Shown here: one piece after another, positions 1 through 64,000 of the stretch
Layout: each line of letters opens with the position of its first letter
Position numbering within the stretch: the stretch's first letter is position 1
Origin: a virus
Lineage: Duplodnaviria; Heunggongvirae; Uroviricota; Caudoviricetes
Direction: 5' to 3' (one strand)
Length of the DNA: 64,000 bases
IMG/VR virus record: IMGVR_UViG_3300050821_004987
Span: 64,577-128,576 of that record
Notes under the pieces: generated by a model
What the model was told of the DNA's origin: nothing
Seen by the model: the letters and a program-made list of their open reading frames with translations, nothing else
Database searches by the model: none
Made by a program: the position numbers and the translations under genes

Positions 1-1
1 G

Positions 2-1153
2 CATTTTCCAAAGGTAGCAGTAGCGGGAGCAATCTACTGCCACAAATCGCCACCTAGCATGCCGATGGTTTTCAGAGGTAACGGAGCCGGTCCGTACTGG
101 GATTGGAAAGTCGGAGAGGTCTTCGACATCAGTGGTATTGGCATGGGAGCTACGTTGATCAGAGTCGATGCGTTGGTCAATTTGCCCAAGCCTTGGTTTA
201 AGACGATCGACTCGGTGGAACGCTACATGGATGGGATTCCACAGGGAGATCTTTGGACAGAGGATTTGTACTTCTGTAAGCTGGTCAAAGACGCCGGGTT
301 CGATATCATAGCCGACGGTGGACTACTATGCGATCATTGGGACGCCAAGACACATACGCCCTACAATTTGCCAGCACACAGTAAGCCAATGAGACGGACA
401 GAAGTACCGGTCGGCACGAAAAGGATTGTTGATCTCGGCTCTGGTCCGATGAAGGACAGCTACAACACGCAAGAAGGAACAGTTCTAAGAGTAGATATCA
501 GAGAAGAGGTGGCACCAGATTACAGATGCGATCTGCGCTGCCTGCCATTCGGTAACAAGGAATTCGATATAGTTTTCTCCAGCCACGTACTGGAGCATTT
601 TCCAAGGAACGAAGTCGGCAAGGTACTAGACGAGTGGATCAGAATTATGAAAGACGATGGTGAGTTCCGGCTCATCGTTCCGAATCTGGCTTGGGCAGCC
701 CAGCATATCTTGAACAAAGAGATCGACAACGATGTGATGAATGTGCTGTACGGAGCACAGAGCTATGAGCACAATTATCACAAGTGTGGTTTCATCGAGC
801 AGACGATCGAACAGTTGTTGGCCGAGCGGGGGTTCAAGAAGTTTGTGTGGGATTTCAACAATTATCATATGTTCGTGCGGGCCTGGAAAGTACCACCAGC
901 TGAGTCGATAGCTCCGGGAGAGGTAGCACCGATCTCGAGAGTAGCCGCTGACAGCTTTGTAAGAACAGATGAGAATCCGATTGTACAGTTAACAGACGAA
1001 GGGGAAGAGGAACTAGAAGTACAGAAAGAGATGGATCGTGTGATGAGTGAAGTAGATCATGCGACGGTAGAGATGCCTCCGACGTTGGCGGAGTTAGTAC
1101 AAGTTGAAAAGGGACTAGTAGAAACGATGGAAGAAGTGAAAAAGGAGAGCTAA
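2..1153 (+). CDS. 5'-partial fusion protein: C-terminal part of a GT-A (family-2-like) glycosyltransferase joined to a class I SAM-dependent methyltransferase
   Basis: Reading frame is open from the window start into the ATG at 59, so the gene starts upstream. '[20 protein letters not shown]' resembles a GT2 C-terminal region. 'VDLGSGPMK...[16 protein letters not shown]' is a Methyltransf_11-like SAM-binding core. Confidence 0.55.
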
Positions 1154-1154
1154 G

Positions 1155-2039
1155 ATGAGAAAAAGAATGGCAGTGGTAGCGAGTTTGTTGATGACGTTGC
1201 TGTTGTTGACGGGCTGTCCGAATGGGACAGCATCGTTGACGAGTGTAACGCCAAGTAAGATCACAGAAGGTTCACCAGCAGTAACGTTAACGATCGTCGG
1301 AAAGAATTTCGTACAGCCGGTAACGATCGGTTGGAATGGAACGGCACAGATCGATTCGCTGGTGACAACGTTCGTCAGTTCAACAAAACTGACGGCTGTG
1401 GTGCCCGCATCTTTCTTAACAGCGCCGGGTACAGCAACGATAGTAGCTTTTCAAACGGGGCAGAATCAGACGGTGACGCAGCCGTTGACGATTACGATAG
1501 CCAGTAATGTGCCGACGCTGACCGCAATGAGTCCACAGCACATCATTTCCAATCAGACGTCGACAACGTTAACATTGACGGGAACAAACTTCACAAGTTC
1601 GTCGGTAGTAGACTGGAATTCAACAGCACTGACGACAACATTTGTCAGCTCTACACAGTTAACAGCTTCACTAGCTCAATCTCAGTTTCAGACGTCGGGA
1701 GTACAGAAGGTAACGGTAGTCAATTCCGGTGGAACATCGAATGCGCTGAACTTTACAGTCGTAGCGCCGCTGACGATCACAACAGCATCTTTGCCCGGAG
1801 GTACAGTAGCGACAGCTTATTCAGCAACACTGGCAGCGACGGGTGGTACGTCGCCATATACTTGGTCGCTATCAGCCGGTACGTTGCCGGCGGGATTGAC
1901 GTTGAGTCAATCGACAGGAGTGATCAGTGGTACGCCGACAGCAGCGGGAACGGCTTCAATCACAGTTCAATGTGTAGATTCGACCGGTACGTTGGCGATA
2001 AAGAGAATCGGTCCGCAGCCTCCGGCAAAGAAGCATTAA
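1155..2039 (+). CDS. Lipoprotein with IPT/TIG-like and 'putative Ig' repeats (surface or fibre-associated)
   Basis: RBS AAGGAGAG before the ATG. Lipobox signal 'LLLLTGC'. Repeated '[23 protein letters not shown]' Ig-like modules and '[19 protein letters not shown]' (He_PIG-like). Confidence 0.5.
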
Positions 2040-2051
2040 AGGAGAAGCTAG

Positions 2052-5000
2052 ATGAAGAAGTTTCTAATCAGACTAGCTTTAGTAGTAGCACTATGGCTGT
2101 TCGCTGGGATTCCATTGCTAGCACAGAATCAGAACGTAACGGTGCAGTATGGAATTCAAATCAACGGACAGCCAATAGTGCAGTTCAGTCCGACGAGTCT
2201 GACATTTGGAAACCAGAACATAAATACGACAAGCGCTTCGCAAGCCATCACGATGACGAATGCCGGGACAGCGACACTTACGATCACTAGTCTAGCAGCC
2301 AGTTCACAGTATGCCGAGACAGATAATTGCGTTGGTGCCTTGGTAGCCAATGGGACTTGTACGATCAATGTGACGTTTACGCCGACAGTGGCCAGTGTAG
2401 TGAGTGGTACGATAACGGTGACAGATAATGCACCGACTGGCAATCCAAATACAGTTTCGTTATCTGGCACGGGAGTCAGCCCAAACGTTACAGTACCGGT
2501 AGACGCTTACATGAATTTCGATCTAGCGACTCCATCAGCTCCCGGAACGCAGTTGACTAGCCCCATTTTGTTAAATGGGACAGCTGGTTCAGTGCTGAGT
2601 GGGTGGGGTTCTTCTGGGACAGCAGCCAACATGCAGGTCGGGTTGCACAATCCTAAATGTTTTTTGAAGAATACGTTGACAGTTGGAGGCGTTACCTACT
2701 CTCCAGGAATGACGTCGCAGTCTTTCAAGCTGATAACGACAAACAACAATACCTTTTGGACTGGGAACTACAACAGCTCGGGACATGCAAAGATTGTCAG
2801 CTCCGGTTGTCTAACGATACCGACGAACGTAACTGGTGGTCCGATGGATATAGACAATATCCAGGACGCTGGTGGATTCGTTCAGTGGCTGCAAATAAAC
2901 ACTGGTGCAACGACAATGGATGTAGAAGTATCGCCGAGTCCAGTTACGGCGAATATCAATGTCAACGCCGGAGAGTCCTATCACTTCACGATGCTTGACG
3001 ATGAAGTGAATGGGAAAGCCTGTTTCGCGGTATATCAATGGAACTATCCATATACTCAGCAAGGTCCAATCGGAACAGGTCCGGGTGGATCACAGTGTCA
3101 CACACAGACGACTTCAACGGCTATCACAGCCGTACGTCTAGGAAATGCAGAAGCTGGAACTTGTAGTGGTTGTTCCTTGTCTTTCGAGAATTTAATTTTT
3201 GATTCTACCAACGCTTTGTTCCCAGTAGTGCCGACATACTCGGCATTACCAGCGCCGATCATTCCGCCATCGCGATCGATCGATTGGACGAAGGCTGGAG
3301 TTACTGGTGGAATCCCGACGCGCACGAACGTCTGTACAACGCTTGGAACAGCCGGACAGCTTCCTGTATTCGTACAGGCTGTGACAGCAGCACAGATCAT
3401 TTCCGCTATCAATTCCTGTGGTCAGAACAATGTCGTGTTGTTGAATCCAGGAACGTACAATTTGACAGCTCAGTTGACGATTACGAATATAGCAAACGTC
3501 ACGCTGAGAGGTTCTGGAGCCGACCAGACGATTTTGGTTGGGAGTGGCATTGGCACGACTTGTGGAACCGGTCTGCCGGTGATTATATGTGTTCGAGCCA
3601 CGGATGGAAACTATTCAGGCGGACCGACGAATACAGCTAGTTGGACGGCCGGATATCTTCCGGGAACCACAACGATCACGCTTTCTGCGGTGCCAAATCT
3701 TGTCGTCGGCCATATGATTATTCTTGATCAGTTGGACGATACGAACTTCGGCTGCGATTCTGGAAAAGTATTGGTGTCCGATATCACGACAGTTTGTGGG
3801 CACGGCTCACCAGTCTCGCCTGGAATCAATGGTCCCTATGACGGAGACGGAAGTGGCGGGGGCAATAGACCACAGCGTGGTCAGATGCAAATTGTCAAAG
3901 TGACGCAATGCGATGGAAACAGCACAATCGGTCACGCTTGTTCTTCTGGAACGAATATTGGTATCAGTCCCGGCCTGTATATGTCCACTTGGAACTGGTC
4001 GCCGGGAAATAATTTGCCACAAGCGTGGTGGGCAACGGCACCGTCGCATGGTGTCGGTCTGGAAGATTTTACAGTAGATGGTTCAAACAATGGCGCCAAC
4101 ACGGATGGATGTAGTGGTGGAGTCAACGTAGCTTTCTACAATGCCTACGACAGTTGGGCGTATGGACTTCGTAGCATAGATAGCGTGAAGGCACATATCG
4201 AGTCTAACTGGTCTGCACATATCACAAGGAGAGCGAACTATCTTTATTTGACGCAGAATGCGGGTTCGACGGGTGGCACGTCGGGCAACCCGACTGGCTG
4301 TGCGTATGGGATGGAAGACTTTGCCAGTTCCGATAACTTGACAGAGAACAACATAATGCAGGCGGTAGCTACGCCGCATATTTTCAACGGGCCTTGTTCG
4401 GGTTGTGTGGATAGCTACAATTTTTCGATCTTAGACTTATATCTCGGCACACCGCTTTACAGTTCCAATGCACACAGCGATCACGGCTACACGGACATGG
4501 CGTTGATGGAAGGAAATATTGGAAACGTCGTCAACGCAGACAACACACACACGACGAGGAATCTGGAGACATTCTTTAGGAATTATTGGACGGGTCCATC
4601 GATCGGTTGGCAGAGCAGCACGGATGTAAGCACAACAGTCCGTGCAATTGCCACGGGCACCTTCGCACTTACTACTCAGAACAATTCGCCGTTCGTGATC
4701 AATTCGTTCAATCGCTTCTTTAACGTCATTGGAAATATCCTAGGCACGCCGGGAACGAATACGACGTACGAGAACAGTGGGTCGGCTCCGGTATTCGACA
4801 TTGGAAATGGAAACGCTAGCTATGGCACGGCCAACGATCCAAACGTACTAGCAACGACGATGATCTGGGGGAACTGTGATTCAGCGAACGGTTTCGCAAA
4901 TTGCCGATTCGTGAACAGCGAGGTTCCTAGTTCTCTTTCCAATCAAGGGCAGTCATTTCTGGCAAGTTTTATTCCAGTCAATCATACGCTGCCGGCGTCC

Positions 5001-5204
5001 TTGTATCTGACAGCTAAACCAAGCTGGTTTGGGACGGTGCCATTTCCTCCCATCGGTCCAGATGTTACGGGAGGAAACGTTTCCGGAGTGAATGGAACGG
5101 TGAATATGATTCCAGCCGAGGTCTGTTATCTGAATATCATGGGCGGTCCAGCCAATGGAGTGGGACCGGTACTGACGTACAGCCGTACGGCTTGTGGGTT
5201 CTAG
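2052..5204 (+). CDS. Large secreted protein with right-handed beta-helix-like region (tail spike, fibre or adhesin-like)
   Basis: Sec signal peptide 'ALWLFAGIPLLAQNQ'. Ig-like 'choice-of-anchor' N-terminal repeats. 'NIANVTLRGSGADQTILVGSG' resembles pectate-lyase-like beta-helix repeats. 1050 aa. Confidence 0.45.
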   Translation: MKKFLIRLALVVALWLFAGIPLLAQNQNVTVQYGIQINGQPIVQFSPTSLTFGNQNINTTSASQAITMTNAGTATLTITSLAASSQYAETDNCVGALVANGTCTINVTFTPTVASVVSGTITVTDNAPTGNPNTVSLSGTGVSPNVTVPVDAYMNFDLATPSAPGTQLTSPILLNGTAGSVLSGWGSSGTAANMQVGLHNPKCFLKNTLTVGGVTYSPGMTSQSFKLITTNNNTFWTGNYNSSGHAKIVSSGCLTIPTNVTGGPMDIDNIQDAGGFVQWLQINTGATTMDVEVSPSPVTANINVNAGESYHFTMLDDEVNGKACFAVYQWNYPYTQQGPIGTGPGGSQCHTQTTSTAITAVRLGNAEAGTCSGCSLSFENLIFDSTNALFPVVPTYSALPAPIIPPSRSIDWTKAGVTGGIPTRTNVCTTLGTAGQLPVFVQAVTAAQIISAINSCGQNNVVLLNPGTYNLTAQLTITNIANVTLRGSGADQTILVGSGIGTTCGTGLPVIICVRATDGNYSGGPTNTASWTAGYLPGTTTITLSAVPNLVVGHMIILDQLDDTNFGCDSGKVLVSDITTVCGHGSPVSPGINGPYDGDGSGGGNRPQRGQMQIVKVTQCDGNSTIGHACSSGTNIGISPGLYMSTWNWSPGNNLPQAWWATAPSHGVGLEDFTVDGSNNGANTDGCSGGVNVAFYNAYDSWAYGLRSIDSVKAHIESNWSAHITRRANYLYLTQNAGSTGGTSGNPTGCAYGMEDFASSDNLTENNIMQAVATPHIFNGPCSGCVDSYNFSILDLYLGTPLYSSNAHSDHGYTDMALMEGNIGNVVNADNTHTTRNLETFFRNYWTGPSIGWQSSTDVSTTVRAIATGTFALTTQNNSPFVINSFNRFFNVIGNILGTPGTNTTYENSGSAPVFDIGNGNASYGTANDPNVLATTMIWGNCDSANGFANCRFVNSEVPSSLSNQGQSFLASFIPVNHTLPASLYLTAKPSWFGTVPFPPIGPDVTGGNVSGVNGTVNMIPAEVCYLNIMGGPANGVGPVLTYSRTACGF

Positions 5205-5213
5205 GAGACGTAG

Positions 5214-6710
5214 ATGGCTACTCCGACTCTAAAGAGGTCATGGGGTTTTGTCGGAATCAGCAGTAACAATGCTGGTATTGGAAATAATTTTGTCATCAAT
5301 CTAGAAGCCAGTGGGACGCCTTGTGCGCTGGCTGCTGGAGATTGCGTGGTCGTGGCGGTGCGTTGTCCTTTCGCTCGTACGGTGACAGTGACCGATAATA
5401 AAGCCGGTGGTACCAATACCTATACCAGCCAAGTGAGTGGGCACGATGCTGGCAGCGTAAGTAAAGCAGCTATTTTTACTTCTATAGCGACTGGATTCGC
5501 TTCACAGATTACGATTACGTTCGATACGAATACCGCTGACATTCAGATCGACGCGGCTATTTTCTACAACGTAGCAGCTTCCAGCATCATTGATGGTACT
5601 TCATTTACGGCAGACATCACGCCTACGAACAACACAAATCCTAACGTCTCGGCTGGTAGTATGACGACGACAGTGGATGGGGATTTGATCTACTACATCG
5701 CTTTCGATCAGTCCTCTGCGCTTGGCATTGTCAACACGATCAATTCGACGGCTTGGGGTATTGGATACTCCGGTTTGTTCGCAGAGACAAATTTTAACGG
5801 AGCTGCGTCGCAGTATATTGTCCAGAGTTCTCACGGGGCTATCAATCCAGGAATGCTCTTTTCACAGACGACGCACGATACGTTTCTAGCTTTGGCGATT
5901 GCGATCAAGCCTGGTACAGGTGGAGCAGCTCCGACTGGTAATTTTTACATCCTACGGACGCAGCACTTTTTCAATAATGTGCAGGCGAGCGTGAATTTGA
6001 CGACAGCTTTTCCGACATCCGGAAATCTATTCGTCGCTATCAACGAAGCCGGTACGGTCGGCGTGTCCATGACTTCTGTTACCGACAGTATAAATCCTAC
6101 ATGGACAGAAGAAACTGCACATCCAGCCACGTATCCGCAAGTATTTTTTGCTCCGAATGCCACGCCTGGTAATGCCATGACGGTTACTCTGCATTTTGGC
6201 GCCGGAACGGGCCAAGACTTGGTTTGTCTGTACGACATAGTGGGCGCAGCTACAGCTCCATTGGATACCGGCGTAACGGTTCCTGGAGGGGCAGACACTT
6301 CAAACGTAACGGCCACCAACAGTGGTGCGACGAAGAACACGGGCTCGCAGGTAGGAAACGGTGGAGCTAATGCTCCACTCGACGAAGCGCCATCTATCAT
6401 TCCGACGACGGCAACGGGATTGATTATTGCCGCCTGCCAGATGGGGAATGGTCCAATAACGGGAGCCAATCAGACGTTCGATTATATGAGTGCTACCTGG
6501 TCAGCCAGTGGAGACTCACAGTCGTTTTCCAATGGTGACGGCATGGGTCACGTTTTCCAGACGAGCACTTCTAATCAGGACATTCACTGGACTTGCTCAG
6601 GGCAAAGTGTCGCGTCTTCTTGGGCGGGACTCGCTATTTCTTTCAAAGCCGCGCCAGCAGTACAAGATACGGTTTCAGAGTCTTTGGTATACAGATACTC
6701 CGGGGACTAA
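5214..6710 (+). CDS. Hypothetical Thr/Gly/Ala-rich protein, probably structural
   Basis: 498-aa ORF with RBS GGAGACG. Small-residue-rich, no enzymatic motif. Flanked by fibre-like genes. Confidence 0.4.
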   Translation: MATPTLKRSWGFVGISSNNAGIGNNFVINLEASGTPCALAAGDCVVVAVRCPFARTVTVTDNKAGGTNTYTSQVSGHDAGSVSKAAIFTSIATGFASQITITFDTNTADIQIDAAIFYNVAASSIIDGTSFTADITPTNNTNPNVSAGSMTTTVDGDLIYYIAFDQSSALGIVNTINSTAWGIGYSGLFAETNFNGAASQYIVQSSHGAINPGMLFSQTTHDTFLALAIAIKPGTGGAAPTGNFYILRTQHFFNNVQASVNLTTAFPTSGNLFVAINEAGTVGVSMTSVTDSINPTWTEETAHPATYPQVFFAPNATPGNAMTVTLHFGAGTGQDLVCLYDIVGAATAPLDTGVTVPGGADTSNVTATNSGATKNTGSQVGNGGANAPLDEAPSIIPTTATGLIIAACQMGNGPITGANQTFDYMSATWSASGDSQSFSNGDGMGHVFQTSTSNQDIHWTCSGQSVASSWAGLAISFKAAPAVQDTVSESLVYRYSGD

Positions 6711-9700
6711 ATGGCTTACGTATTCAATCAGGAATGGGCTGAGCCACTAACACAGCAAGAGGCTGTGGTAGTCGGTATCGGTTTGTTGCTGACAGATAAT
6801 CTGTCCTGGAAAGATGGTGTATCATTCTTAAAGGATGCTACACACAATCTCAATTCCGGATTGACATCACAAGCTTTGATTTCAGAAGCTTTGCCAATGG
6901 CGCAAGGCGATCAGTTGGTGATGCTTCTGGCTGTACAGTTGGTCTTGGCAGATAACGTAGCTGTTACAGCTCCGGGACCATCTGGTTGGTTGGATGAGTT
7001 CAGTTGGATGGCCCCGGGAAATAACACGACTGGACCAGCTCATCATTACAACAGCTTCGGAAACGTAGCCGAGCGGTTGCAGCAGTTCATAGATGCTCCG
7101 AAGATTGTTCTTATCGGAAATTTGTTCTTAACGTTTGCAGAGAGTTTGAATTTCTGGTTAGATCAACAGACGCCACCGATAGTAGCCGAGTGGGATATCA
7201 TCATTGGTTGTCCGCATCTGAATAACTGGCTGGATCAGCAAGTAGACTTCGCAGTTACCCCAGATCAATTTCATCTGTCTGATATTTTGACGCTGTCAGA
7301 TGGGTTCAGCAGCTTGCTCAGTTTGCCATTGACAGAAACTTTGTCAGATACGTTGACTTTGTCCGATGCGTTAGCAGTTGGTTATGGAGACGCCGTTACC
7401 GATACGATGACGATGTCGGATCAGTCGCCAACAATTACGGGCGAGTATGATCTGGTGTTGGGTTGTCCACATCTGAATAACTGGCAGGATGCCGTAACAG
7501 AGCAACTGTTAAGTGCCGGGGGACTGACAGAAAATCTTTCCGATACGTTGACGATGAGTGATGCCTTGGGCTTGGGTTATGGCGAAGGCATGGTCGAGCA
7601 GCTTACGTTGTCAGACCAGTCCAGAGTGGGCTACGGTTTCCAGATAGCCGATACATTGACGATGTCAGACGCCGATGTAGCCGTGCTGGGGATAGTTAAA
7701 CTTTTTGCAGACACGTTGACATTATCAGACGCTTTGATAATCGGATACGGTGGTGGTATCTTCGAGACACTGACAATCTCAGACGCCAACAGTCTCGGTT
7801 ATGGTTTCCAGATCACAGATACGTTGACGTTGACAGATGGATTTATCATAGAGGAGTTCGGTGGCTCGTTCATCTATGAGCTAGCGGTCGGACCGATAGT
7901 GGTTGCTACCGGGACGGCTGGTAATGAGTCGATGACGTTGACAGACGCCCTAGCTTCCCAGCTTGGGTTAGTAGCAGCATTTTCAGATACGTTGTCACTG
8001 TCAGACGCGTTGGGGATTGGATACGGAGAAGGGTTAGTAGAACAGCTAACACTTTCAGACACTTCCGGAGTTGGTTACGGATTTCAGATCACAGACATTT
8101 TGACATTGTCGGATAAGCTGGCTATCGGATATGGAGATTTGCTTACAGACACGTTGACGATGTCGGATGCTGTCAACGAATTCTTGAACCAGCCAAACTT
8201 GACGGAGACATTTTCTGATACATTGACATTGTCGGACAGTCTGATCCTTGGGTATGGAGATCAGATCACGGATAGCTTGACGTTGAGCGATCAGTTGGGA
8301 GTCGGCTATGGTGATGCGGTCAACGATACGCTCACATTGACGGATGCCTATTTGCCAGCTTTCGGATTGACAGAGAACCTTTCCGGTACACTTGCGATGT
8401 CGGATGCGTTGGGAGTTGGCTATGGGGAAGGAATAGTCGAGCAACTGACATTCAGTGACCAGTCGTTGGTCGGCTACGGTTTCCAGATCACGGACACTTT
8501 GACGTTGAGTGATGCTCTGATAGTTGGCTACGGGAACTTGGTCAACGACGCGTTGACGTTATCGGATGCCTTTTCGATACAGCCTGGATTGATAGAGCTT
8601 CTTTCCGACACGATGACGCAGTCAGACTCAGATCAGCTTGGCTATGGTCTGTCGATCCCAGAACAGCTGGTTCAGACAGACGCTTTGTTGTTGGGGTATG
8701 GAGATCTGATAGCTGAGCCACTAACTCTTTCAGATGCTTTGTTGATTGGCTATGGGGATCTGACCACAGATCAGTTGGTACTGACAGACGCCTTTGCAGA
8801 AGCAGCTGGTGGGTCAATCATTTCAGAAGCGTTATCAGACCAGTTGACTTTGTCAGATGGTCTAGCAATCGGATATGGCGATCGCGTAACAGATCAACTG
8901 GTGATGTCAGATCAATCGCCAACGATTACGACAGAGTGGGACATCGTCATCGGATGTCCTCATTTGAATAACTGGCAGGATGCTGCGAAGGTTCTAAAAG
9001 GTTTGTTAGAGAATCTGTCTGACACGATGACGATGTCGGACGCTTTCAAGATGGGGCAGCAGGTAGGCAACATCACAGATGTGATGACGCTGTCAGATGG
9101 TCTGATGATCGGCTACGGAGACGCCTTAACAGATGCATTAGCACTTTCAGACAGCTTCGGTTTTTCAGCAAATGTCATCGGACAGCAACTTTCTGATATT
9201 CTAACGTTGTTGGATGCCGTGGCTATCTTCGTCACCGTACCCGTCTTTGCAGATGATATGATAATGTCGGATGCCTTTGCCTATACGTTGGCAAATGCTA
9301 CGATCCTTTCAAAGACATTTGCAGATACGCTGACGCTTTCAGACAAGCTGAGAATCGGGTATGGCCTAGCAGTAAGCCCAGATCAGCTGGCACAAACGGA
9401 TGCTGTTGCTGAGTTCTTGTCGACGTCGAATCTACCAGAGGTGCTGGTAGACACGTTGACGATGTTGGATCAGCTGGATCATATCGGTTACGGTTTCCAG
9501 ATATCTGAATTTATTCGCGGAAGAATACAGCTGGCTTTGGATGGTTTCAACAGACCAAATGAGAACCCTATCAATACGAATTGGAAACCGACGTTACATC
9601 AGCATACTTTGATGGGGCAAGTGATTAACGATCAGTTGATAGGACAGAATGGGACTGGTAGTTTGGATTTCGTAGTCGATATGATTTACAACGGGGGAAT

Positions 9701-12341
9701 ACCCTGGCCAGAGAATCAGTATGCACAGATTACTCTTATAGATTTGGTAGCGAGCACGGATAGTACTTGGAGGCTTTCGGTAAAGTCTCACGTAAGTACG
9801 AATGGGATAGACGGGGATTCCTATTCACTATTGGTAGATGAAGGAAGTAGCGGGGGTATAGGTGCACCGAATACAGCGTCTATCATAAAGACAGTAAATT
9901 CTAGTACCATCTTTTTGACTCCAAGTGTTTCGATTACTCCGGAGGCTGGAGATGTTTTTAGACTAGAATTTGCTAGTGGTGTGCTGACAGCATTTCAGAA
10001 TGACGCACCGATTCCTGGATTGACAGCACAAGACAATTCTATCGTCGGTGGCTTCCCGGGAGTAACGATCAGCTTAGTTTCACAGTTGGGAACAGCATCG
10101 AATGTTGTCTTTGATGATTTTTCTGCTGGTGAAGTGGTCGGACTGAATGACGGTCTTGAGATCGGCTATGGTTTGTTACCTGTCGAGTTACAGATCCAAG
10201 AGATTCAGTTGGCTCAGGATACTTTCAATCGCGCGAACGAGAATCCACTAAACCCAGCAGTTTGGCAAGCAATAACACCGTTAGCTCCTTTACAAATTTC
10301 CAGTAACAGCTGTGAGTCTACAGTAATTAGTGGTTCTGGTTCTGGGGAAGCTTACGTAGGTATTCCATGGACAAAAGATCAAGCGGCTTCTGTCGTCTTG
10401 GCAGCTTCAGCTGTAGGTGGTAACTTCGACATCTTCTTGCGGTCTGGAGTTGATCTGGGAACGAATACGGTCTTCGGTTACGACTTCGGATTTACAGATA
10501 ATGGGGATGGTACGCTAGATGCTTTTCTGGCAATAGCCTCAGTTGGCGGTGGTACACAGACGTTGTGGGAACAAAAGAGTTTGCCGTTTAATGACGGAGA
10601 TGTTTTCTTGGGAGTAGCGATCGGAGAGACGTTAGCGCTTTATCAGAACGGTCAGATGGTCAGCTGGATAAACGATACGACGTATGTTTCCGGTGGAGTC
10701 GAGTTACAGATATTTGCTCCAGCCGCGCTGACAGATATGCAGCTGACGAATTTCGTCGCTTACCTACCGACTTCGGTTTTGTCAGATCAGTTGCTACTCG
10801 GCGTCGGAAGTACCTTTGCAGATTCGCTAGTGATGTCAGATGCTTCTGCTGTCGGCTATGGCGAGCTGGTAGCAGACAGTCTGGTGTTGTCAGACGCCAT
10901 AGCATTCGGTCAGCTGGGATTGCTGCTAGCTTTATCAGATCAGTTGACGCTCTTAGATGCCTTCGGGGGCATACAGTTCCCCATATTCGTAGATCAGATG
11001 GTACAGTCGGATCGGTTGGCTGGAATCGGATACGGAGATAGTCTTGTAGATCAGTTAGTACTATCAGAGCATTTGACGTTGGCTCTGTTCGGTACAACAA
11101 TTTCAATGTTCCCGTCCGATCAGTTAACACAGACGGATAGTCTCCAGATTGGCTATGGGGATTCCGTAACAGATCAGATGGTATTGTCAGAAAGATTTGT
11201 AGCAGGTCTGGTTTTAGCTTTCACAGATCAGATAACAGCTACAGATCAGCTGGCCACGGGACCGGGTATGACAGTAACGGATCAGATGGCCACACAAGCC
11301 GACGCCTTTAAGTTTACAGAAGGAATGGTAGTTCTGATTTCAGAAGCGTCTATGGTTCAGTTGGATTCACTGGCAGCCCTATTCGCGTATGGCTTGCAAG
11401 TGAATGACGTGGTTCTTTTCAGAGAGCAGATGACGTTGCTGTATGGAATGATTTTTGCTGGCGATCAGATGGCGTTGGCTGATAGTTTTGCAACGCCATC
11501 GCTGCAGACTTTGATCGAGTTGGCTTTGGCAGATGCTGAATATGCGAATTGGTTAGACTCAGTCCTAGAGATATTCGTTTATCAGCCGACAGAGATAACG
11601 CTCCATTCGTTGACAGTATTCGCCGAGTTGGTAGCTGGATTGCAAGTCAGTTCCGAAGTATCGGCAGCTTCCATATCGGTAGAATCGCAACTACAGGAAG
11701 TTACACAACCGACAGACGACTGGTTTCCAAGTGAAGAAGGAGCTTTCGTCTACGACGCTTCGACAGGAAACACCTACGGAAAGATACTTCCAACGCCGGG
11801 ATTTCAGGGAGAGGTAGCTTCCTTGTTCGCCGGAGTAACTTATAATGCTGATCACTATGTAGAATGTACGATAGCCGATTGGAATCCAGGACTTAGCTTT
11901 TCGACGCCTATGATTGGCCCAGCAGCTAGAATGTCCTTCGATGAGAATGGGTTGATAAGCTGCTATGTGATGGAAGTCAGATACGACGGGGTGTACCAGT
12001 TAGTATGGCAGACGGGAGTAAAGCCGGGAGAGATCTTCGGACCTAATACACAAAGAGGACTACTAGTACCACCCAGTGTCGGACCGGGAGTGGCCGCTGG
12101 AAATGTATTACGGATTGAAGTGAGAGGAAATCAGGTAACCGGTTTGGTCAATGGACAGATTCTTTTTGGGCCGGTAACTGACACAAGACTTTCGCAAGGT
12201 AATCCGGGTATGGAAGCCTATCCGGAAGATGTCGCGATTGCAGGAGCAATTCAGGTTTCAAACTTTGTGACTGGTACACTACCGAACGGTCAGCCACAGG
12301 CAGTCAGTTTTGCTGGTATCGGGGATCTGGTAAAGGTTTGA
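6711..12341 (+). CDS. Giant (1876 aa) repeat-built fibre-like protein
   Basis: More than 40 tandem copies of a roughly 13-aa unit '[LM][ST]D-x-[LF]-x2-GYG[DE]-x-[IVL]-x-[DE]-x-LT'. Three copies of a 'SPTIT[GT]E[YW]D[ILV]V[IL]GCPHLNNWQD' module. Duplicated 'FNRxNENP[IL]N' module. C-terminal jelly-roll-like region. Confidence 0.5.
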   Translation: MAYVFNQEWAEPLTQQEAVVVGIGLLLTDNLSWKDGVSFLKDATHNLNSGLTSQALISEALPMAQGDQLVMLLAVQLVLADNVAVTAPGPSGWLDEFSWMAPGNNTTGPAHHYNSFGNVAERLQQFIDAPKIVLIGNLFLTFAESLNFWLDQQTPPIVAEWDIIIGCPHLNNWLDQQVDFAVTPDQFHLSDILTLSDGFSSLLSLPLTETLSDTLTLSDALAVGYGDAVTDTMTMSDQSPTITGEYDLVLGCPHLNNWQDAVTEQLLSAGGLTENLSDTLTMSDALGLGYGEGMVEQLTLSDQSRVGYGFQIADTLTMSDADVAVLGIVKLFADTLTLSDALIIGYGGGIFETLTISDANSLGYGFQITDTLTLTDGFIIEEFGGSFIYELAVGPIVVATGTAGNESMTLTDALASQLGLVAAFSDTLSLSDALGIGYGEGLVEQLTLSDTSGVGYGFQITDILTLSDKLAIGYGDLLTDTLTMSDAVNEFLNQPNLTETFSDTLTLSDSLILGYGDQITDSLTLSDQLGVGYGDAVNDTLTLTDAYLPAFGLTENLSGTLAMSDALGVGYGEGIVEQLTFSDQSLVGYGFQITDTLTLSDALIVGYGNLVNDALTLSDAFSIQPGLIELLSDTMTQSDSDQLGYGLSIPEQLVQTDALLLGYGDLIAEPLTLSDALLIGYGDLTTDQLVLTDAFAEAAGGSIISEALSDQLTLSDGLAIGYGDRVTDQLVMSDQSPTITTEWDIVIGCPHLNNWQDAAKVLKGLLENLSDTMTMSDAFKMGQQVGNITDVMTLSDGLMIGYGDALTDALALSDSFGFSANVIGQQLSDILTLLDAVAIFVTVPVFADDMIMSDAFAYTLANATILSKTFADTLTLSDKLRIGYGLAVSPDQLAQTDAVAEFLSTSNLPEVLVDTLTMLDQLDHIGYGFQISEFIRGRIQLALDGFNRPNENPINTNWKPTLHQHTLMGQVINDQLIGQNGTGSLDFVVDMIYNGGIPWPENQYAQITLIDLVASTDSTWRLSVKSHVSTNGIDGDSYSLLVDEGSSGGIGAPNTASIIKTVNSSTIFLTPSVSITPEAGDVFRLEFASGVLTAFQNDAPIPGLTAQDNSIVGGFPGVTISLVSQLGTASNVVFDDFSAGEVVGLNDGLEIGYGLLPVELQIQEIQLAQDTFNRANENPLNPAVWQAITPLAPLQISSNSCESTVISGSGSGEAYVGIPWTKDQAASVVLAASAVGGNFDIFLRSGVDLGTNTVFGYDFGFTDNGDGTLDAFLAIASVGGGTQTLWEQKSLPFNDGDVFLGVAIGETLALYQNGQMVSWINDTTYVSGGVELQIFAPAALTDMQLTNFVAYLPTSVLSDQLLLGVGSTFADSLVMSDASAVGYGELVADSLVLSDAIAFGQLGLLLALSDQLTLLDAFGGIQFPIFVDQMVQSDRLAGIGYGDSLVDQLVLSEHLTLALFGTTISMFPSDQLTQTDSLQIGYGDSVTDQMVLSERFVAGLVLAFTDQITATDQLATGPGMTVTDQMATQADAFKFTEGMVVLISEASMVQLDSLAALFAYGLQVNDVVLFREQMTLLYGMIFAGDQMALADSFATPSLQTLIELALADAEYANWLDSVLEIFVYQPTEITLHSLTVFAELVAGLQVSSEVSAASISVESQLQEVTQPTDDWFPSEEGAFVYDASTGNTYGKILPTPGFQGEVASLFAGVTYNADHYVECTIADWNPGLSFSTPMIGPAARMSFDENGLISCYVMEVRYDGVYQLVWQTGVKPGEIFGPNTQRGLLVPPSVGPGVAAGNVLRIEVRGNQVTGLVNGQILFGPVTDTRLSQGNPGMEAYPEDVAIAGAIQVSNFVTGTLPNGQPQAVSFAGIGDLVKV
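7290..9540 (+). repeat. In-frame coding tandem repeat array (about 39-nt period) inside the giant protein gene
   Basis: The 'LTLSDALxIGYGD' peptide unit recurs in the translation. The nucleotide repeats are imperfect. Confidence 0.5.
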
Positions 12342-12354
12342 GCAGGGGGAAGCA

Positions 12355-12681
12355 ATGTTGCCGCCGGTAATTTATTTGTATCCTTTGAACACGCAAGTCG
12401 TACAGATCACGGAACTGCAAGATCAGGTAACGGGGCAGTTCCTTGTAAACGCCAGTGTGGTGGCGACATTGTTCGATAGGAGAGGAAATCCAGATCCGGT
12501 TTTCAATGGTATAGCTATGAGTTATGTAGTTGGAACAGATGCAACATACGAAGGGATAGTTCCAGCAGCATTCAATCCAAAGATCGGTGGTGGCTATACG
12601 CTGGTGTTGACAGCAGATCAGGCCGGGGTGCAAGCACAATGGACGATACCGGTTATCGTTCAGACGAGAGCGAATCAATGA
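12355..12681 (+). CDS. Hypothetical protein
   Basis: 108-aa ORF immediately after the giant gene. Ends in an ATGA overlap with the next gene. Confidence 0.35.
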   Translation: MLPPVIYLYPLNTQVVQITELQDQVTGQFLVNASVVATLFDRRGNPDPVFNGIAMSYVVGTDATYEGIVPAAFNPKIGGGYTLVLTADQAGVQAQWTIPVIVQTRANQ

Positions 12682-13400
12682 ACGTTGTAGATTGCATGGA
12701 TTTATATTTCGGTGGTCCCGGTTCTGGTTGTCGTGGGAATAACTGTGGACGTCCGATCGGAGCCAAGCAGTTTCAACAGATGCGACAGAAGTTGAAGAGG
12801 ACGGGAATCACGATTCCAAGAAATGCCTCGCCATGGGATGTCGTCAGAACGCACGACGCCTGGTTCCGAGGACAGAAGGAAAGAGACAGACAAGCCAAAC
12901 TAGCAAAGAAGCTGAACGAGAGGGCAAGAGGTAGGTTAAAGAAAGCGATCGCCAAAGGAAAGATGCCCAAGATCGGCAAGGGTGTTCAGAACATAAACGT
13001 TCAGCCGGTTTGGAAAGGAAGAGTCAAGCAGCAATTCACGACACCGCAAGGGCATCAGGTCACGACGCTCAAGACGCCGGGTCAGTATCAGAAGCGTGGA
13101 GATACTTGGGTCAACAAGCCCAGTGCTTACAAAGGGCAGTTTTTGGTGGACTTAGCGGAGCATAGAACTTATAATGATCCCAAGGAACGTAACTCTTTCT
13201 TCATTCATCAAGCTGCACCAGACAAAGGAGTATCAGTAGAGGTCCACAGAAATCTTGGCAGTCTGTCAGTCAACGTGATCGAACGGAAGCTAGGTGAGTA
13301 CGGAGCTATAGTCGATCATCGGGAAGTTAGTTTCAAAAACGTTGGGAGAGCTATGGGTTTTCTCAACAGAAGGTATGGGCTGACGTTTAAGATCAAATGA
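12678..13400 (+). CDS. Basic hypothetical protein with an N-terminal 'MNVV...FGGPGSGC-x5-CGR' motif shared with ORF 34075
   Basis: ATGA-coupled start. N-terminal 26 aa parallel 'MNLAVTISLLAGGPGSGCNPAVGKCGRS' of ORF 34075. Lys/Arg-rich remainder. Confidence 0.4.
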   Translation: MNVVDCMDLYFGGPGSGCRGNNCGRPIGAKQFQQMRQKLKRTGITIPRNASPWDVVRTHDAWFRGQKERDRQAKLAKKLNERARGRLKKAIAKGKMPKIGKGVQNINVQPVWKGRVKQQFTTPQGHQVTTLKTPGQYQKRGDTWVNKPSAYKGQFLVDLAEHRTYNDPKERNSFFIHQAAPDKGVSVEVHRNLGSLSVNVIERKLGEYGAIVDHREVSFKNVGRAMGFLNRRYGLTFKIK

Positions 13401-13573
13401 GCATAACAGAAGCAAGGAAGCAGTTGACAAAGAGTGAGATGGACAAGCTGACAGAGAAGGCTTTGGAGCGTGGTCCTTTCGTTGTCGAGAATGTAAGAAG
13501 GATCGGCAATCATGTCGAAGTGGAAGTTCGTTATCCAAGATCGGGAACGAGAACGACGCTCATTTCGTTGTAA
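13397..13573 (+). CDS. Small protein, weak Phd/YefM-antitoxin-like resemblance
   Basis: 58-aa ORF, ATGA-coupled. '...LERGPFVVENVRRIGNHVEVEV' resembles the Phd/YefM fold. No toxin partner seen. Confidence 0.2.
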   Translation: MSITEARKQLTKSEMDKLTEKALERGPFVVENVRRIGNHVEVEVRYPRSGTRTTLISL

Positions 13574-13583
13574 GGAGAATAGT

Positions 13584-13703
13584 ATGACGGTCTGGGTAGA
13601 TAAGAATTACCGGTCCTTGATGTTGTATGCGATGGCAGCCAAGTTACTGCTGCTTTCCATTTTGGTGGTCGTTGAGATCGTAGTCGCTTTTAGGGGGCAC
13701 TAA
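13584..13703 (+). CDS. 39-aa single-TM peptide (holin-like candidate)
   Basis: RBS AAGGAGAATAGT before the ATG. 'LMLYAMAAKLLLLSILVVVEIVVAF' transmembrane segment. Stop abuts the start of the M15 peptidase. Confidence 0.25.
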   Translation: MTVWVDKNYRSLMLYAMAAKLLLLSILVVVEIVVAFRGH

Positions 13704-14225
13704 ATGTTCGGACCAGTCAGTATGGGAAGATTGAATCTGGTACAGCCGACATTGAAAGAAATCATGATCGTGCTAGAAAGCCAGATGTCTGAGTCGATCG
13801 GTATCACACAAGGCGTCAGAACCGATCCAGAGCAGGCAGCATTATGGGCTCAAGGACGGATACCAGTCGATCAGGTGAACGCCTTGAGGAAGGCCTTGGG
13901 TTGGGCGCCGATAGATGTTTCGGATAACGTGATAGTGACAAAAGCAAAACCGGGATACAGCTGGCATAGTTTCGGCATGGCTGTTGACGTCGTACCGTTC
14001 GATTCTCAGCAACATCCAGACTGGAACGAAAACCATCCAGTCTGGCAAGAGATCGTAACAAAAGGAGAAGCACTGGGATTGGTTTCCGGGATTAGCTTTG
14101 AGGACACCCCTCATTTTCAGCTTACGGGAAGATTTCCAGTAACGCCAGATGACGAAGTAAGAGCATTAGCACAGACGGGTGGGATGCAGGCAGTATGGCA
14201 GGCGGCGAACATTCAAGCGAGGTAA
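13704..14225 (+). CDS. Peptidase M15 family cell-wall hydrolase (endolysin candidate)
   Basis: 'GITQGVRTDPEQAALWAQG' and 'SWHSFGMAVDVVPFD' match VanY/M15 zinc D-Ala-D-Ala carboxypeptidase-type signatures. Confidence 0.65.
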   Translation: MFGPVSMGRLNLVQPTLKEIMIVLESQMSESIGITQGVRTDPEQAALWAQGRIPVDQVNALRKALGWAPIDVSDNVIVTKAKPGYSWHSFGMAVDVVPFDSQQHPDWNENHPVWQEIVTKGEALGLVSGISFEDTPHFQLTGRFPVTPDDEVRALAQTGGMQAVWQAANIQAR

Positions 14226-15061
14226 TGACGATGCGAATAGCAGAAGCTCAAGTCTGGACTCGTCTCCGAGACGCGGGATTGCAACAGCAGAGAATCTCGA
14301 AAGAGAAGAAGCTGGCGATCGAACTGGCCCGGGATATCTTTGCTGAGGCAGAAGCGAGGGAAGAGCCATTTCTCTATCACACGCCAGAGACGTGGGCAAG
14401 GAAGTGGCTGCCTTCGAAGAGATTCCAGCTTGTTAGGATGCCTCTGAACGCTGCTGCCAATCCCTGTGAGCCGAAGGGAGATAATCTTGTTCTGAAAAAG
14501 ATTCACGCGATGGAGTCGAAGCCGATCGTAGTGGATTACAACAAACAACAGATCGGTAAATCGTTGCACGGTTTCGTGCCCCAGATTGTGGTCATCGATG
14601 GCAAGCACAGATTCAAGGCGGCAGCTCTCAGGGGTGAGACACATATCATGGCCTGGGTCGGCGAGGTTGCTCTGGAGCAGATGCAGGCAATGGGTTCGGG
14701 CGGGGGTGGTCCTGCTCCAGAGAGAACGACACCAGCTCCGGGAGCTGCATTGAACGCGCTCGGTCAGGTGAAGATCAAGAACAATCCGGGAATGGAAGCC
14801 GATGGGAAGAAATTGACGACGTTGAATGTGAAAAAGAAATTGACAGCGGGGGGTCCGGGATCAGGACGACGACCAGGTGGTGGTTTTACAGGTTATCACG
14901 TTGGGACGTTTGGAGAGAATCGTTCCTATCATTTGTTCCAAGGAGCTGGAAGGAATGGGGGACAATGGCAAGCAAAAGAAGCCGATTCATCCAGACCAGA
15001 GTATAAGAATTTTGACAGTCGGGCAGAAGCGGAAGACCACATTAAGAATAGCCAAGATTAA
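14225..15061 (+). CDS. ParB/Srx-like nuclease domain protein
   Basis: 'IVVIDGKHRFKAAALRGETHIMAWV' matches the ParB N-terminal (DGxHR) fold. C-terminal 'TAGGPGSGRRPGGG' Gly-rich tail. Confidence 0.5.
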   Translation: MTMRIAEAQVWTRLRDAGLQQQRISKEKKLAIELARDIFAEAEAREEPFLYHTPETWARKWLPSKRFQLVRMPLNAAANPCEPKGDNLVLKKIHAMESKPIVVDYNKQQIGKSLHGFVPQIVVIDGKHRFKAAALRGETHIMAWVGEVALEQMQAMGSGGGGPAPERTTPAPGAALNALGQVKIKNNPGMEADGKKLTTLNVKKKLTAGGPGSGRRPGGGFTGYHVGTFGENRSYHLFQGAGRNGGQWQAKEADSSRPEYKNFDSRAEAEDHIKNSQD

Positions 15062-15090
15062 GGTAAGGGAAAGGATCAGAGGAGAAATAA

Positions 15091-15858
15091 ATGCATACAG
15101 TGATCAGAGATCTATTCGCTGCAGCAAATCTGGCAATGACGAGTCCGAATCAACAGAACGATCAATCGGACTTGGACGGGCCACAGAAACCAAACTTGCC
15201 CGGGAAGCCACAGTCCGGGTTACAAGATACACAACCGCAGATGCCATCAGAAGTCCAGGCAGCGCCTTACATCGGGATGCTCACGAAGTTGGGCTACGAG
15301 TATCAGGGCTCTGACGAAGACTTGGGTGGTTCACAAATTGGAAGCACTTTCATGGGACAAGACGGCGACTCTATCTTGATCAAGCCGGATGGCAGCTGGA
15401 TCAGAAATGGTCCCGGTGCCCAGCGGTCACAAGGTAAGAGCGCAATGGACTTGGGTACCAGCCTTGTCAAAGACTCGCTGGCTCAGGGAGACGACTCGAA
15501 CCATCATGCCGCTTTGCGTAAGGCCGGCTACAACATGATCCACAAGGACGCCCAAGGCAATAAGTATTATAAGCATCCTCAGACGGGTAAGACGGTTACG
15601 GTCCAGAAGAATGGCCAATGGGGTAGTTCAGTGGGTACGGGCAAAGGCGCCAAGAAGCTGGGTGAGTTCTTGGGTAATGAGCAGATGGAAGATCAAGACC
15701 CGATGGTGCAACAGAACAAGTTGAAACAGCAACAGATGAAACAACAATCTCAGCAGCTCAAACAAGGTGCCGGTCCGGGTGGTCGTATGACGAATGGAAC
15801 TCGTGGCAGTAACGGGACGAGAGCCGGAGCCAGGATGGGTGGGCGAGGAGGTTTCTGA
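15091..15858 (+). CDS. Hypothetical Gln/Gly-rich protein
   Basis: 255-aa ORF with RBS GAGGAGA. Low-complexity Q-rich C-terminus. Confidence 0.4.
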   Translation: MHTVIRDLFAAANLAMTSPNQQNDQSDLDGPQKPNLPGKPQSGLQDTQPQMPSEVQAAPYIGMLTKLGYEYQGSDEDLGGSQIGSTFMGQDGDSILIKPDGSWIRNGPGAQRSQGKSAMDLGTSLVKDSLAQGDDSNHHAALRKAGYNMIHKDAQGNKYYKHPQTGKTVTVQKNGQWGSSVGTGKGAKKLGEFLGNEQMEDQDPMVQQNKLKQQQMKQQSQQLKQGAGPGGRMTNGTRGSNGTRAGARMGGRGGF

Positions 15859-16439
15859 TGCTGACCATTCTCGATCATTGTGCCAGTCAGGCGGTGGCGA
15901 TGGACGCGGGACGGCTAAAGAGTCTGTTAGCCGTCGCCGAGATTCACGCTGCGGTGAAGGAGAATTTCAAGGACGCTGATGGTGGTGGCCATATTTGTAA
16001 GCTCTGTGGGGAGCGAGTTCCTCATCCGAGAGCAGCAGCTGCTCATTTGGCCGTGCATCATCGGAAGGCTTTGGAGAGTGCCGGGACTTCTGAAGGTGCT
16101 ATGAAGGGATGGGACGTTCGCGGACGAAAGACTCACGAAATTTTAATCTCAAGTGGTTTTAATCATCGTGGAACAGATAATGGTATGCACAGGTATACAG
16201 GTAAGACAGACGAGGAGGACAAAGAAGGTGCGAAGGGTCGTGTAATAAATCATACTATGTGGGTGGACAAAAAGACTGGAGCATGGGCTCACGAATCTGG
16301 AGCTCATGGACTCGGTATGGCTAGAGGACGTGGGAACGGTCCTGATTACAAGTCATTAGATAAGTACATCGGATCTAACAAGTTTCATGATACGCATGCT
16401 CTTTCAAGAAATGGACCAGTTTGGAATCGGATTCAGTAG
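15858..16439 (+). CDS. Hypothetical protein with C2H2-like zinc finger
   Basis: ATGA-coupled. 'HICKLCGERVPHPRAAAAHLAVHH' has C-x2-C...H-x4-HH spacing. Confidence 0.4.
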   Translation: MLTILDHCASQAVAMDAGRLKSLLAVAEIHAAVKENFKDADGGGHICKLCGERVPHPRAAAAHLAVHHRKALESAGTSEGAMKGWDVRGRKTHEILISSGFNHRGTDNGMHRYTGKTDEEDKEGAKGRVINHTMWVDKKTGAWAHESGAHGLGMARGRGNGPDYKSLDKYIGSNKFHDTHALSRNGPVWNRIQ

Positions 16440-16481
16440 GTCCTAACTTCTAGTAATACGAATACACAAAGGAGAATCAAA

Positions 16482-16661
16482 TGAGTGACAAAGTGAAAGA
16501 CATACAAGCAGATCGACAGGCGCCGAAAGACGTACCGACGCCATTGAAGAAGCAAGAACCGACAGCATCTCAGTGGCAGCAGGGTGGAGACAAAACACCT
16601 GAAGCAGCCATCGCACGGGATAAGTCGTCAGTTCGGGCTCCAGTTCAGTGTGACAAGTAGT
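16482..16661 (+). CDS. Small hypothetical protein (59 aa)
   Basis: Missed by the 60-aa ORF track. RBS AAGGAGAATCAA before the ATG. Confidence 0.3.
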
Positions 16662-16706
16662 GAATAAAACAGCTACAGAGGGGCTACAAACGGACATAAT
16701 CTGGCC

Positions 16707-17144
16707 ATGACACAAAGTACCACAACCGTATTAGAACAGACTGCAAAAGGGCCCATACAGATTGTTTGGAACGGTGTTTTTGCGTCCGTTCAATTCAATA
16801 CGGATTGTCTGGATGCGTTACATTTGTGTCATGGCATGTGCTGTCGAAGTCGATCCGGATATTCAGTAGAGTTGGAGCCAGACGAAGTGGATTTGTATTG
16901 GCATAGACAACATCCGACGAGTAAGGTTCCGATTTTACAGACGAAGGAAGATGGGTCTTGTGTATATCTCACGGAAGAAGGAAGGTGTGGGACGTATAAG
17001 ACTAGACCAAAGATGTGCCGTCAATGGCATTGTTCCCCACACGGTCAGATGGGTGACGCCGAAATAGAACGACGTGACGCAGGGTGGATGCTACTACCCG
17101 TTCGGAAAGAGGAAGCAGATTTTGTATCATTAAGGAGAGAGTGA
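16707..17144 (+). CDS. YkgJ-family Cys-cluster (putative Fe-S/Zn) protein
   Basis: 'CHGMCCRSRSGY ... GSCVYLTEEGRCGTYKTRPKMCRQWHC' matches the CxxCxxCC...GxCxxY..RPxxCRxF pattern of PF03692. Confidence 0.5.
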   Translation: MTQSTTTVLEQTAKGPIQIVWNGVFASVQFNTDCLDALHLCHGMCCRSRSGYSVELEPDEVDLYWHRQHPTSKVPILQTKEDGSCVYLTEEGRCGTYKTRPKMCRQWHCSPHGQMGDAEIERRDAGWMLLPVRKEEADFVSLRRE

Positions 17145-17608
17145 TGGATGGTATCAGTCTTCTTGGTTCTCAGATCACGATCGGAGCCGTCACTTCCTAT
17201 TTCTTGCAGGTATTGAAGAACGCGAAGTGGTTTCCAGTGATGAAGCAAGACGGTACGAGAGTGGTGAATATTCTAGTATCGTTGGTAGCATCGGCAGCTG
17301 CGATCACGGGAATCTCGTACAAGTACAGTTCAACGGACCACACGCTTTTGTTGACGAACGTTTCTTGGATGATGGTCTTGACAGCAGCATACCATTGGCT
17401 GTCGCAGTATGTAATCCAGCACGGTTGGTACAAGCTAGCTTTCAGTGGAGCACCATCGCAAGTAGTACCGGGAACACCAGCTCCGGTTGGGACGACAGGA
17501 TCATTTGGTCCGACTGCCTTAGACTTACAGAAGCAGCAGAAGATTGATGAGGCAAAAAAGAAGTTGGAAGAGGCTCAGAAAGAGTTGGAAGACTTGCAAA
17601 AGAAGTAG
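17144..17608 (+). CDS. Membrane protein with C-terminal coiled coil
   Basis: TGATG overlap start. Three or more predicted TM segments. 'KIDEAKKKLEEAQKELEDLQKK' C-terminus. Confidence 0.45.
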   Translation: MDGISLLGSQITIGAVTSYFLQVLKNAKWFPVMKQDGTRVVNILVSLVASAAAITGISYKYSSTDHTLLLTNVSWMMVLTAAYHWLSQYVIQHGWYKLAFSGAPSQVVPGTPAPVGTTGSFGPTALDLQKQQKIDEAKKKLEEAQKELEDLQKK

Positions 17609-17622
17609 AGAGGAGAAAAAGA

Positions 17623-18396
17623 ATGAAGGGAGTGGTATTGTGTGGTGGGCTTGGAACGAGACTTCGGCCACTGACGGCAGTGGTCAACAAGCATATTTTG
17701 CCTGTGTATAACAAGCCGATGTGTTTCTATCCTTTGGAGATGCTGGCAGAGGCTGGGATAGAAGACGTTATGATCGTCGTCGGTGGGCAGTCGACGGAAG
17801 CGATCATGAAGCTGATTAAGGATGGACGACAGTGGGGTTTCAGATCTTTGTATTATGTCTATCAGGAAGGAGAAGGAGGGATAGCAGCCGCGTTAGCACT
17901 GACAGAGCAGTTCGTAAAGAAGGATACCTGCTGTGTAGTGCTTGGCGATAACATTATGTTGGGTGACTCGCTGAAACCATACACCAAAGATTATCTTCTC
18001 AGTCTGAAAGGAGCCATGGTTCTAGCAGCACAAGTTCCAGATCCACAGAACTATGGAGTACCGACGATCGAGTCCAGAAGTCAGAGTAGTCGGATTCTTT
18101 TCATCACAGAGAAGCCTGAGCACCCGGTTATTAGTCTTGGGATCATCGGAGTCTACTTTTACGACGATACAGTGTTCAGTCGCATCAAGACATGTTCGCC
18201 GTCGAAGCGTGGCGAGCTAGAGATCACAGATGTAAATAATTCCTATGCCTCAGATGGAGATTTGGCTTGGAGGAAGGTGAAAGGCACTTGGATCGATGCC
18301 GGTTCCAGCATCGAAGCCTGGATAGCAGCAGGAAAGATAGTTGAAGAGTATCAGAAGACGCACGAAGAATTCCCAGAATTGCTTAGAAAAGGATGA
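17623..18396 (+). CDS. rfbA: Glucose-1-phosphate thymidylyltransferase-like nucleotidyltransferase
   Basis: 'VVLCGGLGTRLRPLT...KHILPVYNKPMCFYPLEMLAEAGIEDVMIVV...QWGFRSLYYVYQEGEGGIAAA...VLGDNIM' aligns along its length with RmlA/RfbA. Confidence 0.85.
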   Translation: MKGVVLCGGLGTRLRPLTAVVNKHILPVYNKPMCFYPLEMLAEAGIEDVMIVVGGQSTEAIMKLIKDGRQWGFRSLYYVYQEGEGGIAAALALTEQFVKKDTCCVVLGDNIMLGDSLKPYTKDYLLSLKGAMVLAAQVPDPQNYGVPTIESRSQSSRILFITEKPEHPVISLGIIGVYFYDDTVFSRIKTCSPSKRGELEITDVNNSYASDGDLAWRKVKGTWIDAGSSIEAWIAAGKIVEEYQKTHEEFPELLRKG

Positions 18397-18400
18397 GGAC

Positions 18401-19384
18401 ATGAAAATTTTAGTAACAGGAGCATCTGGATTTATTGGCTCACATTTCATCAAGCATGTGATGGAGAAGACAAATCATTCCGTCGTAGCTTTCGTCAGAA
18501 ATTCAAATCAACGAAATATGTCTCGGCTGAGTGTTCCATCAGAAGCGGTAGATAGGGTTCGTACAGTCTTTGGGGATCTTCTGAACGATATCTCCGGGCT
18601 AACAGAAGGTTGTGATGTCGTCGTCAATTTCGCAGCGAAGACGTTTGTGGATCACTCGATCAGAGACCCGTGGCCGTTTATTGAAGCAAACATTGTTGGT
18701 ACTCACAGACTGTTGGAAGATGCAAGACGAAATAAAGTCCGCCAGTTCGTCCAAGTCTCCACAGACGAAGTCTACGGCGCGATTCTCGAAGGCGCGTATC
18801 ACGAAGATGCAAGGATTAATCCGACGAATCCGTACGCTGCGTCAAAAGCTGGAGCAGATGCGCTAGTCATTTCCTATGCTCACACGTTCGGGATGTGGAC
18901 GGCGATCACGAGAACAGAGAATAATGCCGGGCCATATCAGCACCCACAGAAAGTATTTCCAGCATTTGTGAAGAAAGCTTTAGATGGAAAGAAGCTACCG
19001 ATTTATGGAGATGGTAAACATCGACGTCAGTGGCTTTATGTGACCGATCATTGCTCAGCGATATTGAAATTACTCGAATCAGATCAAGAGTCTGGTCAGG
19101 TCTTCCACGTTGCGGGATCTCAAGAACTTGAGAATATAGAATTGGCTAGAAGAATATTAGCTTCGATGGACAGATCGGATGTAGCCTTTCCGTTGAAAGG
19201 GTGTCCATTTGAGCAGCGTGTTAGTTTTTTAGATGATCATGATGCACGACCAGGACACGATCGTCGCTATGCATTACATTGTGATAAGATGAAAGCTTTG
19301 GGATGGAAGCCAGAAGTTTCTTTAGATGTCCTGATAGAGACTACGACAGCGTGGTATCTAGCTAATCAGTGGTGGCTTCAATGA
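18401..19384 (+). CDS. rfbB: dTDP-glucose 4,6-dehydratase
   Basis: 'MKILVTGASGFIGSHF' Rossmann start. 'YAASKAGADALV' YxxxK catalytic motif. Overall SDR-extended layout like RmlB. Confidence 0.85.
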   Translation: MKILVTGASGFIGSHFIKHVMEKTNHSVVAFVRNSNQRNMSRLSVPSEAVDRVRTVFGDLLNDISGLTEGCDVVVNFAAKTFVDHSIRDPWPFIEANIVGTHRLLEDARRNKVRQFVQVSTDEVYGAILEGAYHEDARINPTNPYAASKAGADALVISYAHTFGMWTAITRTENNAGPYQHPQKVFPAFVKKALDGKKLPIYGDGKHRRQWLYVTDHCSAILKLLESDQESGQVFHVAGSQELENIELARRILASMDRSDVAFPLKGCPFEQRVSFLDDHDARPGHDRRYALHCDKMKALGWKPEVSLDVLIETTTAWYLANQWWLQ

Positions 19385-20169
19385 GGAAAGGGCAAAAGGC
19401 ATCGCCAGAACTTAGGCGAAGGTTGTCTTTGGCAGCTGATAAAAGAAATGAGTCAGCTTCGTACAGAGCTGAGCTAAGTAGACTGGCTAAAGAACGTTGG
19501 GCCGATCAGAAGTGGGCCTCAAGACAGACGTCTTTAATACAGAAAGCTTGTAAGACTCCCGAGCATCGTAGAAATCTTAGCATAGCTGTTTCAAAAGAGG
19601 CTACTTCTAAGGAAGGAAGAAAAGTAAGATCAGATAGGATTACGGCCTTATGGAGCGATCCTGTTTGGGCAGCTAATCAACGCTTAAGATTGCAAGAGGC
19701 TTGGACAGAGGAAAGATGCGAGCAAAGGAGTGAGGATATCAGTGAGCACTACAAACAACATCCAGAACGTCGCAGAAAGCTGTCCAGAAGTAGAAAGAAA
19801 TTGTTTTTGGATCCAAAGTTCGCTGAGAGACACGGTCGAAGATTCAAAGAAAGTCCTAACGCAGCTGAAAAGATTATGTTGAAATTTTTGAGAAAGCTAA
19901 AAATCGGTTTTCAGTTTCAGAAGTCAATGCTAGGTTTCTTTCCAGATTTCACGTTGCCAAGTTTGAAGATGATTATTGAGTGCGATGGGGAGTACTGGCA
20001 TTCTCCTTTGAAGGTTCGCAGAAGAGACGCCAGGAAAGATAGGTTGTTTACGAAGGCTGGTTACAAGGTGATCAGAGTATGTAGCGAAGATGTTGTAGAT
20101 AGAACAGAAGAGATATTAGATCAGTTGAAGAAGCTTATAAGAATGGAGATGAAAAAGTGCGCCTCTTAA
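19381..20169 (+). CDS. Free-standing DUF559/Vsr-like endonuclease with N-terminal basic NUMOD-like repeats (homing-endonuclease-like)
   Basis: C-terminal 'FFPDFTLPSLKMIIECDGEYWHS...RRRDARKDRLFTKAGYKVIRV' is a DUF559/PD-(D/E)xK Vsr-like core. N-terminus carries repeated 'xELRRRLSxA' helices. ATGA-coupled between rfbB and downstream genes. Confidence 0.55.
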   Translation: MRKGQKASPELRRRLSLAADKRNESASYRAELSRLAKERWADQKWASRQTSLIQKACKTPEHRRNLSIAVSKEATSKEGRKVRSDRITALWSDPVWAANQRLRLQEAWTEERCEQRSEDISEHYKQHPERRRKLSRSRKKLFLDPKFAERHGRRFKESPNAAEKIMLKFLRKLKIGFQFQKSMLGFFPDFTLPSLKMIIECDGEYWHSPLKVRRRDARKDRLFTKAGYKVIRVCSEDVVDRTEEILDQLKKLIRMEMKKCAS

Positions 20170-20588
20170 ATCCATCGCCAGGTGAAATCCTGGATCGACT
20201 AACTATCTTGGACTTGAAGATTGCAGCCGCAAGAAAGAAAGGCATAGACGAGACACACTTCGAAGCCGAGCAAGCTTCTTTGAAAGAAGTACTCCAGAAT
20301 TGGAATGATGGTGTCGTTGAAGATTGTGTGGGACGAGATGATATTTATGCACAGAAGAAAGGAGACATTGCTTCACATCTGAGCGCTTTGGCAGCAGTCA
20401 ATTCTTTGTTATGGCAGGCAGAGGATGATATCAGGGCAACGCCGGGAACAGAAGCTTTCAAGCTGGCGATACTGGTCAAGAACACAGCCCGTTGGAATGA
20501 TGCGAGAGCGAGTCACGTACGGGAGTTGGATAAGCTGTACGGAATAAAAGACGGACCAGAAAAAATCTACACGGAGAATGTTAGATGA
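20157..20588 (+). CDS. Hypothetical protein
   Basis: 143-aa ORF with no motif recognised. Confidence 0.35.
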   Translation: MRLLNPSPGEILDRLTILDLKIAAARKKGIDETHFEAEQASLKEVLQNWNDGVVEDCVGRDDIYAQKKGDIASHLSALAAVNSLLWQAEDDIRATPGTEAFKLAILVKNTARWNDARASHVRELDKLYGIKDGPEKIYTENVR

Positions 20589-21277
20589 TTAAGCTAGGCG
20601 TTGTACTTCCCAGCTTTATGTACAACGATGTACGCCGTAGCTTAGCAACGGCAGCTTTCCGTTCTCTGGCCAGAACAGAAGGGTATTGGGAACAGAAGGC
20701 AAAGCTGCTGTTGCTGGTAAAGCATGGCCATGAGAATGAGTATCCGGACATAGTCAACAGCTTGGCCGCTGGATTCGACGTAGTATTGAAGACAGACGAA
20801 GGATTGAATGGGACAGAACAGACACTGGCCTTCGGTACTCAGTGGCTACTAGATAACACGGATGTTGACTACGTGACATGGATGGGAGACGATGCGCTGT
20901 TCCACCGGATGTGGCTTTTCCATCTAGCTGGTTTGATACATCGGCATCCAACAGCAAAGAGCTGGTCGGTCTATCGTTCAGCTTATGAGTGGATTCATAA
21001 GTCATTGAGTAGTATAGAGTACGATGTGATGGTCAGATCAATCTGTGGCCACGGGATGACGTTTACGAGACAGGAATGGACGGAGTGGGGTATCAAGTTC
21101 GGGCAAGGATCATGGGAAGCGCCGGACGGAGATACGCTAGATCTCTTACACGTCTACCAGCGGCCGGGAGAACGTTGGGTAACGAGAGTAAGTTTTGTAC
21201 AACATACCGGGAAGAGTGGTGTGCATTGTAGCCCAGATACACCCGAATACGCGCGAGACTTTCAAGGAGAAGGATGA
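20585..21277 (+). CDS. Putative GT-A fold glycosyltransferase (weak)
   Basis: 'LGVVLPSFMYND' GT2-like start. 'WMGDDALFH' DxD-like motif. Confidence 0.35.
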   Translation: MIKLGVVLPSFMYNDVRRSLATAAFRSLARTEGYWEQKAKLLLLVKHGHENEYPDIVNSLAAGFDVVLKTDEGLNGTEQTLAFGTQWLLDNTDVDYVTWMGDDALFHRMWLFHLAGLIHRHPTAKSWSVYRSAYEWIHKSLSSIEYDVMVRSICGHGMTFTRQEWTEWGIKFGQGSWEAPDGDTLDLLHVYQRPGERWVTRVSFVQHTGKSGVHCSPDTPEYARDFQGEG

Positions 21278-22584
21278 TGACAACGAAGGTAGTTGAGAAA
21301 AAAGCCTGTCGAGCCTGTGGTGCCAAGTTCACGAATAAGATCCTATGGAACTTTGGCAATCAGGCGATCATAGACTTTCCAGATGAAGGAGAAGAAGACA
21401 GGGGACGAGCACCGATCCAGTTGGTCCAATGTCCGGCTTGCGATCTGATTCAGCTGAGACATACGGTAGACGCCGATACGCTGTATTCGAAATTCTTCTA
21501 CCGCTCCAGCGTCAACGAGCAGATGAGAGAAGCGTTGAGAGATGTGGTCAACTCAGCGACGAATTTGGTAGACTTATCTCACACGGCTTTCATTTGTGAT
21601 ATCGGAACGAATGATGGTGAGTTGCTTTTGAATTATCCTGAAGATGTATGGAAGATCGGATTCGAGCCAGCTGAAGACTTCGCGAGAGAAGCAGCTGGAA
21701 GATTCAGGGCAAGGAAAGATGAGAAGTTTGAGATCGTACCTAGCTATTTCAACGCAGTAGAAGCGTTGGCTTGTTCACAGATGAAGCTGTACAAGGTAAT
21801 TTCTGCCTGCGCGGTTTTCTATGACTTAGATAATCCGACCGAGTTTCTGTACGACATCAAAAGCATTTTAGCTCCGGATGGCATCTTCGTAGTTCAGATG
21901 AACTATCTGGCGCTGATGATCAAGAATTTGACATTCGATAACGTCGAGCATGAGCATCTTTGTTACTATTCGCTGACGACGCTGAAGAATTTGTTCGACA
22001 AAGTTGGCTTGGATATCTTCGACGTCGAGTTGAATGATGTCAATGGTGGTAGCATCAGGGTCTACGCTTGTCATAAGAATGCTAGACCGATTGGGCATAA
22101 CGTAATCGAGCTACTCATGCAGGAAGCAAATCAGCCACCAGACATAAAGCATTTCGGTGAGCGTGCAATTGCTACATCCAATATCTTGCTCAATTTTCTG
22201 AAAGAGTTGAAGAAGAATGACATGAAGGTTTACGCCTACGGAGCTTCGACGAGAGGTAGTATGATGCTCCAGACCATATTCCGCGAAGAGAAAGCGACAG
22301 ACTATTTGATCGCTGCCGCAGAAAGGGACGAGAGAAAGTATGGTAAGAGGATGGCTGGGTTGGACTTACCGATTATTCCGGAAGCTGAAGCCAGAGAAAA
22401 AGCGGACTACATGCTGGTGCTGCCTTACGCTTTTTGGAGATCAATCCAACAACGAGAAAAAGAATGGATGAGCAAGGGTGGTAAGTTCATTCTGCCGTTG
22501 CCATATCCGAAGGTTGTCCATCTGGAGTCGATGGGTCTAGTGGCACGGGATCTGGATGCTGTGTTAGAGGCGATACGGGTATGA
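21274..22584 (+). CDS. Zinc-ribbon C-methyltransferase family SAM-dependent methyltransferase (NDP-hexose C-methyltransferase-like)
   Basis: N-terminal 'CRACGAKF...CPACDLIQL' zinc-binding domain (Methyltransf_13-like). 'ICDIGTNDGELL' SAM motif I. Long Methyltransf_14-like C-terminal domain. Confidence 0.6.
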   Translation: MMTTKVVEKKACRACGAKFTNKILWNFGNQAIIDFPDEGEEDRGRAPIQLVQCPACDLIQLRHTVDADTLYSKFFYRSSVNEQMREALRDVVNSATNLVDLSHTAFICDIGTNDGELLLNYPEDVWKIGFEPAEDFAREAAGRFRARKDEKFEIVPSYFNAVEALACSQMKLYKVISACAVFYDLDNPTEFLYDIKSILAPDGIFVVQMNYLALMIKNLTFDNVEHEHLCYYSLTTLKNLFDKVGLDIFDVELNDVNGGSIRVYACHKNARPIGHNVIELLMQEANQPPDIKHFGERAIATSNILLNFLKELKKNDMKVYAYGASTRGSMMLQTIFREEKATDYLIAAAERDERKYGKRMAGLDLPIIPEAEAREKADYMLVLPYAFWRSIQQREKEWMSKGGKFILPLPYPKVVHLESMGLVARDLDAVLEAIRV

Positions 22585-22769
22585 AGGGAACAGTAGTCAT
22601 GAGGTTCGTTGGTAATCGGCAGGAGCCAGAAGAAGAGCCTGTTAAGACGAACGATATTCTTTTTATGCCGCCGTTGTTCGATGAGTGGTGGGAAGATTTC
22701 ATGCAAAGAGAAGTTGATAGAATGAAGATAGCTTGTGGGCTACAAGTTCCGATAGGAAAACTAGAATGA
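22581..22769 (+). CDS. Small hypothetical protein
   Basis: 62-aa ORF, ATGA-coupled at both ends. Confidence 0.25.
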   Translation: MKGTVVMRFVGNRQEPEEEPVKTNDILFMPPLFDEWWEDFMQREVDRMKIACGLQVPIGKLE

Positions 22770-23695
22770 AAAAAGCAATCGTCTTCGGAGGCTCCGGACA
22801 GATGGGATCGTATCTGGTTGAACTATTGAGAGGGAAGGGCTACTGGGTTGAGAAGCCTTCCAGACACTACATAAACTTTGACGATCTGAGCATGACGACT
22901 TTGCGGTTTTATCTAGAGCAAGAACGTCCGGATGAGATCTACAACCTAGCCGGGCTGAACTACGCTCCAGATTCCTGGCATCTTCCAGCGTTGTATATGC
23001 AGGTGAATGGCACAGCCGTGGTCCGCTTGTTGAGTCTGGTAAAAGAGATTTTGCCACAGACGAAATTCTTTCAAGCTGGATCGGCAGAGGTATTCGATAA
23101 AGGTTCCATTCAGCAGTACGAAGATACGAACCGGTTACCGGAGAATCCATACGGGCTTTCGAAGATGTTAGCCATGGAAGCCGTTCGTATTTACAGAGAC
23201 AAGTACGAGCTGTTCGCCTGTACAGGCATCTTCTTTAACGCCGAGTCACCAAGACGACAGAAGACATTCTTTGCCGAGAAGGTAGCGATGGAAGTCGCCC
23301 GGTTGGTGAAGCATCGAGAGAAAAGTTTGCCATATTTTATAGAGCTTGATCGTTTGGATGCCAGAAGGGACTGGGGTTTCGCTGGTGAGTATGCAGAGGT
23401 AGCTTGGAGAATGCTCCAAGCAGATGTTCCAACAGACTTGGTCATTGGCACCGGGGAGACCCACACTTGCAAAGAGTTCGTAATGGAAGCTTTGAAGGTA
23501 GCGGGCTTGCCAGACGTCGAGAAGAATTTCGATCTCTATGTGAAGTACGACAAGACAGAAGAGTTGGGGAATTGCATGAGAGCGATGCCAATAGCCGCTA
23601 AGATAATTCATGATTGGGAAGCGAAGTACAAGTTCAAGGACGTTGTGAAGATGCTGGTAGAAGCCGAGCTACGGATAGAGGCCCTCGTTGAGTAA
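22766..23695 (+). CDS. GDP-mannose 4,6-dehydratase family enzyme (second paralogue, possibly an Rmd-type reductase)
   Basis: 'AIVFGGSGQMGSYLVELL' Rossmann start. 'GIFFNAESPRR...RDWGFAGEYAEV...LVIGTGETHTCKEFV' parallels the Gmd core. Confidence 0.65.
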   Translation: MKKAIVFGGSGQMGSYLVELLRGKGYWVEKPSRHYINFDDLSMTTLRFYLEQERPDEIYNLAGLNYAPDSWHLPALYMQVNGTAVVRLLSLVKEILPQTKFFQAGSAEVFDKGSIQQYEDTNRLPENPYGLSKMLAMEAVRIYRDKYELFACTGIFFNAESPRRQKTFFAEKVAMEVARLVKHREKSLPYFIELDRLDARRDWGFAGEYAEVAWRMLQADVPTDLVIGTGETHTCKEFVMEALKVAGLPDVEKNFDLYVKYDKTEELGNCMRAMPIAAKIIHDWEAKYKFKDVVKMLVEAELRIEALVE

Positions 23696-24200
23696 GATCC
23701 TTTGCATGTGTCAGGGTGGGAACTCAAGATCAGTAGCTCTTGGGTTTCTGATGAAGTACAGATATGGAGAAGACGCTCTGGCTTGCTCATGGGAGAAGAA
23801 TTCTCCTGACACGTTGAAGATGCTGTTCGAGTGGGCAGATAAGATCATCGTCCTGCAAGCCCATTTCGTTCAGTACATCCCAGCCGAGTACCACGCGAAG
23901 GTGGGAGTAGTGGACGTTGGACCGGATGTCTGGTGTAATGGTCTTCATCCAGACTTGCTGAATATATTGATCGAGAAGCTTGAGCCAGAAGATCCTAAGA
24001 TTACTGTAGTAGACAAGAGAAGAATTCTACAGACGACTTGTGTTGCTTGTGGAAAAGAAATGACCTGCGATCCACAAGGAAGCTGCTGGTGTAAAGATGT
24101 TGAGCCCGTTCCAATAAATCCGGGTATGGTGGCAGCCGGTTGCTTGTGTAAATGTCCAGAGTGTCTGGAGAAGAGCCGAGTGGAGGCCCAAGTTGGCTAA
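23688..24200 (+). CDS. Low-molecular-weight phosphotyrosine phosphatase / ArsC-fold protein with Cys-rich C-terminus
   Basis: 'ILCMCQGGNSRS' matches the C-x5-R-S P-loop. TTG start inferred. C-terminal 'CVACGKEMTC...CWC...CLCKCPEC'. Confidence 0.4.
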   Translation: MSKILCMCQGGNSRSVALGFLMKYRYGEDALACSWEKNSPDTLKMLFEWADKIIVLQAHFVQYIPAEYHAKVGVVDVGPDVWCNGLHPDLLNILIEKLEPEDPKITVVDKRRILQTTCVACGKEMTCDPQGSCWCKDVEPVPINPGMVAAGCLCKCPECLEKSRVEAQVG

Positions 24201-25608
24201 GGTTTTGCTACTCGATAGTCCCAGCTGGCGGCTATTCAATCCAAAGCTGCATTGTCATTTGGGAATTTTGTATTTGGCTGGTAGCTTGAGAGCAGCCGGT
24301 CATGATGTAAAAGTGCTAGACTGCCATCGGGTAACGGGGTGGGATGGTGAACGATTGATTCTGCACAAGGAACTGATGGAGCCCTGTGACATACTCGGGA
24401 TCTCAGCGACGACCGCGAATGTAAATTGGGGAGCCGAGATGGCTCGGGATTGGCCAGCGACGTTGAAAGTGCTTGGTGGAACGCACGTAACGCATATCAT
24501 GGAAGGGCCACATGAGCGATTCAAACAGAAGAAATACTTCGAGGGTTTCGATTACCTGATAGCAGGAGAAGCGGAGGAATCCTTTGTTAAATTCTGTAAT
24601 GGTTTTCGAGATCATGCTTCGTATGCTTTTAGGGCTTCTATTGCAGGCCTTGTTTGGTTTGACAGCTTTGGCTGTCATCATAATCCTGCCGCTGATCTAC
24701 CTGATGTTCAGCAGTTACCGCCACCCGCATTCGATCTTTGGGAAGCCGGCTTTGAGAAAGGTGCATTGAGTTCAACATCGGCCCATGGGAAAGAGTTAGA
24801 CGCAAATAATCTGATGACAGCTTCGATGTATACGGCCCGGGGATGCCCTTACGGATGTACATTTTGTGCAGATGCGAGGACGAAACTACGTGAAGAGACC
24901 ATTGAGCAGATCAAGAAAGAAGCTGAGGCGCTTGCGACCATCGGCGTACAAGCCGTTAGACTCCAGGATGATACTTTCACGATTAAGGCAGAGCGTTGTA
25001 GAACGATTGCAGACAGTCTTAGCGAATCCGGAATGCACTGGAGAGCCTGTACGCGAGTTAACCTTAGAGACGCCAGTCTCTTTCAGTACATGGCTAGTAA
25101 AGGATGTACAGAACTTGGATTCGGAATCGAGCACGGATCAGCCAGGATGCTCAAAGCCATGAACAAAGGTACGACACCAGAGGCGAATGAGATCGGCGTT
25201 AAGATGGCGCAGGACGCTGGGATCATAGCCCGCGCATTCCTGATGATTGGTTTCCCGGGTGAGACAGAAGAGTCGATCGACGAGTTGGAGGAATGGGTAC
25301 TGAGAGTTCGACCCTCGTCTGTCACAGTTTCTTTGTTTCAGCCTTTTCCAGGAAGTAACGTATGGAACCAGCCAGAGAAGTATGGAGTGGAGTTGCCAGA
25401 CAACGCCTTCGATCGATTTTGGCAGCTGGGTGGGGACGGAGATCCAGAGATGATGGTTCTCAGGCTGCCCTCGATTTCGAAAGAGAGATTGTTTTATCAT
25501 CGTCAGCGGTTGATCAAGATCTTTGAAGAAGAGATCGGTAAGCTCGATAGAACTCAAGTGCATGGCAACGTGGGAACGTTCGGACCGATGGAGCAAGTGA
25601 CAGCATGA
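24193..25608 (+). CDS. B12-binding-domain radical SAM enzyme (class B radical SAM, possible methylase)
   Basis: N-terminal B12-binding-like domain ('VLLLDSP...LAGSLRAAGHDVKVLDCH'). 'TARGCPYGCTFCAD' CxxxCxxC radical SAM cluster motif. Confidence 0.75.
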   Translation: MAKVLLLDSPSWRLFNPKLHCHLGILYLAGSLRAAGHDVKVLDCHRVTGWDGERLILHKELMEPCDILGISATTANVNWGAEMARDWPATLKVLGGTHVTHIMEGPHERFKQKKYFEGFDYLIAGEAEESFVKFCNGFRDHASYAFRASIAGLVWFDSFGCHHNPAADLPDVQQLPPPAFDLWEAGFEKGALSSTSAHGKELDANNLMTASMYTARGCPYGCTFCADARTKLREETIEQIKKEAEALATIGVQAVRLQDDTFTIKAERCRTIADSLSESGMHWRACTRVNLRDASLFQYMASKGCTELGFGIEHGSARMLKAMNKGTTPEANEIGVKMAQDAGIIARAFLMIGFPGETEESIDELEEWVLRVRPSSVTVSLFQPFPGSNVWNQPEKYGVELPDNAFDRFWQLGGDGDPEMMVLRLPSISKERLFYHRQRLIKIFEEEIGKLDRTQVHGNVGTFGPMEQVTA

Positions 25609-25811
25609 GATTGCATCCAGCTCCAGATCTTGTTGACGTGTCGTATCCTTGGTATGCGTCGAGAGTAAGGGCTATGTCCTTTTCGAAGCAGTTTTATACG
25701 ACAGAGAATGGATGGACAGTAGCTTCACAGATTTGTTTCAAGTGGTTGGCGACGATTAAGGAAGAGCTTGTGACTTTCAAGATTTTGAAGTGGAAAGGTG
25801 CAGTAAGTTGA
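25605..25811 (+). CDS. Small hypothetical protein
   Basis: 68-aa ORF, ATGA-coupled. Confidence 0.2.
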   Translation: MRLHPAPDLVDVSYPWYASRVRAMSFSKQFYTTENGWTVASQICFKWLATIKEELVTFKILKWKGAVS

Positions 25812-26746
25812 AAGTAGCACACGTAGTAAATAAGAATGCAGTCTGTGGCTATGCTGAGTACGCCAGAGAGCTGGACTGGGAACTTAAAAAAGAATTCGAG
25901 TCTAGCATTGTCGAGCCGGGTCAAGAGATCGGCGATGTAGATGTTGTGATAGCCAGCTATGGTTCGACAGAGACGCTGGGACTGACGCCACACCAGACCG
26001 AGGAGTGGCGACAGCAGGGAAAGAAAGTAATCTTGCTCCACAGAGAAAGTGAAGGAGATCTGGTAGAGAATTGTACAATACCTGTGAAGCACTTTCTTGG
26101 TCACGTGGATTCGATCATAACGCATGAGCCGACGAACTATAGCGAGTTCATTCCGATTTCGTTTCCAGCAGTAGTCAGTTTGCCGGATGCCGAGCTTAGA
26201 TTGGTAATCGGTTCGGCTGGGTTTTACGATACGATGAAGCATTTTGAGGACGTGGTCGAGCTGGCCAGACGGACGGGTGGGAATGTGAATTTGTCGATAG
26301 CACACTACTGGCGATCTGATCTGAGTCATGTAAAAAGAAACATAGCCGAGATGAAGAAGAAAGAAGTAGAAGGAGACTGGATCGAGTTAGTTGATTGGCC
26401 AGTAGCGACAGTGATCAGACAGTTAGCCAGATCGACGATCAACATGTTTTGGCACTGGCCGATCAATCCTTGTTCCCAGTCAACATCAGTCGGGATGGCG
26501 ATAGCTGCAAAGCGACCGTTGATTATTTCGCCTCACAGAAGGTTCCGAGTTATTTTGGAGCAGTATGCCGACGAAGTGTACGTAGCCAGGACAGGTGATG
26601 AAGCAGTCGGGATTGTGAAAGAGGTCTGGGACGCGATTAAGAACGGACGACCGGTGCGTATCCCAGACAGACTTTACAAGGCATATAACTGGGAGACTTG
26701 TGGTGAAACATACAGAAAGCTGATTCACAAGGTGATAGGACGATGA
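25790..26746 (+). CDS. Glycosyltransferase-like protein, paralogue 1 of 3
   Basis: 'LKVAHVVNKNAVCGYAEYAREL' parallels the N-termini of the next two ORFs. GT-B or GT4-like N-terminus. Confidence 0.45.
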   Translation: MERCSKLKVAHVVNKNAVCGYAEYARELDWELKKEFESSIVEPGQEIGDVDVVIASYGSTETLGLTPHQTEEWRQQGKKVILLHRESEGDLVENCTIPVKHFLGHVDSIITHEPTNYSEFIPISFPAVVSLPDAELRLVIGSAGFYDTMKHFEDVVELARRTGGNVNLSIAHYWRSDLSHVKRNIAEMKKKEVEGDWIELVDWPVATVIRQLARSTINMFWHWPINPCSQSTSVGMAIAAKRPLIISPHRRFRVILEQYADEVYVARTGDEAVGIVKEVWDAIKNGRPVRIPDRLYKAYNWETCGETYRKLIHKVIGR

Positions 26747-27702
26747 GAGTAGGACTCATAACAAGTTTTCCACCAGAACGATGCGGGGTTGCTTCGAATG
26801 CGGTTAATTTGGTGAACAACAAAGCAGATGATGTGGAGTATAAGATCATCGAAGGTTGCTCTTGGAGAAAACCTTTTACACACGATCAAGTAATGGCTGA
26901 GTCAGAAGATTGTGATATAGTGCATCTGACCTATGAGCGATCTTTACATCTGGGTTTGTTCCCAGGAACTTTTTACGGGTTGCGTGAGAAAGGTAAGAAG
27001 ACGATCATCACGTACTACAATATCTGGCCAGGAGACTATCAAGATGCTGAGATGGTGAAAGCTTTCGATGTCGTTATCGTGCCGGATGAGGTAGAGGCCA
27101 AGGTTCGTGGATATGAGTATGTTCCACATGGCGTGATGGAAGTAACTGAGCTAGGACCGTTGGGTTCAGTACGTTCGTTAGGGACAGCAGGGTTCCCAAC
27201 ACCAGCAAAAGGTTCATTGATAATGGCCGATGTTTGTCGAGAGTTAGGGTTACACTTTTTTGTTGTAGCCCCACTTTCCAGACACGCTGATGCAGCGTGG
27301 ATGAGAACAGAGATCGAGAAGAGATGTCAGACTTGTTCATTCGTCCATGAGTTTCTGTTGCAAGAGGAGATTGTTAGAATGCTGTCGTGCTGCACGATAA
27401 CAGCTTGGTTGTATACAGCTATACCACAGCAGTCTGGATTGTCTGGTTCAATCAGATTGGGTTGTGCTGCGAAGAGACCGATGGTAGCTTCGATGATGGG
27501 AATGTACCGGGATCTGTTTCAGTATGACGACGAGATCAATTTTATACAGACAGAGACGCCAACATTTGCAACAGTTTTACCAGTCGTTCAGTACGCACTG
27601 GAGCATCCAGAGAAGAGACCAGACCGAGTTGTGAAAGAGCAGAGTTGGAATAAATGTGGACAGATGTATGCTGAGATCTATAGAAAGGTTTTAGCAGCAT
27701 GA
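26743..27702 (+). CDS. Glycosyltransferase-like protein, paralogue 2 of 3
   Basis: 'MRVGLITSFPPERCGVASNAVNLVN' is a GT4-like start. ATGA-coupled. Confidence 0.45.
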   Translation: MRVGLITSFPPERCGVASNAVNLVNNKADDVEYKIIEGCSWRKPFTHDQVMAESEDCDIVHLTYERSLHLGLFPGTFYGLREKGKKTIITYYNIWPGDYQDAEMVKAFDVVIVPDEVEAKVRGYEYVPHGVMEVTELGPLGSVRSLGTAGFPTPAKGSLIMADVCRELGLHFFVVAPLSRHADAAWMRTEIEKRCQTCSFVHEFLLQEEIVRMLSCCTITAWLYTAIPQQSGLSGSIRLGCAAKRPMVASMMGMYRDLFQYDDEINFIQTETPTFATVLPVVQYALEHPEKRPDRVVKEQSWNKCGQMYAEIYRKVLAA

Positions 27703-28616
27703 ACGTCGGAGTACTGACACACGTTCAAGAAGCTTGTGGAGTGGCTGAGTATGGGGCTGATTTGATCAGGGAGCTTGGTCGGTATTTTGAAGTTGATAAG
27801 CTTGAGAAGATAGAAGAGTATGACGTTCTCGTAGTTAATTGGCATCCAGCAAAACTGAACTTGGACGCCGATAAGATTAGACGATGGCAGTCTCATGGCT
27901 GTAAGGTGATCGTACTTATCCACAATTCAGCAGAAGGAATGGTTGTTTCTGGAATTAACGATGCTCTTGCTGTAGCAGATGCAGTTGTAGCGCACGAGCC
28001 AGTAGAGTTCCGAGGAGATATCAAAAGATTTCAGCATATCGAGCATGGGATTCCAGAGGTAGATGTAAAGAATTTGCTCTACTCGTTTTCGATCGGAACG
28101 GCTGGCTTCGCGTTCGCTCATAGACAGTTTGATATGGTGATCGACTTAGCACAACAGTTCGGGATGTTTGGAAATATTATTTGTCCGCCGTATTCTTGTC
28201 ACGTTGACCCAGATGAGCTAGAGAAAAAGTGGCGTCAAAAACTGGGCAGCCATTTGCATATGATCAAGTCGTTTATGCCGAGAGAGTTTGTGATTAAGAC
28301 GCTGGCGAGCTCTTTGATAAACGTTTTCTGGTTCGAGTCTCAGAAAGCAAACGATGATCTGGGTCAGAGTGGTTCAGTTAGAATGGGAATAGCAGCTCAG
28401 CGGCCAGTCATCTTGAACAGATCCAGAAAGTTCAGAACACTGTTTCCCTACGAAGACGAGTTGTATTTTTGTAATAATAAAGAGGAAGCGGTGGCTGCGG
28501 TAATGACGATCTTGAAGACAGATAGTCCAAAGATGCCAAAGCGAGTGATGAAAGATCAAGCTTGGTCAAAGGTAGCACTAGATTGGAAAAAGCTGATCGA
28601 GGAAGTGGCAGCATGA
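27699..28616 (+). CDS. Glycosyltransferase-like protein, paralogue 3 of 3
   Basis: 'MNVGVLTHVQEACGVAEYGADLIRELG'. Same length class and layout as the previous two. Confidence 0.45.
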   Translation: MNVGVLTHVQEACGVAEYGADLIRELGRYFEVDKLEKIEEYDVLVVNWHPAKLNLDADKIRRWQSHGCKVIVLIHNSAEGMVVSGINDALAVADAVVAHEPVEFRGDIKRFQHIEHGIPEVDVKNLLYSFSIGTAGFAFAHRQFDMVIDLAQQFGMFGNIICPPYSCHVDPDELEKKWRQKLGSHLHMIKSFMPREFVIKTLASSLINVFWFESQKANDDLGQSGSVRMGIAAQRPVILNRSRKFRTLFPYEDELYFCNNKEEAVAAVMTILKTDSPKMPKRVMKDQAWSKVALDWKKLIEEVAA

Positions 28617-29332
28617 TCTTGTCACGAGTTATGAGAGAGAAAGATTACGACGAGCTGAAAGACGAAGGCCGCGTGATCACAGAGCTACACGACGAGATCA
28701 ATATGTGGCACGATACCCAGCACCATCATAGGCTATGGGAGTATGCACTAGCTCAGAAGGCTTTGAAAGGTGTTTATGGAGACTATGGAAGTAAGATCGG
28801 TTTACGAGTAGCAGACTTCGGATGTGGTGCCGGCTATTTGAGTCCAATTCTCTACAAGCTTGGGCATCATGTGTTCATGTACGATTGCTGGACGTTTCCG
28901 AATCAAGAAGAGTTTGCAATGGAGCAGATGAGAAGGATAGAACCTACGGGTGGATCCTATGAGATGCGGAATCGTTCGCTGGGCAGTCTGGTGGAAGAAG
29001 ACAAAGGCATGGACGCAGCCTTTTGTATATCGACACTCGAGCACATTAAGGACTATCGGAAGGCTTTTCGGGATCTACTGAGTACGGTCAAGCCAAGAGG
29101 ATTGGTATTTTTGACAACAGACTTTGGGACACATGAGACAGACGACTACAAGTGGGCCAATCTGCGGGCAGGAAAGATGTTTACAGCAGATACTTACAAC
29201 GAGTTGTACGCCATTGCTAGAGGATTGAATTTCGCAACAGTTCAAGGTGCGGCTGATTGGAAATGGGACGAGAGTTGTCGTTTGGTTTCAGATTATGGAT
29301 TCGCTTCTATGGCCCTTTGGAGATTATCATGA
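28613..29332 (+). CDS. Class I SAM-dependent methyltransferase
   Basis: 'VADFGCGAGYLSPIL...HHVFMYDC' motif I and post-I region. ATGA-coupled. Confidence 0.65.
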   Translation: MILSRVMREKDYDELKDEGRVITELHDEINMWHDTQHHHRLWEYALAQKALKGVYGDYGSKIGLRVADFGCGAGYLSPILYKLGHHVFMYDCWTFPNQEEFAMEQMRRIEPTGGSYEMRNRSLGSLVEEDKGMDAAFCISTLEHIKDYRKAFRDLLSTVKPRGLVFLTTDFGTHETDDYKWANLRAGKMFTADTYNELYAIARGLNFATVQGAADWKWDESCRLVSDYGFASMALWRLS

Positions 29333-29811
29333 GTGAGTTACTGCAAGCTCAGAGAATAGCTCGTCCCATCTTGGCTCGTATATTGCGTAATCGACCAGAT
29401 GATGTAGATGATGTATTACAGACGGCCTCTCTTAGGGCATTCGACAAGATGGGGCAGTTTGAGCACCGATCGAAATTTTCGTCTTGGTTCGTACGCATAG
29501 CTATCAGATCAGCTTTGATGCATTTGCGTACGAAAGAAATAAAGCACGAGCATCAATATATTCCTGTCGATGATCTAGATAAGCTTTCTGTTTTCGATCA
29601 AGAGACTCCAGAAGACTTTGTGATTAGAAAAGAGCTAGAGGATCATAGGAGAGAACGCCTCCACAAAGCGATACGGCTTTTAACACCGAAGCGTCAGAGA
29701 ACGATTTACGCTTATCTAGAAGATAGGCATACGAATACGTCAGCAGAAAAAGGAAGGTTGCACGCAGCTCGTGTACAGTTAAAGATGATTCTTACGGGAG
29801 AGAAAGCATGA
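29329..29811 (+). CDS. ECF-like sigma-70 family sigma factor
   Basis: Region 2 'DVDDVLQTASLRAFDKMGQFEHRSKFSSWFVRIAIRSALMHLR'. Region 4 'LTPKRQRTIYAYLEDRHTNTSAEKGRLHAARVQL'. Confidence 0.65.
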   Translation: MSELLQAQRIARPILARILRNRPDDVDDVLQTASLRAFDKMGQFEHRSKFSSWFVRIAIRSALMHLRTKEIKHEHQYIPVDDLDKLSVFDQETPEDFVIRKELEDHRRERLHKAIRLLTPKRQRTIYAYLEDRHTNTSAEKGRLHAARVQLKMILTGEKA

Positions 29812-30764
29812 TGAAAGTTGCACTGATAACGGGAGCATTTGGTCAGGACGGCTCGTACCTTACAGAGCATCTACTTGGGCTAGGGTACAGAGTTTTCAAA
29901 GGAACGAGAAGGGTACTCGACACACCAGATGAGATGGCAGTGTACTGCGACGTCCGAGACGAACTCAGCATTCGATCAGCAATAAAGAAAGCATGGCCCG
30001 ATGAGATTTATAATCTAGCCGGCCAAGTCTACGTCCCGATCAGTTGGGAACAGCCAGCAGAGACGTTCGATGTGAACACGAGTGGGCTGGCCAGGATTTT
30101 GAAAGTAGTCGAGCAAGTGAAGAAAGATACAAAGGTCTATCAAGCATCCAGCTCGGAGATGTTCGGTAATCATGAAGGCACTTGTAACGATCAGACGCCG
30201 ATGAATCCGACATCGCCGTATGGAGTTTCGAAATACGCAGCTCACAGATTGGTCAGCTTGTACAGGAGTAAGGGTCTGTACGTAGTGGCGGGAATTCTTT
30301 TCAATCACGAGAGCCCACGCCGTGGACATGAGATGGTGACGAGAAAGATCGCGCATCAATGTGCTCAGTGGGCACATGGATCAAAAGATATGTTGTCGTT
30401 GGGTAATATGGACTCGAGAAGGGACTGGGGTTTCGCTGGTGAGTACGTCAAGGCAATGCAATTAATGCTCCAGCCAGAGATCGCAACCGATTACGTTCTC
30501 GGAACGGGAGAGTCACATTCTGTCGCCGATTTCCTGGACGCAGCTCGGATAGAGATGGGTCTTGACGAAGACTTTGTGAAGGGGCATACTATTACCGACA
30601 CAAGGCTCACCAGAACGCAGGAAATCTACAACATGCGGGCAGACAATACCAAAGCACGGGTTTGTCTAGGTTGGGAATCAGAGATTGGTTTCCGGGAGTT
30701 GGTGCGGTTGATGACTTGGGAGGAGTTCAATAAGTTGCTTGGAAAGGAAAAGGTGACAGCATGA
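29808..30764 (+). CDS. gmd: GDP-mannose 4,6-dehydratase
   Basis: 'KVALITGAFGQDGSYLTEHLL', 'YGVSKYAAHRLV', 'GILFNHESPRRG...RKIA...LGNMDSRRDWGFAGEYV' align closely with Gmd. Confidence 0.85.
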   Translation: MMKVALITGAFGQDGSYLTEHLLGLGYRVFKGTRRVLDTPDEMAVYCDVRDELSIRSAIKKAWPDEIYNLAGQVYVPISWEQPAETFDVNTSGLARILKVVEQVKKDTKVYQASSSEMFGNHEGTCNDQTPMNPTSPYGVSKYAAHRLVSLYRSKGLYVVAGILFNHESPRRGHEMVTRKIAHQCAQWAHGSKDMLSLGNMDSRRDWGFAGEYVKAMQLMLQPEIATDYVLGTGESHSVADFLDAARIEMGLDEDFVKGHTITDTRLTRTQEIYNMRADNTKARVCLGWESEIGFRELVRLMTWEEFNKLLGKEKVTA

Positions 30765-30931
30765 AAGACATTCTACAGCCAGTGAATACGACACAGTCGT
30801 CTTCGCCTTCGATTACTCATGCAGCAATGGAGCCAGCAAACTGGCGGGCTCAAGGTCAGACGGACGTTCAGCAAGCGGTGAAAGACAATCCGACGAAGAA
30901 TCCGATCTGTCCAAAGTCAGTGACAAAGTGA
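30761..30931 (+). CDS. Small hypothetical protein (56 aa)
   Basis: ATGA start. Ends in a GTGA overlap with the next gene. Confidence 0.25.
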   Translation: MKDILQPVNTTQSSSPSITHAAMEPANWRAQGQTDVQQAVKDNPTKNPICPKSVTK

Positions 30932-31557
30932 ATCTGGCAAACACATTACGGTTACAGAATCTGAAGGCAGCGAACGCCGGAGCACAAGCGACAGTCGCCG
31001 ACTCCAGGTCTGCGGATGAATGGGTGAAACGTTGGCTGGACGACAAGAATAGAAGGCTGAACGATTTGCGAGCACGGTTGCATAATTTGCTAGATCATCC
31101 GCCAGCTTTGGACGAGTACTTGCGTCCGGAGATAAAGGCAGCGTATCGCAATGACAAAAACAACGGACCAAAAGATCAGATGCCAGGAAGGGTTGCCGGG
31201 ACAGGAAATTGGGCTGTGGTATCTCCGGAAGGAGAAATTATCAGTCGTTGGCCAACAAAGGCTGAAGCAGATGCTGCTGCATGGCCAGCATGGAGAGGTA
31301 TCAAGCCATCAGCAACGGGGGCATCGGGCGGAGCACGAGTAGTCAGACTAAGGCGTGTATCGGCCGCAGACATCTTTGAAGATGTAGAGCATGGGGATAA
31401 GACGAGACGCAAGTTTCTGAAGAAAGATAAGCCACAGATCGTCAAGGACGCCGACATATTGAGACTCAGAGATCGAAGGCCGTCTAGTCACGGTCAGGGT
31501 TCAGCCGGTACGGGTGGAGCTGGAGCTGGTGGTGCCGGTGGCGGAGTCGGAATCTAA
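30928..31557 (+). CDS. MNLAxTI N-terminal family protein (Gly-rich C-terminus)
   Basis: GTG start giving 'MNLANTLRLQ'. C-terminus 'GSAGTGGAGAGGAGGGVGI'. Confidence 0.4.
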   Translation: MNLANTLRLQNLKAANAGAQATVADSRSADEWVKRWLDDKNRRLNDLRARLHNLLDHPPALDEYLRPEIKAAYRNDKNNGPKDQMPGRVAGTGNWAVVSPEGEIISRWPTKAEADAAAWPAWRGIKPSATGASGGARVVRLRRVSAADIFEDVEHGDKTRRKFLKKDKPQIVKDADILRLRDRRPSSHGQGSAGTGGAGAGGAGGGVGI

Positions 31558-31569
31558 AAGGAGATTAAA

Positions 31570-31770
31570 ATGGCATTTCACATAGCGCCGTTGATCAGAG
31601 AGATGGAAAACGCAAGAGTTTCTGTAGGACTGCTATCGAGTCCAAATTCGACTGGCTATACGCAGCGTGTAGCACAAGAAGGCGTGACACAGCCGACGCC
31701 TTTGGTTACTCCGAATGGTGGGATCGGGAATTTCTGGTTCGCAAATCAAAAAACAGCACCAGCACTATAG
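31570..31770 (+). CDS. Small hypothetical protein
   Basis: RBS AAAAGGAGA before the ATG. 66 aa. Confidence 0.3.
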   Translation: MAFHIAPLIREMENARVSVGLLSSPNSTGYTQRVAQEGVTQPTPLVTPNGGIGNFWFANQKTAPAL

Positions 31771-31778
31771 GAGGCTGT

Positions 31779-31991
31779 ATGGATAAGCAGCCAAAGAGAA
31801 AAGAAGGGAACTTCATCAATTTGAAAGCTCCCGGTCCGACATCAGCCGTCGGGATTCAAGATATAGCTCTGGGTTGTTGGTCTACGTTTGGCGCACATGA
31901 GAGAACGGACGTAGCCAAGAAGATAGCCGAGCAGCCCAGATTGAATCCGGTAGATCCTAAGACGCTGAAGTCGGGTGGGGAGCTATCATGA
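31779..31991 (+). CDS. Small hypothetical protein
   Basis: RBS GGAGGCTGT. 70 aa. Confidence 0.3.
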   Translation: MDKQPKRKEGNFINLKAPGPTSAVGIQDIALGCWSTFGAHERTDVAKKIAEQPRLNPVDPKTLKSGGELS

Positions 31992-32245
31992 ATCTGGCAC
32001 AGACGATCAAGGTCTACATTCCATTGCCAGAGATTCAGGCCTTCATTGTCCGGAGTGGAGACAAGCACTGCGTGAAATCACACTCCGGAAAGAACTTGGG
32101 TTGTTATCAGTCTGCTGGTGGAGCAAAGAAAAGGTTAAAGCAAGTGGAGTATTTCAAACACGTAAAGGCAGCAGACGACGATACTTACTATGGGCCAAAT
32201 TCAGGTGGTATGGGTCCATCGGAAGCGCTTGGGAGTCCGGAATGA
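31988..32245 (+). CDS. MNLAxTI N-terminal family small protein
   Basis: ATGA-coupled. 'MNLAQTIKVYIPLPEIQAF'. Confidence 0.35.
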   Translation: MNLAQTIKVYIPLPEIQAFIVRSGDKHCVKSHSGKNLGCYQSAGGAKKRLKQVEYFKHVKAADDDTYYGPNSGGMGPSEALGSPE

Positions 32246-32835
32246 ATTTAGCAACAACAATCTTGCTGGCTGAGTCTGCGATCGCTCCGACGCACAGACA
32301 TCATGCGGTGATGTCGCCACACATGCGAGAGAAAGGCGGGCATACACACAGCGAGGTCAAGAGAGAGCATGTCAAACATTCTGCTGGGCATCACAGTGGG
32401 AAGCATGGAGTCCGACATAGTGGATTGAAGCATGGGAAGCCTGGTGGGAAGGGATTGCCAATAACGCATGTGAAAGTGCATCTGGTGAAGCCACACTTCA
32501 TCAAAGCTGATGCTTCGGCCAGCGATGTAGCTAATCATCATTCGATGCAAGAGCCATCAGCTTCGGATGTACAGATGTTACATTGGAAGACGAAGAGGGT
32601 CTTCGAGAAGATCAGGAAAAGAAATCTAGATCCATACGAAGCGTTGAAGGCTTCCAAGGAGACGGGTCCTTGTGGCTGTACGTTGAAGTTGGGTGAGAGA
32701 GTGACAGTGGACGGAGTGGGACGGGGAAAGATCAAAAGCAGGAATGAGAGGATGCTGACGGTGGCGTTGGACAATGGTCGTAATAGAGTAGTTGACCAGA
32801 AGTTCGTGCATCGTATGGCATCGGCACGAAGATAG
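32242..32835 (+). CDS. MNLAxTI N-terminal family protein with His-rich segment
   Basis: ATGA-coupled ATG inside the track ORF 31975..32835. 'MNLATTILLAE...HRHHAVMSPHMREKGGHTHSEVKREHVKHSAGHHSGKHGVRHSGLKHGK'. Confidence 0.4.
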   Translation: MNLATTILLAESAIAPTHRHHAVMSPHMREKGGHTHSEVKREHVKHSAGHHSGKHGVRHSGLKHGKPGGKGLPITHVKVHLVKPHFIKADASASDVANHHSMQEPSASDVQMLHWKTKRVFEKIRKRNLDPYEALKASKETGPCGCTLKLGERVTVDGVGRGKIKSRNERMLTVALDNGRNRVVDQKFVHRMASARR

Positions 32836-32859
32836 CCGATAGAAAGCAGGAACGTTTGA

Positions 32860-33141
32860 ATGGAGTATAAGCAACAGACAAGAGAGGTACACGTTGGAGA
32901 CGTTGTCATCTATCACAATCCGGTGGCCAAGCCTTTCAAGGCTTTGGTTACCGCGGTGTGGTCGGCAGTTTGCCTTAACGTCGTCGTCATTTCAGATGAT
33001 GCAGCTAAGACAGATCCGTACGGGCGTCAGATCGAACGGTTTACATCATTGTCGTGGGGAGGTAACATGACAGTGCATGGAAACTACTGGCGCTTCGAAG
33101 ATGAAGAGCCAAATCCAATAGCGGTACCAGCAGAGAAATAA
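32860..33141 (+). CDS. Hypothetical protein
   Basis: 93-aa ORF. Confidence 0.3.
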   Translation: MEYKQQTREVHVGDVVIYHNPVAKPFKALVTAVWSAVCLNVVVISDDAAKTDPYGRQIERFTSLSWGGNMTVHGNYWRFEDEEPNPIAVPAEK

Positions 33142-33199
33142 AGGATGGCGTGAGTGGGAACCGACGAGGGACCTAAGGCTCACGCAAAGGAGATAAAGA

Positions 33200-33400
33200 A
33201 TGGCACATACGCTCGACGTGCAAAAACTTCCGCAAGTATTCGAGGCGTTGAGAGAGAATCAACATAGGTTGACGCCTTGGGAATGCGATCGACTAGAAGA
33301 ATGGGAAGTTAGATATGAGAGAGATCCAGCAAATAAAATTTTCACAGATCCAGAAAGTAAAGTGATGGAGATCATCGAGCGGATGTATCTAAAGGTTTGA
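33200..33400 (+). CDS. Small hypothetical protein
   Basis: RBS AAGGAGATAAAGA. 66 aa. Confidence 0.3.
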   Translation: MAHTLDVQKLPQVFEALRENQHRLTPWECDRLEEWEVRYERDPANKIFTDPESKVMEIIERMYLKV

Positions 33401-33401
33401 C

Positions 33402-33806
33402 ATGAACATCATTGAGACAATGTTGTTTCAGGCAAATTCGATCTCGCACCCAGATTCCGAAGACACGACAGTGTGTGTTGATTTCGACGGCGTATTGTGT
33501 GAATCGAGTGGTCCTTACAACAGAGGACATTTCGGGCCACCGATTACAGAAGGATTGAAGCTGTTGAGACTTTGTCTGGAGCACAATTACACGGTCGTTA
33601 TTCTCACAGCCAGAAAGGAAACAGATTTGGTAGCTGGTTGGCTTAGGAAGCAGGGCTTCCCACATATGTTCGTGACAAATACGAAGGTTCCAGCATCTGC
33701 GTATTTGGATGATAGAGCGATACCGTGGGCTGCAGGAAAATCGAAGGCTGATGATGCGATCAAGTTTGTGAAAGATCCAAGGGCGACGTTGGGACTTCAT
33801 GTATGA
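33402..33806 (+). CDS. HAD-superfamily phosphatase-like protein
   Basis: 'VCVDFDGVLCE' is a DxD motif I. 'VVILTARKE' is a motif II-like Thr. 'YLDDRAIPW' is a motif IV-like. Confidence 0.45.
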   Translation: MNIIETMLFQANSISHPDSEDTTVCVDFDGVLCESSGPYNRGHFGPPITEGLKLLRLCLEHNYTVVILTARKETDLVAGWLRKQGFPHMFVTNTKVPASAYLDDRAIPWAAGKSKADDAIKFVKDPRATLGLHV

Positions 33807-34078
33807 AACAATCAGTAACAAAGATCGACGAAGAGTTAAGAGCAGCTGCCCGGGATTTGAAAGTTGTCTTGATGGAGTACAAGTCCGAGCAGGCAGATCC
33901 AGACGAGTCGGCTACTACGTACAAGGTCGAGCCATACAGTTATCGTAACGGTGGTAAGACATTCTTCGGCTTCGATCAGACGGCCAGATCGATCAAGGCT
34001 TTCAAGGTGGCGAACATCGTGAACGTCAAACAAACAGACGAGACGTACAAGCCACAGTGGCCGGTGGAGTTGAAATGA
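33803..34078 (+). CDS. Hypothetical protein
   Basis: ATGA-coupled. 91 aa. Confidence 0.3.
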   Translation: MKQSVTKIDEELRAAARDLKVVLMEYKSEQADPDESATTYKVEPYSYRNGGKTFFGFDQTARSIKAFKVANIVNVKQTDETYKPQWPVELK

Positions 34079-34761
34079 ATCTGGCAGTTACGATTTCTCT
34101 TTTAGCGGGTGGTCCCGGTTCCGGATGTAATCCAGCAGTGGGAAAGTGTGGTCGTTCTGCTTCTGCTAGAGATTTTGTTAAGAGTAGTTTAAGAAAAGGT
34201 TGGAGTATTAAAGACCGAGAAGCTCTTTTGAAAGAAGCAGATAAGATAAAGTTAGATAGCAGACTATTACAAGGGAAGCTATCTGTCATTCCTTTATCCT
34301 TGAAAGAAGCACAAGATCGTGGGCAGAAAGCTTTTTTCGATAGAAGTAGTAATCCTAACAACGAGCTTCATGTTTACCCAAAGTTTACAGATACTTTTGT
34401 TCATGAATTTGGTCATTGGTTAGACAAGAATTATGTTGATTTATCTAATAAGGGAACGCCGTCGGTTTCCAGACTTGGAATAGATAAGAAAGCTCTAGTT
34501 CTTGCTAAGAACGCAGCTCATGATGAGTATGTCCGAGCTCACGATTCAGCTTATAGAACTAAAGGTTATTTTAAGAATGTCGATGACCAGATGTCACAAG
34601 CGCCCCACGGGGTTAGTTTTTATGCTTTACATAACGAAAGAGAATGGTTTGCGGAATCTTTTGCACATTATGTGGCTGGTGGATCTCAAAGATCCTATTT
34701 AAGAGATGTAGCTCCTAAAACATACGCTTTGATGAACGACTTAGCGAATGGCTTAAAATGA
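34075..34761 (+). CDS. MNLAxTI / GGPGSGC family putative zinc metallopeptidase
   Basis: 'MNLAVTISLLAGGPGSGCNPAVGKCGRS' N-terminus. 'FVHEFGHWLD' HExxH zincin motif. Confidence 0.5.
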   Translation: MNLAVTISLLAGGPGSGCNPAVGKCGRSASARDFVKSSLRKGWSIKDREALLKEADKIKLDSRLLQGKLSVIPLSLKEAQDRGQKAFFDRSSNPNNELHVYPKFTDTFVHEFGHWLDKNYVDLSNKGTPSVSRLGIDKKALVLAKNAAHDEYVRAHDSAYRTKGYFKNVDDQMSQAPHGVSFYALHNEREWFAESFAHYVAGGSQRSYLRDVAPKTYALMNDLANGLK

Positions 34762-35489
34762 ACTTAGCGGCCACAATCGAGATCTACTCGAACCGGAAGC
34801 TTCATAAACGGCTGAAGTTTCAAGGGCTGGATATCTCTGTTGAGAACAAAGCCGGTTCGACGAGACGGGGAGTAGCTCCGGGTTGGGGTCCTTGGTCGAC
34901 GAAGATGAAGTTCGACTATGGTTACATAAAAGGTTCAAAGGGAATGGATGGTGGTGGGGTTGATTGTTTCATCGGGCCTAACCCAGCAGCAAAGAATGCG
35001 TTCGTCGTACATATTTTGAAGCAACCCGATTTTAAGACATACGATGAAGATAAAGTGATGCTGGGATTCAATTCCAAGAAAGAGGCCAAAGATGCTTTTA
35101 TGGCTCATTACGATAGCCCTAAGTTTTATGGCGGGATGGATGTACTCCGGATGGGTGAGTTCAAAAGGAAAGTCCTTGAGACTGCGACTACGGGCCCTCA
35201 TAAGATAGAAGCATGGGGAGAGCCTCAGGTTTATGATGGAGGATACCAGCATATAGCCGATACGCAAGTGATGTTCCATCCGCCGAGTCTGAAGAAAGCA
35301 AAGCCAGTGCCAGTCGACGATCCCATGGAAGAAGATAACCAGTTCCTAGATGTAACAAAACGGAAAGAGAGAGCGACGAAAGCCTTCCGGGATCGACTAA
35401 CAAAGCAACACACAGATGCTAATATGAAACCCTTGAATCGTACTCTCGTTTCTGGATTTCCCGCGATTGGTGTTGGTGGGTTTGGTTGA
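34758..35489 (+). CDS. MNLAxTI N-terminal family protein
   Basis: ATGA-coupled. 'MNLAATIEIYSNRK'. Confidence 0.4.
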   Translation: MNLAATIEIYSNRKLHKRLKFQGLDISVENKAGSTRRGVAPGWGPWSTKMKFDYGYIKGSKGMDGGGVDCFIGPNPAAKNAFVVHILKQPDFKTYDEDKVMLGFNSKKEAKDAFMAHYDSPKFYGGMDVLRMGEFKRKVLETATTGPHKIEAWGEPQVYDGGYQHIADTQVMFHPPSLKKAKPVPVDDPMEEDNQFLDVTKRKERATKAFRDRLTKQHTDANMKPLNRTLVSGFPAIGVGGFG

Positions 35490-36232
35490 TGGCTAGAAAA
35501 GCAATTAGGTGTAGATTTTGTCGTAATAGATTTGTTCCATATAGACTTGCGCAGACTTGTGATGAATGTAGGAATGCGAAACCATTTTGTCGATGTGGCT
35601 GTGGTCTAAGGGTTTTGTCCATGGTAGAGCGCAAAGGGGGTAAGATAGCTAAATATTTGCCTAGTCATAATGTCAATCTTTATGCCATAGAGAAGGGTGA
35701 GCAGTTAGCACGTGGTCGAGATGCCTATTGGAAAAATTTAACAAAGAAGGAACGACTAGAAGTTAAGAAAAGAAATTCTGAGAAAACTAAGAAGGTCTGG
35801 GCTTCGGGTGCTTATGATAATCAAGCGAAGAAGCTAAAAGATAGATGGGAGAATCTTTCAGCGAAAGAACGTGAAGTTCAAGTAAGAGCAGCTAGATCTG
35901 GTGCTCGCGTCAAGCCAAATAGGGCAGAAAGAAGATTGAACGAGATTCTTAGTAATAGTTTTCCCGGTGAGTTTAGAATGAATGTTCTTGGAAAAGTTAT
36001 AGTAGATGGTAGAGTTCCAGATTTTGTGAATGTGAACGGAAAGAAAGTTCTGGTAGAGCTGTTTGGAAATTACTGGCATGGAGAAGAGCGACGTGGGCAT
36101 TCTGAAAGGGAGGAAGAGCGGGAAAGAAAGAGTCATTTTAAGAAGTGGGGTTTTAAGACAGCGATCGTTTGGGAAAGGGACTTGAAAGATGAGAAGCTAG
36201 TAGAGAAAAAAGTTCGGGCGGTGTTGGCTTGA
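35486..36232 (+). CDS. Second DUF559/Vsr-like endonuclease with zinc-ribbon and NUMOD-like repeats
   Basis: 'CRFCRNRF...CDECRN...CRCGCG' zinc ribbon. 'VNGKKVLVELFGNYWHGEERRGHSER...KKWGFKTAIVWERDL' DUF559 core. Paralogue of ORF 19381. Confidence 0.55.
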   Translation: MMARKAIRCRFCRNRFVPYRLAQTCDECRNAKPFCRCGCGLRVLSMVERKGGKIAKYLPSHNVNLYAIEKGEQLARGRDAYWKNLTKKERLEVKKRNSEKTKKVWASGAYDNQAKKLKDRWENLSAKEREVQVRAARSGARVKPNRAERRLNEILSNSFPGEFRMNVLGKVIVDGRVPDFVNVNGKKVLVELFGNYWHGEERRGHSEREEERERKSHFKKWGFKTAIVWERDLKDEKLVEKKVRAVLA

Positions 36233-36777
36233 GTCAAGACTTCGAGAAGGAACTGGACGAGCTGTTAGACGAGATCTTCGCATCAGAAGACGAGACTACA
36301 GATCCAGGTCCAGACAAGTACAACGAGAAGGACGAAGCCAGAAAAAGAGAGCTGATGCAACAGATGGCCTTCTATGCAGAAGAAGGCCCGACATGGGACC
36401 CAGAAGGAAAGTATCTTTGTGGGACTTGCTACTACAGACAGGTAATGGACTGGGCAGACCTTCCTGCTTGTTATATAGTCGAAGGAGATATTTCACTAGA
36501 GGCCGGTAGCTGTCAGTTCTACCGGCATGGGAATCCTGATTCGGAATGGAATCCGATTCCGATGAAGGAGAAGTACACGAAGGAAGCAGCGAACTATGCC
36601 GAGCGACCGAAGGAAAAAGGATTCGGTTGTTTCCCAAGATGTGAGTACGCAGCTCCAGCAGAAGGAAAAGATTCAGATGGAAGAGAGATTTGGTGTGGAG
36701 AGTTCAAGGTCCATGTTAGAGCGAAAGCCTGTTGCACTTTTGAGGACGGGAAAGATTTGGTGCAGATAAAAACATGA
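36229..36777 (+). CDS. Hypothetical Cys-containing acidic protein
   Basis: 182-aa ORF, ATGA-coupled. Confidence 0.35.
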   Translation: MSQDFEKELDELLDEIFASEDETTDPGPDKYNEKDEARKRELMQQMAFYAEEGPTWDPEGKYLCGTCYYRQVMDWADLPACYIVEGDISLEAGSCQFYRHGNPDSEWNPIPMKEKYTKEAANYAERPKEKGFGCFPRCEYAAPAEGKDSDGREIWCGEFKVHVRAKACCTFEDGKDLVQIKT

Positions 36778-37541
36778 GAAAAATATTGGTGGTCTTGCTG
36801 CTTTCGGTTTTAGCAGGGGTTGCACGGGCGCAGGCACCTGAGCCGATGTGGAACGGAACGATTCTTAGCCAATGCTCAGAATGCAGTGGCTGGACATTGG
36901 ACCAGTTGCGTTGCGGGATTGACGATCCTAAGTATGCGAATCTTACAGGAAGCGCCAGGACGACAACACCGACTGGCAAAGAAGTCGCAGGATGGCATGT
37001 GGAAGAAGACCCTAGTCGCACGGAGTATCGGCTTCATGCAGGTGGTTGGATGCCTAGTGGTATTCCTGTACCTATCTGCGTCTTAGATAAACCGCTACCG
37101 GGCAATCCAATACCAAAAGCTTCGGTCGACGTGACTCCAGATCCGCCTAAGCCTGTGATAGTTAATACGGGATGGACGCCAGACAAGCCGTGGTACAAAG
37201 ACTGGAAACCACTCTCGGTCCTTGGATTGGCAGTCGGCAGTGGGATAGCAAACATCAAAGAGACAGATGGCTGTCGTGCGCGTGTCGGCATCAGTCCTTG
37301 TAACGGTGGCTATGGAGCTTTGACAGCGCGTAACTATTTGAATTTGGGAGCATCTGTTGGCTTTGCGTTTATATCTATCTGGGGTAGACACATGGGATTC
37401 AAGGAGTGGGCGGCTCCGTCGCTAGGATTTTCTACGTATCAGACCTACGAAGCCGTTCATCAAGCTACGATCGGCTGTCCAGTGGGTCAGCATTATCTGT
37501 ACGGAACAAAATACACTTGTGTGCCGAATTACATTTGGTAA
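36774..37541 (+). CDS. Secreted protein (Sec signal peptide)
   Basis: 'MRKILVVLLLSVLAGVARAQA' signal with AxA cleavage site. Confidence 0.45.
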   Translation: MRKILVVLLLSVLAGVARAQAPEPMWNGTILSQCSECSGWTLDQLRCGIDDPKYANLTGSARTTTPTGKEVAGWHVEEDPSRTEYRLHAGGWMPSGIPVPICVLDKPLPGNPIPKASVDVTPDPPKPVIVNTGWTPDKPWYKDWKPLSVLGLAVGSGIANIKETDGCRARVGISPCNGGYGALTARNYLNLGASVGFAFISIWGRHMGFKEWAAPSLGFSTYQTYEAVHQATIGCPVGQHYLYGTKYTCVPNYIW

Positions 37542-37544
37542 TTT

Positions 37545-37552
37545 TGTATAAT
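37545..37552 (+). promoter_or_regulatory. Extended -10 box TGtTATAAT (member of the TTGTATAATG family)
   Basis: 'ttTTGTATAATGtag' sits 20 nt upstream of the aminotransferase ATG. No good -35 seen. Confidence 0.4.
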
Positions 37553-37572
37553 GTAGTAAGGAGACTAGAACG

Positions 37573-38859
37573 ATGATAGATGTAGCAGCAGATACGCGCC
37601 ACTCATATTTACTAGGTGGTTCAGTCGGTGCTTCCTCGCCCTTCACCGTAGCCAAAGCACTGGGTTCAGAGATATGGGACACGACCGGTAAGCGCTACAT
37701 AGACTGTACAGCGCAGGCTTGGAGTCTCAGTCTCGGACACAGCCATCCAAGAATCATTGAAGCTGTCTCAGAGCATCTGAAGAACTACGGACATATCAGA
37801 ACCAGTTTCGATACCGAGCCAAAATTGAAATTGGCTGAGAAGCTGCTTGAGATCGCTCCCGGAATGCAGAAGGTAGCTTTCTATCTCTCCGGTTCAGAAG
37901 CAGTAGAGGCTTCGATTAAGTTGGCTTTGAGAAATAAAAACGAGTCGTCGAGATCAAGTACTGTTGTTGCTTTGGAAGAGGGATTTCATGGGCGTACGTT
38001 CGCGACATCGGCCTTGAGTTGGGAAGGGCCAAATTATAATCCATTCAAGGCATGGATGAATCAGCCAGTGACGAGAATGAAGAGTGCCTATTGTTATCAT
38101 TGTCCAGTCGGCAAAGAGTTCAGTAGTTGCCATTATGAGTGCGTCGAGTTGGGAAACGCCGGTTATCAGCCAATAGCTTTTATCATGGAGCCGTTTCCGG
38201 GTAACGGTGGGATGATAAAGTTTCCACCAGATTATTTGAAGAAGATGCGAGAGAAAGTTGACGAGAGAGAATCGCTTCTTATTTTCGACGAGATTCAGAC
38301 TGGGATCGGTCGACTAGGTGATTGGTTTGCCTATACGAAATACAAAGTCATGCCAGATATTCTGGTGATCGGAAAAGGGTTGGGTGGTGGGTTTCCTCTT
38401 TTCGCCGTACTGACTGGGGAAAAGATTAAGAACGGGTTTCAGCCGGGAGATCATTCTTTTACGTTTGCGCATTTCTCGCCTTCGATGGTGGCTGCGTTGG
38501 AGACGATAGCCGTGATTGAAGAAGAAGAAATTTTGGATAACGTTCAGGTGATGGGTGAGCAGGTTGTTACGAGATTAGAGAAGATGAAACAGAAGTACAA
38601 GTTTATCGGAGACGTCCGAGGCGACGGTTTGATGATCGGAATCGAGATTGTGAAAGAAGGATCGAAAGAGCCAGCTCCAATCTTGACACACAAGTTGGTT
38701 GAGCGAGCAATGGAGAGGGGTGTGATCTTTGGAGAAGCCAAGTATGGTGGGTTGGGAAATATTATCAAGATCAAACCGCCGTTGAATATTTCTGATGAGT
38801 TGATGACAGAAGCGTTGGATGTATTAGAAGATATTTTCAGCAAAGTGATTCCATACTAA
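37573..38859 (+). CDS. Class III (acetylornithine/GSA/omega-type) PLP-dependent aminotransferase
   Basis: 'ILVIGKGLGGGFPL' (PLP lysine). 'LIFDEIQTGIGRLGDWFAY'. 428 aa with fold-type-I layout. Confidence 0.8.
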   Translation: MIDVAADTRHSYLLGGSVGASSPFTVAKALGSEIWDTTGKRYIDCTAQAWSLSLGHSHPRIIEAVSEHLKNYGHIRTSFDTEPKLKLAEKLLEIAPGMQKVAFYLSGSEAVEASIKLALRNKNESSRSSTVVALEEGFHGRTFATSALSWEGPNYNPFKAWMNQPVTRMKSAYCYHCPVGKEFSSCHYECVELGNAGYQPIAFIMEPFPGNGGMIKFPPDYLKKMREKVDERESLLIFDEIQTGIGRLGDWFAYTKYKVMPDILVIGKGLGGGFPLFAVLTGEKIKNGFQPGDHSFTFAHFSPSMVAALETIAVIEEEEILDNVQVMGEQVVTRLEKMKQKYKFIGDVRGDGLMIGIEIVKEGSKEPAPILTHKLVERAMERGVIFGEAKYGGLGNIIKIKPPLNISDELMTEALDVLEDIFSKVIPY

Positions 38860-38870
38860 GGACGGATGAG

Positions 38871-39542
38871 ATGATAATTCTTTGCACTTTAAGTGGGGGT
38901 TCAGACTCAGCTTACGCAGCTTACGCAGCGAAGCTGCTCTGGCCTGATGCTGAGTTTCATTCTTTGTTCGTCGAGTATGGGCAACCAGAAGTGGGTTCCG
39001 AGTTGCAAGCTTCTGTAAAGGTGCATAACAAGCTTGGGTTTGGGTCACATAGATGGCACAATGTCCGCATTCAGTGGCTATACAAGTTCGATCGAACGCA
39101 TCCAGATGATCTGAACTCTTTGTATGTTCCACACAGAAATTTAGTCATCGCCTCAGTTGGTGTCGCTTTAGCAGACCAGCTCGGAGCTGAGAAGCTGATC
39201 GTAGGTAACAAGAGTTTTAAGAAGACAGAAGGCGACTTCCTGACCTACGATGGGAATCGGGAATTCTACAAAGCGTTGGAAGCTGTCGTCCAGATGATTC
39301 AAGTGCACGGGCCAAAGCTGGAGATCGAGCCAACGCTTTCTATGGTGAATAAGTTGACGAGAGCAGATGTTTACTTCGGGCTCTGGGATCGTGGGTTTAA
39401 GTACGACGATACTTTCTCCTGTTGGTACGCTACAGTGAATGGAAAAGAGTGTGGGACTTGTAAGAATTGTGCAGAGAAGCAAGCTTTGTGGGTTAGTTGG
39501 TGTGGTAGGACTAGGGTAGGTCAGCATGCATCCACAGACTGA
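38871..39542 (+). CDS. queC: 7-cyano-7-deazaguanine synthase
   Basis: 'LCTLSGGSDSAYAA' PP-loop. 'YGQ', 'VPHRNLVIASVGVALA', 'FSCWYATVNGKECGTCKNCAEK' zinc site. Collinear with E. coli QueC. Confidence 0.85.
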   Translation: MIILCTLSGGSDSAYAAYAAKLLWPDAEFHSLFVEYGQPEVGSELQASVKVHNKLGFGSHRWHNVRIQWLYKFDRTHPDDLNSLYVPHRNLVIASVGVALADQLGAEKLIVGNKSFKKTEGDFLTYDGNREFYKALEAVVQMIQVHGPKLEIEPTLSMVNKLTRADVYFGLWDRGFKYDDTFSCWYATVNGKECGTCKNCAEKQALWVSWCGRTRVGQHASTD

Positions 39543-40230
39543 CATTGTGATTCCAGTTCACAATGCTCTGGAGTATGTCAGAGATTGTCTAGATTCTGTT
39601 TTTACAAAGACAAAAAATTTCAGATTCATTTTGGTAGATGATTTCTCGGATTTAGAAACAACAAAGCATTTGCACAGAGTTTTAGGACATCAGCCGACAG
39701 CATTGTATATTAGAACCGGGCAACAGAAGTGGTTCACGAGAGCTAGTAATCTTGGGTTGAGATTGGTCAGGACATCCAGATGTGTATTGTTGAATTCGGA
39801 TTGCGTTGTGGACGAAGGGTGGCTAGATGAGCTCTATGATGTTTGGGCTGAGGCCGAGTCAGTCATCGTTGGTAAAAGAATTGGTCTCGTTGGCTCCCAT
39901 CAAAGTATGGAAGAGCCGAGGCGTTGGGGTGAGTACGCTGAGCCAGGCTATGTTACGGGGCACTGTCTCCTACTTAGTATCCCGATTATCAGTGAGATCG
40001 CAGACAGAAGAGGAAATAGTGGCTGGTATCTTGACGAAGTGCACAGAGAAGCCTTGCACATAAATTCTGATCGCTTCCTCAGCTACGAGTTGAATCGTGC
40101 TGGCTATGCGACGGTAGCTTCTTTCAAGGCAGCTGTCGGACATCATGGTGGGAAGAGTTGGGGACATGATCTTGGGCGAATCGCCGGAGTACAGATTGGA
40201 GATCCACAGAAGGGTGAGATCTTCGGATGA
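39526..40230 (+). CDS. Family 2 glycosyltransferase
   Basis: 'DIVIPVHNALEYVRDCLDSV...FRFILVDDFSD' GT2 N-terminal and DxD region. Start overlaps the queC 3' end. Confidence 0.65.
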   Translation: MHPQTDIVIPVHNALEYVRDCLDSVFTKTKNFRFILVDDFSDLETTKHLHRVLGHQPTALYIRTGQQKWFTRASNLGLRLVRTSRCVLLNSDCVVDEGWLDELYDVWAEAESVIVGKRIGLVGSHQSMEEPRRWGEYAEPGYVTGHCLLLSIPIISEIADRRGNSGWYLDEVHREALHINSDRFLSYELNRAGYATVASFKAAVGHHGGKSWGHDLGRIAGVQIGDPQKGEIFG

Positions 40231-40234
40231 TGTT

Positions 40235-40242
40235 TGTATAAT
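40235..40242 (+). promoter_or_regulatory. Extended -10 box (TTGTATAATGAG family)
   Basis: 'tgtTTGTATAATGAGttt' lies just after the GT2 stop, roughly 170 nt upstream of the ATG at 40413. Confidence 0.4.
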
Positions 40243-40368
40243 GAGTTTGGAAGGGAAAGGGAAGCAAAGAAACGGAGGTGGCTATGCGAGGGGTTACCGG
40301 TTGTCTCGGAAAGCCCTCTAAAGAATAGTGATATCTGGTATGGCTGGATCTCACAATGTCAGCGATAA

Positions 40369-40388
40369 GGGGCTTCGAAAGAAGCCCC
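40369..40388 (+). promoter_or_regulatory. Stable GNRA-capped hairpin in 5' leader
   Basis: GGGGCTTC-gaaa-GAAGCCCC, 8-bp stem, 25 nt upstream of the ATG. Confidence 0.4.
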
Positions 40389-40412
40389 ATTAAAATTTCA
40401 GAAGGAGTCATC

Positions 40413-41051
40413 ATGGAAACAGTTTTGGGCAGAAGGCAGTTCTTTGAGATATCAGGCAAAGGAGTGTTGGGTTTGGCGGTGACGAGAGCTTTGGTTGTGG
40501 GTGGAGCTGCATTTGTAGTTGTCGGTTGTGGATTCAACATCGCAGAGATCGGCACTTGGGTCACCGTCGGTAACGGAGCGATCGGCAGTGTTCTGAATTT
40601 GTTAGTTGGCGCCGGGATTCTGGCCTGCGTAACTTGTTCCGTTTTGGCGAACGCAGCTGAAGCGGCGATCACAGCAATCGGAGTAGCTGTTACGAATTGG
40701 CAAAACGCCCCAGCAACAGACAAACAAACAACGCTTGAAAAGATTCAGCTGGCGTTGCAGGTTGGCTTGGAAGCGGCAACAGCCTTTTTTCAAAGTTTCT
40801 CAATTCCGGGAGGATCGTCGATAATCTCTTTGGTCTTGGGAATCGCTGGTTTGGTTTTGAACGCCATCGCCGGGTTCATCAGCCAAGTCGGTCTACCGCC
40901 TGCTCCGGCAGCCAAGCCAATGCTTCATGAGTATGAAGTAGCTGGTAACAAAGTGCAAGTGACGCCGACGTTGATGACAGCCAACCAGGCCAAATCCGCA
41001 CTAAACAAGTTGTTGGTGCAGTACGGTCATCCAGAATTGGTTTTGCACTAA
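40413..41051 (+). CDS. Polytopic membrane protein (small-residue-rich TM helices)
   Basis: RBS AGAAGGAGTCATC. Five or more hydrophobic Gly/Ala-rich segments. Confidence 0.5.
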   Translation: METVLGRRQFFEISGKGVLGLAVTRALVVGGAAFVVVGCGFNIAEIGTWVTVGNGAIGSVLNLLVGAGILACVTCSVLANAAEAAITAIGVAVTNWQNAPATDKQTTLEKIQLALQVGLEAATAFFQSFSIPGGSSIISLVLGIAGLVLNAIAGFISQVGLPPAPAAKPMLHEYEVAGNKVQVTPTLMTANQAKSALNKLLVQYGHPELVLH

Positions 41052-41070
41052 AATCAAGAACGAGGTTCCG

Positions 41071-42198
41071 ATGGAAGATGAGAAGAAAGCTGTTTTCGAG
41101 GTAGACATGGACCAACGACGGGGGTTCGAGCATTTACCGGGTGGTAGCTCGAAGCACATCGACCACCCGTCGCACGCTCAGCCTGGTATCCATGTCTACC
41201 CAGATAAGCTTTATGTAGTGACAGTCTTGGAGAATCCTCTCAGATGGAGATCCAGATATCGGAACTATTGGATCTTTGAGAATATGTGTAAGAAAGCCGG
41301 CGTCGAGCTTTACGTAGCCGAGATCGCGTTCGGTGGGAGAGACTTCGAGATTGCCGAGGAGGGAAATCCAAAACATTTGCGGTTGCGATCGCACGATGAG
41401 TTGCTTCACAAAGAGAATGCTTTGAACTTGCTCATCCAAAGGCTTCCAGAAGGAGCAAAAAAGATCGGAACACTGGACGCCGATATTCAGTTCGCTCGTT
41501 CAGATTGGGCACAAGAGGCCTTGCATCTGTTAGATCATTACAAAGTGTTGCAGGGTTTCAGTCATTCCATGGATCTGGGTCCACAGAATCAGCCCGTGCA
41601 GTTGCATGAAGGCTTTGTAATGCATGAGCTGGCTTATCCGCCACACAATCCGAATAAGTTGTCGAAAGACCATCGATTCAATCGGCCAAGACCAAACACA
41701 GATTTGGGTTACTACGGTGGGAAAGGAAAGTATATACTGTGGCATCCGGGACTGGTTTGGTTCTGGAGAAAGACAGCTATCAATCAGTTGGGTGGGTTGA
41801 TGGACTGGGTACTCGGTGGCTCGGCAGATCATTACATGGCGTTGGCGCTGTTCAACAAACTTTCAAGAACGAATTTGAACTTGCGAGAGTTTTCACAAGG
41901 ATACCAGCGTTCTTGTTTCGAATGGCAGGCGAGGGCAGAAAGACATATCAGAAGGAACATCGGTGTGCTGCCCGGGTTGGTGATGCATTCCTGGCATGGT
42001 CATAAAGAGAAGAGGCAGTATCTATCACGGGCACAGTTTCTGGCCAAGACGGGATTCGATCCGGCGCATCATTTGAAGAGAGATTGGCAAGGGTTGTGGC
42101 AGTTGCAAGATGACGGTTCGCTGAACTACATCATGATTCGCGATGGCCTGAGACATTTCGCCAGGCTACGCGATGAAGATGCGATGGACTTCGAATAG
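41071..42198 (+). CDS. Hypothetical protein (possible nucleotide-sugar transferase fold; weak)
   Basis: 375-aa ORF. 'IGTLDADIQF' is a DxD-like motif. No TGT/DpdA motifs recognised. Confidence 0.3.
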   Translation: MEDEKKAVFEVDMDQRRGFEHLPGGSSKHIDHPSHAQPGIHVYPDKLYVVTVLENPLRWRSRYRNYWIFENMCKKAGVELYVAEIAFGGRDFEIAEEGNPKHLRLRSHDELLHKENALNLLIQRLPEGAKKIGTLDADIQFARSDWAQEALHLLDHYKVLQGFSHSMDLGPQNQPVQLHEGFVMHELAYPPHNPNKLSKDHRFNRPRPNTDLGYYGGKGKYILWHPGLVWFWRKTAINQLGGLMDWVLGGSADHYMALALFNKLSRTNLNLREFSQGYQRSCFEWQARAERHIRRNIGVLPGLVMHSWHGHKEKRQYLSRAQFLAKTGFDPAHHLKRDWQGLWQLQDDGSLNYIMIRDGLRHFARLRDEDAMDFE

Positions 42199-42207
42199 GA
42201 GAACAAG

Positions 42208-43041
42208 ATGATCGAATATGCAAAAATGAAGTTCGGTAAGAAGCCAGCAAAGATCGATCCGAGAACCCTCAAGGTCGAGAAGTATTTCCTAGCTTCATTG
42301 GCTCCAGCGCCAGATGATTGCGATTACACTGGTGGCATTACAGAGTTTGGCATGATGTTAAACGGGCCAAACAGCTACGGTCCGCCAGTACCATCAGAAG
42401 GTCTGGGGTGTTGTACGATTTCAGCTCCCGGACATGCTGAGCAGACAGCGACGTTAGCTTCGACTGGTACGATGTGGACGCCACCAGACTCAGATATTTT
42501 GCAACGCTATACAGAATGGGATGGCTACATTCCAGGTGATGAAGGCACAGACAATGGTGGAGTTGAGATCGACGTTCTCAACGATTGGCATCAAACCAGC
42601 TTCTGGAAGCACTATCTGATGGCTTATGCCGATCCAGTTGTGACGAATCTGGATCACATCAAGAAGTCGATCTACTACTTCGGTGGTCTCTACATCGGGC
42701 TACAGTTGCCAAACACAGCGTTGAGTCAAGAGACATGGGATGTGGTTCCAGACGCAGCCACGAACTCAGACGCGTTGGCCAATCCGAACAACGGTCACGC
42801 GGTTTGGGTTCCCAAGTACCGCACGTTGGCGGATGGTTCGCTGGTACTTACTTGCATCACATGGGGCCAGTCGCTTGACATCACAGAAGCATTCTGGGTC
42901 TACACAGACGTAGACGGAAATCCTTACGTGGATGAAGCCCACGCACTTTGCCTATGCGACTTCGTCGGGAAAGCCGGTAAGGATCCAGCAGGTTTGGACA
43001 TTCCACAGATGCTGGCAGACAAGCAGCTCGTGACAGGATGA
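42208..43041 (+). CDS. Hypothetical protein
   Basis: 277-aa ORF with RBS AGGAGAACAAG. Confidence 0.35.
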   Translation: MIEYAKMKFGKKPAKIDPRTLKVEKYFLASLAPAPDDCDYTGGITEFGMMLNGPNSYGPPVPSEGLGCCTISAPGHAEQTATLASTGTMWTPPDSDILQRYTEWDGYIPGDEGTDNGGVEIDVLNDWHQTSFWKHYLMAYADPVVTNLDHIKKSIYYFGGLYIGLQLPNTALSQETWDVVPDAATNSDALANPNNGHAVWVPKYRTLADGSLVLTCITWGQSLDITEAFWVYTDVDGNPYVDEAHALCLCDFVGKAGKDPAGLDIPQMLADKQLVTG

Positions 43042-43042
43042 G

Positions 43043-43390
43043 ATGGCAGAAGAGAAAAAATTTACGTCGTTGGTTGATCTGCTGAGACAGAAAGATAGAA
43101 TCAATCTGGAAGCGGCAGCTCAAGGGCACGACGGGTTCTTTCCAGTAGCTGTGCAGGTGCCACAGTCTGATGGGAAGACAGTAACAAGAGGACAGACGAA
43201 TCCGACTCCGAAGAAAGATGGGGCATATCGGGGTCGGATTCTGTTGTTCGAGCCAACGAAAGAGCGAGTGACTATTTTGAAAGAGAGAGTCGGGCAGAGT
43301 TACCAAGGAGACTGGTTGCACGAAGTGACGACGCGAGAGGGCCATAAGTTTCTGGCAATGCAGAAGCAGTTGAAAGATCTTGTAAAATGA
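43043..43390 (+). CDS. Hypothetical protein
   Basis: 115-aa ORF. Confidence 0.35.
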   Translation: MAEEKKFTSLVDLLRQKDRINLEAAAQGHDGFFPVAVQVPQSDGKTVTRGQTNPTPKKDGAYRGRILLFEPTKERVTILKERVGQSYQGDWLHEVTTREGHKFLAMQKQLKDLVK

Positions 43391-43463
43391 ATTTCGGTCG
43401 GGTATGGTCGGGTGGTGTGGGGTTAGGTCTGGTTGGCTTAGGTAAGGTATGGTGAGGTAAGGT
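43391..43463 (+). promoter_or_regulatory. GGT-rich upstream cassette (family member 1)
   Basis: '...ggtcgggtggtgtggggttaggtctggttggcttaggtaaggtatggtgaggtaaggtATG'. Confidence 0.5.
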
Positions 43464-43823
43464 ATGGAAATGAAAGTTGTCGCAACATTCTTACTAGCAT
43501 TCTTACTAGCATTTTCTACACAAGCTCAATGCACGAAGAATGTGGATGGGAGTTCTTCTTGTAAACTTTCTTTAGCCGACGGTACGGTGTTTTCCTATCA
43601 GTCATTTACGAATGTGATATATCCGTTGGGTCTTAGTTGCGACCCGCTGGTAGGGATTATCTACACTCTACGTCCACCGACATCTGATTTGAATGCTGTG
43701 GTTTATGATCAAGACTGGATTCGTATACCAAGTGGTTGCGTGGTGGATATCCAGTCCGGGAGAATAAGTTGTGGTCCAGTAAATCAGAAAGCTACAGCAA
43801 CGTTTTCGATAACGATCAACTAG
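43464..43823 (+). CDS. Small secreted Cys-containing protein
   Basis: 'MEMKVVATFLLAFLLAFSTQAQC' signal peptide. Confidence 0.45.
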   Translation: MEMKVVATFLLAFLLAFSTQAQCTKNVDGSSSCKLSLADGTVFSYQSFTNVIYPLGLSCDPLVGIIYTLRPPTSDLNAVVYDQDWIRIPSGCVVDIQSGRISCGPVNQKATATFSITIN

Positions 43824-43836
43824 AAGGAGAAAAAGA

Positions 43837-44376
43837 ATGATGATTCGCAAGACGTTTCGCTTCGAAGCCAGTCATCTACTTCCAAAACATCCCGGAAAAT
43901 GTTCAAGGCTCCACGGGCATTCGTTTGTTTTGCATGTGGAGACCGAAGGGCGGGTCAATAAAGAGACTGGGTTTGTGATGGACTACGCCGATATGTCGGC
44001 AGCTGTCAAGCCTTTGATCGAGCGATTAGATCACAGACACTTGGGAGCTTGGGCAGTCTATCAGACTGACAGAGAGAAGCCGACAGGAGATTCTGTAAAC
44101 GACTACAGACTTTTAGCAGAGATATGGGGAGACGATGATGGCTACTACGATAATTGGAAAGTGCCTGGCCTTCCACTAGACTTCTACCCCAGCTCAGAAA
44201 ACATTTTGTTCTGGATTGGAGAACAGTTAGCAACAGCACAATTCAAGTGGTCCAAGGTAGCGCTAGAAGAAACTTGTACATCGTATTGTGAGTTAAGACT
44301 AGATGAGTTCATGGTCTACTTCACGAACAAGTATGGGCTACCAGCAGCCCAGTTTGCGTTGGCGGAGTGGCGATGA
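43837..44376 (+). CDS. queD: 6-carboxy-5,6,7,8-tetrahydropterin synthase
   Basis: 'IRKTFRFEASHLLPKHPGKCSRLHGHSFVLHVETEG' is the PTPS/QueD zinc-site signature. Confidence 0.8.
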   Translation: MMIRKTFRFEASHLLPKHPGKCSRLHGHSFVLHVETEGRVNKETGFVMDYADMSAAVKPLIERLDHRHLGAWAVYQTDREKPTGDSVNDYRLLAEIWGDDDGYYDNWKVPGLPLDFYPSSENILFWIGEQLATAQFKWSKVALEETCTSYCELRLDEFMVYFTNKYGLPAAQFALAEWR

Positions 44377-44879
44377 AGAAGAAAAAGAAGCCGCGTGGGC
44401 ATGGGAAGGGTTCTGGTTTCGAGCGTAAGATCGCCAAAGAGATCATCAAGGCCTATCGTAAGGCCGGCTTTAAGGTAAAGCAGAACGACTGTTGGCGCTC
44501 AGTTCTTTCTGGTGGACACGAGATGTCGGCTGGAGATTTGAGAATGTCCGCTCAGATGGAGAAGCTGTTTCCATACGCAGTGGAGTGTAAGTTCTACAAG
44601 AAGATTAAGCTGGAGAACTTCCTACTTGGAAATAAGAAGAGCAAGGAAATTCAGTGGCTTGTGCAGACGATGGAAGGTTCTAGAAAAAGCAATAAGCTAA
44701 CTGGTCTTTTAGTGATGAAGGCCAACAGGATGAAGATCTTAACGATGCGTTGGCTGTCTTATGCTGAGTGGAAAGGAATGGATAATTTCATTCAGACTAG
44801 GAATGGTTGCTGGGAAGTGAAGACTTGGAAAGAGTTTTTGAAGACTGTGGTTCTAGATGCGCAGGTTAGGTTCTTATGA
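44367..44879 (+). CDS. Hjc-like (archaeal-type Holliday junction resolvase fold) nuclease
   Basis: 'GKGSGFERKIAKEIIKAYRKAGFKV' parallels the Hjc N-terminal 'KGSxFERELxxxL' motif. PD-(D/E)xK-type. Confidence 0.45.
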   Translation: MAMKKKKKPRGHGKGSGFERKIAKEIIKAYRKAGFKVKQNDCWRSVLSGGHEMSAGDLRMSAQMEKLFPYAVECKFYKKIKLENFLLGNKKSKEIQWLVQTMEGSRKSNKLTGLLVMKANRMKILTMRWLSYAEWKGMDNFIQTRNGCWEVKTWKEFLKTVVLDAQVRFL

Positions 44880-45898
44880 AGCCATCAGTCGCTTGGTTGC
44901 CAGCGGGGCTCGACGGATGCGCCCTTTATCGAATGTTTTTCGCCCATCTGAGAATGGAAGGATCAATCTTTCTATTCCAACCGATGCGAATGCAGGTAGA
45001 TCTATTGAAAGACAGAAACATAGTCGTCGTCCAGAGACTATCTTCTCAGCAGAACTATGAAGCGATTCAGTTGTTCAAAAAGATGAAGCTGAAGATCATC
45101 TACGATTTGGACGACGATCTCTGGTCGGTACCGACATTCAATCCAGCCCACAGATTGATGAAGAAGTGGCTGCCGGGTTTCGAGATTTGTGCCAAGATGG
45201 CCGATATGATTACGGTCTCGACAGAGCATCTGAGAGTGATGGTTCGGAATGCTTTGGGAAAGAAATGTCCTCCAGTGGCTGTGGTCGAGAACGCCGTCGA
45301 CTTCGATTGGTTCAGACCGGTAGCTGAGAAATACAGAAAGAATAGAGACGGGAGAGTAGTTCTTGGTTGGGCTGGGACAGATACCCACTCAGGAGATGTG
45401 GAGAAAGTCTTCGCTCTGGTTCCAGCATTGCTCAAGGATAATCCTGAGTTAGATTTCGAAGTGGTCGGTACCGGGATATCAGAAGAGTTGAAGTCGTTTG
45501 GAGATAGAGTCAGACAGAAGGGCTTTGTGCCCATAGCCGAGTTTGCAGCGAATTGGGCTAGCTGGCAATGGGATATTTCACTAGCTCCAGTAGCTGAGAA
45601 TTCGTTTAATCTCTCGAAGTCGAACATCAAGATGTTGGAAGCCGCTGCGATGAAGATTCCTTGCGTAGCTTCCAGATATGGAGAGTACAAGAAATTCGCC
45701 AATCATTCCGAGTTGTTGCAGATAATTGTTCAAGCTGAGAATGCTAGGGATTGGAGAACCAGAATTCAGGCTTTGATAGATTCACCGACGTATAGAAAGA
45801 AAGCTGGAGAAGAGATGTACCGCGTGGGTCAAGAGAAATACAATATCATCCATCGAGTCTCTCAGTGGAACAAGCTATTCGAGGAAGTGTTAGCATGA
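44876..45898 (+). CDS. GT-B fold glycosyltransferase-like protein
   Basis: C-terminal 'SKSNIKMLEAAAMKIPCVAS' resembles the GT1/GT4 E-x7-E region. Confidence 0.4.
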   Translation: MKPSVAWLPAGLDGCALYRMFFAHLRMEGSIFLFQPMRMQVDLLKDRNIVVVQRLSSQQNYEAIQLFKKMKLKIIYDLDDDLWSVPTFNPAHRLMKKWLPGFEICAKMADMITVSTEHLRVMVRNALGKKCPPVAVVENAVDFDWFRPVAEKYRKNRDGRVVLGWAGTDTHSGDVEKVFALVPALLKDNPELDFEVVGTGISEELKSFGDRVRQKGFVPIAEFAANWASWQWDISLAPVAENSFNLSKSNIKMLEAAAMKIPCVASRYGEYKKFANHSELLQIIVQAENARDWRTRIQALIDSPTYRKKAGEEMYRVGQEKYNIIHRVSQWNKLFEEVLA

Positions 45899-46131
45899 AA
45901 TTACTTCTTTGGATTGTGCTCATACTTTCTGGTGGGACGTTGTTGTATTTAGGTTATATATTTCTAGCAGGTTGGTCAGCAGTGAGATCAGCTCCGAGAG
46001 CGGATATGTTTATCTGTCCAAAGGGTCACGGGCCACTTCCAGAGTCAGCCTTGATTGATTTCATGGGAGAGAAACACTGCTCAATCTGTTTCCACAATAG
46101 ACTGAAGGACGCAGAGAAGGGTAGGATATGA
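45865..46131 (+). CDS. Small membrane protein
   Basis: N-terminal TM helix 'LLLWIVLILSGGTLLYLGYIFLAGW'. Confidence 0.3.
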   Translation: MEQAIRGSVSMKLLLWIVLILSGGTLLYLGYIFLAGWSAVRSAPRADMFICPKGHGPLPESALIDFMGEKHCSICFHNRLKDAEKGRI

Positions 46132-46922
46132 AAGAGAAGCTTCTATTTATCCTGCCCGATTCACTGGAAGAGATGCTATTCGCTTCGACAGTTCTATCCC
46201 AGTATCTGATTTCTCGGATGGTCATGGGACGGGATTCAACGCATGTGACGATCGTTACCAAGCACGATGAGCTGCATAGCTATCTAAAAGCCTGCTGGGA
46301 ATTGGCTGAGATCGTTACCGAGCCGACAAGAGAGCAAATAGAGGAAGCAGATTTTATCTTCGAGTTCGATGCAGAGAGTTCCTATCGGGTAACACAAGCA
46401 GTTCAGAAGCATATAGCAGAAGCTTTTTCCATCCAGCTCGGTGTCGGGCTGATGAGATTCTTGCCACCAGTTCTGGTAGAGGACGTGAAAGAAGAGGTCG
46501 GAACAATTCTTGTGGCCGACAGAAATATAAGGGACGGTTTGGGAGAGTCTTGGGAGTGGCCTCATCTAGAAGATTTCATGGGTCAGTTGGGACAGGCAGA
46601 GATTCCAGTTGTTTGGTTGCCTGCTGAAGCTTCTTGGGAAGAGATGAGAACGGTGGTTGGGAGATCTTCTATGGTTGTTGGAGTTCGTGGATCGGCGACA
46701 TTGATCGCTGCCGCTGCAAACAGACTGGTGATGGAGCTGTCACCAAAAGACAAAGGGCACCGGGACTGGTTCCGGAAAAGAGAATGTGCAACCTACAGAA
46801 TGATCTACGGTGAGCTAAAAGATATGACACCAGCTTTCGTCTGGCAGCAGATTGAGAAGCTGATGGAAGAGTCGAAGAGAGGTAAGCCTCAGACGGCTAG
46901 ATTGGCGATGGCAGATGGGTAA
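46128..46922 (+). CDS. Hypothetical protein (weak GT9/heptosyltransferase-like features)
   Basis: 'KLLFILPDSLEEMLFAST' and 'SSMVVGVRGSATLIAAAANRLVMEL' loosely parallel GT9 motifs. Confidence 0.3.
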   Translation: MKEKLLFILPDSLEEMLFASTVLSQYLISRMVMGRDSTHVTIVTKHDELHSYLKACWELAEIVTEPTREQIEEADFIFEFDAESSYRVTQAVQKHIAEAFSIQLGVGLMRFLPPVLVEDVKEEVGTILVADRNIRDGLGESWEWPHLEDFMGQLGQAEIPVVWLPAEASWEEMRTVVGRSSMVVGVRGSATLIAAAANRLVMELSPKDKGHRDWFRKRECATYRMIYGELKDMTPAFVWQQIEKLMEESKRGKPQTARLAMADG

Positions 46923-47289
46923 CGATCCTCGTAATCCTTTATTCACTTATCTCGGACCGGGAGCAAGAAGGAAAGTCGGCTCGGATGGATTGATAACGAT
47001 CGTCTGTCGGATTTGTACGAAGCCGATATCAAGAGAGATGTATCGGGGTTTCTCAACAGCAATCTGTGCAGTTTGCCAGGGAGAAGTCGAGAGGGGTAAG
47101 ACGCCAGATGAGATACTGGCGATGGTGAAGAAAGTTGAGACAGAACAGGTGCATTCTTTGTATAATGAAATAGGACCAAGTGGTTTCCGGGCACACGGGT
47201 TTGGGCAGAGAATAAAAGATATAGTTAAGAAGGTTCGAGAAGCGGCAACAAAGCGGAGACGTTCACCGTTGTTCGCGAAGAAAGATTAG
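46915..47289 (+). CDS. Hypothetical zinc-ribbon protein
   Basis: 'CRICTKP...CAVCQGE'. Contains an internal 'TTTGTATAATGAA' box at about 47158. Confidence 0.35.
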   Translation: MGNDPRNPLFTYLGPGARRKVGSDGLITIVCRICTKPISREMYRGFSTAICAVCQGEVERGKTPDEILAMVKKVETEQVHSLYNEIGPSGFRAHGFGQRIKDIVKKVREAATKRRRSPLFAKKD

Positions 47290-47570
47290 TGATGAAATTT
47301 TCAAAGCATCAGCCGAAAGACGGAGAGACGATTTTGCATTGTGGGCATTTAGAGAAGAAGCCACATCATTTTTACGCTATAGGAGATCCAGAAAAAAGAA
47401 TTCCACAAGAGATGGATTTTAGAAGACCAGATGGTTCGGTTGGTAAAGCAAAGTGGATGGTGCTTTGCAGAGACTGTTTTCAGATCTATTCAGATAATCC
47501 GGCTGCTTGTATGCGGGCAGATGGTGAATGGATTGGAGATGCGCCGGTAGTAAAAGAAGATTTTCAGTAA
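47289..47570 (+). CDS. Hypothetical protein
   Basis: 93-aa ORF. Confidence 0.3.
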   Translation: MMKFSKHQPKDGETILHCGHLEKKPHHFYAIGDPEKRIPQEMDFRRPDGSVGKAKWMVLCRDCFQIYSDNPAACMRADGEWIGDAPVVKEDFQ

Positions 47571-47660
47571 GAGATGGGGCCATGAGCAACGCACAGGAGT
47601 TAGTGACTCCCAGCGTCTCTTCCGGAACCTGCGGGACAGCCGGTGGCCCCCACAATTTTG

Positions 47661-47814
47661 GCTAGGTATGGTAAGGAGAGGTTAGCTAAGGTCGCGTGCG
47701 GTTGGGTTAGCTCTGGTCAGGTCCGGTTTTGTATGGTTGGCTAAGGTCCGGTGGCGTCTGGTGAGGTGAGTTCGGGTTGGGTTGTGTGATGTAGGCTAAG
47801 GTGAGGAGAAAAGA
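47661..47814 (+). promoter_or_regulatory. GGT-rich upstream cassette (family member 2, longest)
   Basis: 'ggtatggtaaggagaggttagctaaggtcgcgtgcggttgggttagctctggtcaggtccgg...gtaggctaaggtgaggagaaaagaATG'. Confidence 0.5.
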
Positions 47815-48573
47815 ATGAAGAAATTTCCGATTAGCGAGACATTTGATTCAATCCAAGGAGAAGGAATATATACCGGTACCAGAATGTTTTTTATTCGGTT
47901 CGCTGGCTGCTCAGTAGGCAAGAAGTTGCCGAAAGAATTCTATGACGATACTCCAAGAGAGATAAAAGATCAGAATGCTCCGGGGGGTTATCGAATCGAG
48001 CGTTCTAAACTTCCAATCTATACAGAGCAATGTCATACATATGACGGGAGGTCATTCAACTGCGACACAGATTTCCGAACGAAGGAAGTGCTTACCGGGG
48101 AAGAGCTTATAGATCGAATTCCAAAAGGAGTTGAGCATGTTTGTTTGACAGGAGGAGAGCCCCTGAACCAGCCGCTCGCAGAGTTCATAGACTTCTTGTC
48201 CGATCTTGGCTTCATGGTTCACATCGAGACATCGGGTACGGTCAGTTTTACAGATAAGTATCCGAACTACAGCGAGCAGGATTCTCTTTCGAATCCAGAT
48301 GGTGGTTGGCTCTGGCTTACGGTCAGTCCAAAGATGGGTGTGCTAGAGGAGATGATCGGGATAGCCGATGAGATCAAACTGCTGGTCGACGATCATTTCG
48401 ATGTAGCCAAAATTCCAGAAGACATTCTAGATCACAAGCTCGTTTGGATACAGCCGATCAATGCTGAGTTTTCAGTAGACAGAAAAAATCTAGACAAGTG
48501 TATTCAGCTGTTGAAAGAGCATCCAAGTTGGAGACTCTCGACGCAAATGCACAAGATCTGGAACGTCAGATGA
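47815..48573 (+). CDS. queE: 7-carboxy-7-deazaguanine synthase (radical SAM) with non-canonical Cys spacing
   Basis: 'SIQGEGIYTG', 'FIRFAGC', 'NCDTDF', 'HVCLTGGEPL', 'HIETSGT', 'WLTVSPK', 'WIQPIN', 'LSTQMHKIWNV' are collinear with E. coli QueE. Confidence 0.8.
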   Translation: MKKFPISETFDSIQGEGIYTGTRMFFIRFAGCSVGKKLPKEFYDDTPREIKDQNAPGGYRIERSKLPIYTEQCHTYDGRSFNCDTDFRTKEVLTGEELIDRIPKGVEHVCLTGGEPLNQPLAEFIDFLSDLGFMVHIETSGTVSFTDKYPNYSEQDSLSNPDGGWLWLTVSPKMGVLEEMIGIADEIKLLVDDHFDVAKIPEDILDHKLVWIQPINAEFSVDRKNLDKCIQLLKEHPSWRLSTQMHKIWNVR

Positions 48574-48872
48574 GCAATGAGAGAGAAAGAACGTTCAAGT
48601 GTCTGGGAGAAGGTTGTGGGGCAGACGTAGTAGCAGAGATGCCAGAAGGAACGTTGATAAACAAACCAACATTCTCAGCAGTCATTCTGGTTCACCAACA
48701 AGCTACGGTTTGTCCGAATTGTGGTACGGCTTACGGGTTCGTGTTGCGGGGCTTGAATCTGAGACCACAAGATGTAGCTTGGGCACCAGTGGTCATCCAG
48801 AAGAAAGACGAACCAGATATCATCATTCCACCGACTTCGTTGACAGATTTACTAAGGAAGAGGGGAAACTGA
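48570..48872 (+). CDS. Small zinc-ribbon protein
   Basis: ATGA-coupled. 'CLGEGCG...CPNCG'. Confidence 0.4.
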   Translation: MSNERERTFKCLGEGCGADVVAEMPEGTLINKPTFSAVILVHQQATVCPNCGTAYGFVLRGLNLRPQDVAWAPVVIQKKDEPDIIIPPTSLTDLLRKRGN

Positions 48873-48873
48873 G

Positions 48874-49440
48874 ATGGAGACAGTAGGACAGAAAGAAGCG
48901 TTGCGTCAGATGGTGACAAGGCTATACGACGAGTGTGAGATTAGTGTTGAGCCACTATTCCCAAAGCTGTTGATCCGGGTACTACCGAAGTATCAGAAGA
49001 GAGGACGTATCTGGCTGCCGGATGGCATAGATCAGAACAAGCCGACGTGGGAAGCTATGGTCCTCAAGACGTACAGACCTTTCTATCAGAAGATTTATCT
49101 CTCGCAAGCTCATTGGGTTTCAGATGACCCAGATCCAGAAGTTCGCTATACTCAGAAGGTAGAGAGCTTGTACCAGCCGGGGGATCATATTTTATTTCCC
49201 CACATTGCTTACGGGGCAGTTCCGATCTGGCCATTGGACGAAGGCAAAGGAGACTATCGGCTGATTCCAGAAGAGATCATTATTGGGAAGTTGGAGTATG
49301 AGAGGCAGCCGACACTAAATTGGCTAACCGATGTGATATTCGAGACGACCCATTTCGGTTACGATACAGCACAGAATATTTTGAAGAAAGCCGACGTAAT
49401 CCGAAAGGACGTAGAGGCCAAGACGATCTCTGGCAAATAA
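48874..49440 (+). CDS. Hypothetical protein with weak GroES/Cpn10-like pattern
   Basis: 'LFPKLLIRVLPKYQKRGRIWLPDG' and 'YQPGDHILFP...DYRLIPEEIIIGKL' follow the Cpn10 'LxPxxDRVlvk...GIxLP' / 'GDxVlF...eylil.e.dIla' pattern, with a large insertion. Confidence 0.3.
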   Translation: METVGQKEALRQMVTRLYDECEISVEPLFPKLLIRVLPKYQKRGRIWLPDGIDQNKPTWEAMVLKTYRPFYQKIYLSQAHWVSDDPDPEVRYTQKVESLYQPGDHILFPHIAYGAVPIWPLDEGKGDYRLIPEEIIIGKLEYERQPTLNWLTDVIFETTHFGYDTAQNILKKADVIRKDVEAKTISGK

Positions 49441-51159
49441 ATGCCTGTTACAGCTTTCGCTCCGAAGAAGAAGACGCTATCCTCTTACGATCCGGTAATC
49501 GCAAGCGATCAGCTTAAAGCACTTCTGCTCATTAAGAATACTTTTGGAACGGAAGTATTCTGTAGAAGAGCATTTACCATCCTAGCTAAGAAGGAGATTT
49601 GGCAGAAGCAAAAGACGAGACTGGTCCCGTTCGACATGACCAGGATTCAGAAAGACTTGACGAACAGTGCCAGTGATAACAACATCACAGTAAAAGGCAG
49701 ACAGATCGGATCAACGACGTGGCATATTCTGGTCCGTCTTCTGCTGCCAGCTATCTTGGAGCCCGGGTCCTCCGGGCTTCTTATTTCTCAAACAAAGCCA
49801 TACGGAGCCCAGCACTTTAGAATTCTGCAAAGAGCTTTGAAACATTTCTGGGAAAGCGGCCAGGGACAATCTGCTGGAACCATATTGACAGTAGACGAGT
49901 TTCTCAGAAACTTATTACACACACAGTACTCAGCAAGACATGAGATCGTTTTCGACTTCTTGGATTCCAAAGTGCTGGTTGATACGGCCGAGAATCCTGA
50001 CGCCGGAACGGGGTTGACGATCAATCATCTGGTCGCGACAGAGGTCGCCTACTGGATGCGAGACCCCGAGAGCTTGTTGTCGCAAGCAAAAGAAGCTGTT
50101 CCAGCCGGTGGGACAAAAGATTACGAGTCGACGCCGAATGGTATGGGCGGTTATTTCTTCGAGGAGTGGCAACGGGCACAAGAACCGAAAGCAGAGTTCA
50201 CGTCGCATTTTTATCCTTGGTGGTGGCATGAGGAGTACGAAGAGTCTCCAGCAGCCGATCCGAAGACGATGTCTGATGAAGAAGAGAAGATGGCCAAGGA
50301 GTTCGCATGGACGATGAAGCAGTTGACTTGGAGACGTAGAAAGCAAGTCGCCTTGAGACACAAGTTTGGGGAGAAGTATCCTGAGGACTCGACAACATGT
50401 TTCTTGACATCCGGGGAACTTTACTTCGACGCCGAAGCGTTGCGATGGCTGAAGTTCGAGACTCAGAAGGTGAAGCCAATAGATTCCTACCAGAGCGGTC
50501 AGCTGAAAATTTACAAGAGGAGAATTAAAGGTAGGAGATATATTATCGGGGCTGACGTAGCAGAAGGGAAACTGATATCGTCAGAGAATACTGACTTCTC
50601 GGCATCTGTTGTACTGGATATGGATACAGGAGAGCAATGTGCTGTGTATCGTTCTCATTTGCCACCAGAAGATTATGGGCAGGATCTGGTCGATTTGGCA
50701 CAGCAGTATAACAATGCGATGTTAGCGATCGAGAGGAATGGTCCGGGTGGTTCCGTGATTTTGGCAGTACAGAAACAGCTGCTTTATGGGAACATCTATT
50801 ACCACAAGGAGTGGTACCGGGAGCGGAAGCAAGTGATACCGATGGCCGGATATCCGACAAATCAACGGACCAGACCGATAGCTTTGAACAGGGTAGCAGC
50901 GGCGATCAGGAACTCGCCTGAGTTTATCCATTCTGAAGATTTTGTGAACGAGGCGCTAACATTTATATGGCGAGCTTCCAACAAACAACAGATGGGTGGT
51001 AAACGAGTACCGCAGGGACAGGTTGGTTGCCACGACGACATAGTAATGGCAATGGCATGTGCGGAGTATTGTCGCTTGGTCACACTCGGCTACCTGGATC
51101 CAATAGAGATGCCATCAGAACGGTATGGACAGATCGACGAGGAAGAGGATGCTGCTTAG
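49441..51159 (+). CDS. terL: Terminase large subunit
   Basis: 'VKGRQIGSTTWHILV' is a Walker A-like ATPase motif. C-terminal RNase-H-like nuclease 'GCHDDIVMAMACA'. 572 aa. Confidence 0.8.
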   Translation: MPVTAFAPKKKTLSSYDPVIASDQLKALLLIKNTFGTEVFCRRAFTILAKKEIWQKQKTRLVPFDMTRIQKDLTNSASDNNITVKGRQIGSTTWHILVRLLLPAILEPGSSGLLISQTKPYGAQHFRILQRALKHFWESGQGQSAGTILTVDEFLRNLLHTQYSARHEIVFDFLDSKVLVDTAENPDAGTGLTINHLVATEVAYWMRDPESLLSQAKEAVPAGGTKDYESTPNGMGGYFFEEWQRAQEPKAEFTSHFYPWWWHEEYEESPAADPKTMSDEEEKMAKEFAWTMKQLTWRRRKQVALRHKFGEKYPEDSTTCFLTSGELYFDAEALRWLKFETQKVKPIDSYQSGQLKIYKRRIKGRRYIIGADVAEGKLISSENTDFSASVVLDMDTGEQCAVYRSHLPPEDYGQDLVDLAQQYNNAMLAIERNGPGGSVILAVQKQLLYGNIYYHKEWYRERKQVIPMAGYPTNQRTRPIALNRVAAAIRNSPEFIHSEDFVNEALTFIWRASNKQQMGGKRVPQGQVGCHDDIVMAMACAEYCRLVTLGYLDPIEMPSERYGQIDEEEDAA

Positions 51160-51230
51160 TATATACTACTAGATTACTGATGGACTGAATTTACTACCTG
51201 TATTTTTAGACAGATTTGTTAAAATAGAGC

Positions 51231-51258
51231 TTGCGTATTAGCAGGAATAAACTATACT
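51231..51258 (+). promoter_or_regulatory. sigma70-like promoter TTGCGT-N16-TATACT (module A)
   Basis: Shares 'GGAATAAACTATACTT-TCT-GTGGGGG' with the element at 58439. Confidence 0.5.
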
Positions 51259-51296
51259 TATCTCGTGGGGGGCTTTAGCCAGAACCCCACGAAAGG

Positions 51297-51320
51297 GCTC
51301 CCGAAAATGGGGGCTTTTTT
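51297..51320 (+). terminator. Hairpin plus T6 (intrinsic terminator or attenuator-like), present only in module A
   Basis: GCTCCC-gaaaat-GGGGGC followed by TTTTTT. Confidence 0.4.
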
Positions 51321-51373
51321 CACGTCTGGGCCAATGAGTTAAATTCAAGAACGAAGATCACGAGGTGAGGGCA

Positions 51374-51565
51374 ATGGCATTAGAAAATATCACGGTCAAT
51401 GGCAAGCCTTTGAAACAGTTCATCGAGAAAGAGAAGTCGGACGAGATCAGGGACTTCTATTTGTACGAGTTGAGAACACTGAGCAGTGGCGGTCGTAACA
51501 TCTTATCCTCACAGAAGTACGACTTCCGGAAGAAAGAGCCAGTGAGGAAGGCGGTGGCGAAATGA
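51374..51565 (+). CDS. Small hypothetical protein
   Basis: RBS GAGGTGAGG before the ATG, giving 'MALENITVNGK'. Confidence 0.4.
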   Translation: MALENITVNGKPLKQFIEKEKSDEIRDFYLYELRTLSSGGRNILSSQKYDFRKKEPVRKAVAK

Positions 51566-51855
51566 ACTTCTCTAATCCCGAGACCCAGCAATCGAAAGCA
51601 TCGACCGACGGGCTAACACGCTACATCATTAAACTCGCAGCTAAGACGGGACGTCGTCGAGTCCAGACCGGGTGGCTCTACATCACACAGATAACCGAGA
51701 TGGAGAACTACCAAGTCAAGGGTTATCAGTATGGACCGAACAGAGACCGCGCTCAGCGCATGGGAAAGTTGCAGGCTGAGCGGGTAGTCGAGAGCCTCAA
51801 GAAGTGGAGACGTCGTCCGGTGGAGATAGTAGCAGAGCCGGAGGTACAAGAATGA
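51562..51855 (+). CDS. Hypothetical protein
   Basis: ATGA-coupled. 97 aa. Confidence 0.35.
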   Translation: MNFSNPETQQSKASTDGLTRYIIKLAAKTGRRRVQTGWLYITQITEMENYQVKGYQYGPNRDRAQRMGKLQAERVVESLKKWRRRPVEIVAEPEVQE

Positions 51856-51968
51856 GCACGGCAGCGAAAGTGGCAGAGCACAAGCAGAAGCATCCGGAGT
51901 TGTACTGTCCCAAGTGTCTATGGAAGACGGGCGGGGGTTTTTGCCCGCGACATAGACCAAAGCAGTAG
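51852..51968 (+). CDS. Small zinc-finger peptide (38 aa)
   Basis: ATGA-coupled. 'CPKCLW...CPRH'. Confidence 0.3.
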   Translation: MSTAAKVAEHKQKHPELYCPKCLWKTGGGFCPRHRPKQ

Positions 51969-51998
51969 CAGCAAAAATTTCGCATGAGGAGACGGAGT

Positions 51999-52217
51999 AT
52001 GAAAGCGATCATTCTTTTGGAGATTGAGAACAGCAGAAGCAGTGTGGTGATCATCGAGCACAGTTACATGTCGGAGGTCGAACCGATTCGTTGCAAGTTG
52101 GCAGCGACTCCGGAAGTCAGAAAGGCAACGGTACTGGTCGCAGGTTTGACGGGTAGAGTCGTGACAGCAGAACAGCACGATTCGCCACAATCTTTGGCAC
52201 AGATCGCGAGTTGGTAA
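51999..52217 (+). CDS. Hypothetical protein
   Basis: RBS AGGAGACGGAGT before the ATG. Confidence 0.35.
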   Translation: MKAIILLEIENSRSSVVIIEHSYMSEVEPIRCKLAATPEVRKATVLVAGLTGRVVTAEQHDSPQSLAQIASW

Positions 52218-52219
52218 GA

Positions 52220-52315
52220 ATGGAAGCTATCCTTATAATAGCCGCCTTGGCGGTCGTAGTTGTCCTGGTAGCCATTCCAATCTGGGAATGGCTACTCAAT
52301 GTAGGGAGGAGATAA
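52220..52315 (+). CDS. 31-aa hydrophobic peptide
   Basis: 'MEAILIIAALAVVVVLVAIPIWEWLL' single TM. Confidence 0.25.
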   Translation: MEAILIIAALAVVVVLVAIPIWEWLLNVGRR

Positions 52316-52319
52316 CGAA

Positions 52320-52976
52320 ATGGCAACAGCAACAGTATCATTCGTCTATCCGAAACAGTTGGCTGATTGTAAATTTTGTGGGCAGAAGATCTGCTGGCAG
52401 CAGAGCTATCGTGGTCGTGGCAACTATCCAACAAACGTATCAGTCCAGAATGGGCAACCTGTTTCCAGTCGCACAGACTTCCATCATTGTTCGCAGGCCG
52501 ATCGGGACGCCTACAAGAAACGTCAGTTGGAAGCAGCCGGTCAACAGACGTTCGCGACACCAGCACTGAACATGTCGGGAGTCAACGCCCTCTTCGACAA
52601 GGCCATAGCCAATGGGCTCAAGTATCCAAAGATCAGACTACAGACACCGTCCGGGCAGCCAGTGGCGCTGGGGAGGGCCGGGGACGGTTCCAAGTATCGG
52701 GGTCAGATCATGGTCACCGACGGGGAACGGTTCGGCTGTAACCGATACTTCGGCCGGGTGACGCAGGAAGGGAACTGGGTTATCGGGAGAGAAGATCTTC
52801 CAGAAGTTCGTACCTTATTAGAGCAGCTCGGAGCCGATCCAGCCACGGTCGCTTCCCAGTACGGGAAGTTGACTGGAAATTGTTGCTTCTGCTTTCGTCG
52901 TCTTGACGATCCCAGAAGTGTATCGGTTGGATATGGGCCGAGATGCGCGACCGTCTATGGGTTACCGTGGGGATGA
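52320..52976 (+). CDS. Hypothetical protein with N- and C-terminal Cys clusters
   Basis: 'CKFCGQKICW' near the N-terminus. 'GNCCFCFRRLDDPRSVSVGYGPRCA' near the C-terminus. Confidence 0.4.
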   Translation: MATATVSFVYPKQLADCKFCGQKICWQQSYRGRGNYPTNVSVQNGQPVSSRTDFHHCSQADRDAYKKRQLEAAGQQTFATPALNMSGVNALFDKAIANGLKYPKIRLQTPSGQPVALGRAGDGSKYRGQIMVTDGERFGCNRYFGRVTQEGNWVIGREDLPEVRTLLEQLGADPATVASQYGKLTGNCCFCFRRLDDPRSVSVGYGPRCATVYGLPWG

Positions 52977-52990
52977 GAAAGGAGATCAGC

Positions 52991-53296
52991 ATGGCGAGAT
53001 CAACGATGGTGGTGAGCGTGACGAGAGCCCGACTGGGCTTCACAGTTTCAGACGCCAGTCGGGAGTGGGAGCTGGCCGTTTTTATTACACATTGGCAATC
53101 CGGTGCGTCAGCCTTTACAATAGTTCTTGCAGAAGTGGACGGCGCCTGTTACTCGAAAGGTGGTAGTGTTCTTCCAGCCGACCATACGATGTTTCAGACA
53201 AAGGTTGTCCAGACGGTCAGTAGAATTTGCCATCATTGGGACGAGATGGATCGGGAAGCGCTCAAGGCAGTCGTTCGTCGTCAGCTTTCAAAGTAA
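52991..53296 (+). CDS. Hypothetical protein
   Basis: RBS AAAGGAGATCAGC before the ATG. Confidence 0.35.
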   Translation: MARSTMVVSVTRARLGFTVSDASREWELAVFITHWQSGASAFTIVLAEVDGACYSKGGSVLPADHTMFQTKVVQTVSRICHHWDEMDREALKAVVRRQLSK

Positions 53297-53328
53297 CAGA
53301 AGCAAAATTCACTTGAGGAGACTTTAGC

Positions 53329-54336
53329 ATGACGGATAAGAAATTCGAAGTCGCAGGAAATGTCAGTATCGTTTCGACGGGCAAGACAGTCGTCTCGAAA
53401 GAACAATTCGAGACGGTCGTCGATAACGCGATCAAAGGTCCGGAGGATGTGGGAGCGGGCAGTTCTCTCACGGACATGTACGATCGGTTCTCAAAGCTCA
53501 TCTACGCGATCGACGCTTCGGGTTCGATGGGAGAGGGCATGCTCTCAGAGGACTCGATCAAGATGTACAAATGGACGCCGGATATCTTGGAGCAGTTCAA
53601 AGCTCGGATGCGAGCCGACAAAGATCTGACAGAAGAGAACTTCGACGAGATAACAGAAGACGATAACGGAAACGAAGTCATCCAGACGCAACATATCGAC
53701 GTCGACGGGATGTCGGAAGACGAACTGAAAATGTACATCATCAGTGAGCATCTGGACGACAAGTACAGCATCCGTTTGGAAATGAACTACAGCCACAACA
53801 CTCGTGGTCGTTCGAAGATGATGGCGCTCAAGGACGCAGCCAAAGACTTCGTCCACACGAGGTTCCAGAAATTCGCCGACGCAAGGGTGGGGGTTTTCTC
53901 ATTCGAAGATCATCCGAGTCAGCTCTGCGCCGCCGGAGCTGTCGAGACAGAAGTACTGGCAGCGATCAATCGGCTACCAGACAACGGTGGTGGTGGCACG
54001 AACATCTATTCAGCCGTAGATCGGGTCGTCAATGAGTGCAAACGGCGCCCATCGGAAGTTGGACTCAATCATATCGTTCTCGTCTCGGACGGGTGCGATG
54101 GTGGCGCGATGAGAGTCGAGGAGCTGGTGCCCAAGATGAAAGAACTGGGCATCGTGTTCGACTTCATTTACATGCTGGGCCTTTCGCCAGATGCTCAGGG
54201 TGAGCAGGTAGCGGCGATGATGCGCCGGGTCTGCGAAGCGACCGGGGGCGAGTATACCGTAGTCAAAACGGAACAGGACTTCGTACAGAAGTTCTTAGAG
54301 GTCAGCAAGCGCCCGATGTTGCCAGCGCCGAAATAG
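53329..54336 (+). CDS. von Willebrand factor A (vWA) domain protein
   Basis: 'IYAIDASGSMGEG' is a MIDAS DxSxS motif. 'IVLVSDGCDGG' follows downstream. Confidence 0.6.
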   Translation: MTDKKFEVAGNVSIVSTGKTVVSKEQFETVVDNAIKGPEDVGAGSSLTDMYDRFSKLIYAIDASGSMGEGMLSEDSIKMYKWTPDILEQFKARMRADKDLTEENFDEITEDDNGNEVIQTQHIDVDGMSEDELKMYIISEHLDDKYSIRLEMNYSHNTRGRSKMMALKDAAKDFVHTRFQKFADARVGVFSFEDHPSQLCAAGAVETEVLAAINRLPDNGGGGTNIYSAVDRVVNECKRRPSEVGLNHIVLVSDGCDGGAMRVEELVPKMKELGIVFDFIYMLGLSPDAQGEQVAAMMRRVCEATGGEYTVVKTEQDFVQKFLEVSKRPMLPAPK

Positions 54337-54347
54337 ACAGCAAGTCT

Positions 54348-54355
54348 TGTATAAT
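54348..54355 (+). promoter_or_regulatory. Extended -10 box (TTGTATAATGAG family)
   Basis: 'gtcTTGTATAATGAGacgg', about 20 nt upstream of the ATG. Confidence 0.4.
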
Positions 54356-54376
54356 GAGACGGACAGGAGAATGAGC

Positions 54377-54643
54377 ATGGAGCGACACGTGGTAGTTAGC
54401 TGTCGAAGAGATGAGATTCGGCGAGTGAAGATCAGTTGCCGATGTGGGCGGGTTTTCACAGCCGAGTTTCCTCAGCAGATAGCCCGGGCACTAAATTTGC
54501 ATCCGTGCCCGGGCTGTGGCGCGGGCTTCCTAATTTCCCAAGCACCAGACGGGAAGTGGAAGATCGAACGCTGTACAGAGACAGTCGAAGGCTCGGTCTT
54601 TGAACAGACTGGGCCTCCACAGAAAAAGGAATACAAGCAGTAG
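54377..54643 (+). CDS. Small zinc-ribbon protein
   Basis: RBS GGACAGGAGA. 'CRCGRVF...CPGCG'. Confidence 0.4.
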   Translation: MERHVVVSCRRDEIRRVKISCRCGRVFTAEFPQQIARALNLHPCPGCGAGFLISQAPDGKWKIERCTETVEGSVFEQTGPPQKKEYKQ

Positions 54644-54711
54644 ACGAGTTTGGCGTGGTGGGGTTTGGTCAGGTAAGGTAGTGTCAGCTGAGGTAAGGTA
54701 AGGAGAATAAA
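54644..54711 (+). promoter_or_regulatory. GGT-rich upstream cassette (family member 3)
   Basis: 'acgagtttggcgtggtggggtttggtcaggtaaggtagtgtcagctgaggtaaggtaaggagaataaaATG'. Confidence 0.5.
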
Positions 54712-54972
54712 ATGAGACAGCAACAAGTAACGGTAACGGAAGTGATTACGAAAGCGTTGGTCGACGAAGTTGGTTTGAACAAAACGCTGAGAATTCTGAA
54801 CCGGGCGATTGAGAAAGATGCAGTCAATCATCCGGGAAACAGAAATCCCGATTTCATCGGGATGGTGGCATTCGCAAAGATCTACGCAGAGAACGCTGAC
54901 ATCTGTCTTTGTGGGGATCTGGTGAACGAGAAGTGTCCAGAGCACGGAAATAAGAACGAAGGGAGCAATTGA
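54712..54972 (+). CDS. Hypothetical protein
   Basis: 86-aa ORF. Confidence 0.35.
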   Translation: MRQQQVTVTEVITKALVDEVGLNKTLRILNRAIEKDAVNHPGNRNPDFIGMVAFAKIYAENADICLCGDLVNEKCPEHGNKNEGSN

Positions 54973-56168
54973 TGCCTAGAGGATGGAGAAGAAGACAGCA
55001 TGTTCCGGGACCGAGACCAGCACCAACAACGATCGGTGGGGCTTCTGTTGGGGTTAACATACCGACCGGAGCTCCAGCAAAACAAAGGAAGCCACGGGTT
55101 CACAAACCGAAAGTTGCCAAGATACCTAGACCGAAAGGCAAAGACCTCAGGATGATGCTGAAGGGATTGCTCACAGTCTCACAGGCGAATCGGATAGCCT
55201 CTTTATCCTATGCGCTCCAGTGGTACGATCAAGCACTTCCCTACATGGTCCAGAAGGGCAAGCTGGATGCCAAGGCCAAGAAGTTGTTGGAGGTCGCCGT
55301 CAAATGCCGGAAGCAGGGCATTGGGACGGTCAACGACAATGAGAAAGAGACTTCTTTTCTCATGGCACTCAGACAGTATGAGAGGGCTTGTGTCGCTCTC
55401 AAGCCTTCTCTCGTGGACAAGTTCTACAAGCAGTTCGAACTCAGAAAGACGAAGCTGGAAGCCAAGCAGCAACGCTTGGAGAACAAGTTCGGTAACGTCA
55501 CCGACTTGCTGCAGAAAGCAATCGGGAACCGAATCAAGTTGGTAGTGGCAGACGCACAGAAGCCCTTCCAATACGACCCGGGACTGACTTCGGTTTCCTA
55601 TAACCGAGAGGCTGCCAAGGCGCTGGCTCTCAAGTACAGACAGGAAGGGATACTGCCAGTCCTACTGGATCAGCTACCACTGCTGGCTCAGCACGCAGCT
55701 TTACAGCAGGGTACGGGTGAGCAGGCCGGGACTTGGCAATACGATCCGGCAAGGCACGTGGCGATTGTGGAAGAGATGTTGGCTTCTTTCATTATCTTCG
55801 CCAGATCAGCCGACGCTCCCAAACGGTTGGTTCAGAATAGGGTCGTACGGGAACCTAAGGTCAAGGCTCCAGTAGACCCGAATGCACCGCCCGTGCAACG
55901 AGCTGCTAGGGTCTCTGCCAAAGGACCTCGATACTTGGGCTTCCTAGTACCGGGGACCGCGATTGCGACGGTCTACGAGCGGCTAATGGACGAACAAGAG
56001 CACGATATAAAGGATGTTATCGCCGGGTTGACCACGAGCGATCCAGTCGGTCGGGTCAAACAGTTGGGTCGGTACGGAGTGGAGAAGGCAGTACTGGATC
56101 TGACAATCAACGGACAGAAGGTTTCCATCAAGCACAAGCCGGGCGTGACGCCGGGGGAGAAGAAATGA
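54969..56168 (+). CDS. Hypothetical protein with basic Arg/Pro/Lys-rich N-terminus
   Basis: ATGA-coupled. 399 aa. Confidence 0.4.
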   Translation: MMPRGWRRRQHVPGPRPAPTTIGGASVGVNIPTGAPAKQRKPRVHKPKVAKIPRPKGKDLRMMLKGLLTVSQANRIASLSYALQWYDQALPYMVQKGKLDAKAKKLLEVAVKCRKQGIGTVNDNEKETSFLMALRQYERACVALKPSLVDKFYKQFELRKTKLEAKQQRLENKFGNVTDLLQKAIGNRIKLVVADAQKPFQYDPGLTSVSYNREAAKALALKYRQEGILPVLLDQLPLLAQHAALQQGTGEQAGTWQYDPARHVAIVEEMLASFIIFARSADAPKRLVQNRVVREPKVKAPVDPNAPPVQRAARVSAKGPRYLGFLVPGTAIATVYERLMDEQEHDIKDVIAGLTTSDPVGRVKQLGRYGVEKAVLDLTINGQKVSIKHKPGVTPGEKK

Positions 56169-56458
56169 GACTCTATAGACTCTCGAACAAGAACGGAAAT
56201 GGTGGCTGGGTATTTGCAGAGGATACCGAGACAGCCAAAGCGATCTTCTTTCAGGAGCATGGTGTGAAGAAGATTTCGAACATAAAGAACGTTGTCGATC
56301 AGACAGATTTCTATGCATCGTCAACGGATTTGGCAGATGTTAAAGTAGCCGGTTTGGCCTGCTTAGCCTGTTCGGTTTCAGGACCACCGAAGCGTTCATG
56401 GTGCATTTCTAGAGAGGGAAAGATAGTGAGAGACCTCTCGAAAGGTATCGGAGTTTGA
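56165..56458 (+). CDS. Hypothetical protein
   Basis: ATGA-coupled. 97 aa. Confidence 0.35.
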   Translation: MRLYRLSNKNGNGGWVFAEDTETAKAIFFQEHGVKKISNIKNVVDQTDFYASSTDLADVKVAGLACLACSVSGPPKRSWCISREGKIVRDLSKGIGV

Positions 56459-56568
56459 ATTTGGCGAGGTGATGTTAGGTGGGGTAGTGTGTGGTCTGGT
56501 TTGGTCTGGTTGGGCGAGCTACGGTGATGTATGGTAAGGTCAAAGAAAAATAGAAAAGGAGAAGAACG
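56459..56568 (+). promoter_or_regulatory. GGT-rich upstream cassette (family member 4)
   Basis: 'atttggcgaggtgatgttaggtggggtagtgtgtggtctggtttggtctggttgggcg...ggtaaggtcaaagaaaaatagaaaaggagaagaacgATG'. Confidence 0.5.
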
Positions 56569-57108
56569 ATGAGTCAAAAAGTTGAGGTCAGCATAAAAGG
56601 GCTACCGCCGGGAATCATGATGCACAGATTTCCATTGGAGCCGATCGAAGGTCTGGAAAAGAAGTCGAAGGAAGAGCAAGCTGAGTATTCGGCCTACCGA
56701 AACGTAGAGACACACGAGCTCTACATTCCGGGACCGGCAGTTCAGCAAGCTCTTGTCGCGGCTGCAACCTATTCAAAGGGAAAAGGACGTGGATCGTTGC
56801 AGAAGGTTGTGGCCGCATCGGTGTTCGTCTTGGACGGCACATTGACTCTTGGCACGAAGAAATATGAAATAGACTCACGAGCTGTTGTTGTTCCAGCCAC
56901 GGGAGGGCGGGTCGTTAGGCATCGGCCAGTCATTCTGAGCTGGGCAACAAAGTTCGAGCTGATGTATGACGAGAAACTTCTCAGCGAAGTGCAGATCAGG
57001 AAGGTCGTCGAGGAAGCCGGCAGTCTTTGTGGACTTCTCGACTACCGGCCAAACTGCAAAGGACCTTTCGGTCGGTACATGGTCACGAGTTGGAAGTTGG
57101 TCGAGTAA
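56569..57108 (+). CDS. Hypothetical protein
   Basis: 179-aa ORF. Confidence 0.4.
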   Translation: MSQKVEVSIKGLPPGIMMHRFPLEPIEGLEKKSKEEQAEYSAYRNVETHELYIPGPAVQQALVAAATYSKGKGRGSLQKVVAASVFVLDGTLTLGTKKYEIDSRAVVVPATGGRVVRHRPVILSWATKFELMYDEKLLSEVQIRKVVEEAGSLCGLLDYRPNCKGPFGRYMVTSWKLVE

Positions 57109-57117
57109 AAAGAAATT

Positions 57118-57166
57118 CGCCACGGTCGGAGTTGCTGCTGGGAGATTCGGCCGTGGCGAGTGTTTT
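57118..57166 (+). terminator. Intrinsic terminator
   Basis: CGCCACGG...CCGTGGCG 8-bp GC-rich stem (extendable with mismatches), then 'agTGTTTT'. Confidence 0.55.
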
Positions 57167-57259
57167 AAGGTTAGCTGAGGTTTGGTTCGGCGGGCTATGG
57201 TGTGGAGAGGTGGGGTCAGGTATGGTTAGCTGTGGTGAGGTAAGGTAAGGAGAAAATAA
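57167..57259 (+). promoter_or_regulatory. GGT-rich upstream cassette (family member 5)
   Basis: 'aaggttagctgaggtttggttcggcgggctatggtgtggagaggtggggtcaggtatggttagctgtggtgaggtaaggtaaggagaaaataaATG'. Confidence 0.5.
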
Positions 57260-58177
57260 ATGCCACGAGCTTTATTCACATCGAAAAACTTGATTGGTGA
57301 TGGACTTTACATCCAGCCGGCCCTCAAAGCTTGGCAACAGCTACATCCAGATTGGGATATCGATTTGCTGACAAACAACGATCATATAACCTGTCTGTAC
57401 GAAGGCATGGGGATAGATCGGATGCGGATCATCTTTGAGAGGGAGGACGTGCGTTGTTCTTTACCAGGAGAGTACGACTTCGAGCACGAGTTCCAGATCA
57501 ATAAAGCATTCGAGCTCGGAGAAAAGAAGAACTATCACATCAGCCAAGCATACTTTGAGCTACTAGATCTACCAGTGCCAGAGTATCCAGTAAAGGTAGA
57601 GTATACGCCACCAGAGGGTGAGACGGAGAAGGATCTAATTCTTTTATCCATGTTCTCGAACAGCTGCTCTTCCCGGGATGGGAAGGCACCAAACAAGATG
57701 ATTTCCTTCGCCGTCTGGCTACCTATTATTACGTTGGCCAGACAGCTGGGAAAGGTCGGGGTCTTGGGTTCCGAGAAGGATTGGGGACAGGCTCCTCTAC
57801 CGATCAGAGACGATGAGTATTACGCAGGTAGATCACTAGCAGACGTAGCTCGGCTCATGCGGGATGCCAAGCTACTCATTACGATAGATAATGGACTCGG
57901 GCACTTGGCGGCGACACAAGGGACGCCAACGATTCTTTTCTATCCCAAGTGCCTGAGACGGCATTGGATCGTACCGAGTGGCAATCCAAAGTTGTACGTT
58001 TACCAGATGGACCCATTGGATTTGACAGTGACGATCGGGACGTTGGTTGTGAGAGAAGGAATCAAATCTTTATTACAAGGAGATCAGCATGAAGAAAAAG
58101 CAACAGAAGAGCCGCCGTTCGAAGACAAAGGCCAAGTCTCCAAAGAAGAAAGTGACAGCAATAGCAGCGCCGCCTGA
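57260..58177 (+). CDS. GT9 (heptosyltransferase-like) glycosyltransferase
   Basis: 'RALFTSKNLIGDGLYIQPALKAW' and 'LLITIDNGLGHLAATQGTPTILFYPK' parallel the GT9 'lGDvl...P' / 'NDSGxMHLAAAlGxPxVaLFG' motifs. Confidence 0.5.
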   Translation: MPRALFTSKNLIGDGLYIQPALKAWQQLHPDWDIDLLTNNDHITCLYEGMGIDRMRIIFEREDVRCSLPGEYDFEHEFQINKAFELGEKKNYHISQAYFELLDLPVPEYPVKVEYTPPEGETEKDLILLSMFSNSCSSRDGKAPNKMISFAVWLPIITLARQLGKVGVLGSEKDWGQAPLPIRDDEYYAGRSLADVARLMRDAKLLITIDNGLGHLAATQGTPTILFYPKCLRRHWIVPSGNPKLYVYQMDPLDLTVTIGTLVVREGIKSLLQGDQHEEKATEEPPFEDKGQVSKEESDSNSSAA

Positions 58178-58442
58178 ATTTTACCGGGTGGAGTTGGAAG
58201 TAGTTTCCAAGGCTCAGGACAATTCGATCAGATATACGTACGCGCCGTACGGAGAGAACGTCGGGCTATCAGAGCTGGAGGCTTTGGAGAAGCAAGATGA
58301 GCTGAAGGTGCTGGGAATCGGTGGTCGCGTAGTCCATCTGGATGGGACACCAGATGGGAAAGTGATTGCGACGTGGGGCAGTATAGAGAGGACAGCTGCC
58401 GCCGAGAAGATCGAGCAAGGGGCTCTCGATAAAAGGGCTTGA
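58089..58442 (+). CDS. Hypothetical protein with poly-Lys N-terminus
   Basis: RBS CAAGGAGATCAGC before the ATG. Overlaps the 3' end of the previous ORF in another frame. Confidence 0.3.
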   Translation: MKKKQQKSRRSKTKAKSPKKKVTAIAAPPEFYRVELEVVSKAQDNSIRYTYAPYGENVGLSELEALEKQDELKVLGIGGRVVHLDGTPDGKVIATWGSIERTAAAEKIEQGALDKRA

Positions 58443-58468
58443 CTTCATTAGTGGGAATAAACTATACT
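58439..58468 (+). promoter_or_regulatory. sigma70-like promoter TTGACT-N18-TATACT (module B)
   Basis: Followed by a GGGGGA-tctcgg-TCCCCC hairpin (58477..58494) and RBS GAGGTGA. Near-identical to module A. Confidence 0.5.
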
Positions 58469-58538
58469 TTTCTTGTGGGGGATCTCGGTCCCCCAAAGGT
58501 ATTTAAGGCCAAACAAAAATCTAGCATGAGGTGACGAA

Positions 58539-58940
58539 ATGGCAACGATTACTTCCGAGCAGGTTTCAAAATTCGCAGTCCGGTCGAGGAGAATCAAACT
58601 GTTGACCGACGCACAGAAAGTGGCCAGGGAAGAGATTCTGACCGCGCTGAAGAAGGGGGCTTCCATTCCATTGGACGGCCCCTACGTAATAGATCTTTCC
58701 CAGAATGGTGGGAAGGATTTTAGCTGGGAAGACGAGTACCGCGCGCTGAGAATCTCCCAGCTCAAGGCCGACGATTACACTCAGAAAGAAGCCGAAGCGT
58801 TGGTCGCTCAAGAAATGAAAGAGAAAAAGGAAGCTGCTCCGGATAAAGAAGCCGAAGTCATCGACGGAGAATCCTACATCGGTGGAGTCAAGCTGACTCC
58901 GAAAGTGAATGCCCGTTATGGGAAGAGGGTAGCAGCGTGA
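58539..58940 (+). CDS. Hypothetical protein
   Basis: 'MATITSEQ...'. RBS GAGGTGACG. Confidence 0.4.
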   Translation: MATITSEQVSKFAVRSRRIKLLTDAQKVAREEILTALKKGASIPLDGPYVIDLSQNGGKDFSWEDEYRALRISQLKADDYTQKEAEALVAQEMKEKKEAAPDKEAEVIDGESYIGGVKLTPKVNARYGKRVAA

Positions 58941-59326
58941 GACAACAAGTCAAAGTCGAATGGAACTTCGCACCCAAGCCACCGATCGCTATGATGATCA
59001 CGCTCCGTAACGGGCAGAAGATCAAGCAGGACGTAGCCCACGAGCTGCGTCCTGAGGGTATTCCTACGAAACAGATCTGGTGTTTCGGTTGTCAGGAATA
59101 CTTTCCTAACTGGCACGCAGCTCTCTGGCGCCACGGGCTTTGCGTTCAGCCTCCGGGTGGGAAGATGCCAGAGATCAAAACAAAGCCAGTAGTGATGCCG
59201 ACGAAAAAGAAAAACGATCGGGTTCCTCTGCCAGATGGATTCGCCGATTGGTCGGTGGGTCAGATGAAGAGCTGGCTCTTTAAGCATCGTCCAGACAGCT
59301 ACAAAAAGATCTATGGGAGGGTTTAA
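58937..59326 (+). CDS. Hypothetical protein
   Basis: Overlap-coupled. 129 aa. Confidence 0.35.
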   Translation: MRQQVKVEWNFAPKPPIAMMITLRNGQKIKQDVAHELRPEGIPTKQIWCFGCQEYFPNWHAALWRHGLCVQPPGGKMPEIKTKPVVMPTKKKNDRVPLPDGFADWSVGQMKSWLFKHRPDSYKKIYGRV

Positions 59327-59328
59327 CG

Positions 59329-60357
59329 ATGGGCTTCTATCAAAAGATGGCAGCAGATCGCGCAGCAGGGAAGCTGGGAACGCCACCAAAGTACCGGGTA
59401 CTCCAGGTCGACATGCTCAAGCAGGCCGACCGAGAGAAGGCCGCAACGATAATCTCATTCGTCCAGTCCGACAGCGACGCCTACAAACTGGCGGGCCATG
59501 ACGGGTTCGCCTATAAAGATCTAGACCTCAGGCGCCGGGTCGGTGTGGTTACTTATAAGGGGGCTGAAGTAGCCCTCTTATTCAAACGAGAGGTCCTAGA
59601 ACTGGAACCAGGACCAGCAGATCCAGTCCCTGAGCGAACGATCAAGGACCCAGTCGGAGCTTGGATACAAGTCGATCTACTCAACGCCGATGCTGTCGAG
59701 ATTCGAAAGGGCATCGGGGATCGTTTATCGGCAGCAATCGCTCAGGCACAGCGTCTCCAGATGCTTTGGCAGGACGAGAAAGGAAGAAGGGAAAAACTTG
59801 AGGAGGAGGTAGCATCGAGACAGGGACTGAAAGAAGCGCTCAGGGGTTCGACAGAGAAGATAGCTCTGATGGAGGCAGAGAAAAAAGCAACTGAGAAGGA
59901 GATGGAGGGGCTCAAGAGAGATCTGCAAAAAGAAAAGGAGGCCAGGAGAAACGACAAACTGAATCTGGTGCGTGAGATGTTTCCGGTGTTTAATACCGTC
60001 TGGTTGGCTGGACTACATCGAGTCGGCGATCAACTGTACGGGATCATCCGGACTCAGCTGACAGAGGCGTTGGGAAAGATCGGTATCAAATTTGTCGAGC
60101 CCAAGGTGGGCGACACGTTCGATCCAAACTCTCACCACGCCATACACGGGCAGCCGTATCCGATGGGAGCCCGGGAGATCGGTTCCGTGATCCAAGTCCA
60201 TCGAGTCGGTTGGTCGCTGGGTTCAGCAGTAATCGAGGCAGCAGATGTTTCGGTTGGAGTTGAATCCAAGGAGGAGGTGAAGGATGGCACAGGACAATGT
60301 GGTAGTCCCGAAACTGAACCAAGAGGAGAAGCTAAAGCTGATAGAGGAGTGGCGTAG
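59329..60357 (+). CDS. grpE: GrpE-like nucleotide exchange factor with about 150-aa N-terminal extension
   Basis: 'LNLVREMFPVFNTVWLAG' resembles the GrpE 'llpvlDnleRAl' helix. 'GIKFVEPKVGDTFDPNSHHAIHG' matches 'FDPnxHeAv'. 'VIQVHRVGWSLGSAVIEAADVSV' matches 'GYxlxxRvlRpAxVxV'. Long coiled-coil stalk precedes. Confidence 0.6.
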   Translation: MGFYQKMAADRAAGKLGTPPKYRVLQVDMLKQADREKAATIISFVQSDSDAYKLAGHDGFAYKDLDLRRRVGVVTYKGAEVALLFKREVLELEPGPADPVPERTIKDPVGAWIQVDLLNADAVEIRKGIGDRLSAAIAQAQRLQMLWQDEKGRREKLEEEVASRQGLKEALRGSTEKIALMEAEKKATEKEMEGLKRDLQKEKEARRNDKLNLVREMFPVFNTVWLAGLHRVGDQLYGIIRTQLTEALGKIGIKFVEPKVGDTFDPNSHHAIHGQPYPMGAREIGSVIQVHRVGWSLGSAVIEAADVSVGVESKEEVKDGTGQCGSPETEPRGEAKADRGVA

Positions 60358-60502
60358 TTGGTATGAAAAATATTCCAAGTGGGAGGTGCTTGAAGAGCAA
60401 GATTTCGAGTCAATTTGTATCGGCTGGTGCTGTGCCAAAGGTATGACACCAGACGAGGGCTATGATTTTTATCAAGAAATGATTCCGTTGAAATTGTTCT
60501 AA
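60284..60502 (+). CDS. Small hypothetical protein
   Basis: RBS GGAGGTGAAGG before the ATG. Overlaps the grpE-like 3' end in another frame. Confidence 0.3.
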   Translation: MAQDNVVVPKLNQEEKLKLIEEWRSWYEKYSKWEVLEEQDFESICIGWCCAKGMTPDEGYDFYQEMIPLKLF

Positions 60503-60525
60503 AACTTTCGCACGGAGATCACAAA

Positions 60526-61296
60526 ATGGCATTGCTTACCGCAGAAGAGAAAGCAGCCTTAGCAAAGGAGGGTCTATGGGTCAGAGAAAAATGCGACGGA
60601 TGTAAAAAGCCAATTCTGTCGCCGGTATCATTTGTGAAGAAAGACGGTCGGGTATTTTGTGCAAGTTGTCAAAAGGGCCAGGATCTAGTTTTAGCAGATA
60701 CGAAAAAGGAGAATGAAGAAATGAAGACCAAAGCAGAAAAGAAAGCAGCTCCAAAGAAAGAAAGCAAGACGATTGCCGGACATCTACGGGAAGGAACAGC
60801 AATTGCCGACCTCTACTTGTTCTTGGAAGACGAAAAGAAACACAAGCTGGGAGACGCGAAGAAGTTGATCGCCAAATACAAGGCAGATCCAATGGGCAGG
60901 ATCTACCAGCTGGGTCGCTACGGCAAGAAAGGGCCGGAGTTCTGGGCGGTGATTGTCGACGAAGAGACGATCCAGATGAAGAAAGGAAAAGCTGCAGCGA
61001 CGGCTCCCAAGCCCAAGGCAGCCGCCAAGGAGAAGGAAGCGCCGGCAAAGAAAGCTGTATCAAAAAAAGAGCAAGAGCCTGACGAGACGGCCGCCATGCC
61101 CTCGAAGGCTCTAAAAGCGACCATGGCATTGGTTCGTCGGACTCTCAAGTCGGGGAAGGACTGGACCAAGAACAAACTAATGGAGCATCTGATCGAAGAA
61201 CACGATCAGGACCCGAAGAGAATCGCAGCCGCAGTACAGGAGGAGATCAAGGCCGGTGGTATCAAGGTCGAGGACGGGGTTCTCGAACTGGTCTAG
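60526..61296 (+). CDS. Zinc-ribbon plus histone-H1-like Lys/Ala-rich DNA-binding protein
   Basis: 'CDGCKKPI...CASCQKG'. 'KAEKKAAPKKESK ... KAAATAPKPKAAAKEKEAPAKKAVSKKE'. Confidence 0.45.
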   Translation: MALLTAEEKAALAKEGLWVREKCDGCKKPILSPVSFVKKDGRVFCASCQKGQDLVLADTKKENEEMKTKAEKKAAPKKESKTIAGHLREGTAIADLYLFLEDEKKHKLGDAKKLIAKYKADPMGRIYQLGRYGKKGPEFWAVIVDEETIQMKKGKAAATAPKPKAAAKEKEAPAKKAVSKKEQEPDETAAMPSKALKATMALVRRTLKSGKDWTKNKLMEHLIEEHDQDPKRIAAAVQEEIKAGGIKVEDGVLELV

Positions 61297-61333
61297 CGAG
61301 TTCTGGACGGCCTCGACTCCGTCCGGGATAGGG

Positions 61334-61371
61334 AGAGGGCGAGGGGGAAGTTTTCGCCCTCTTCTGATTTT
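61334..61371 (+). terminator. Intrinsic terminator
   Basis: AGAGGGCGA...TCGCCCTCT 9-bp stem with an 11-nt loop, followed by 'TCTGATTTT'. Preceded by a GGACGG...CCGTCC hairpin. Confidence 0.55.
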
Positions 61372-61388
61372 AAGAACGGAGGAACGAT

Positions 61389-61979
61389 ATGAGTTGTAAC
61401 GTGATAGTTGTTGGTCCACGAGACAAAGATATTCCAGAAGATGTAAAAGTAATTAGTACCGTGGCTAAGTCGGCCCTATGGGCAGGGTTGAGTCCATTCT
61501 TGCTTGGTCCTTGTAAGCTATGGGGTGGGCATGTTTCTAAGAATATGGAGAATGGTTGGCAGTATTCGAAGGTGTACACAGAGTATGAAGATGGTGGGTT
61601 AGGTCGGCCAACAAAGCGCTGGCTGACGTGGGCAAAGGAAGGTTGGAGTAATCCTAGAGCCATTCGATACCCGATGGGAAAGAACATAGCTCCAGAGTAC
61701 AGTTGGTGGGATGGAACATCCTATGGGTACATTCAAGCAAGAGTAAAAATTTATATTCCACTTTATGCCAAAGCAGTAGTAAGAACTGAGGCCTTCACAG
61801 AACTCCAGAAGATGTATAAGAGACAAGAAGAGCTTTGGCTTTGGGACTACGACGGCTACGATCGAAGAAAATTTAACATGACGTTGATTGATGTAATGGC
61901 AGAGCCGAGAAAAAAGATGGGTCATGCTTTTGTTTTAGCGATGTTGCTGAAGTGGGGAAAAGATTTTTGGAGATTCTAA
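61389..61979 (+). CDS. Hypothetical protein (very weak NADAR/YbiA-like pattern)
   Basis: 'FLLGPCKLWGGHVSKNMENGWQYSKV' loosely follows the NADAR 'FlSNfyPxxF...vEhyfQaxKf' pattern. Confidence 0.25.
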   Translation: MSCNVIVVGPRDKDIPEDVKVISTVAKSALWAGLSPFLLGPCKLWGGHVSKNMENGWQYSKVYTEYEDGGLGRPTKRWLTWAKEGWSNPRAIRYPMGKNIAPEYSWWDGTSYGYIQARVKIYIPLYAKAVVRTEAFTELQKMYKRQEELWLWDYDGYDRRKFNMTLIDVMAEPRKKMGHAFVLAMLLKWGKDFWRF

Positions 61980-62019
61980 GAACGAAGAGAAGTAGTTAGA
62001 ATCAAAGTGGAGTTTTGGA

Positions 62020-62361
62020 ATGGATAACAGAACAGCAAAGAAAGCATCGGCGTTACTCTCTTCGACCGGCTATCTGAGACTATCCTCAGATCTGGTCCCA
62101 GAGAAAGGGAGTTTGGTATTTATTCTCACGCCACTGCCAGCAGAAAAGCGGCTGGTGCTAAAAATCGTTACAGATCCCGTGACGGGGTCTTGCTATTATG
62201 ATCATAAAGCAAAAAGAAAAGCCCTCTATGCGAATGGAGCTTCTAGATGCCCATTGGTGGCGGTCAAATCAGCCATGAAATTCTTGGGCATCCAGCTGCC
62301 GAAGAAATCGAAAGAGTTTCCGGTCAAGAAAAGAGGAGATGTGTTGACCGTCCAGTTTTGA
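62020..62361 (+). CDS. Hypothetical protein
   Basis: 113-aa ORF. Confidence 0.35.
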   Translation: MDNRTAKKASALLSSTGYLRLSSDLVPEKGSLVFILTPLPAEKRLVLKIVTDPVTGSCYYDHKAKRKALYANGASRCPLVAVKSAMKFLGIQLPKKSKEFPVKKRGDVLTVQF

Positions 62362-62480
62362 GGCGAGGTACGGTTGTGTCTGGTGGGGTTAGGTTAGGTT
62401 AGGTGATGTGAGGTTGGGTTAGGTGATGTCGGGTAAGGTAAGGTCTGGTAGGGTTTGGAGAAATAAAAGGAGAAAAGAAA
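62362..62480 (+). promoter_or_regulatory. GGT-rich upstream cassette (family member 6; contains a GGTTAGGTTAGGTTAGG run)
   Basis: 'ggcgaggtacggttgtgtctggtggggttaggttaggttaggtgatgtgaggttgggttaggtgatgtcgggtaaggtaaggtctggtagggtttggagaaataaaaggagaaaagaaaATG'. Confidence 0.5.
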
Positions 62481-62744
62481 ATGAAGAGTTACCTAAGGTG
62501 GGTTTTTCGAACGATACTTATTCTTTCGGCGTTATACGCGCTCGATTGGTGCTTTCAAGGGATTTCAGCCAAGAGTGACTTGGCCCTCTTCGCAGGATTT
62601 CTTGGTGTTGTGACGTTAGCTTTTCTGGTGCCGTTTCTCTGGAGTATCATTTCAAAAATAGAAAAGGAGAAGAACGATGAGCGTAGGACTGAAAGTAACA
62701 CTAGTAGTCGGAGCGATAGTGTTAGTGATACTGTTGTTCGCTAG
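62481..62744 (+). CDS. Small membrane protein (two TM segments)
   Basis: 'TILILSALYALDWCF' and 'LALFAGFLGVVTLAFLVPFLWSII'. Confidence 0.35.
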   Translation: MKSYLRWVFRTILILSALYALDWCFQGISAKSDLALFAGFLGVVTLAFLVPFLWSIISKIEKEKNDERRTESNTSSRSDSVSDTVVR

Positions 62745-63612
62745 TGGTTGTACGACAATCCCACCGGGACACGTCGGGATTGTTGTCGATCAGTATGGGG
62801 CAAATCGTGGAGTACAAGACTACACAGTTTCGACAGGGAGGGTGATTTACAATCCGATTTCGAAAAGCGTAATCGAGTATCCCACTTACGTTCAGACAAT
62901 CAAGTGGACGGCGAATCCGAAGGAAGGGGGCCTGAACGACAAGCACGATCAAGGGGATTCGGCCGACGAGAGTTTCACATTTACCACATCAAAGGGAACA
63001 GCCATCAACGCCGATGTCAGTCTAGCATTCCAGTTAGACCCAGTTGGCGTTCCAGCATTCTACGTAATGTTTCGATCAGATAACTTAGAGACGTTCGTCT
63101 ATGGTTATTTGCATAACGAGACGAGAAATGCCATGAACGTTATTGGTGGCAAGTACACTGTCGAAGACGTGATGGGAGAGAAGCTTGGTCAATTCATCGA
63201 CGAAGTGGAACAGAGAATCCAGTCGCGTGTATCTCCGTATGGTGTAAAGATCGGCCAGTTTGGTTTCATTGGTCGACCAAGACCACCACAACAGATTACT
63301 GACGCTATAAACAATTCGACAGCAGCTCAATACTTAGCGGCTCAGAAACAGAATGAGTTACAGCAATCTGTTGCTGACGCAAAGAAGAGGGTAGCCGACG
63401 CTCAAGGAGAAGCAGATGCGGCTATTACCAAAGCCAAAGGACAGTCTGAAGCTAATCGGCTTCTCAACGAGTCGCTGTCAGATAAAGTTTTACAGCGATA
63501 TAGTTTAGATGTCCAGTGGCATTTGATCGACAAATGGAATGGTCAGCTACCTGTGACGTCGACGGGGCAAGGGGCCAATATGCTTTACAGTTTGACACCA
63601 CCGCCGAAGTAG
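62677..63612 (+). CDS. SPFH/band-7 (prohibitin/HflK-like) domain membrane protein
   Basis: RBS AAAAGGAGAAGAACG. N-terminal TM anchor, then 'PGHVGIVVDQYG'. C-terminal Ala/Gln-rich coiled-coil 'AAQYLAAQKQNELQQSVADAKKRVADAQGEADAAI'. Confidence 0.55.
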   Translation: MSVGLKVTLVVGAIVLVILLFASGCTTIPPGHVGIVVDQYGANRGVQDYTVSTGRVIYNPISKSVIEYPTYVQTIKWTANPKEGGLNDKHDQGDSADESFTFTTSKGTAINADVSLAFQLDPVGVPAFYVMFRSDNLETFVYGYLHNETRNAMNVIGGKYTVEDVMGEKLGQFIDEVEQRIQSRVSPYGVKIGQFGFIGRPRPPQQITDAINNSTAAQYLAAQKQNELQQSVADAKKRVADAQGEADAAITKAKGQSEANRLLNESLSDKVLQRYSLDVQWHLIDKWNGQLPVTSTGQGANMLYSLTPPPK

Positions 63613-63619
63613 TAAAAGG

Positions 63620-63653
63620 ATGGGGGCTCGAAAAAGGGTCCCCATTTTTTTTT
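63620..63653 (+). terminator. Intrinsic terminator
   Basis: ATGGGGGCTC-gaaaaa-GGGTCCCCAT stem (two G.U wobbles) followed by T9. Confidence 0.6.
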
Positions 63654-63670
63654 ATATGAAAAGGAGAAGA

Positions 63671-63823
63671 ATGATGATATTTGTCTCACTGGAGAATGAG
63701 AAGAAGGTAGCAGATGGGATTCGGAGTGTCGCGGCTTCCATCAAGCGGTTCGTCGATTTGTTGGAGAGATTGGAGAAGCTGGCGTTGAAAGAGATCGAGA
63801 AAAATAAGGCTGGACATCGTTAA
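63671..63823 (+). CDS. Small coiled-coil protein
   Basis: RBS AAAAGGAGAAGA before the ATG. 50 aa. Confidence 0.35.
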   Translation: MMIFVSLENEKKVADGIRSVAASIKRFVDLLERLEKLALKEIEKNKAGHR

Positions 63824-63852
63824 GGGAAAATAAAAGAAAAGGAGATTGAAAA

Positions 63853-64000
63853 TGGCGACATGGATTGAAGGTAAGAATGGTAACAAGTGTTCCGTGGAAT
63901 ACTTTGGAACAAAGGAATCGGCGCAAAAGGCGCTGGACAGCTTGAAGGATTGTGAGAACTGTATTAACTGCTCCCGCTGCTCCGGCTGCTCCGGCTGCTC
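63853..64000 (+). CDS. 3'-partial Cys-repeat protein (CxxC run)
   Basis: RBS AAAAGGAGATTG. '...CENCINCSRCSGCSGC' continues past the window end. Confidence 0.35.
63971..64000 (+). repeat. Tandem 9-nt repeat (gctccggct)n encoding CSG repeats, truncated by the window end
   Basis: 'tgctcccgctgctccggctgctccggctgctc'. Confidence 0.4.

What the first reader, a model, noticed from the sequence alone, without database searches (positions are those of the whole stretch)
17623..30764. 13-kb NDP-sugar biosynthesis and glycosylation island with its own sigma factor and a class B radical-SAM enzyme
Seen in sequence: rfbA and rfbB (dTDP-4-keto-6-deoxyglucose), a zinc-ribbon C-methyltransferase, two Gmd-family enzymes (29808 is a canonical Gmd; 22766 is a divergent copy that could be an Rmd-type reductase giving GDP-D-rhamnose), an LMW-PTP-like phosphatase, a B12-binding radical SAM enzyme, three tandem paralogous GT-like genes, two SAM methyltransferases and a GT-A-like ORF. 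An ECF-like sigma factor (29329..29811) is embedded in the operon, and a homing-endonuclease-like gene interrupts it. Inference: the phage makes a methylated 6-deoxyhexose glycan for virion glycosylation, host-surface remodelling, or nucleic-acid decoration linked to the queCDE module.
Basis: partly seen in the sequence, partly recalled or inferred. Interest (0 to 1): 0.55.

Follow-up and report, generated by a model that had tools for sequence, protein, structure and literature searches.

The report
Phage methylated-deoxysugar glycosylation island
An uncultured ~130-kb phage carries a conserved block of 17 soluble enzymes that should make a C-methylated 6-deoxysugar and build a methylated glycan in the infected cell; similar cassettes are already known in phages, but one with a B12-type radical SAM enzyme is not, and what gets glycosylated is still unknown.

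Summary
Pfam, NCBIfam, PDB and two high-confidence structure models confirm 17 co-directional, overlapping ORFs between 17623 and 30764:
- RmlA-like and RmlB-like enzymes
- a TylC3/TcaB9-type sugar 3-C-methyltransferase
- two GMD-family enzymes
- a B12-binding radical SAM enzyme
- one GT-A and three paralogous GT-B glycosyltransferases
- a CX5R phosphatase-like protein
- an ECF-type sigma with no detectable region 4
- a free-standing DUF559 endonuclease

The island is a long-standing phage module, not a host fragment. Six divergent viral lineages carry it, and two relatives have inteins in its genes. The core is DUF4254 + GT-A + C-methyltransferase + GMD, and the C-methyltransferase always sits next to a GMD gene. 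This points to a GDP-6-deoxy-3-C-methyl-hexose, as proposed for Coxiella virenose. A deposited cyanophage genome (DSL-LC02) has Gmd, C-MT and Fcl followed by a row of GTs.

No island protein has a membrane segment. No flippase, polymerase or priming transferase is present. The block is continuous with Ig-domain giant proteins and the lysis genes. Virion-protein glycosylation is therefore my leading reading, but it is unproven.

The sigma factor is not shown to be the island's own regulator, and no link to queC was found. Verdict: a new variant of a known kind, of moderate interest.

The parts
16707..17144 (+). CxxCxxCC (PF03692) cysteine-cluster protein. A syntenic upstream neighbour of the island in relatives; membership uncertain.
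   Evidence: Pfam 5.3e-8. Orthologues lie upstream of the island in L001, L002, L003 and L032.
17623..18396 (+). RmlA-like sugar-1-phosphate nucleotidylyltransferase (257 aa, short C-terminus).
   Evidence: NTP_transferase 3.3e-44; rmlA 203.7 bits, below cut-off, covering model positions 1-241 of 286. Present in 3 of 6 lineages.
18401..19384 (+). RmlB-like NDP-glucose 4,6-dehydratase.
   Evidence: TIGR01181 309.9 bits, full length. The orthologue in L002 carries an intein.
19381..20169 (+). Free-standing DUF559/Vsr-like (PD-(D/E)xK) endonuclease, homing-endonuclease-like. It sits between genes and does not split an ORF.
   Evidence: DUF559 1.5e-12; PHROGs HNH/homing endonuclease families. Found only in this phage, not in L001-L003, L017 or L032.
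20157..20588 (+). DUF4254-like 143-aa protein. Core member, function unknown.
   Evidence: Partial PF14063 hit, 30 bits. Present in all six lineages.
20585..21277 (+). GT-A fold glycosyltransferase with a DxD motif. Core member.
   Evidence: Model pLDDT 94.6. Foldseek hits to POMGnT1, SpsA, GnT-I, ppGalNAc-T2 and TarP at 1e-8 to 1e-6. D102 and D103 are invariant in 36 sequences. 108 homologues, all on metagenomic contigs of at most 131 kb.
21274..22584 (+). NDP-hexose 3-C-methyltransferase family enzyme (zinc domain + SAM domain + C-terminal domain). Core member.
   Evidence: Pfam PF08421/PF13489/PF08484. PDB 4rv9 3.5e-42, TcaB9 and KijD1, all full length. Always adjacent to a GMD-family gene.
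22581..22769 (+). 62-aa ORF of unknown function.
   Evidence: Conserved in L001 at 44% identity; present in public gene calls.
22766..23695 (+). Divergent GMD paralogue (Gmd2). Candidate 4-ketoreductase or second dehydratase.
   Evidence: GDP_Man_Dehyd 3.8e-59. GMDs score 1e-46 against RMDs at 6e-7 and 6e-6. It keeps S-x-E and YxxxK. The NADP fingerprint is changed and the RR/YxDxRD segment is missing.
23688..24200 (+). CX5R(S) cysteine-phosphatase-like domain (about 105 aa) plus a Cys-rich C-terminal tail.
   Evidence: Invariant C8, G11, R14, S15, D76 and D80 in 28 sequences. JGI names homologues 'predicted protein tyrosine phosphatase'. PDB profile hits are sub-significant only, and seven of the eight are Cys phosphatases or pseudophosphatases.
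24193..25608 (+). B12-binding-domain radical SAM enzyme (class B architecture).
   Evidence: PF02310 37.6 bits, PF04055 76.3 bits; CxxxCxxC at 218-225. Best NCBIfam matches are PhpK, ApyD and HpnJ, all below cut-off. Best PDB match is AprD4, 1e-12. Present in 5 of 6 island lineages.
25605..25811 (+). 68-aa ORF of unknown function.
   Evidence: Conserved in L003 at 53% identity, in the same position after the radical SAM gene.
25790..26746 (+). GT-B-like glycosyltransferase paralogue a.
   Evidence: 25-32% identity among the three; aligned with the modelled family.
26743..27702 (+). GT-B-like glycosyltransferase paralogue b.
27699..28616 (+). GT-B (GT4-like) glycosyltransferase paralogue c, the most conserved copy.
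   Evidence: Model pLDDT 93.7. Foldseek hits to GtfA/B, BA1558, BshA, PimA, Gtf3, SenB and ManT at 1e-9 to 1e-7. BFVD hits are viral group-1 GTs. The family has only 28 proteins.
28613..29332 (+). Class I SAM methyltransferase, a candidate sugar O-methyltransferase.
   Evidence: Methyltransf_23 8.9e-13, Methyltransf_11 1.2e-8. Present in 4 of 6 lineages.
29329..29811 (+). ECF-type sigma factor with region 2 only detectable.
   Evidence: Sigma70_r2 3.7e-10; TIGR02937 50.2 bits against 42.9. The alignment to solved ECF sigmas ends at residue 117 of 160. Homologues lie beside Gmd genes in L002 and L003.
29808..30764 (+). Canonical GDP-mannose 4,6-dehydratase (Gmd1). Core member.
   Evidence: GDP_Man_Dehyd 6e-88; TIGR01472 270.9 bits. 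It has S-S-E, YxxxK and NHESPRRG..VTRK. Present in all six lineages.
30928..31557 (+). Conserved 209-aa neighbour of unknown function. It follows Gmd1 directly or within about 1 kb in relatives; membership uncertain.
   Evidence: Orthologues lie after Gmd1 in L001, L002 and L003, at 38-65% identity.

Best explanation
The island is a modular, vertically maintained phage glycosylation system that works in the host cytoplasm.

Shown:
- The enzyme families and folds.
- The conserved core.
- The adjacency of the C-methyltransferase and a GMD gene in every lineage.
- The absence of membrane components.

Inferred pathway:
1. Gmd1 converts host GDP-mannose to GDP-4-keto-6-deoxymannose.
2. The TylC3/TcaB9-type enzyme methylates C3 through the 4-keto enolate.
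3. A reductase finishes a GDP-6-deoxy-3-C-methyl-hexose. Gmd2 is the best candidate, since its NADP(H) fingerprint is remodelled. A bifunctional Gmd1 is the alternative.
4. RmlA-like and RmlB-like enzymes feed a second, dTDP-linked 6-deoxyhexose branch. This branch needs host enzymes or an unidentified reductase to finish.
5. The GT-A enzyme and the three GT-B paralogues assemble an oligosaccharide.
6. The SAM methyltransferase O-methylates it.
7. The B12-domain radical SAM enzyme tailors an unactivated sugar carbon. This could be C-methylation in the manner of GenK, or radical deoxygenation in the manner of AprD4 with Gmd2 as the AprD3-like reductase.

The most likely acceptor is a phage-made protein of the virion, as in cluster O and F mycobacteriophages. 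The sigma factor and the endonuclease are passengers, not parts of the pathway.
For: - Families and folds.
- Synteny: the island occurs in the window phage, L001, L002, L003, L017 and L032. The core is DUF4254 + GT-A + C-MT + Gmd1.
- Adjacency: the C-MT is next to a GMD-family gene in all six lineages, separated at most by the 62-aa ORF. The same holds in Synechococcus phage DSL-LC02, which has Gmd, C-MT, GDP-fucose synthase and then a row of GTs with one FkbM methyltransferase. L003, L017 and L032 keep the C-MT and Gmd without RmlAB within about 10 kb of the locus, which favours a GDP-linked substrate.
- Precedent: the same Gmd + TylC3-like + reductase logic was proposed for Coxiella virenose (PMC3539893).
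- Long residence in phages: all ORFs are intact and composition matches the genome. Relatives carry inteins in the RmlB active site and in the CxxxCxxC motif of the radical SAM enzyme.
- Soluble system: no protein has a 19-residue hydrophobic window of 1.6 or more. Among the Pfam, NCBIfam and PHROGs hits there is no Wzx, Wzy or priming transferase.
- Expression context: there is no + strand gap longer than 58 nt from 59 to 33141. That stretch also holds the Ig-domain 294-, 1050- and 1876-aa proteins and an endolysin.
[quoted passage not shown] 2023).
- Radical SAM linkage: an orthologous radical SAM enzyme (about 54% identity) sits inside a different, conserved GT cassette just upstream of the terminase gene in a ~55-kb phage group.
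Against: - No acceptor is identified.
- Capsid and tail genes are not in the window or in the 10 kb upstream.
- GT-A and GT4-like folds serve lipid, protein, sugar and small-molecule acceptors alike.
- The GTs have no detectable homology to any GT in 50,697 phage records, including the mycobacteriophage ones.
- All enzyme matches fall below the NCBIfam equivalog cut-offs, so substrates are inferred.
- All characterised members of the C-MT family use dTDP-sugars. This is my own knowledge of TylC3, TcaB9 and KijD1.
- L032 has the core without the radical SAM enzyme, and L017 and L032 lack Gmd2 and the SAM methyltransferase. The later steps are therefore optional.
- Cobalamin use is not shown. 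The best solved relative, AprD4, has a B12-like domain but is a dehydratase.
Confidence: 0.45

Rival explanations
1. Host-envelope remodelling. The island supplies unusual NDP-sugars and peripheral GTs that alter the host's lipopolysaccharide, capsule or S-layer glycan during infection. The effect would be to block superinfection or to avoid trapping of progeny. This is the explanation long proposed for cyanophage 'LPS' gene clusters.
For: - RmlA and RmlB are present without RmlC or RmlD, which suggests they feed a host rhamnose-type pathway.
- GT-A and GT4-like folds are typical of O-antigen glycosyltransferases.
- Cyanophages carry Gmd/Fcl/GT clusters that have been discussed in this way (PMC10611076, citing Sullivan et al. 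2005).
- The closest described pathway logic, virenose, is an O-antigen sugar.
Against: - No membrane protein, flippase, polymerase, ligase or polyprenol-phosphate priming transferase is present among the 17 ORFs, and no hydrophobic segments were found.
- The block runs on from the lysis genes, which suggests late expression when surface change brings little benefit.
- No integrase or lysogeny gene was seen in the window, although only part of it was scanned.
Confidence: 0.25
2. A soluble glycoconjugate. The product is a small-molecule glycoside or an intracellular methylated polysaccharide, not a modification of a macromolecular phage component.
For: - The nearest characterised relatives of the C-MT (mycarose, TcaB9, KijD1) and of the radical SAM enzyme (AprD4; GenK-type chemistry) come from antibiotic sugar pathways.
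- GT-B fold hits include the methylmannose-polysaccharide mannosyltransferase 7qsg and small-molecule GTs (BshA, SenB, AviGT4).
Against: - No aglycone or scaffold biosynthesis genes lie in or beside the island.
- No exporter is present.
- Conservation across lytic-looking phage genomes is hard to explain for a metabolite.
Confidence: 0.12
3. DNA hypermodification. The sugars are attached to modified bases in phage DNA, possibly together with the downstream QueC module.
For: - QueC, an aminotransferase and a GT2 lie at 37573-40230, and a weak radical SAM hit at 47815.
- Phage DNA glycosyltransferases with GT-A and GT-B folds exist. This is my own knowledge of T4 AGT and BGT.
- Oligosaccharide-like thymidine modification is reported for YerA41 (PMC9023294 abstract).
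Against: - No base hydroxymethylase, DNA base kinase or transglycosylase was found in the island.
- The top 50 structural neighbours of the GT-B model include no DNA glucosyltransferase.
- The island is about 8 kb and about 20 genes from queC, and in relatives it travels without it within 10-kb flanks.
Confidence: 0.08
4. Recently captured, decaying host polysaccharide gene fragment with no function for the phage.
For: Individual enzymes have bacterial homologues. The radical SAM family also occurs on Acidobacteriota chromosomes.
Against: - All 17 ORFs are intact and joined by ATGA-type overlaps.
- GC content and skew match the rest of the window.
- The core is conserved in six divergent phage lineages.
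- The GT-A family has 108 members, all on phage-sized contigs.
- Inteins and a homing-type endonuclease have colonised the genes.
Confidence: 0.02

Closest known systems
Cyanophage NDP-sugar/glycosyltransferase clusters, for example Synechococcus phage DSL-LC02 (OR032571.1, 91.9-102.4 kb)
   Same: It has Gmd immediately next to a TylC3-family C-methyltransferase (28% identity to the window enzyme, 95% coverage). A 4-keto-processing SDR, a row of soluble GTs and a SAM methyltransferase follow, all co-directional.
   Different: DSL-LC02 uses a GDP-fucose synthase (GMER) where this island has a GMD paralogue. It has no B12-domain radical SAM enzyme, RmlAB, DUF4254, phosphatase-like gene or sigma, and its GTs are unrelated at sequence level. 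Its C-MT is annotated only as 'methyltransferase domain-containing protein' and is not discussed in the paper. Its function is untested.
Mycobacteriophage virion glycosylation cassettes (cluster O and F; Freeman et al. 2023, as summarised in PMC11600133)
   Same: Three tandem glycosyltransferase genes lie next to a methyltransferase gene in a phage. [quoted passage not shown]
   Different: There is no sequence homology: tblastn of the GT against all phage records finds nothing. No NDP-sugar synthesis genes are mentioned in the text I read. The host phylum differs. The target here is unproven.
Proposed GDP-virenose (6-deoxy-3-C-methyl-hexose) pathway of Coxiella burnetii (PMC3539893)
   Same: GMD + TylCIII-type 3-C-methyltransferase + a 4-ketoreductase or a bifunctional GMD. 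The same ambiguity between a dTDP and a GDP route applies.
   Different: It is bacterial and serves an O-antigen. It is itself an in-silico proposal. It has no radical SAM enzyme.
Sugar-tailoring radical SAM enzymes with a B12-binding-type domain, from aminoglycoside pathways (GenK and GenD1 C-methylases; AprD4 diol dehydratase with the AprD3 reductase)
   Same: An N-terminal B12-binding-type domain plus a radical SAM core acting in a sugar pathway. AprD4 is the best solved match (1e-12).
   Different: Similarity is low: no NCBIfam equivalog cut-off is approached (122 bits or less against cut-offs of 500-750). The substrate would be an NDP-sugar or a glycan, not an aminoglycoside. The setting is a phage.
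Giant-virus autonomous glycosylation systems (chlorovirus PBCV-1 GMD/GMER; mimivirus clusters)
   Same: Virus-encoded NDP-6-deoxysugar synthesis plus soluble GTs that decorate the virion. Foldseek finds GT1-group GTs of giant viruses among the structural neighbours. The comparison of systems rests on my own knowledge.
   Different: These are eukaryotic viruses with different GT families. No C-methyltransferase or radical SAM tailoring is known there, to my knowledge.

Membership tests
RmlA, glucose-1-phosphate thymidylyltransferase (TIGR01207) | Whole-protein score at or above the equivalog cut-off, with full-length coverage including the C-terminal subdomain. | tested here: not met
   203.7 bits against 360.65. 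The alignment covers model positions 1-241 of 286. The NTP_transferase fold itself is clear at 3.3e-44.
RmlB, dTDP-glucose 4,6-dehydratase (TIGR01181) | Full-length extended-SDR match with the GxxGxxG and YxxxK motifs. | tested here: met
   Model positions 1-318 of 321 are aligned. TGASGFIGSH and YAASK are read directly in the sequence. The score of 309.9 is still below the cut-off of 365.1.
NDP-hexose 3-C-methyltransferase (TylC3 / TcaB9 / KijD1) | Three-domain architecture: N-terminal four-Cys zinc domain, SAM domain and C-terminal Methyltransf_14 domain, aligned full length to solved members. | tested here: met
   PF08421 + PF13489 + PF08484. CRAC...CPAC at residues 11-14 and 53-56. 4rv9 3.5e-42 over 11-415.
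NDP-hexose 3-C-methyltransferase (TylC3 / TcaB9 / KijD1) | Methylation at C3 of an NDP-4-keto-6-deoxyhexose, and the identity of the nucleotide. | not testable with these tools
   The only evidence is genomic: a GMD gene is adjacent in 6 of 6 lineages and in DSL-LC02.
GDP-mannose 4,6-dehydratase (TIGR01472), Gmd1 29808-30764 | Catalytic S/T-x-E and YxxxK plus the NADP fingerprint FNHESPRRG..VTRK. | tested here: met
   Alignment A5. Pfam 6e-88. 270.9 bits is below the equivalog cut-off of 415.
GDP-mannose 4,6-dehydratase, Gmd2 22766-23695 | The same fingerprint plus the RR/YxDxRD cofactor segment. | tested here: not met
   S-A-E and YxxxK are kept. NHESPRRG..VTRK becomes NAESPRRQ..FAEK, and the segment is deleted in the window, L001 and L003 orthologues.
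GDP-4-keto-6-deoxymannose reductase (RMD) | Closer sequence relationship to solved RMDs than to GMDs. | tested here: not met
   RMD 6x3b 5.9e-7 and 2pk3 6.4e-6, against GMDs at 9e-46 to 2e-35. This does not exclude reductase activity.
Class B (cobalamin-dependent) radical SAM | An N-terminal B12-binding domain followed by a radical SAM core with CxxxCxxC. | tested here: met
   PF02310 37.6 bits (cut-off 32.1); PF04055 76.3 bits; C218-x3-C222-x2-C225.
Class B (cobalamin-dependent) radical SAM | Actual cobalamin binding and methyl transfer. | not testable with these tools
   No characterised subfamily cut-off is reached. The best solved relative, AprD4, is a dehydratase.
GT-B glycosyltransferase (GT4-like) | Two Rossmann-like domains with the GT-B topology. 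| tested here: met
   The model has pLDDT 93.7. The top 50 PDB hits are all GT-B enzymes, at 2e-9 to 3e-7. No Pfam GT family matches.
GT-A glycosyltransferase | A single Rossmann-like GT-A fold with a DxD metal and nucleotide-sugar motif. | tested here: met
   pLDDT 94.6. Hits to POMGnT1, SpsA and GnT-I at 1.7e-8 to 2e-7. D102-D103 are invariant.
Low-molecular-weight protein tyrosine phosphatase | A CX5R(S/T) P-loop near the N-terminus and a downstream catalytic Asp. | tested here: met
   C8, R14, S15, D76 and D80 are invariant in 28 homologues.
Low-molecular-weight protein tyrosine phosphatase | A significant sequence or fold match to LMWPc. | tested here: not met
   No Pfam hit at E up to 0.1. 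The profile against PDB gives a best E of 0.054 (a dual-specificity phosphatase) and 1.5 for YwlE.
ECF (group IV) sigma factor | Both the sigma-2 and sigma-4 domains. | tested here: inconclusive
   Sigma-2 is clear. No r4 Pfam hit was found, and the alignments to ECF structures stop at residue 117 of 160. The C-terminal 43 residues look like a shortened helix-turn-helix, by direct reading.
Mycobacteriophage-type virion glycosylation cassette | Homology to the GTs of those phages, and glycans on capsid and tail proteins. | tested here: not met
   tblastn of the GT against 50,697 phage records finds no match. Glycans cannot be tested here. Only the architecture is similar.
Homing endonuclease | A nuclease domain plus sporadic presence at an otherwise conserved site. 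| tested here: met
   DUF559/Vsr domain; PHROGs homing/HNH families. The gene is absent between RmlB and the next gene in L001 and L002. Mobility itself cannot be tested.

The most novel reading that the evidence does not exclude
The B12-domain radical SAM enzyme is the founding member of a phage- and Acidobacteriota-borne clade. It would perform radical tailoring (C-alkylation or deoxygenation) of a nucleotide sugar or nascent glycan. Together with the 3-C-methyltransferase it would give a doubly branched or alkylated 6-deoxyhexose not yet described in nature, displayed on phage particles. This would be the first cobalamin-type radical SAM chemistry assigned to virus glycosylation.
Probability: 0.25. 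Interest if true: 0.7.

Novelty: new variant of a known kind. Interest (0 to 1): 0.45.

Why it matters
- Phage-encoded glycosylation is only beginning to be documented. Mycobacteriophage virions are the worked example, and there it affects antibody recognition.
- This island shows that a clade of large environmental phages maintains a much richer sugar toolkit. At least 108 contigs carry the GT-A marker. The toolkit covers NDP-sugar synthesis, C-methyl branching, O-methylation, four GTs and a radical SAM tailoring enzyme.
- It offers three previously undescribed enzyme families for glycoengineering: compact 305-aa GT-B and 230-aa GT-A enzymes, and a new B12-type radical SAM clade.
- It gives a testable route to a GDP-linked 3-C-methyl-6-deoxyhexose. 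That chemistry is so far only proposed in silico for the Coxiella virulence sugar virenose.

Tried and rejected
1. Near-identical DNA in 50,697 phage records: none.
2. Homology between the island GTs and the GTs that flank the radical SAM orthologue in the ~55-kb phages: hhalign probabilities below 1%. Only the radical SAM enzyme, and in L017 and L032 an RGP-like protein, are shared.
3. Streptomyces phage SF3 B12-radical SAM as an analogue: 25% identity, and its neighbours are thymidylate kinase and NUDIX. It is unrelated in context.
4. Bacterial context of the radical SAM homologue as a functional clue. On Acidobacteriota chromosomes it lies between housekeeping genes (CysS, an aminotransferase, a GalT-like gene in two MAGs) and a TonB-dependent receptor, which is not informative. 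The small ORF downstream of it is unrelated to the window's 68-aa ORF.
5. Island-specific promoters, terminators, ECF boxes, riboswitches or tRNAs: none above chance.
6. Capsid and tail genes next to the window, to look for an acceptor: the 10 kb upstream holds small genes, an HNH protein and a Metallophos protein, with no structural genes. A look-up of the first ORF failed because its start differs from the public call.
7. Literature on DUF4254 and on phage cobalamin radical SAM enzymes: nothing relevant.
8. The Freeman et al. 2023 paper is not held, so it is cited second-hand.
9. Rmd identity of the second GMD copy: rejected on similarity.

Full report

Between 17623 and 30764 the + strand carries 17 ORFs. 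Most overlap by a few bases, typically ATGA, and none is separated by more than a few bases. Public gene calls made on the same phage in two other assemblies agree with this map.

- **RmlA-like (17623-18396).** NTP_transferase 3.3e-44. The best NCBIfam match is rmlA at 203.7 bits, below the 360.65 cut-off. Only model positions 1-241 of 286 align, so the usual C-terminal subdomain is missing.
- **RmlB-like (18401-19384).** 309.9 bits against a cut-off of 365.1, full length.
- **C-methyltransferase (21274-22584).** It has the three-domain architecture with the four-Cys zinc domain. It aligns end to end with solved sugar 3-C-methyltransferases: D-mycarose 3-C-MT 4rv9 at 3.5e-42, TcaB9 and KijD1.
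- **Canonical GMD (29808-30764).** GDP_Man_Dehyd 6e-88.
- **Divergent GMD paralogue (22766-23695).** See section 4.
- **B12-binding + radical SAM protein (24193-25608).** It carries C218-x3-C-x2-C.
- **Class I SAM methyltransferase (28613-29332)**.
- **Sigma (29329-29811).** It has a clear region 2.
- **DUF559/Vsr-type nuclease (19381-20169).** It also matches PHROGs homing/HNH endonuclease families.

**2. The ORFs without any Pfam or PHROGs match**

These were resolved by structure prediction.
- **Three tandem genes at 25790-28616.** They are true paralogues at 25-32% identity. The third was modelled from a 28-sequence alignment and has pLDDT 93.7. All of its top PDB neighbours are GT-B (GT4-like) glycosyltransferases: GtfA/B, BA1558, BshA, PimA, Gtf3, SenB and the methylmannose-polysaccharide mannosyltransferase. 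In the viral structure library it matches group-1 GTs of uncultured Caudovirales, giant viruses and archaeal viruses.
- **The 230-aa ORF at 20585-21277.** The model has pLDDT 94.6 and a GT-A fold (POMGnT1, SpsA, GnT-I, ppGalNAc-T2, TarP). A D102-D103 pair is invariant in 36 homologues, which is the DxD motif.
- **The 170-aa ORF at 23688-24200.** It has no significant Pfam or PDB match. Its first 105 or so residues belong to a family of about 60 short proteins that JGI calls 'predicted protein tyrosine phosphatase'. In that family C8, G11, R14, S15, D76 and D80 are invariant. A family profile finds only sub-significant PDB hits, and seven of the eight are cysteine phosphatases or pseudophosphatases. 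'Cysteine-phosphatase-like' is therefore reasonable but rests on a motif. The Cys-rich C-terminal tail occurs only in this phage and one close relative.

I find one SAM methyltransferase besides the C-methyltransferase, not two. There is also a DUF4254-like gene (20157-20588) that turns out to belong to the conserved core.

**3. What kind of object is it?**

The window comes from an uncultured phage. Identical proteins lie on contigs of up to 128.6 kb in several metagenomes. The phage has no close relative among 50,697 deposited phage genomes.

Searches of IMG/VR with the radical SAM enzyme and with the GT-A family recovered five other lineages that carry the island: L001/L029, L002/L031, L003/L030, L017/L033 and L032. 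Orthologue identities are 33-77%.

| Component | Lineages (of 6) | Note |
|---|---|---|
| DUF4254, GT-A, C-methyltransferase, canonical GMD | 6 | The core |
| Radical SAM enzyme | 5 | Absent from L032 |
| Gmd2 | 4 | |
| SAM methyltransferase | 4 | |
| GT-B family | 4 | One to three copies; L017 and L032 have an RGP-like (PF03214) protein instead |
| RmlA/RmlB | 3 | |
| Phosphatase-like gene | 2 | |
| DUF559 nuclease | 1 | This phage only |

Other signs point the same way.
- Base composition and strand skew in the island match the rest of the window.
- In L002 the RmlB gene carries an intein at TFVDH|C...GN|S. In L017 the radical SAM gene carries one exactly at the first Cys of the CxxxCxxC motif.
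- The GT-A family has 108 members, all on metagenomic contigs of at most 131 kb.

Together these show an old, functional, modular phage island that selfish elements have colonised. It is not a recently captured or decaying host fragment.

**4. Pathway inference**

The strongest genomic signal is adjacency. In all six lineages the C-methyltransferase is next to a GMD-family gene, separated at most by the 62-aa ORF. The same pairing occurs in the deposited genome of Synechococcus phage DSL-LC02. There the order is Gmd, C-MT, GDP-L-fucose synthase, then a row of GTs with an FkbM methyltransferase. That C-MT is annotated only as a methyltransferase-domain protein and is not discussed by the authors.

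L003, L017 and L032 keep the C-MT and Gmd without RmlAB. I therefore infer that the C-MT acts on GDP-4-keto-6-deoxymannose to give a GDP-6-deoxy-3-C-methyl-hexose. This is the logic proposed in silico for Coxiella virenose, including the same uncertainty over the reductase and over a dTDP versus a GDP route (PMC3539893). The caveat is that the characterised family members all use dTDP-sugars. That point is from my own knowledge.

Gmd2 is much closer to true GMDs (9e-46 to 2e-35) than to RMDs (6e-7 and 6e-6), so it is not an Rmd-family member. It retains S-x-E and YxxxK. However, its NADP fingerprint is altered (FNHESPRRG..VTRK becomes FNAESPRRQ..FAEK). It also lacks the RR/YxDxRD segment of the cofactor-binding domain. 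This fits a change in cofactor handling, for example exchangeable NAD(P)H in a reductase. That step is inference.

Gmd2 lies directly upstream of the radical SAM gene in L001 and L002. One gene separates them in the window (the phosphatase-like ORF) and in L003 (a GT-B gene).

RmlA and RmlB would give dTDP-4-keto-6-deoxyglucose. No RmlC or RmlD is present, so this accessory branch must be completed by host enzymes or by an unassigned reductase.

**5. The radical SAM enzyme**

It has the class B architecture. It approaches no characterised subfamily: PhpK family 122 bits, ApyD 110, HpnJ 106, AprD4 67, all far below cut-off. The best solved relative is AprD4 at 1e-12.

Orthologues at about 54% identity occur in 13 contigs of a separate ~55-kb phage group. 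There they sit in a conserved cassette: RGP-like, radical SAM, a 239-aa ORF, a GT1-like gene, a PHROGs-type GT and a GT2-like gene with a zinc ribbon. The cassette lies just upstream of the large terminase. Those GTs are unrelated to the window's. L017 has the RGP-like gene directly after its radical SAM gene.

A chromosomal homologue, 70-75% identical to the ~55-kb phage version, is present in Acidobacteriota MAGs in a housekeeping context next to a TonB-dependent receptor. This suggests Acidobacteriota as hosts for at least that phage group.

The enzyme is thus repeatedly recruited into phage glycosylation cassettes regardless of which GTs or NDP-sugar genes accompany it. PHROGs v4 has no family for it or for the C-MT. 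I found no paper describing such an enzyme in phage glycosylation. Whether it methylates (GenK or GenD1 type), dehydrates (AprD4 type, with Gmd2 in the AprD3 role) or does something else cannot be decided here.

**6. Target of glycosylation**

None of the 17 proteins has a hydrophobic segment. The profile hits include no flippase, polymerase, ligase or polyprenol-phosphate priming transferase. The system is therefore cytoplasmic and lacks an export route of its own.

From 59 to 33141 there is no + strand gap above 58 nt. There is no excess of promoter- or terminator-like sites. That stretch also encodes a 474-aa methyltransferase (its start lies upstream of the window), Ig-domain proteins of 294, 1050 and 1876 aa, and an endolysin. 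This suggests co-expression with late, particle-associated functions.

[quoted passage not shown] 2023). There is no sequence homology to them.

I therefore rank the readings as follows:

| Reading | Confidence |
|---|---|
| Virion-protein glycosylation | about 0.45 |
| Host-envelope remodelling | 0.25 |
| A soluble glycoconjugate | 0.12 |
| DNA decoration | 0.08 |

queC and its neighbours lie 8 kb away and do not travel with the island in relatives.

**7. Sigma factor and endonuclease**

The sigma has a good ECF-type sigma-2 region. Alignments to solved ECF sigmas end at residue 117 of 160, no region-4 model matches, and the C-terminal 43 residues look like a shortened helix-turn-helix.

Homologues lie beside Gmd genes in L002 and L003 but are not seen in the flanks of L001. 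A generic ECF box is not enriched: 5 matches against 6.5 expected. The gene is embedded in the island, but nothing shows that it regulates it.

The DUF559 nuclease sits between RmlB and the DUF4254 gene without splitting an ORF, and it is unique to this phage. It is a typical free-standing homing-type insertion.

**8. Novelty and score**

Phage and giant-virus NDP-sugar and GT islands are a known kind. The Gmd + C-MT + GT arrangement already exists, uncharacterised, in a deposited cyanophage genome. Three things are new here:
- the recurrent B12-domain radical SAM tailoring enzyme;
- the GMD paralogue with a remodelled cofactor site;
- two sequence-novel compact GT families and a DUF4254 core partner, all in a sizeable clade of environmental phages.

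I rate it a new variant of a known kind, with interest 0.45.

Noticed in passing
window 43391-43463, 47650-47800, 54644-54711, 56459-56568, 62362-62480: Five intergenic regions consist of degenerate pentanucleotide arrays (GGTNN)n, 10 to about 25 units long, for example GGTAAGGTATGGTGAGGTAAGG. Each ends just before a strong AAGGAG ribosome-binding site and a start codon. TRF reports period-5 arrays with consensus GGTAA, GGTTA or TGGTC. None lies between 59 and 33141. They could be promoters, 5' leader elements or protein-binding arrays.
   Followed up: partly
window 51160-51364 and 58443-58538: Two intergenic regions share a near-identical box, GGAATAAACTATACTT(A/T)TCT(C/T)GTGGGGG, followed by a G/C hairpin. 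It looks like a repeated sigma-70-type -10 region (TATACT) with a conserved transcript start structure.
   Followed up: no
L002 3998-6205 and L017 8489-10906: Two relatives carry inteins in island genes. One is in the RmlB-like dehydratase: a 735-aa ORF with insertion at TFVDH|CYSADTEV...VWCGN|SIRDPW. The other is in the radical SAM enzyme: an 805-aa ORF with insertion exactly at the first Cys of the CxxxCxxC cluster motif (ARG|CIVAGTLV...).
   Followed up: partly
L004-L016 (IMG/VR contigs of about 55 kb), e.g. L016 8653-14759: A second phage group has a conserved cassette: RGP-like (PF03214), B12-radical SAM, a 239-aa ORF, a GT1-like gene, a PHROGs GT and a GT2-like gene with a zinc ribbon. 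It lies between a helicase/DNA methyltransferase gene and the large terminase. Only the radical SAM enzyme is shared with the window.
   Followed up: partly
L024-L028 (Acidobacteriota MAG contigs of up to 894 kb): A chromosomal homologue of the radical SAM enzyme is 70-75% identical to the ~55-kb phage version and 51-55% identical to the window's. It is flanked by CysS, an aminotransferase, UPF0102 and a GalT-like gene upstream, and by a small ORF and a TonB-dependent receptor downstream. This suggests gene exchange with Acidobacteriota, which may be hosts.
   Followed up: partly
window 34057-40230, 44876-45898, 47815-48573, 57260-58177: There is further modification machinery outside the island: an ATLF-like protein, an InPase-family protein, a class III aminotransferase, QueC directly overlapping a GT2 gene, a GT1-like gene, a weak radical SAM hit and a GT9-like gene. 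Counting these, the window encodes at least seven glycosyltransferase-like proteins.
   Followed up: no
window 59-12341: A SAM methyltransferase (474 aa in public gene calls, with its start upstream of the window) directly precedes Ig-domain proteins of 294 and 1050 aa (He_PIG, TIG, HYDIN-like, DUF1573), a 498-aa protein and a giant 1876-aa protein. An endolysin at 13704 and a membrane/coiled-coil protein at 17084 follow. These may be surface-exposed virion proteins and candidate glycan acceptors.
   Followed up: no
L022 (Synechococcus phage DSL-LC02, OR032571.1 100148-101386): The gene annotated 'methyltransferase domain-containing protein', between Gmd and GDP-L-fucose synthase, is a TylC3-family sugar C-methyltransferase (28% identity to the window enzyme over 95% of its length). 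This cyanophage therefore probably also makes a C-methyl-branched 6-deoxyhexose, which its description does not mention.
   Followed up: partly
window 31975-32835: This ORF has a markedly His/Lys/Gly-rich central segment (HRHHAVMSPHMREKGGHTHSEVKREHVKHSAGHHSGKHGVRHSGLKHGKPGGKG) and no family match. Public gene calls split the region into shorter ORFs.
   Followed up: no

Follow-up and report, generated by a model that had tools for sequence, protein, structure and literature searches.

The leader-bearing genes and their starts

An uncultivated phage of ~128 kb carries the same short N-terminal peptide on six or seven otherwise unrelated enzymes. Their leaders consist of a head, present alone in some proteins, and an optional junction. 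In the window (the whole 64-kb stretch of DNA that was analysed), the following features are found, all on the + strand:

12678–13400, +: gene F, 240 aa; degenerate head (MNVVDCMDLYF) and junction, MNVVDCMDLYFGGPGSGCRGNNCGRP, at 12678–12755
14849–14884, +: internal Cys-less junction variant GGPGSGRRPGGG, inside ORF 14195–15061 (288 aa)
16083–16130, +: internal second-flavour junction GTSEGAMKGWDVRGRK, inside ORF 15858–16439 (193 aa)
30928–31557, +: gene A, 209 aa, GTG start, modular, with a Gly-rich C-terminal tail; head-only leader MNLANTLRLQ at 30928–30957; start GTG AAT CTG GCA AAC ACA TTA (V/M-NLANTL)
31988–32245, +: gene B, 85 aa; head-only leader MNLAQTIKVY at 31988–32017; start ATG AAT CTG GCA CAG ACG ATC
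32242–32835, +: gene C, 197 aa, His-rich; head-only leader MNLATTILLA at 32242–32271; start ATG AAT TTA GCA ACA ACA ATC
33402–33806, +: HAD-like phosphatase gene, 134 aa; variant head MNIIETMLFQ at 33402–33431
34075–34761, +: gene D, 228 aa, zincin of the M34/anthrax-LF type with HEFGH; full head and junction leader MNLAVTISLLAGGPGSGCNPAVGKCGR at 34075–34155; start ATG AAT CTG GCA GTT ACG ATT
34758–35489, +: gene E, 243 aa, InPase-domain protein; head-only leader MNLAATIEIY at 34758–34787, directly abutting the InPase domain; start ATG AAC TTA GCG GCC ACA ATC

The cluster is real, and an earlier note on this DNA understated it: the five starts M/V-N-L-A-x-T-[IL] that it reported (30928, 31988, 32242, 34075 and 34758) are present and were picked by an independent gene caller (ENA and Logan contigs), and a sixth member, the phosphatase gene at 33402, had been missed. 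As described there, the starts differ at synonymous positions (ctggca three times, ttagca and ttagcg) and all five start codons overlap the upstream stop (ATGA or GTGA); the ATGA overlap is partly automatic, because codon 2 is AAY and ATG-AAY contains TGA in the +1 frame. The cargo parts are likewise mutually unrelated, BLASTP giving no significant similarity except between D and F (8e-4), through the junction motif. The kinship drawn between 12678 and 34075 holds by way of the downstream GGPGSGC..CGRP junction and not by way of the heptapeptide, the head of gene F being degenerate. DNA repeats among the five starts reach ~16 nt at most, in three of the five. No further start codon in six frames of the window opens xNLAxT, and internal NLAxT matches number three (15124, 16695 and 19939-), against ~2 expected by chance on a rough estimate. 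As a chance control, 861 kb of unrelated bacterial DNA yielded two starts of the form xN[LI]xxT[ILVM] that open an ORF of ≥45 aa, predicting ~0.15 per 64-kb window, compared with six such starts observed inside 3.8 kb.

Gene A has no family match in Pfam, PHROG or NCBIfam and a low-confidence AlphaFold (AF2) model; gene F has no significant match in the same three databases. Gene B weakly matches phrog_3684, and the HAD-like phosphatase matches phrog_1238 and phrog_415. Gene E belongs to Pfam InPase (3e-36), and in PHROG it matches the InPase portions of minor head proteins, DarB-like proteins and giant proteins. Gene D matches Pfam ATLF (4e-11); in its AF2 model (pLDDT 79.7), leader residues 1–25 score below 50 and are attached to a confidently modelled zincin, whose best Foldseek matches are Pro-Pro endopeptidases and anthrax LF (E 6e-5).

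Leader architecture and conservation in related phages

The heptapeptide is only the tip of a longer, bipartite leader of 10–28 residues at the N-terminus. The head, with the consensus M-N-L-x-x-T-[ILV]-x-[IL]-[YFLH], occurs once per polypeptide and always at the N-terminus. The optional, Gly-rich junction takes the form GGPGSGC(NPxxGx|xGxN)CGRP, GGPGSGR or GTSEGAxKGWDxRGRG. AF2 gives the leader no confident structure. The head-only proteins A, B, C and E contain no obvious cleavage site, and therefore processing cannot be general.

Among 30 leader instances from four distinct phages, N2 and L3 are each kept in 28 and T6 in all 30, with residues 4, 5 and 8 free. Leu3 is encoded by six different codons, both CTN and TTR, and third codon positions carry 0.0–0.9 bits where the amino acids are invariant; upstream of the start nothing is conserved. 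Given the unrelated cargo and the six Leu3 codons, the constraint acts on the protein. Thr6 is encoded by ACA in 77% of the instances, compared with 33% for Thr in a set of long genes from the window, so some RNA-level preference may act near the start.

The earlier note had held that homologues lacking the motif would speak against a common signal. Homologues in related phages keep the leader at cargo identities of only ~30–35%, which, with truncated proteins that carry it anew and the variety of Leu3 codons, bears out the reading as a shared N-terminal signal that is conserved as protein. The orthologue of gene B in locus L005 begins MNLEETIRFY, those of the phosphatase MNLFETLRFQ (L005) and MKLSETIRLL (L006), and those of gene E MNLTATIALY, MNLATTIELY and MNLETTIQIY; distant InPase proteins of L001 and L002 have no leader. 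Of the 18 columns that are invariant across 12 homologues of the zincin, 12 fall in the leader. Nearly all of 29 homologue clusters of gene A begin M[NKR]Lxx[TAV][ILM]; three truncated variants retain the head, and truncations missing the first ~60 residues restart with MNLATTIDLY or similar. A comparably His-rich protein in the head–tail gene module of L018 (5535–6068) has a leader-like start, MRLDGAINLYAEG...GTSEGATKGWDARGRGR, its likeness to gene C being judged by eye.

A head and junction profile searched against 1.84 billion protein representatives returned 436 protein clusters at E≤1e-3. Among the best 150 matches, the leader lies at residue 1 in 133, and 119 of these 133 have G.GSGC at the fixed offset 12. 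The leader is widespread, on hundreds of toxin-like phage proteins. Across 131 leader proteins, the commonest cargo is the ATLF zincin (11), alongside GNAT (~6), zeta toxin (3), RelA_SpoT (2), InPase, NUDIX and several ADP-ribosyltransferase families, ART-PolyVal among them; no related locus is without an M34-type zincin. Iyer, Burroughs, Anand, de Souza and Aravind (2017, PMC5512222) assign the same effector repertoire to the polyvalent proteins of phages and conjugative elements, which are delivered at invasion. The lineage is without a cultured relative (portal at most 22% identical to any cultured-phage record, TerL ~25%), and a literature text search with the peptide strings found no paper describing the leader.

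Junctions also occur internally, without the MNLxxT part: 52 copies lie between Pfam domains of large proteins, as in P0102 (J40, ART 112–267, J331, NUDIX 377–486, J524) and P0044, which begins MNLQTSIELQ and has junctions solely between its domains. Another large junction protein, P0011, has a weak MuF/SPP1-gp7 match, under the curated cut-offs (22.8 vs 29.6 bits; 21.2 vs 39.65). The IMG/VR locus L012 encodes a fusion of a B-like domain, a junction and one more domain, and in the A-homologue P0173 a GTSEGAxKGWDxRGRG-type junction, as in ORF 15858–16439, precedes an inserted domain. This second flavour follows a head in L005 (795, 9537) and L009 (12712), and in L021 and L022 the GGPGSGR[HKR] variant, as at 14849, comes after leader-like heads in genes next to the portal gene.

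Turning to gene order, the main cluster of the window lies among sugar- and nucleotide-modification genes, outside the head module, with TerL ~14 kb downstream and the portal gene ~30 kb away. In L021 the portal gene is followed by a 109-aa gene beginning MDLRTTITLHCGGPGSGRHKG and then a 548-aa gene; in L018 a head–tail adaptor gene (phrog_442) is followed by a leader/junction gene. The labels protease/scaffold and major capsid protein beside the portal in these two loci are putative, given by position only. Consecutive leader genes form arrays of up to 7–10 (L006, L214).

A proposed virion-loading leader and known systems

We propose, at even odds (a probability of about 0.5), that the peptide is a capsid-targeting and processing leader for injected effectors, resembling the T4 capsid-targeting sequence (CTS) in its working and unrelated to it in sequence. 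Capsid targeting of packaged or ejected proteins is the function best supported by the circumstantial evidence, because the cargo matches the polyvalent-protein effector repertoire, junctions separate the domains of large polyvalent proteins (one with the weak MuF/SPP1-gp7 match), and leader/junction genes adjoin portal and head–tail adaptor genes in relatives. The bipartite leader is that of an uncultivated clade of phages of ~90–130 kb. Its head would be a short linear sorting tag that sends effectors into the virion during assembly, to be delivered together with the DNA at the next infection; these are the zincin, InPase, phosphatase, ADP-ribosyltransferases, GNATs, zeta-toxin-like kinases, RelA/SpoT and other enzymes. 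The junction, a Gly-rich linker also present between domains of large polyvalent proteins, most likely acts as flexible spacer and proteolytic processing site, the leader-tagged M34-type zincin of gene D being the prime candidate protease. What we infer is the loading into virions, the cleavage, the protease responsible and a receptor. The position of the main cluster outside the head module, the lack of an obvious cleavage site in head-only proteins and the absence of a T4-type L/I-x-E site speak against this reading.

In T4, the 10 N-terminal residues of the CTS suffice for cargo that is otherwise unrelated, namely the internal proteins IPI–III and Alt, an ADP-ribosyltransferase (PMC9026906, PMC3012670). 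Here too, a very short N-terminal peptide is the sole shared part of otherwise unrelated proteins, host-modifying enzymes are among the cargo, and the layout is tag–(linker)–cargo with proteolytic removal optional. The systems differ in that the peptides show no resemblance, the phage lineages are unrelated, virion loading is a proposal here, and the leader lacks the conserved T4-type L/I-x-E cleavage site; in addition, T4 has no counterpart to the second, Gly/Cys-rich junction module, which here recurs between domains of giant proteins.

The polyvalent proteins of Iyer et al. (PMC5512222) share with our set the zincin MPTase, InPase, RelA/SpoT and ART, and also GNAT, zeta-toxin-like kinase and NUDIX; the words leader, linker, cysteine and glycine are absent from that paper, and its passages on motifs do not cover the present one. 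Related large proteins have the junction between these effector domains, whereas each window gene encodes a single domain, as a 'solo' version. In the MuF polymorphic toxins of temperate phages (Jamet et al. 2017), variable toxin domains are likewise combined with a constant module, which is presumed to bring them into the phage head; linker, motif, cleavage, glycine, pre-toxin and DUF4157 are all absent from that paper. That module is a folded MuF domain, a few hundred residues long, whereas here it is a 10–28-residue peptide without confidently predicted structure. A further likeness, by layout, is with encapsulin and microcompartment peptides, in which a short terminal peptide and a flexible Gly-rich linker address diverse enzymes to a protein shell; encapsulin shells have the HK97 fold, as do phage capsids. 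The motifs are unlike, and the window leader is N-terminal whereas encapsulin cargo-loading peptides are usually C-terminal.

Alternative readings

Docking of the head to a common hub in the infected cell rather than in the virion, with the junction just a flexible linker, is unlikely. The main cluster does lie among metabolic and not head genes, head-only proteins need no cleavage, and A-family proteins are modular carriers whose inserted domains are preceded by junctions; the window also encodes GrpE-like, SPFH/Band 7 and VWA proteins as possible platforms. A conserved A-family protein, a chaperone or a membrane platform might, improbably, be such a hub. However, no hub was identified, the cargo is a set thought to act at invasion, and leader/junction genes adjoin portal or adaptor genes in relatives.

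We equally doubt that leader and junction are a pro-peptide handle by which the co-encoded M34-type zincin trims or activates toxic effectors without packaging. The abundance of that zincin as cargo (11 of 131, at least one per related locus), the fold match of gene D to the site-specific endopeptidases PPEP and anthrax LF, the marking of domain boundaries by junctions and the prediction by Iyer et al. (2017, PMC5512222) that peptidases of this kind process polyvalent proteins would all fit. However, head-only proteins have no junction, and 10–28 residues without confident predicted structure are an unlikely inhibitor of such different enzymes. A cleavage site alone also leaves the strict N-terminal position of the head unexplained, because internal junctions lack the MNLxxT part.

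Very unlikely is a double-glycine export leader, ...[IL]-[YF]-[AG]-G-G, read by an ABC exporter with a peptidase domain or by some other secretion pathway. As in bacteriocins and RiPPs, one conserved N-terminal leader precedes many variable products, and Gly-Gly follows a short hydrophobic pattern, at residues 12–13 in 119 of 119 fixed-offset leaders; proteases that mature viral proteins and bacteriocins often cleave behind GG or AG. Against this, A, B, C, E and the HAD-like phosphatase have no GG, the cargo consists of whole enzymes with cytoplasmic targets, and the usual consensus of double-glycine leaders, LSxxELxxIxGG, is absent, 11–13 residues being too short for one. No C39 peptidase/ABC transporter appears among the Pfam/PHROG matches of the scanned larger window ORFs or in the precomputed gene tables of related loci. 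Sec or Tat export fares no better, hydrophobic core and twin-arginine motif both being absent.

That the peptide is a by-product of a nucleic-acid signal, whether an element for initiating or coupling translation or a site of recombination that swaps effector cassettes, is scarcely credible. The stop–start overlap made by ATG-AAY, an 11-mer, TGAATCTGGCA, common to three of the five starts, the excess of ACA at codon 6 and of CTA at codon 3, and the conserved junctions, which could aid cassette exchange as in polymorphic toxins, would agree with it, but Leu codon variety, third positions low in information, free residues 4, 5 and 8 and the lack of upstream conservation argue otherwise, and the motif persists over 436 clusters of differing codon usage.

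Recent local gene duplication, which the earlier note had named as the alternative and which clustering within 3.8 kb might recall, is refuted by the unrelated cargo, by DNA identity of ~16 nt at most, and by a leader that is conserved as protein, retained by orthologues from distant phages and exposed again where the N-terminus has been deleted.

Six gene starts with a common N-terminal head

Within a 3.8 kb stretch of the window, in which all long ORFs lie on the + strand, six genes open with a related peptide, here called the head, which in some proteins is followed by a Gly-rich junction; together these form a leader, and the remainder of each protein is its cargo.

Leader-bearing genes and junctions of the window (start position, product, leader parts)
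30928, gene A, head only
31988, gene B, head only
32242, gene C, head only
33402, HAD-like phosphatase, head only
34075, gene D, zincin, head plus junction
34758, gene E, InPase, head only
12678, gene F, degenerate head plus junction
14849 and 16083, two ORFs, internal junctions

An earlier note, made from the sequence alone, had described genes A–E as a cluster of five. A check of the sequence bore out the positions, codons and ATGA or GTGA overlaps on the upstream stop for all five starts, and the same five were picked by an independent gene caller in two public contigs carrying identical copies of the region's proteins. The ATGA coupling is in part automatic, because ATG-AAY holds TGA in the +1 frame. 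The count was one short: the start at 33402 (MNIIETM), whose orthologues begin MNLFETL and MKLSETI, had been overlooked. The suggested kinship of gene F with gene D holds for the junction, which F contains, and less well for its head, which is degenerate. No further start codon in the window opens an xNLAxT peptide, and internal NLAxT matches number three, about the number expected by chance. In 861 kb of unrelated bacterial DNA, two starts matched xN[LI]xxT[ILVM], a rate that predicts approximately 0.15 such starts per window against the six observed. Recent duplication as the origin of the shared starts was ruled out because BLASTP shows no mutual relationship among the cargo parts, as the earlier note had held, and because DNA repeats shared by the starts do not exceed ~16 nt. 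Two of the internal matches, NLAMT at 15124 and 16695, were put down to chance. The match count fits this, but the near-identical DNA that encodes them, AATCTGGC[AC]ATGAC, is curious, and the Met of the 16695 copy is the called start of ORF 16707–17144.

The proposal of a common N-terminal signal gains from homologues of D that are only 29–35% identical to it and yet keep the leader, beginning MNLAATVSLFFGGEGSGCNPAVGHCGR and MNIVSTIQIHAGGPGSGCNPAVGRCGR. These homologues reveal the heptapeptide as the tip of a larger leader: the first ~27 residues of the D-type leader are the sole similarity between D and four proteins otherwise unrelated to it. The head consensus is M-N-L-x-x-T-[ILV]-x-[IL]-[YFLH] (N2 82%, L3 87%, T6 69%, [ILV]7 95% and [IL]9 94% in 119 representatives). 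The junction is optional and comes in several flavours: GGPGSGC-NPxxGx-CGRP, GGPGSGC-xGxN-CGRP, GGPGSGR.. and GTSEGAxKGWDxRGRG. Autoproteolysis of the junction by Cys or Asn chemistry was considered and set aside, because the Cys-less variants (GGPGSGR.., GTSEGA..KGW) hold the identical position. In an AF2 model of D, leader residues 1–25 have pLDDT < 50 while the zincin itself is confident (pLDDT 80), a prediction that fits a linear motif needing a partner.

Among 30 instances from four phages, Leu3 is written in six codons, both CTN and TTR, residues 4, 5 and 8 are free to vary, and neither third codon positions nor the 30 nt that precede the start hold much information. The constraint therefore acts on the peptide, in agreement with the earlier claim of protein-level conservation. 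A nucleic-acid signal, which would place the constraint on DNA or RNA, is poorly compatible with these observations; the sole hint of an additional RNA-level bias is the codon of Thr6, which is ACA in 77% of instances, while ACA makes up 33% of the Thr codons when a set of long window genes is counted.

Cargo and spread of the leader

Gene D encodes an anthrax-LF/M34-type zincin. ATLF, from residue 109, is its only Pfam match (43.4 bits; cut-off 27.4), and H110, H114 and E190 never vary among its homologues and E111 hardly does, giving HExxH plus a downstream Glu. The best Foldseek matches of its AF2 model are the Pro-Pro endopeptidases PPEP-1/2/3 and LF (E 6e-5, TM ~0.48), so that gene D combines the motif, the downstream Glu and the fold of M34 zincins. 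Gene E contains an InPase domain by Pfam, a domain that in PHROGs forms the ends of minor head, DarB-like and giant proteins. Genes A, B, C and F gave no significant family match, with B matching only the function-unknown phrog_3684; the Pfam matches of the HAD-like 33402 protein are all sub-threshold, and the AF2 model of A (pLDDT 57) is too poor for use. The gene after E (35486–36232) has a Cys-rich N-terminus and no Pfam match. ORF 14195–15061 carries, before its internal GGPGSGRRPGGG junction, a ParB/sulfiredoxin-like DGKHRFKAA motif recognized by eye, with no Pfam or PHROG match; on sequence resemblance this motif would correspond to the DdrB-ParB domains that polyvalent proteins contain.

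A 32-position profile of the leader was compared with 1.84 billion representative proteins, after a word-index search with a padded leader alignment had returned 42 candidates and one match. The exhaustive search gave 436 clusters at E ≤ 1e-3, 68 of them at E ≤ 1e-10. In 133 of the 150 best matches the leader lies at residue 1, and 119 of these 133 have G.GSGC at a fixed offset of 12. Pfam assigned ATLF zincins (11), GNAT (approximately six), zeta toxin (three), RelA_SpoT (two), several ADP-ribosyltransferase families including ART-PolyVal, InPase and NUDIX among 131 leader proteins, with weak matches to Tpt1 and PI3/4-kinase-like families; the majority had no match. Other top profile matches are large multi-domain proteins with two to eight internal junctions, 100–350 residues apart and situated between Pfam domains, such as the protein clusters P0102 and P0044, the latter with its own start forming the head MNLQTSIELQ. 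Since the internal copies are junctions between domains, the head occurs once per polypeptide, at the N-terminus, and the junction once per domain boundary. A MuF/SPP1-gp7 match in a further cluster, P0011, was below threshold in both Pfam and NCBIfam.

The leader is better conserved than what follows it. An alignment of 12 zincin homologues with an overall identity of ~30% has 18 invariant columns, and 12 of them fall in the leader. Starts in the A family (29 clusters) almost all read M[NKR]Lxx[TAV][ILM]; three variants without the first ~60 residues restart with MNLLASMELY, MNLATTIDLY or MNIAAAMNLY, and further A homologues have inserted domains with a junction ahead of each. A search of IMG/VR with zincin D found no relatives, and one with E found two distant loci only, whose InPase domain is 47–50% identical and in which the leader is absent. 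The leader is thus specific to the window's lineage, because these more distant InPase proteins do not have it. A metagenome DNA scan for Y[AG]GGPGSGC recovered ~19 true N-terminal leaders and one leader array amid many spurious GC-rich matches. A corresponding scan of genome collections for GGPGSGCNP was swamped by apparent proline iminopeptidases (HGGPGSGCNP), mostly of Methylophilaceae, and was uninformative as to host. Searches of cultured phages by tblastn with the leader consensus and the 'GGPGSGNFGHAGRPG' motif gave no matches, the low-complexity filter probably masking both queries. Motifs like 'GGPGSGNFGHAGRPG' may be present in minor head proteins of cultured phages.

Genomic setting

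Metagenomic contigs as long as 128,576 bp carry genes of the window. Cultured phages offer no close relative (TerL ~25% identical, portal ≤ 22%, megablast of the region without matches), and the source is an uncultivated tailed phage of about 100–130 kb.

Other genes of the window and its flank
17623–30764 and 37573–45898, sugar/nucleotide-modification genes (several NAD-dependent epimerases/dehydratases, glycosyltransferases and methyltransferases)
24193–25608, B12-binding radical-SAM enzyme
37573–38859, aminotransferase
38871–39542, QueC
49441–51159, + strand, TerL
53329–54336, VWA protein
59329–60357, GrpE-like protein
62677–63612, SPFH/Band 7 protein, a few genes upstream of the portal
~3.5 kb past the window end, portal

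The main leader cluster sits among metabolic genes. The sugar/nucleotide set is unusually large for a phage and suggests DNA hypermodification or surface-glycan remodelling. Just upstream of an epimerase gene and the leader cluster, 29257–29811 encodes an ECF-like sigma-70 region-2 protein, which could time expression of the cluster. Upstream of the window are replication-type genes and no head genes. Gene F and the two ORFs with internal junctions come after an endolysin-like gene and very large proteins with Ig domains. After the Ig-domain proteins at 1155–5204, a 1876-aa protein (6711–12341) has many short repeats resembling TLSDAL.[VI]GYG and may be a fibre or decoration protein; in the identical gene at the related locus L014, these repeats give false head matches at internal TTG codons.

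Similar arrangements occur at related loci on other contigs. Of these, L005, L006 and L009/L010 have 7–10 leader-starting genes per 12–20 kb, and L214, the array found by the metagenome scan, has a run of seven consecutive ones. The array of L006 also includes a gene for a Vsr/DUF559-type endonuclease. In two relatives, leader-like genes lie beside the portal or the head–tail adaptor. In L021 (portal 45% identical), the portal is followed by a 109-aa gene starting MDLRTTITLHCGGPGSGRHKG and a 548-aa gene, with a 102-aa gene containing a junction further along; a counterpart of the SPFH protein, judged by eye, lies directly upstream of the portal (8765–9751). In L018 (portal 68% identical), the head–tail adaptor is directly followed by a His-rich, leader-like gene that contains a GTSEGA junction. 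The adaptor is the only portal-adjacent gene that PHROG annotation named in either locus, so labels such as protease/scaffold and major capsid are positional guesses. In L016 (15493–16685, just past the end of the window), the portal is followed by a gene of only 223 aa and then by an HNH endonuclease gene; by eye, the 223 aa resemble the N-terminal part of the 506–548-aa proteins at the equivalent position in L018 and L021, and this head gene may have been split, or a homing endonuclease may interrupt it.

A putative capsid-targeting and processing leader

The layout is that of a tag followed by a flexible linker and an interchangeable enzyme. That the leader acts at the protein level in sorting or processing, in one way or another, is very likely. 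Within that class, the best fit is a leader for capsid targeting and processing of injected effectors, to which we assign a probability of roughly 0.5. This layout points that way, as do the effector-type cargo, the return of the junction as a domain separator in large proteins, the leader on the zincin and the copies near the portal in relatives. The head may act as an address label that loads toxin-like enzymes into the virion for injection, and the junction could either be cut by a co-packaged M34 zincin or link cargo to a component of the head by way of a shared metal site. Joining these elements, we tentatively envisage a clade of uncultivated ~90–130-kb phages in which a portable 10-residue label loads dozens of interchangeable effectors into the virion, with the optional Gly-rich junction, which often has two cysteines, serving as a domain separator that is cut by the zincin or acts as a metal tether.

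The capsid-targeting sequence (CTS) of T4 provides the nearest functional parallel: its 10 N-terminal residues suffice, and its cargo includes the ADP-ribosyltransferase Alt (PMC9026906, PMC3012670). A peptide of ~10 residues on otherwise unrelated proteins is likewise present here, whereas the terminal L/I-x-E site for a gp21-type prohead protease is absent; in the 119-leader logo, position 8 is S/E/D/T, 9 is I/L and 10 is Y/F/L/H, with no conserved Glu two residues past L3 or I7. There is no sequence resemblance between the two, and the leader would be functionally like the T4 CTS yet outside that family. Polyvalent proteins have been argued to be delivered with DNA at invasion and processed by their own zincin domains (Iyer et al. 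2017; PMC5512222). Their effector repertoire (zincin MPTase, InPase, RelA/SpoT, ART, GNAT and others; PMC5512222) is matched by the leader cargo. Polyvalent proteins have 2 to 15 effector domains per polypeptide; D and E have one Pfam domain each and so fall outside that range, within which the related P0010, P0011, P0015, P0044 and P0102 lie.

Rivals to the capsid-targeting reading are an intracellular docking tag and a pro-peptide serving activation only. An export leader fares less well: double-glycine/PCAT leaders are 15–30 residues long, end in GG and have a C39-peptidase ABC transporter nearby, whereas GG is absent from five of the seven window leaders and no such transporter appears among the Pfam/PHROG matches for those larger window ORFs that were scanned, nor in gene tables precomputed for related loci. 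The head also differs from Sec/Tat signal peptides, alternating polar and hydrophobic residues in place of a 7–15-residue hydrophobic core and having no RR.

No NCBIfam model or PDB sequence was found to cover the leader, the polyvalent-protein paper (PMC5512222) makes no mention of it, none of the related terms tried occurs in the MuF-toxin paper, and a full-text literature search with peptide strings came back empty; within the reach of these searches, the leader family is so far undescribed. If it is an encapsidation and processing signal, it would make injected effectors recognizable in metagenomic phage genomes by a simple sequence rule—more than 400 leader clusters are already in hand, their cargo mostly uncharacterized—and would point to a mechanism for the subdivision of polyvalent proteins, hitherto only predicted. 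It would also offer a short, portable tag by which foreign proteins could be loaded into phage particles, a use already made of the T4 CTS, and the joint label-and-junction reading, if true, would make it a second, independently evolved capsid-targeting system. Because a 10–28-residue peptide outconserves the catalytic domains behind it, the leader must bind a specific partner, one worth finding even if the target is not the capsid.

The opposite ends of two of these proteins also show some regularity. The tail of A (31497–31554), ...RRPSSHGQGSAGTGGAGAGGAGGGVGI, ranks among the best-conserved segments of its family and has many invariant columns, and E likewise has a Gly-rich hydrophobic C-terminal end (GFPAIGVGGFG); these stretches might be a second, C-terminal signal.
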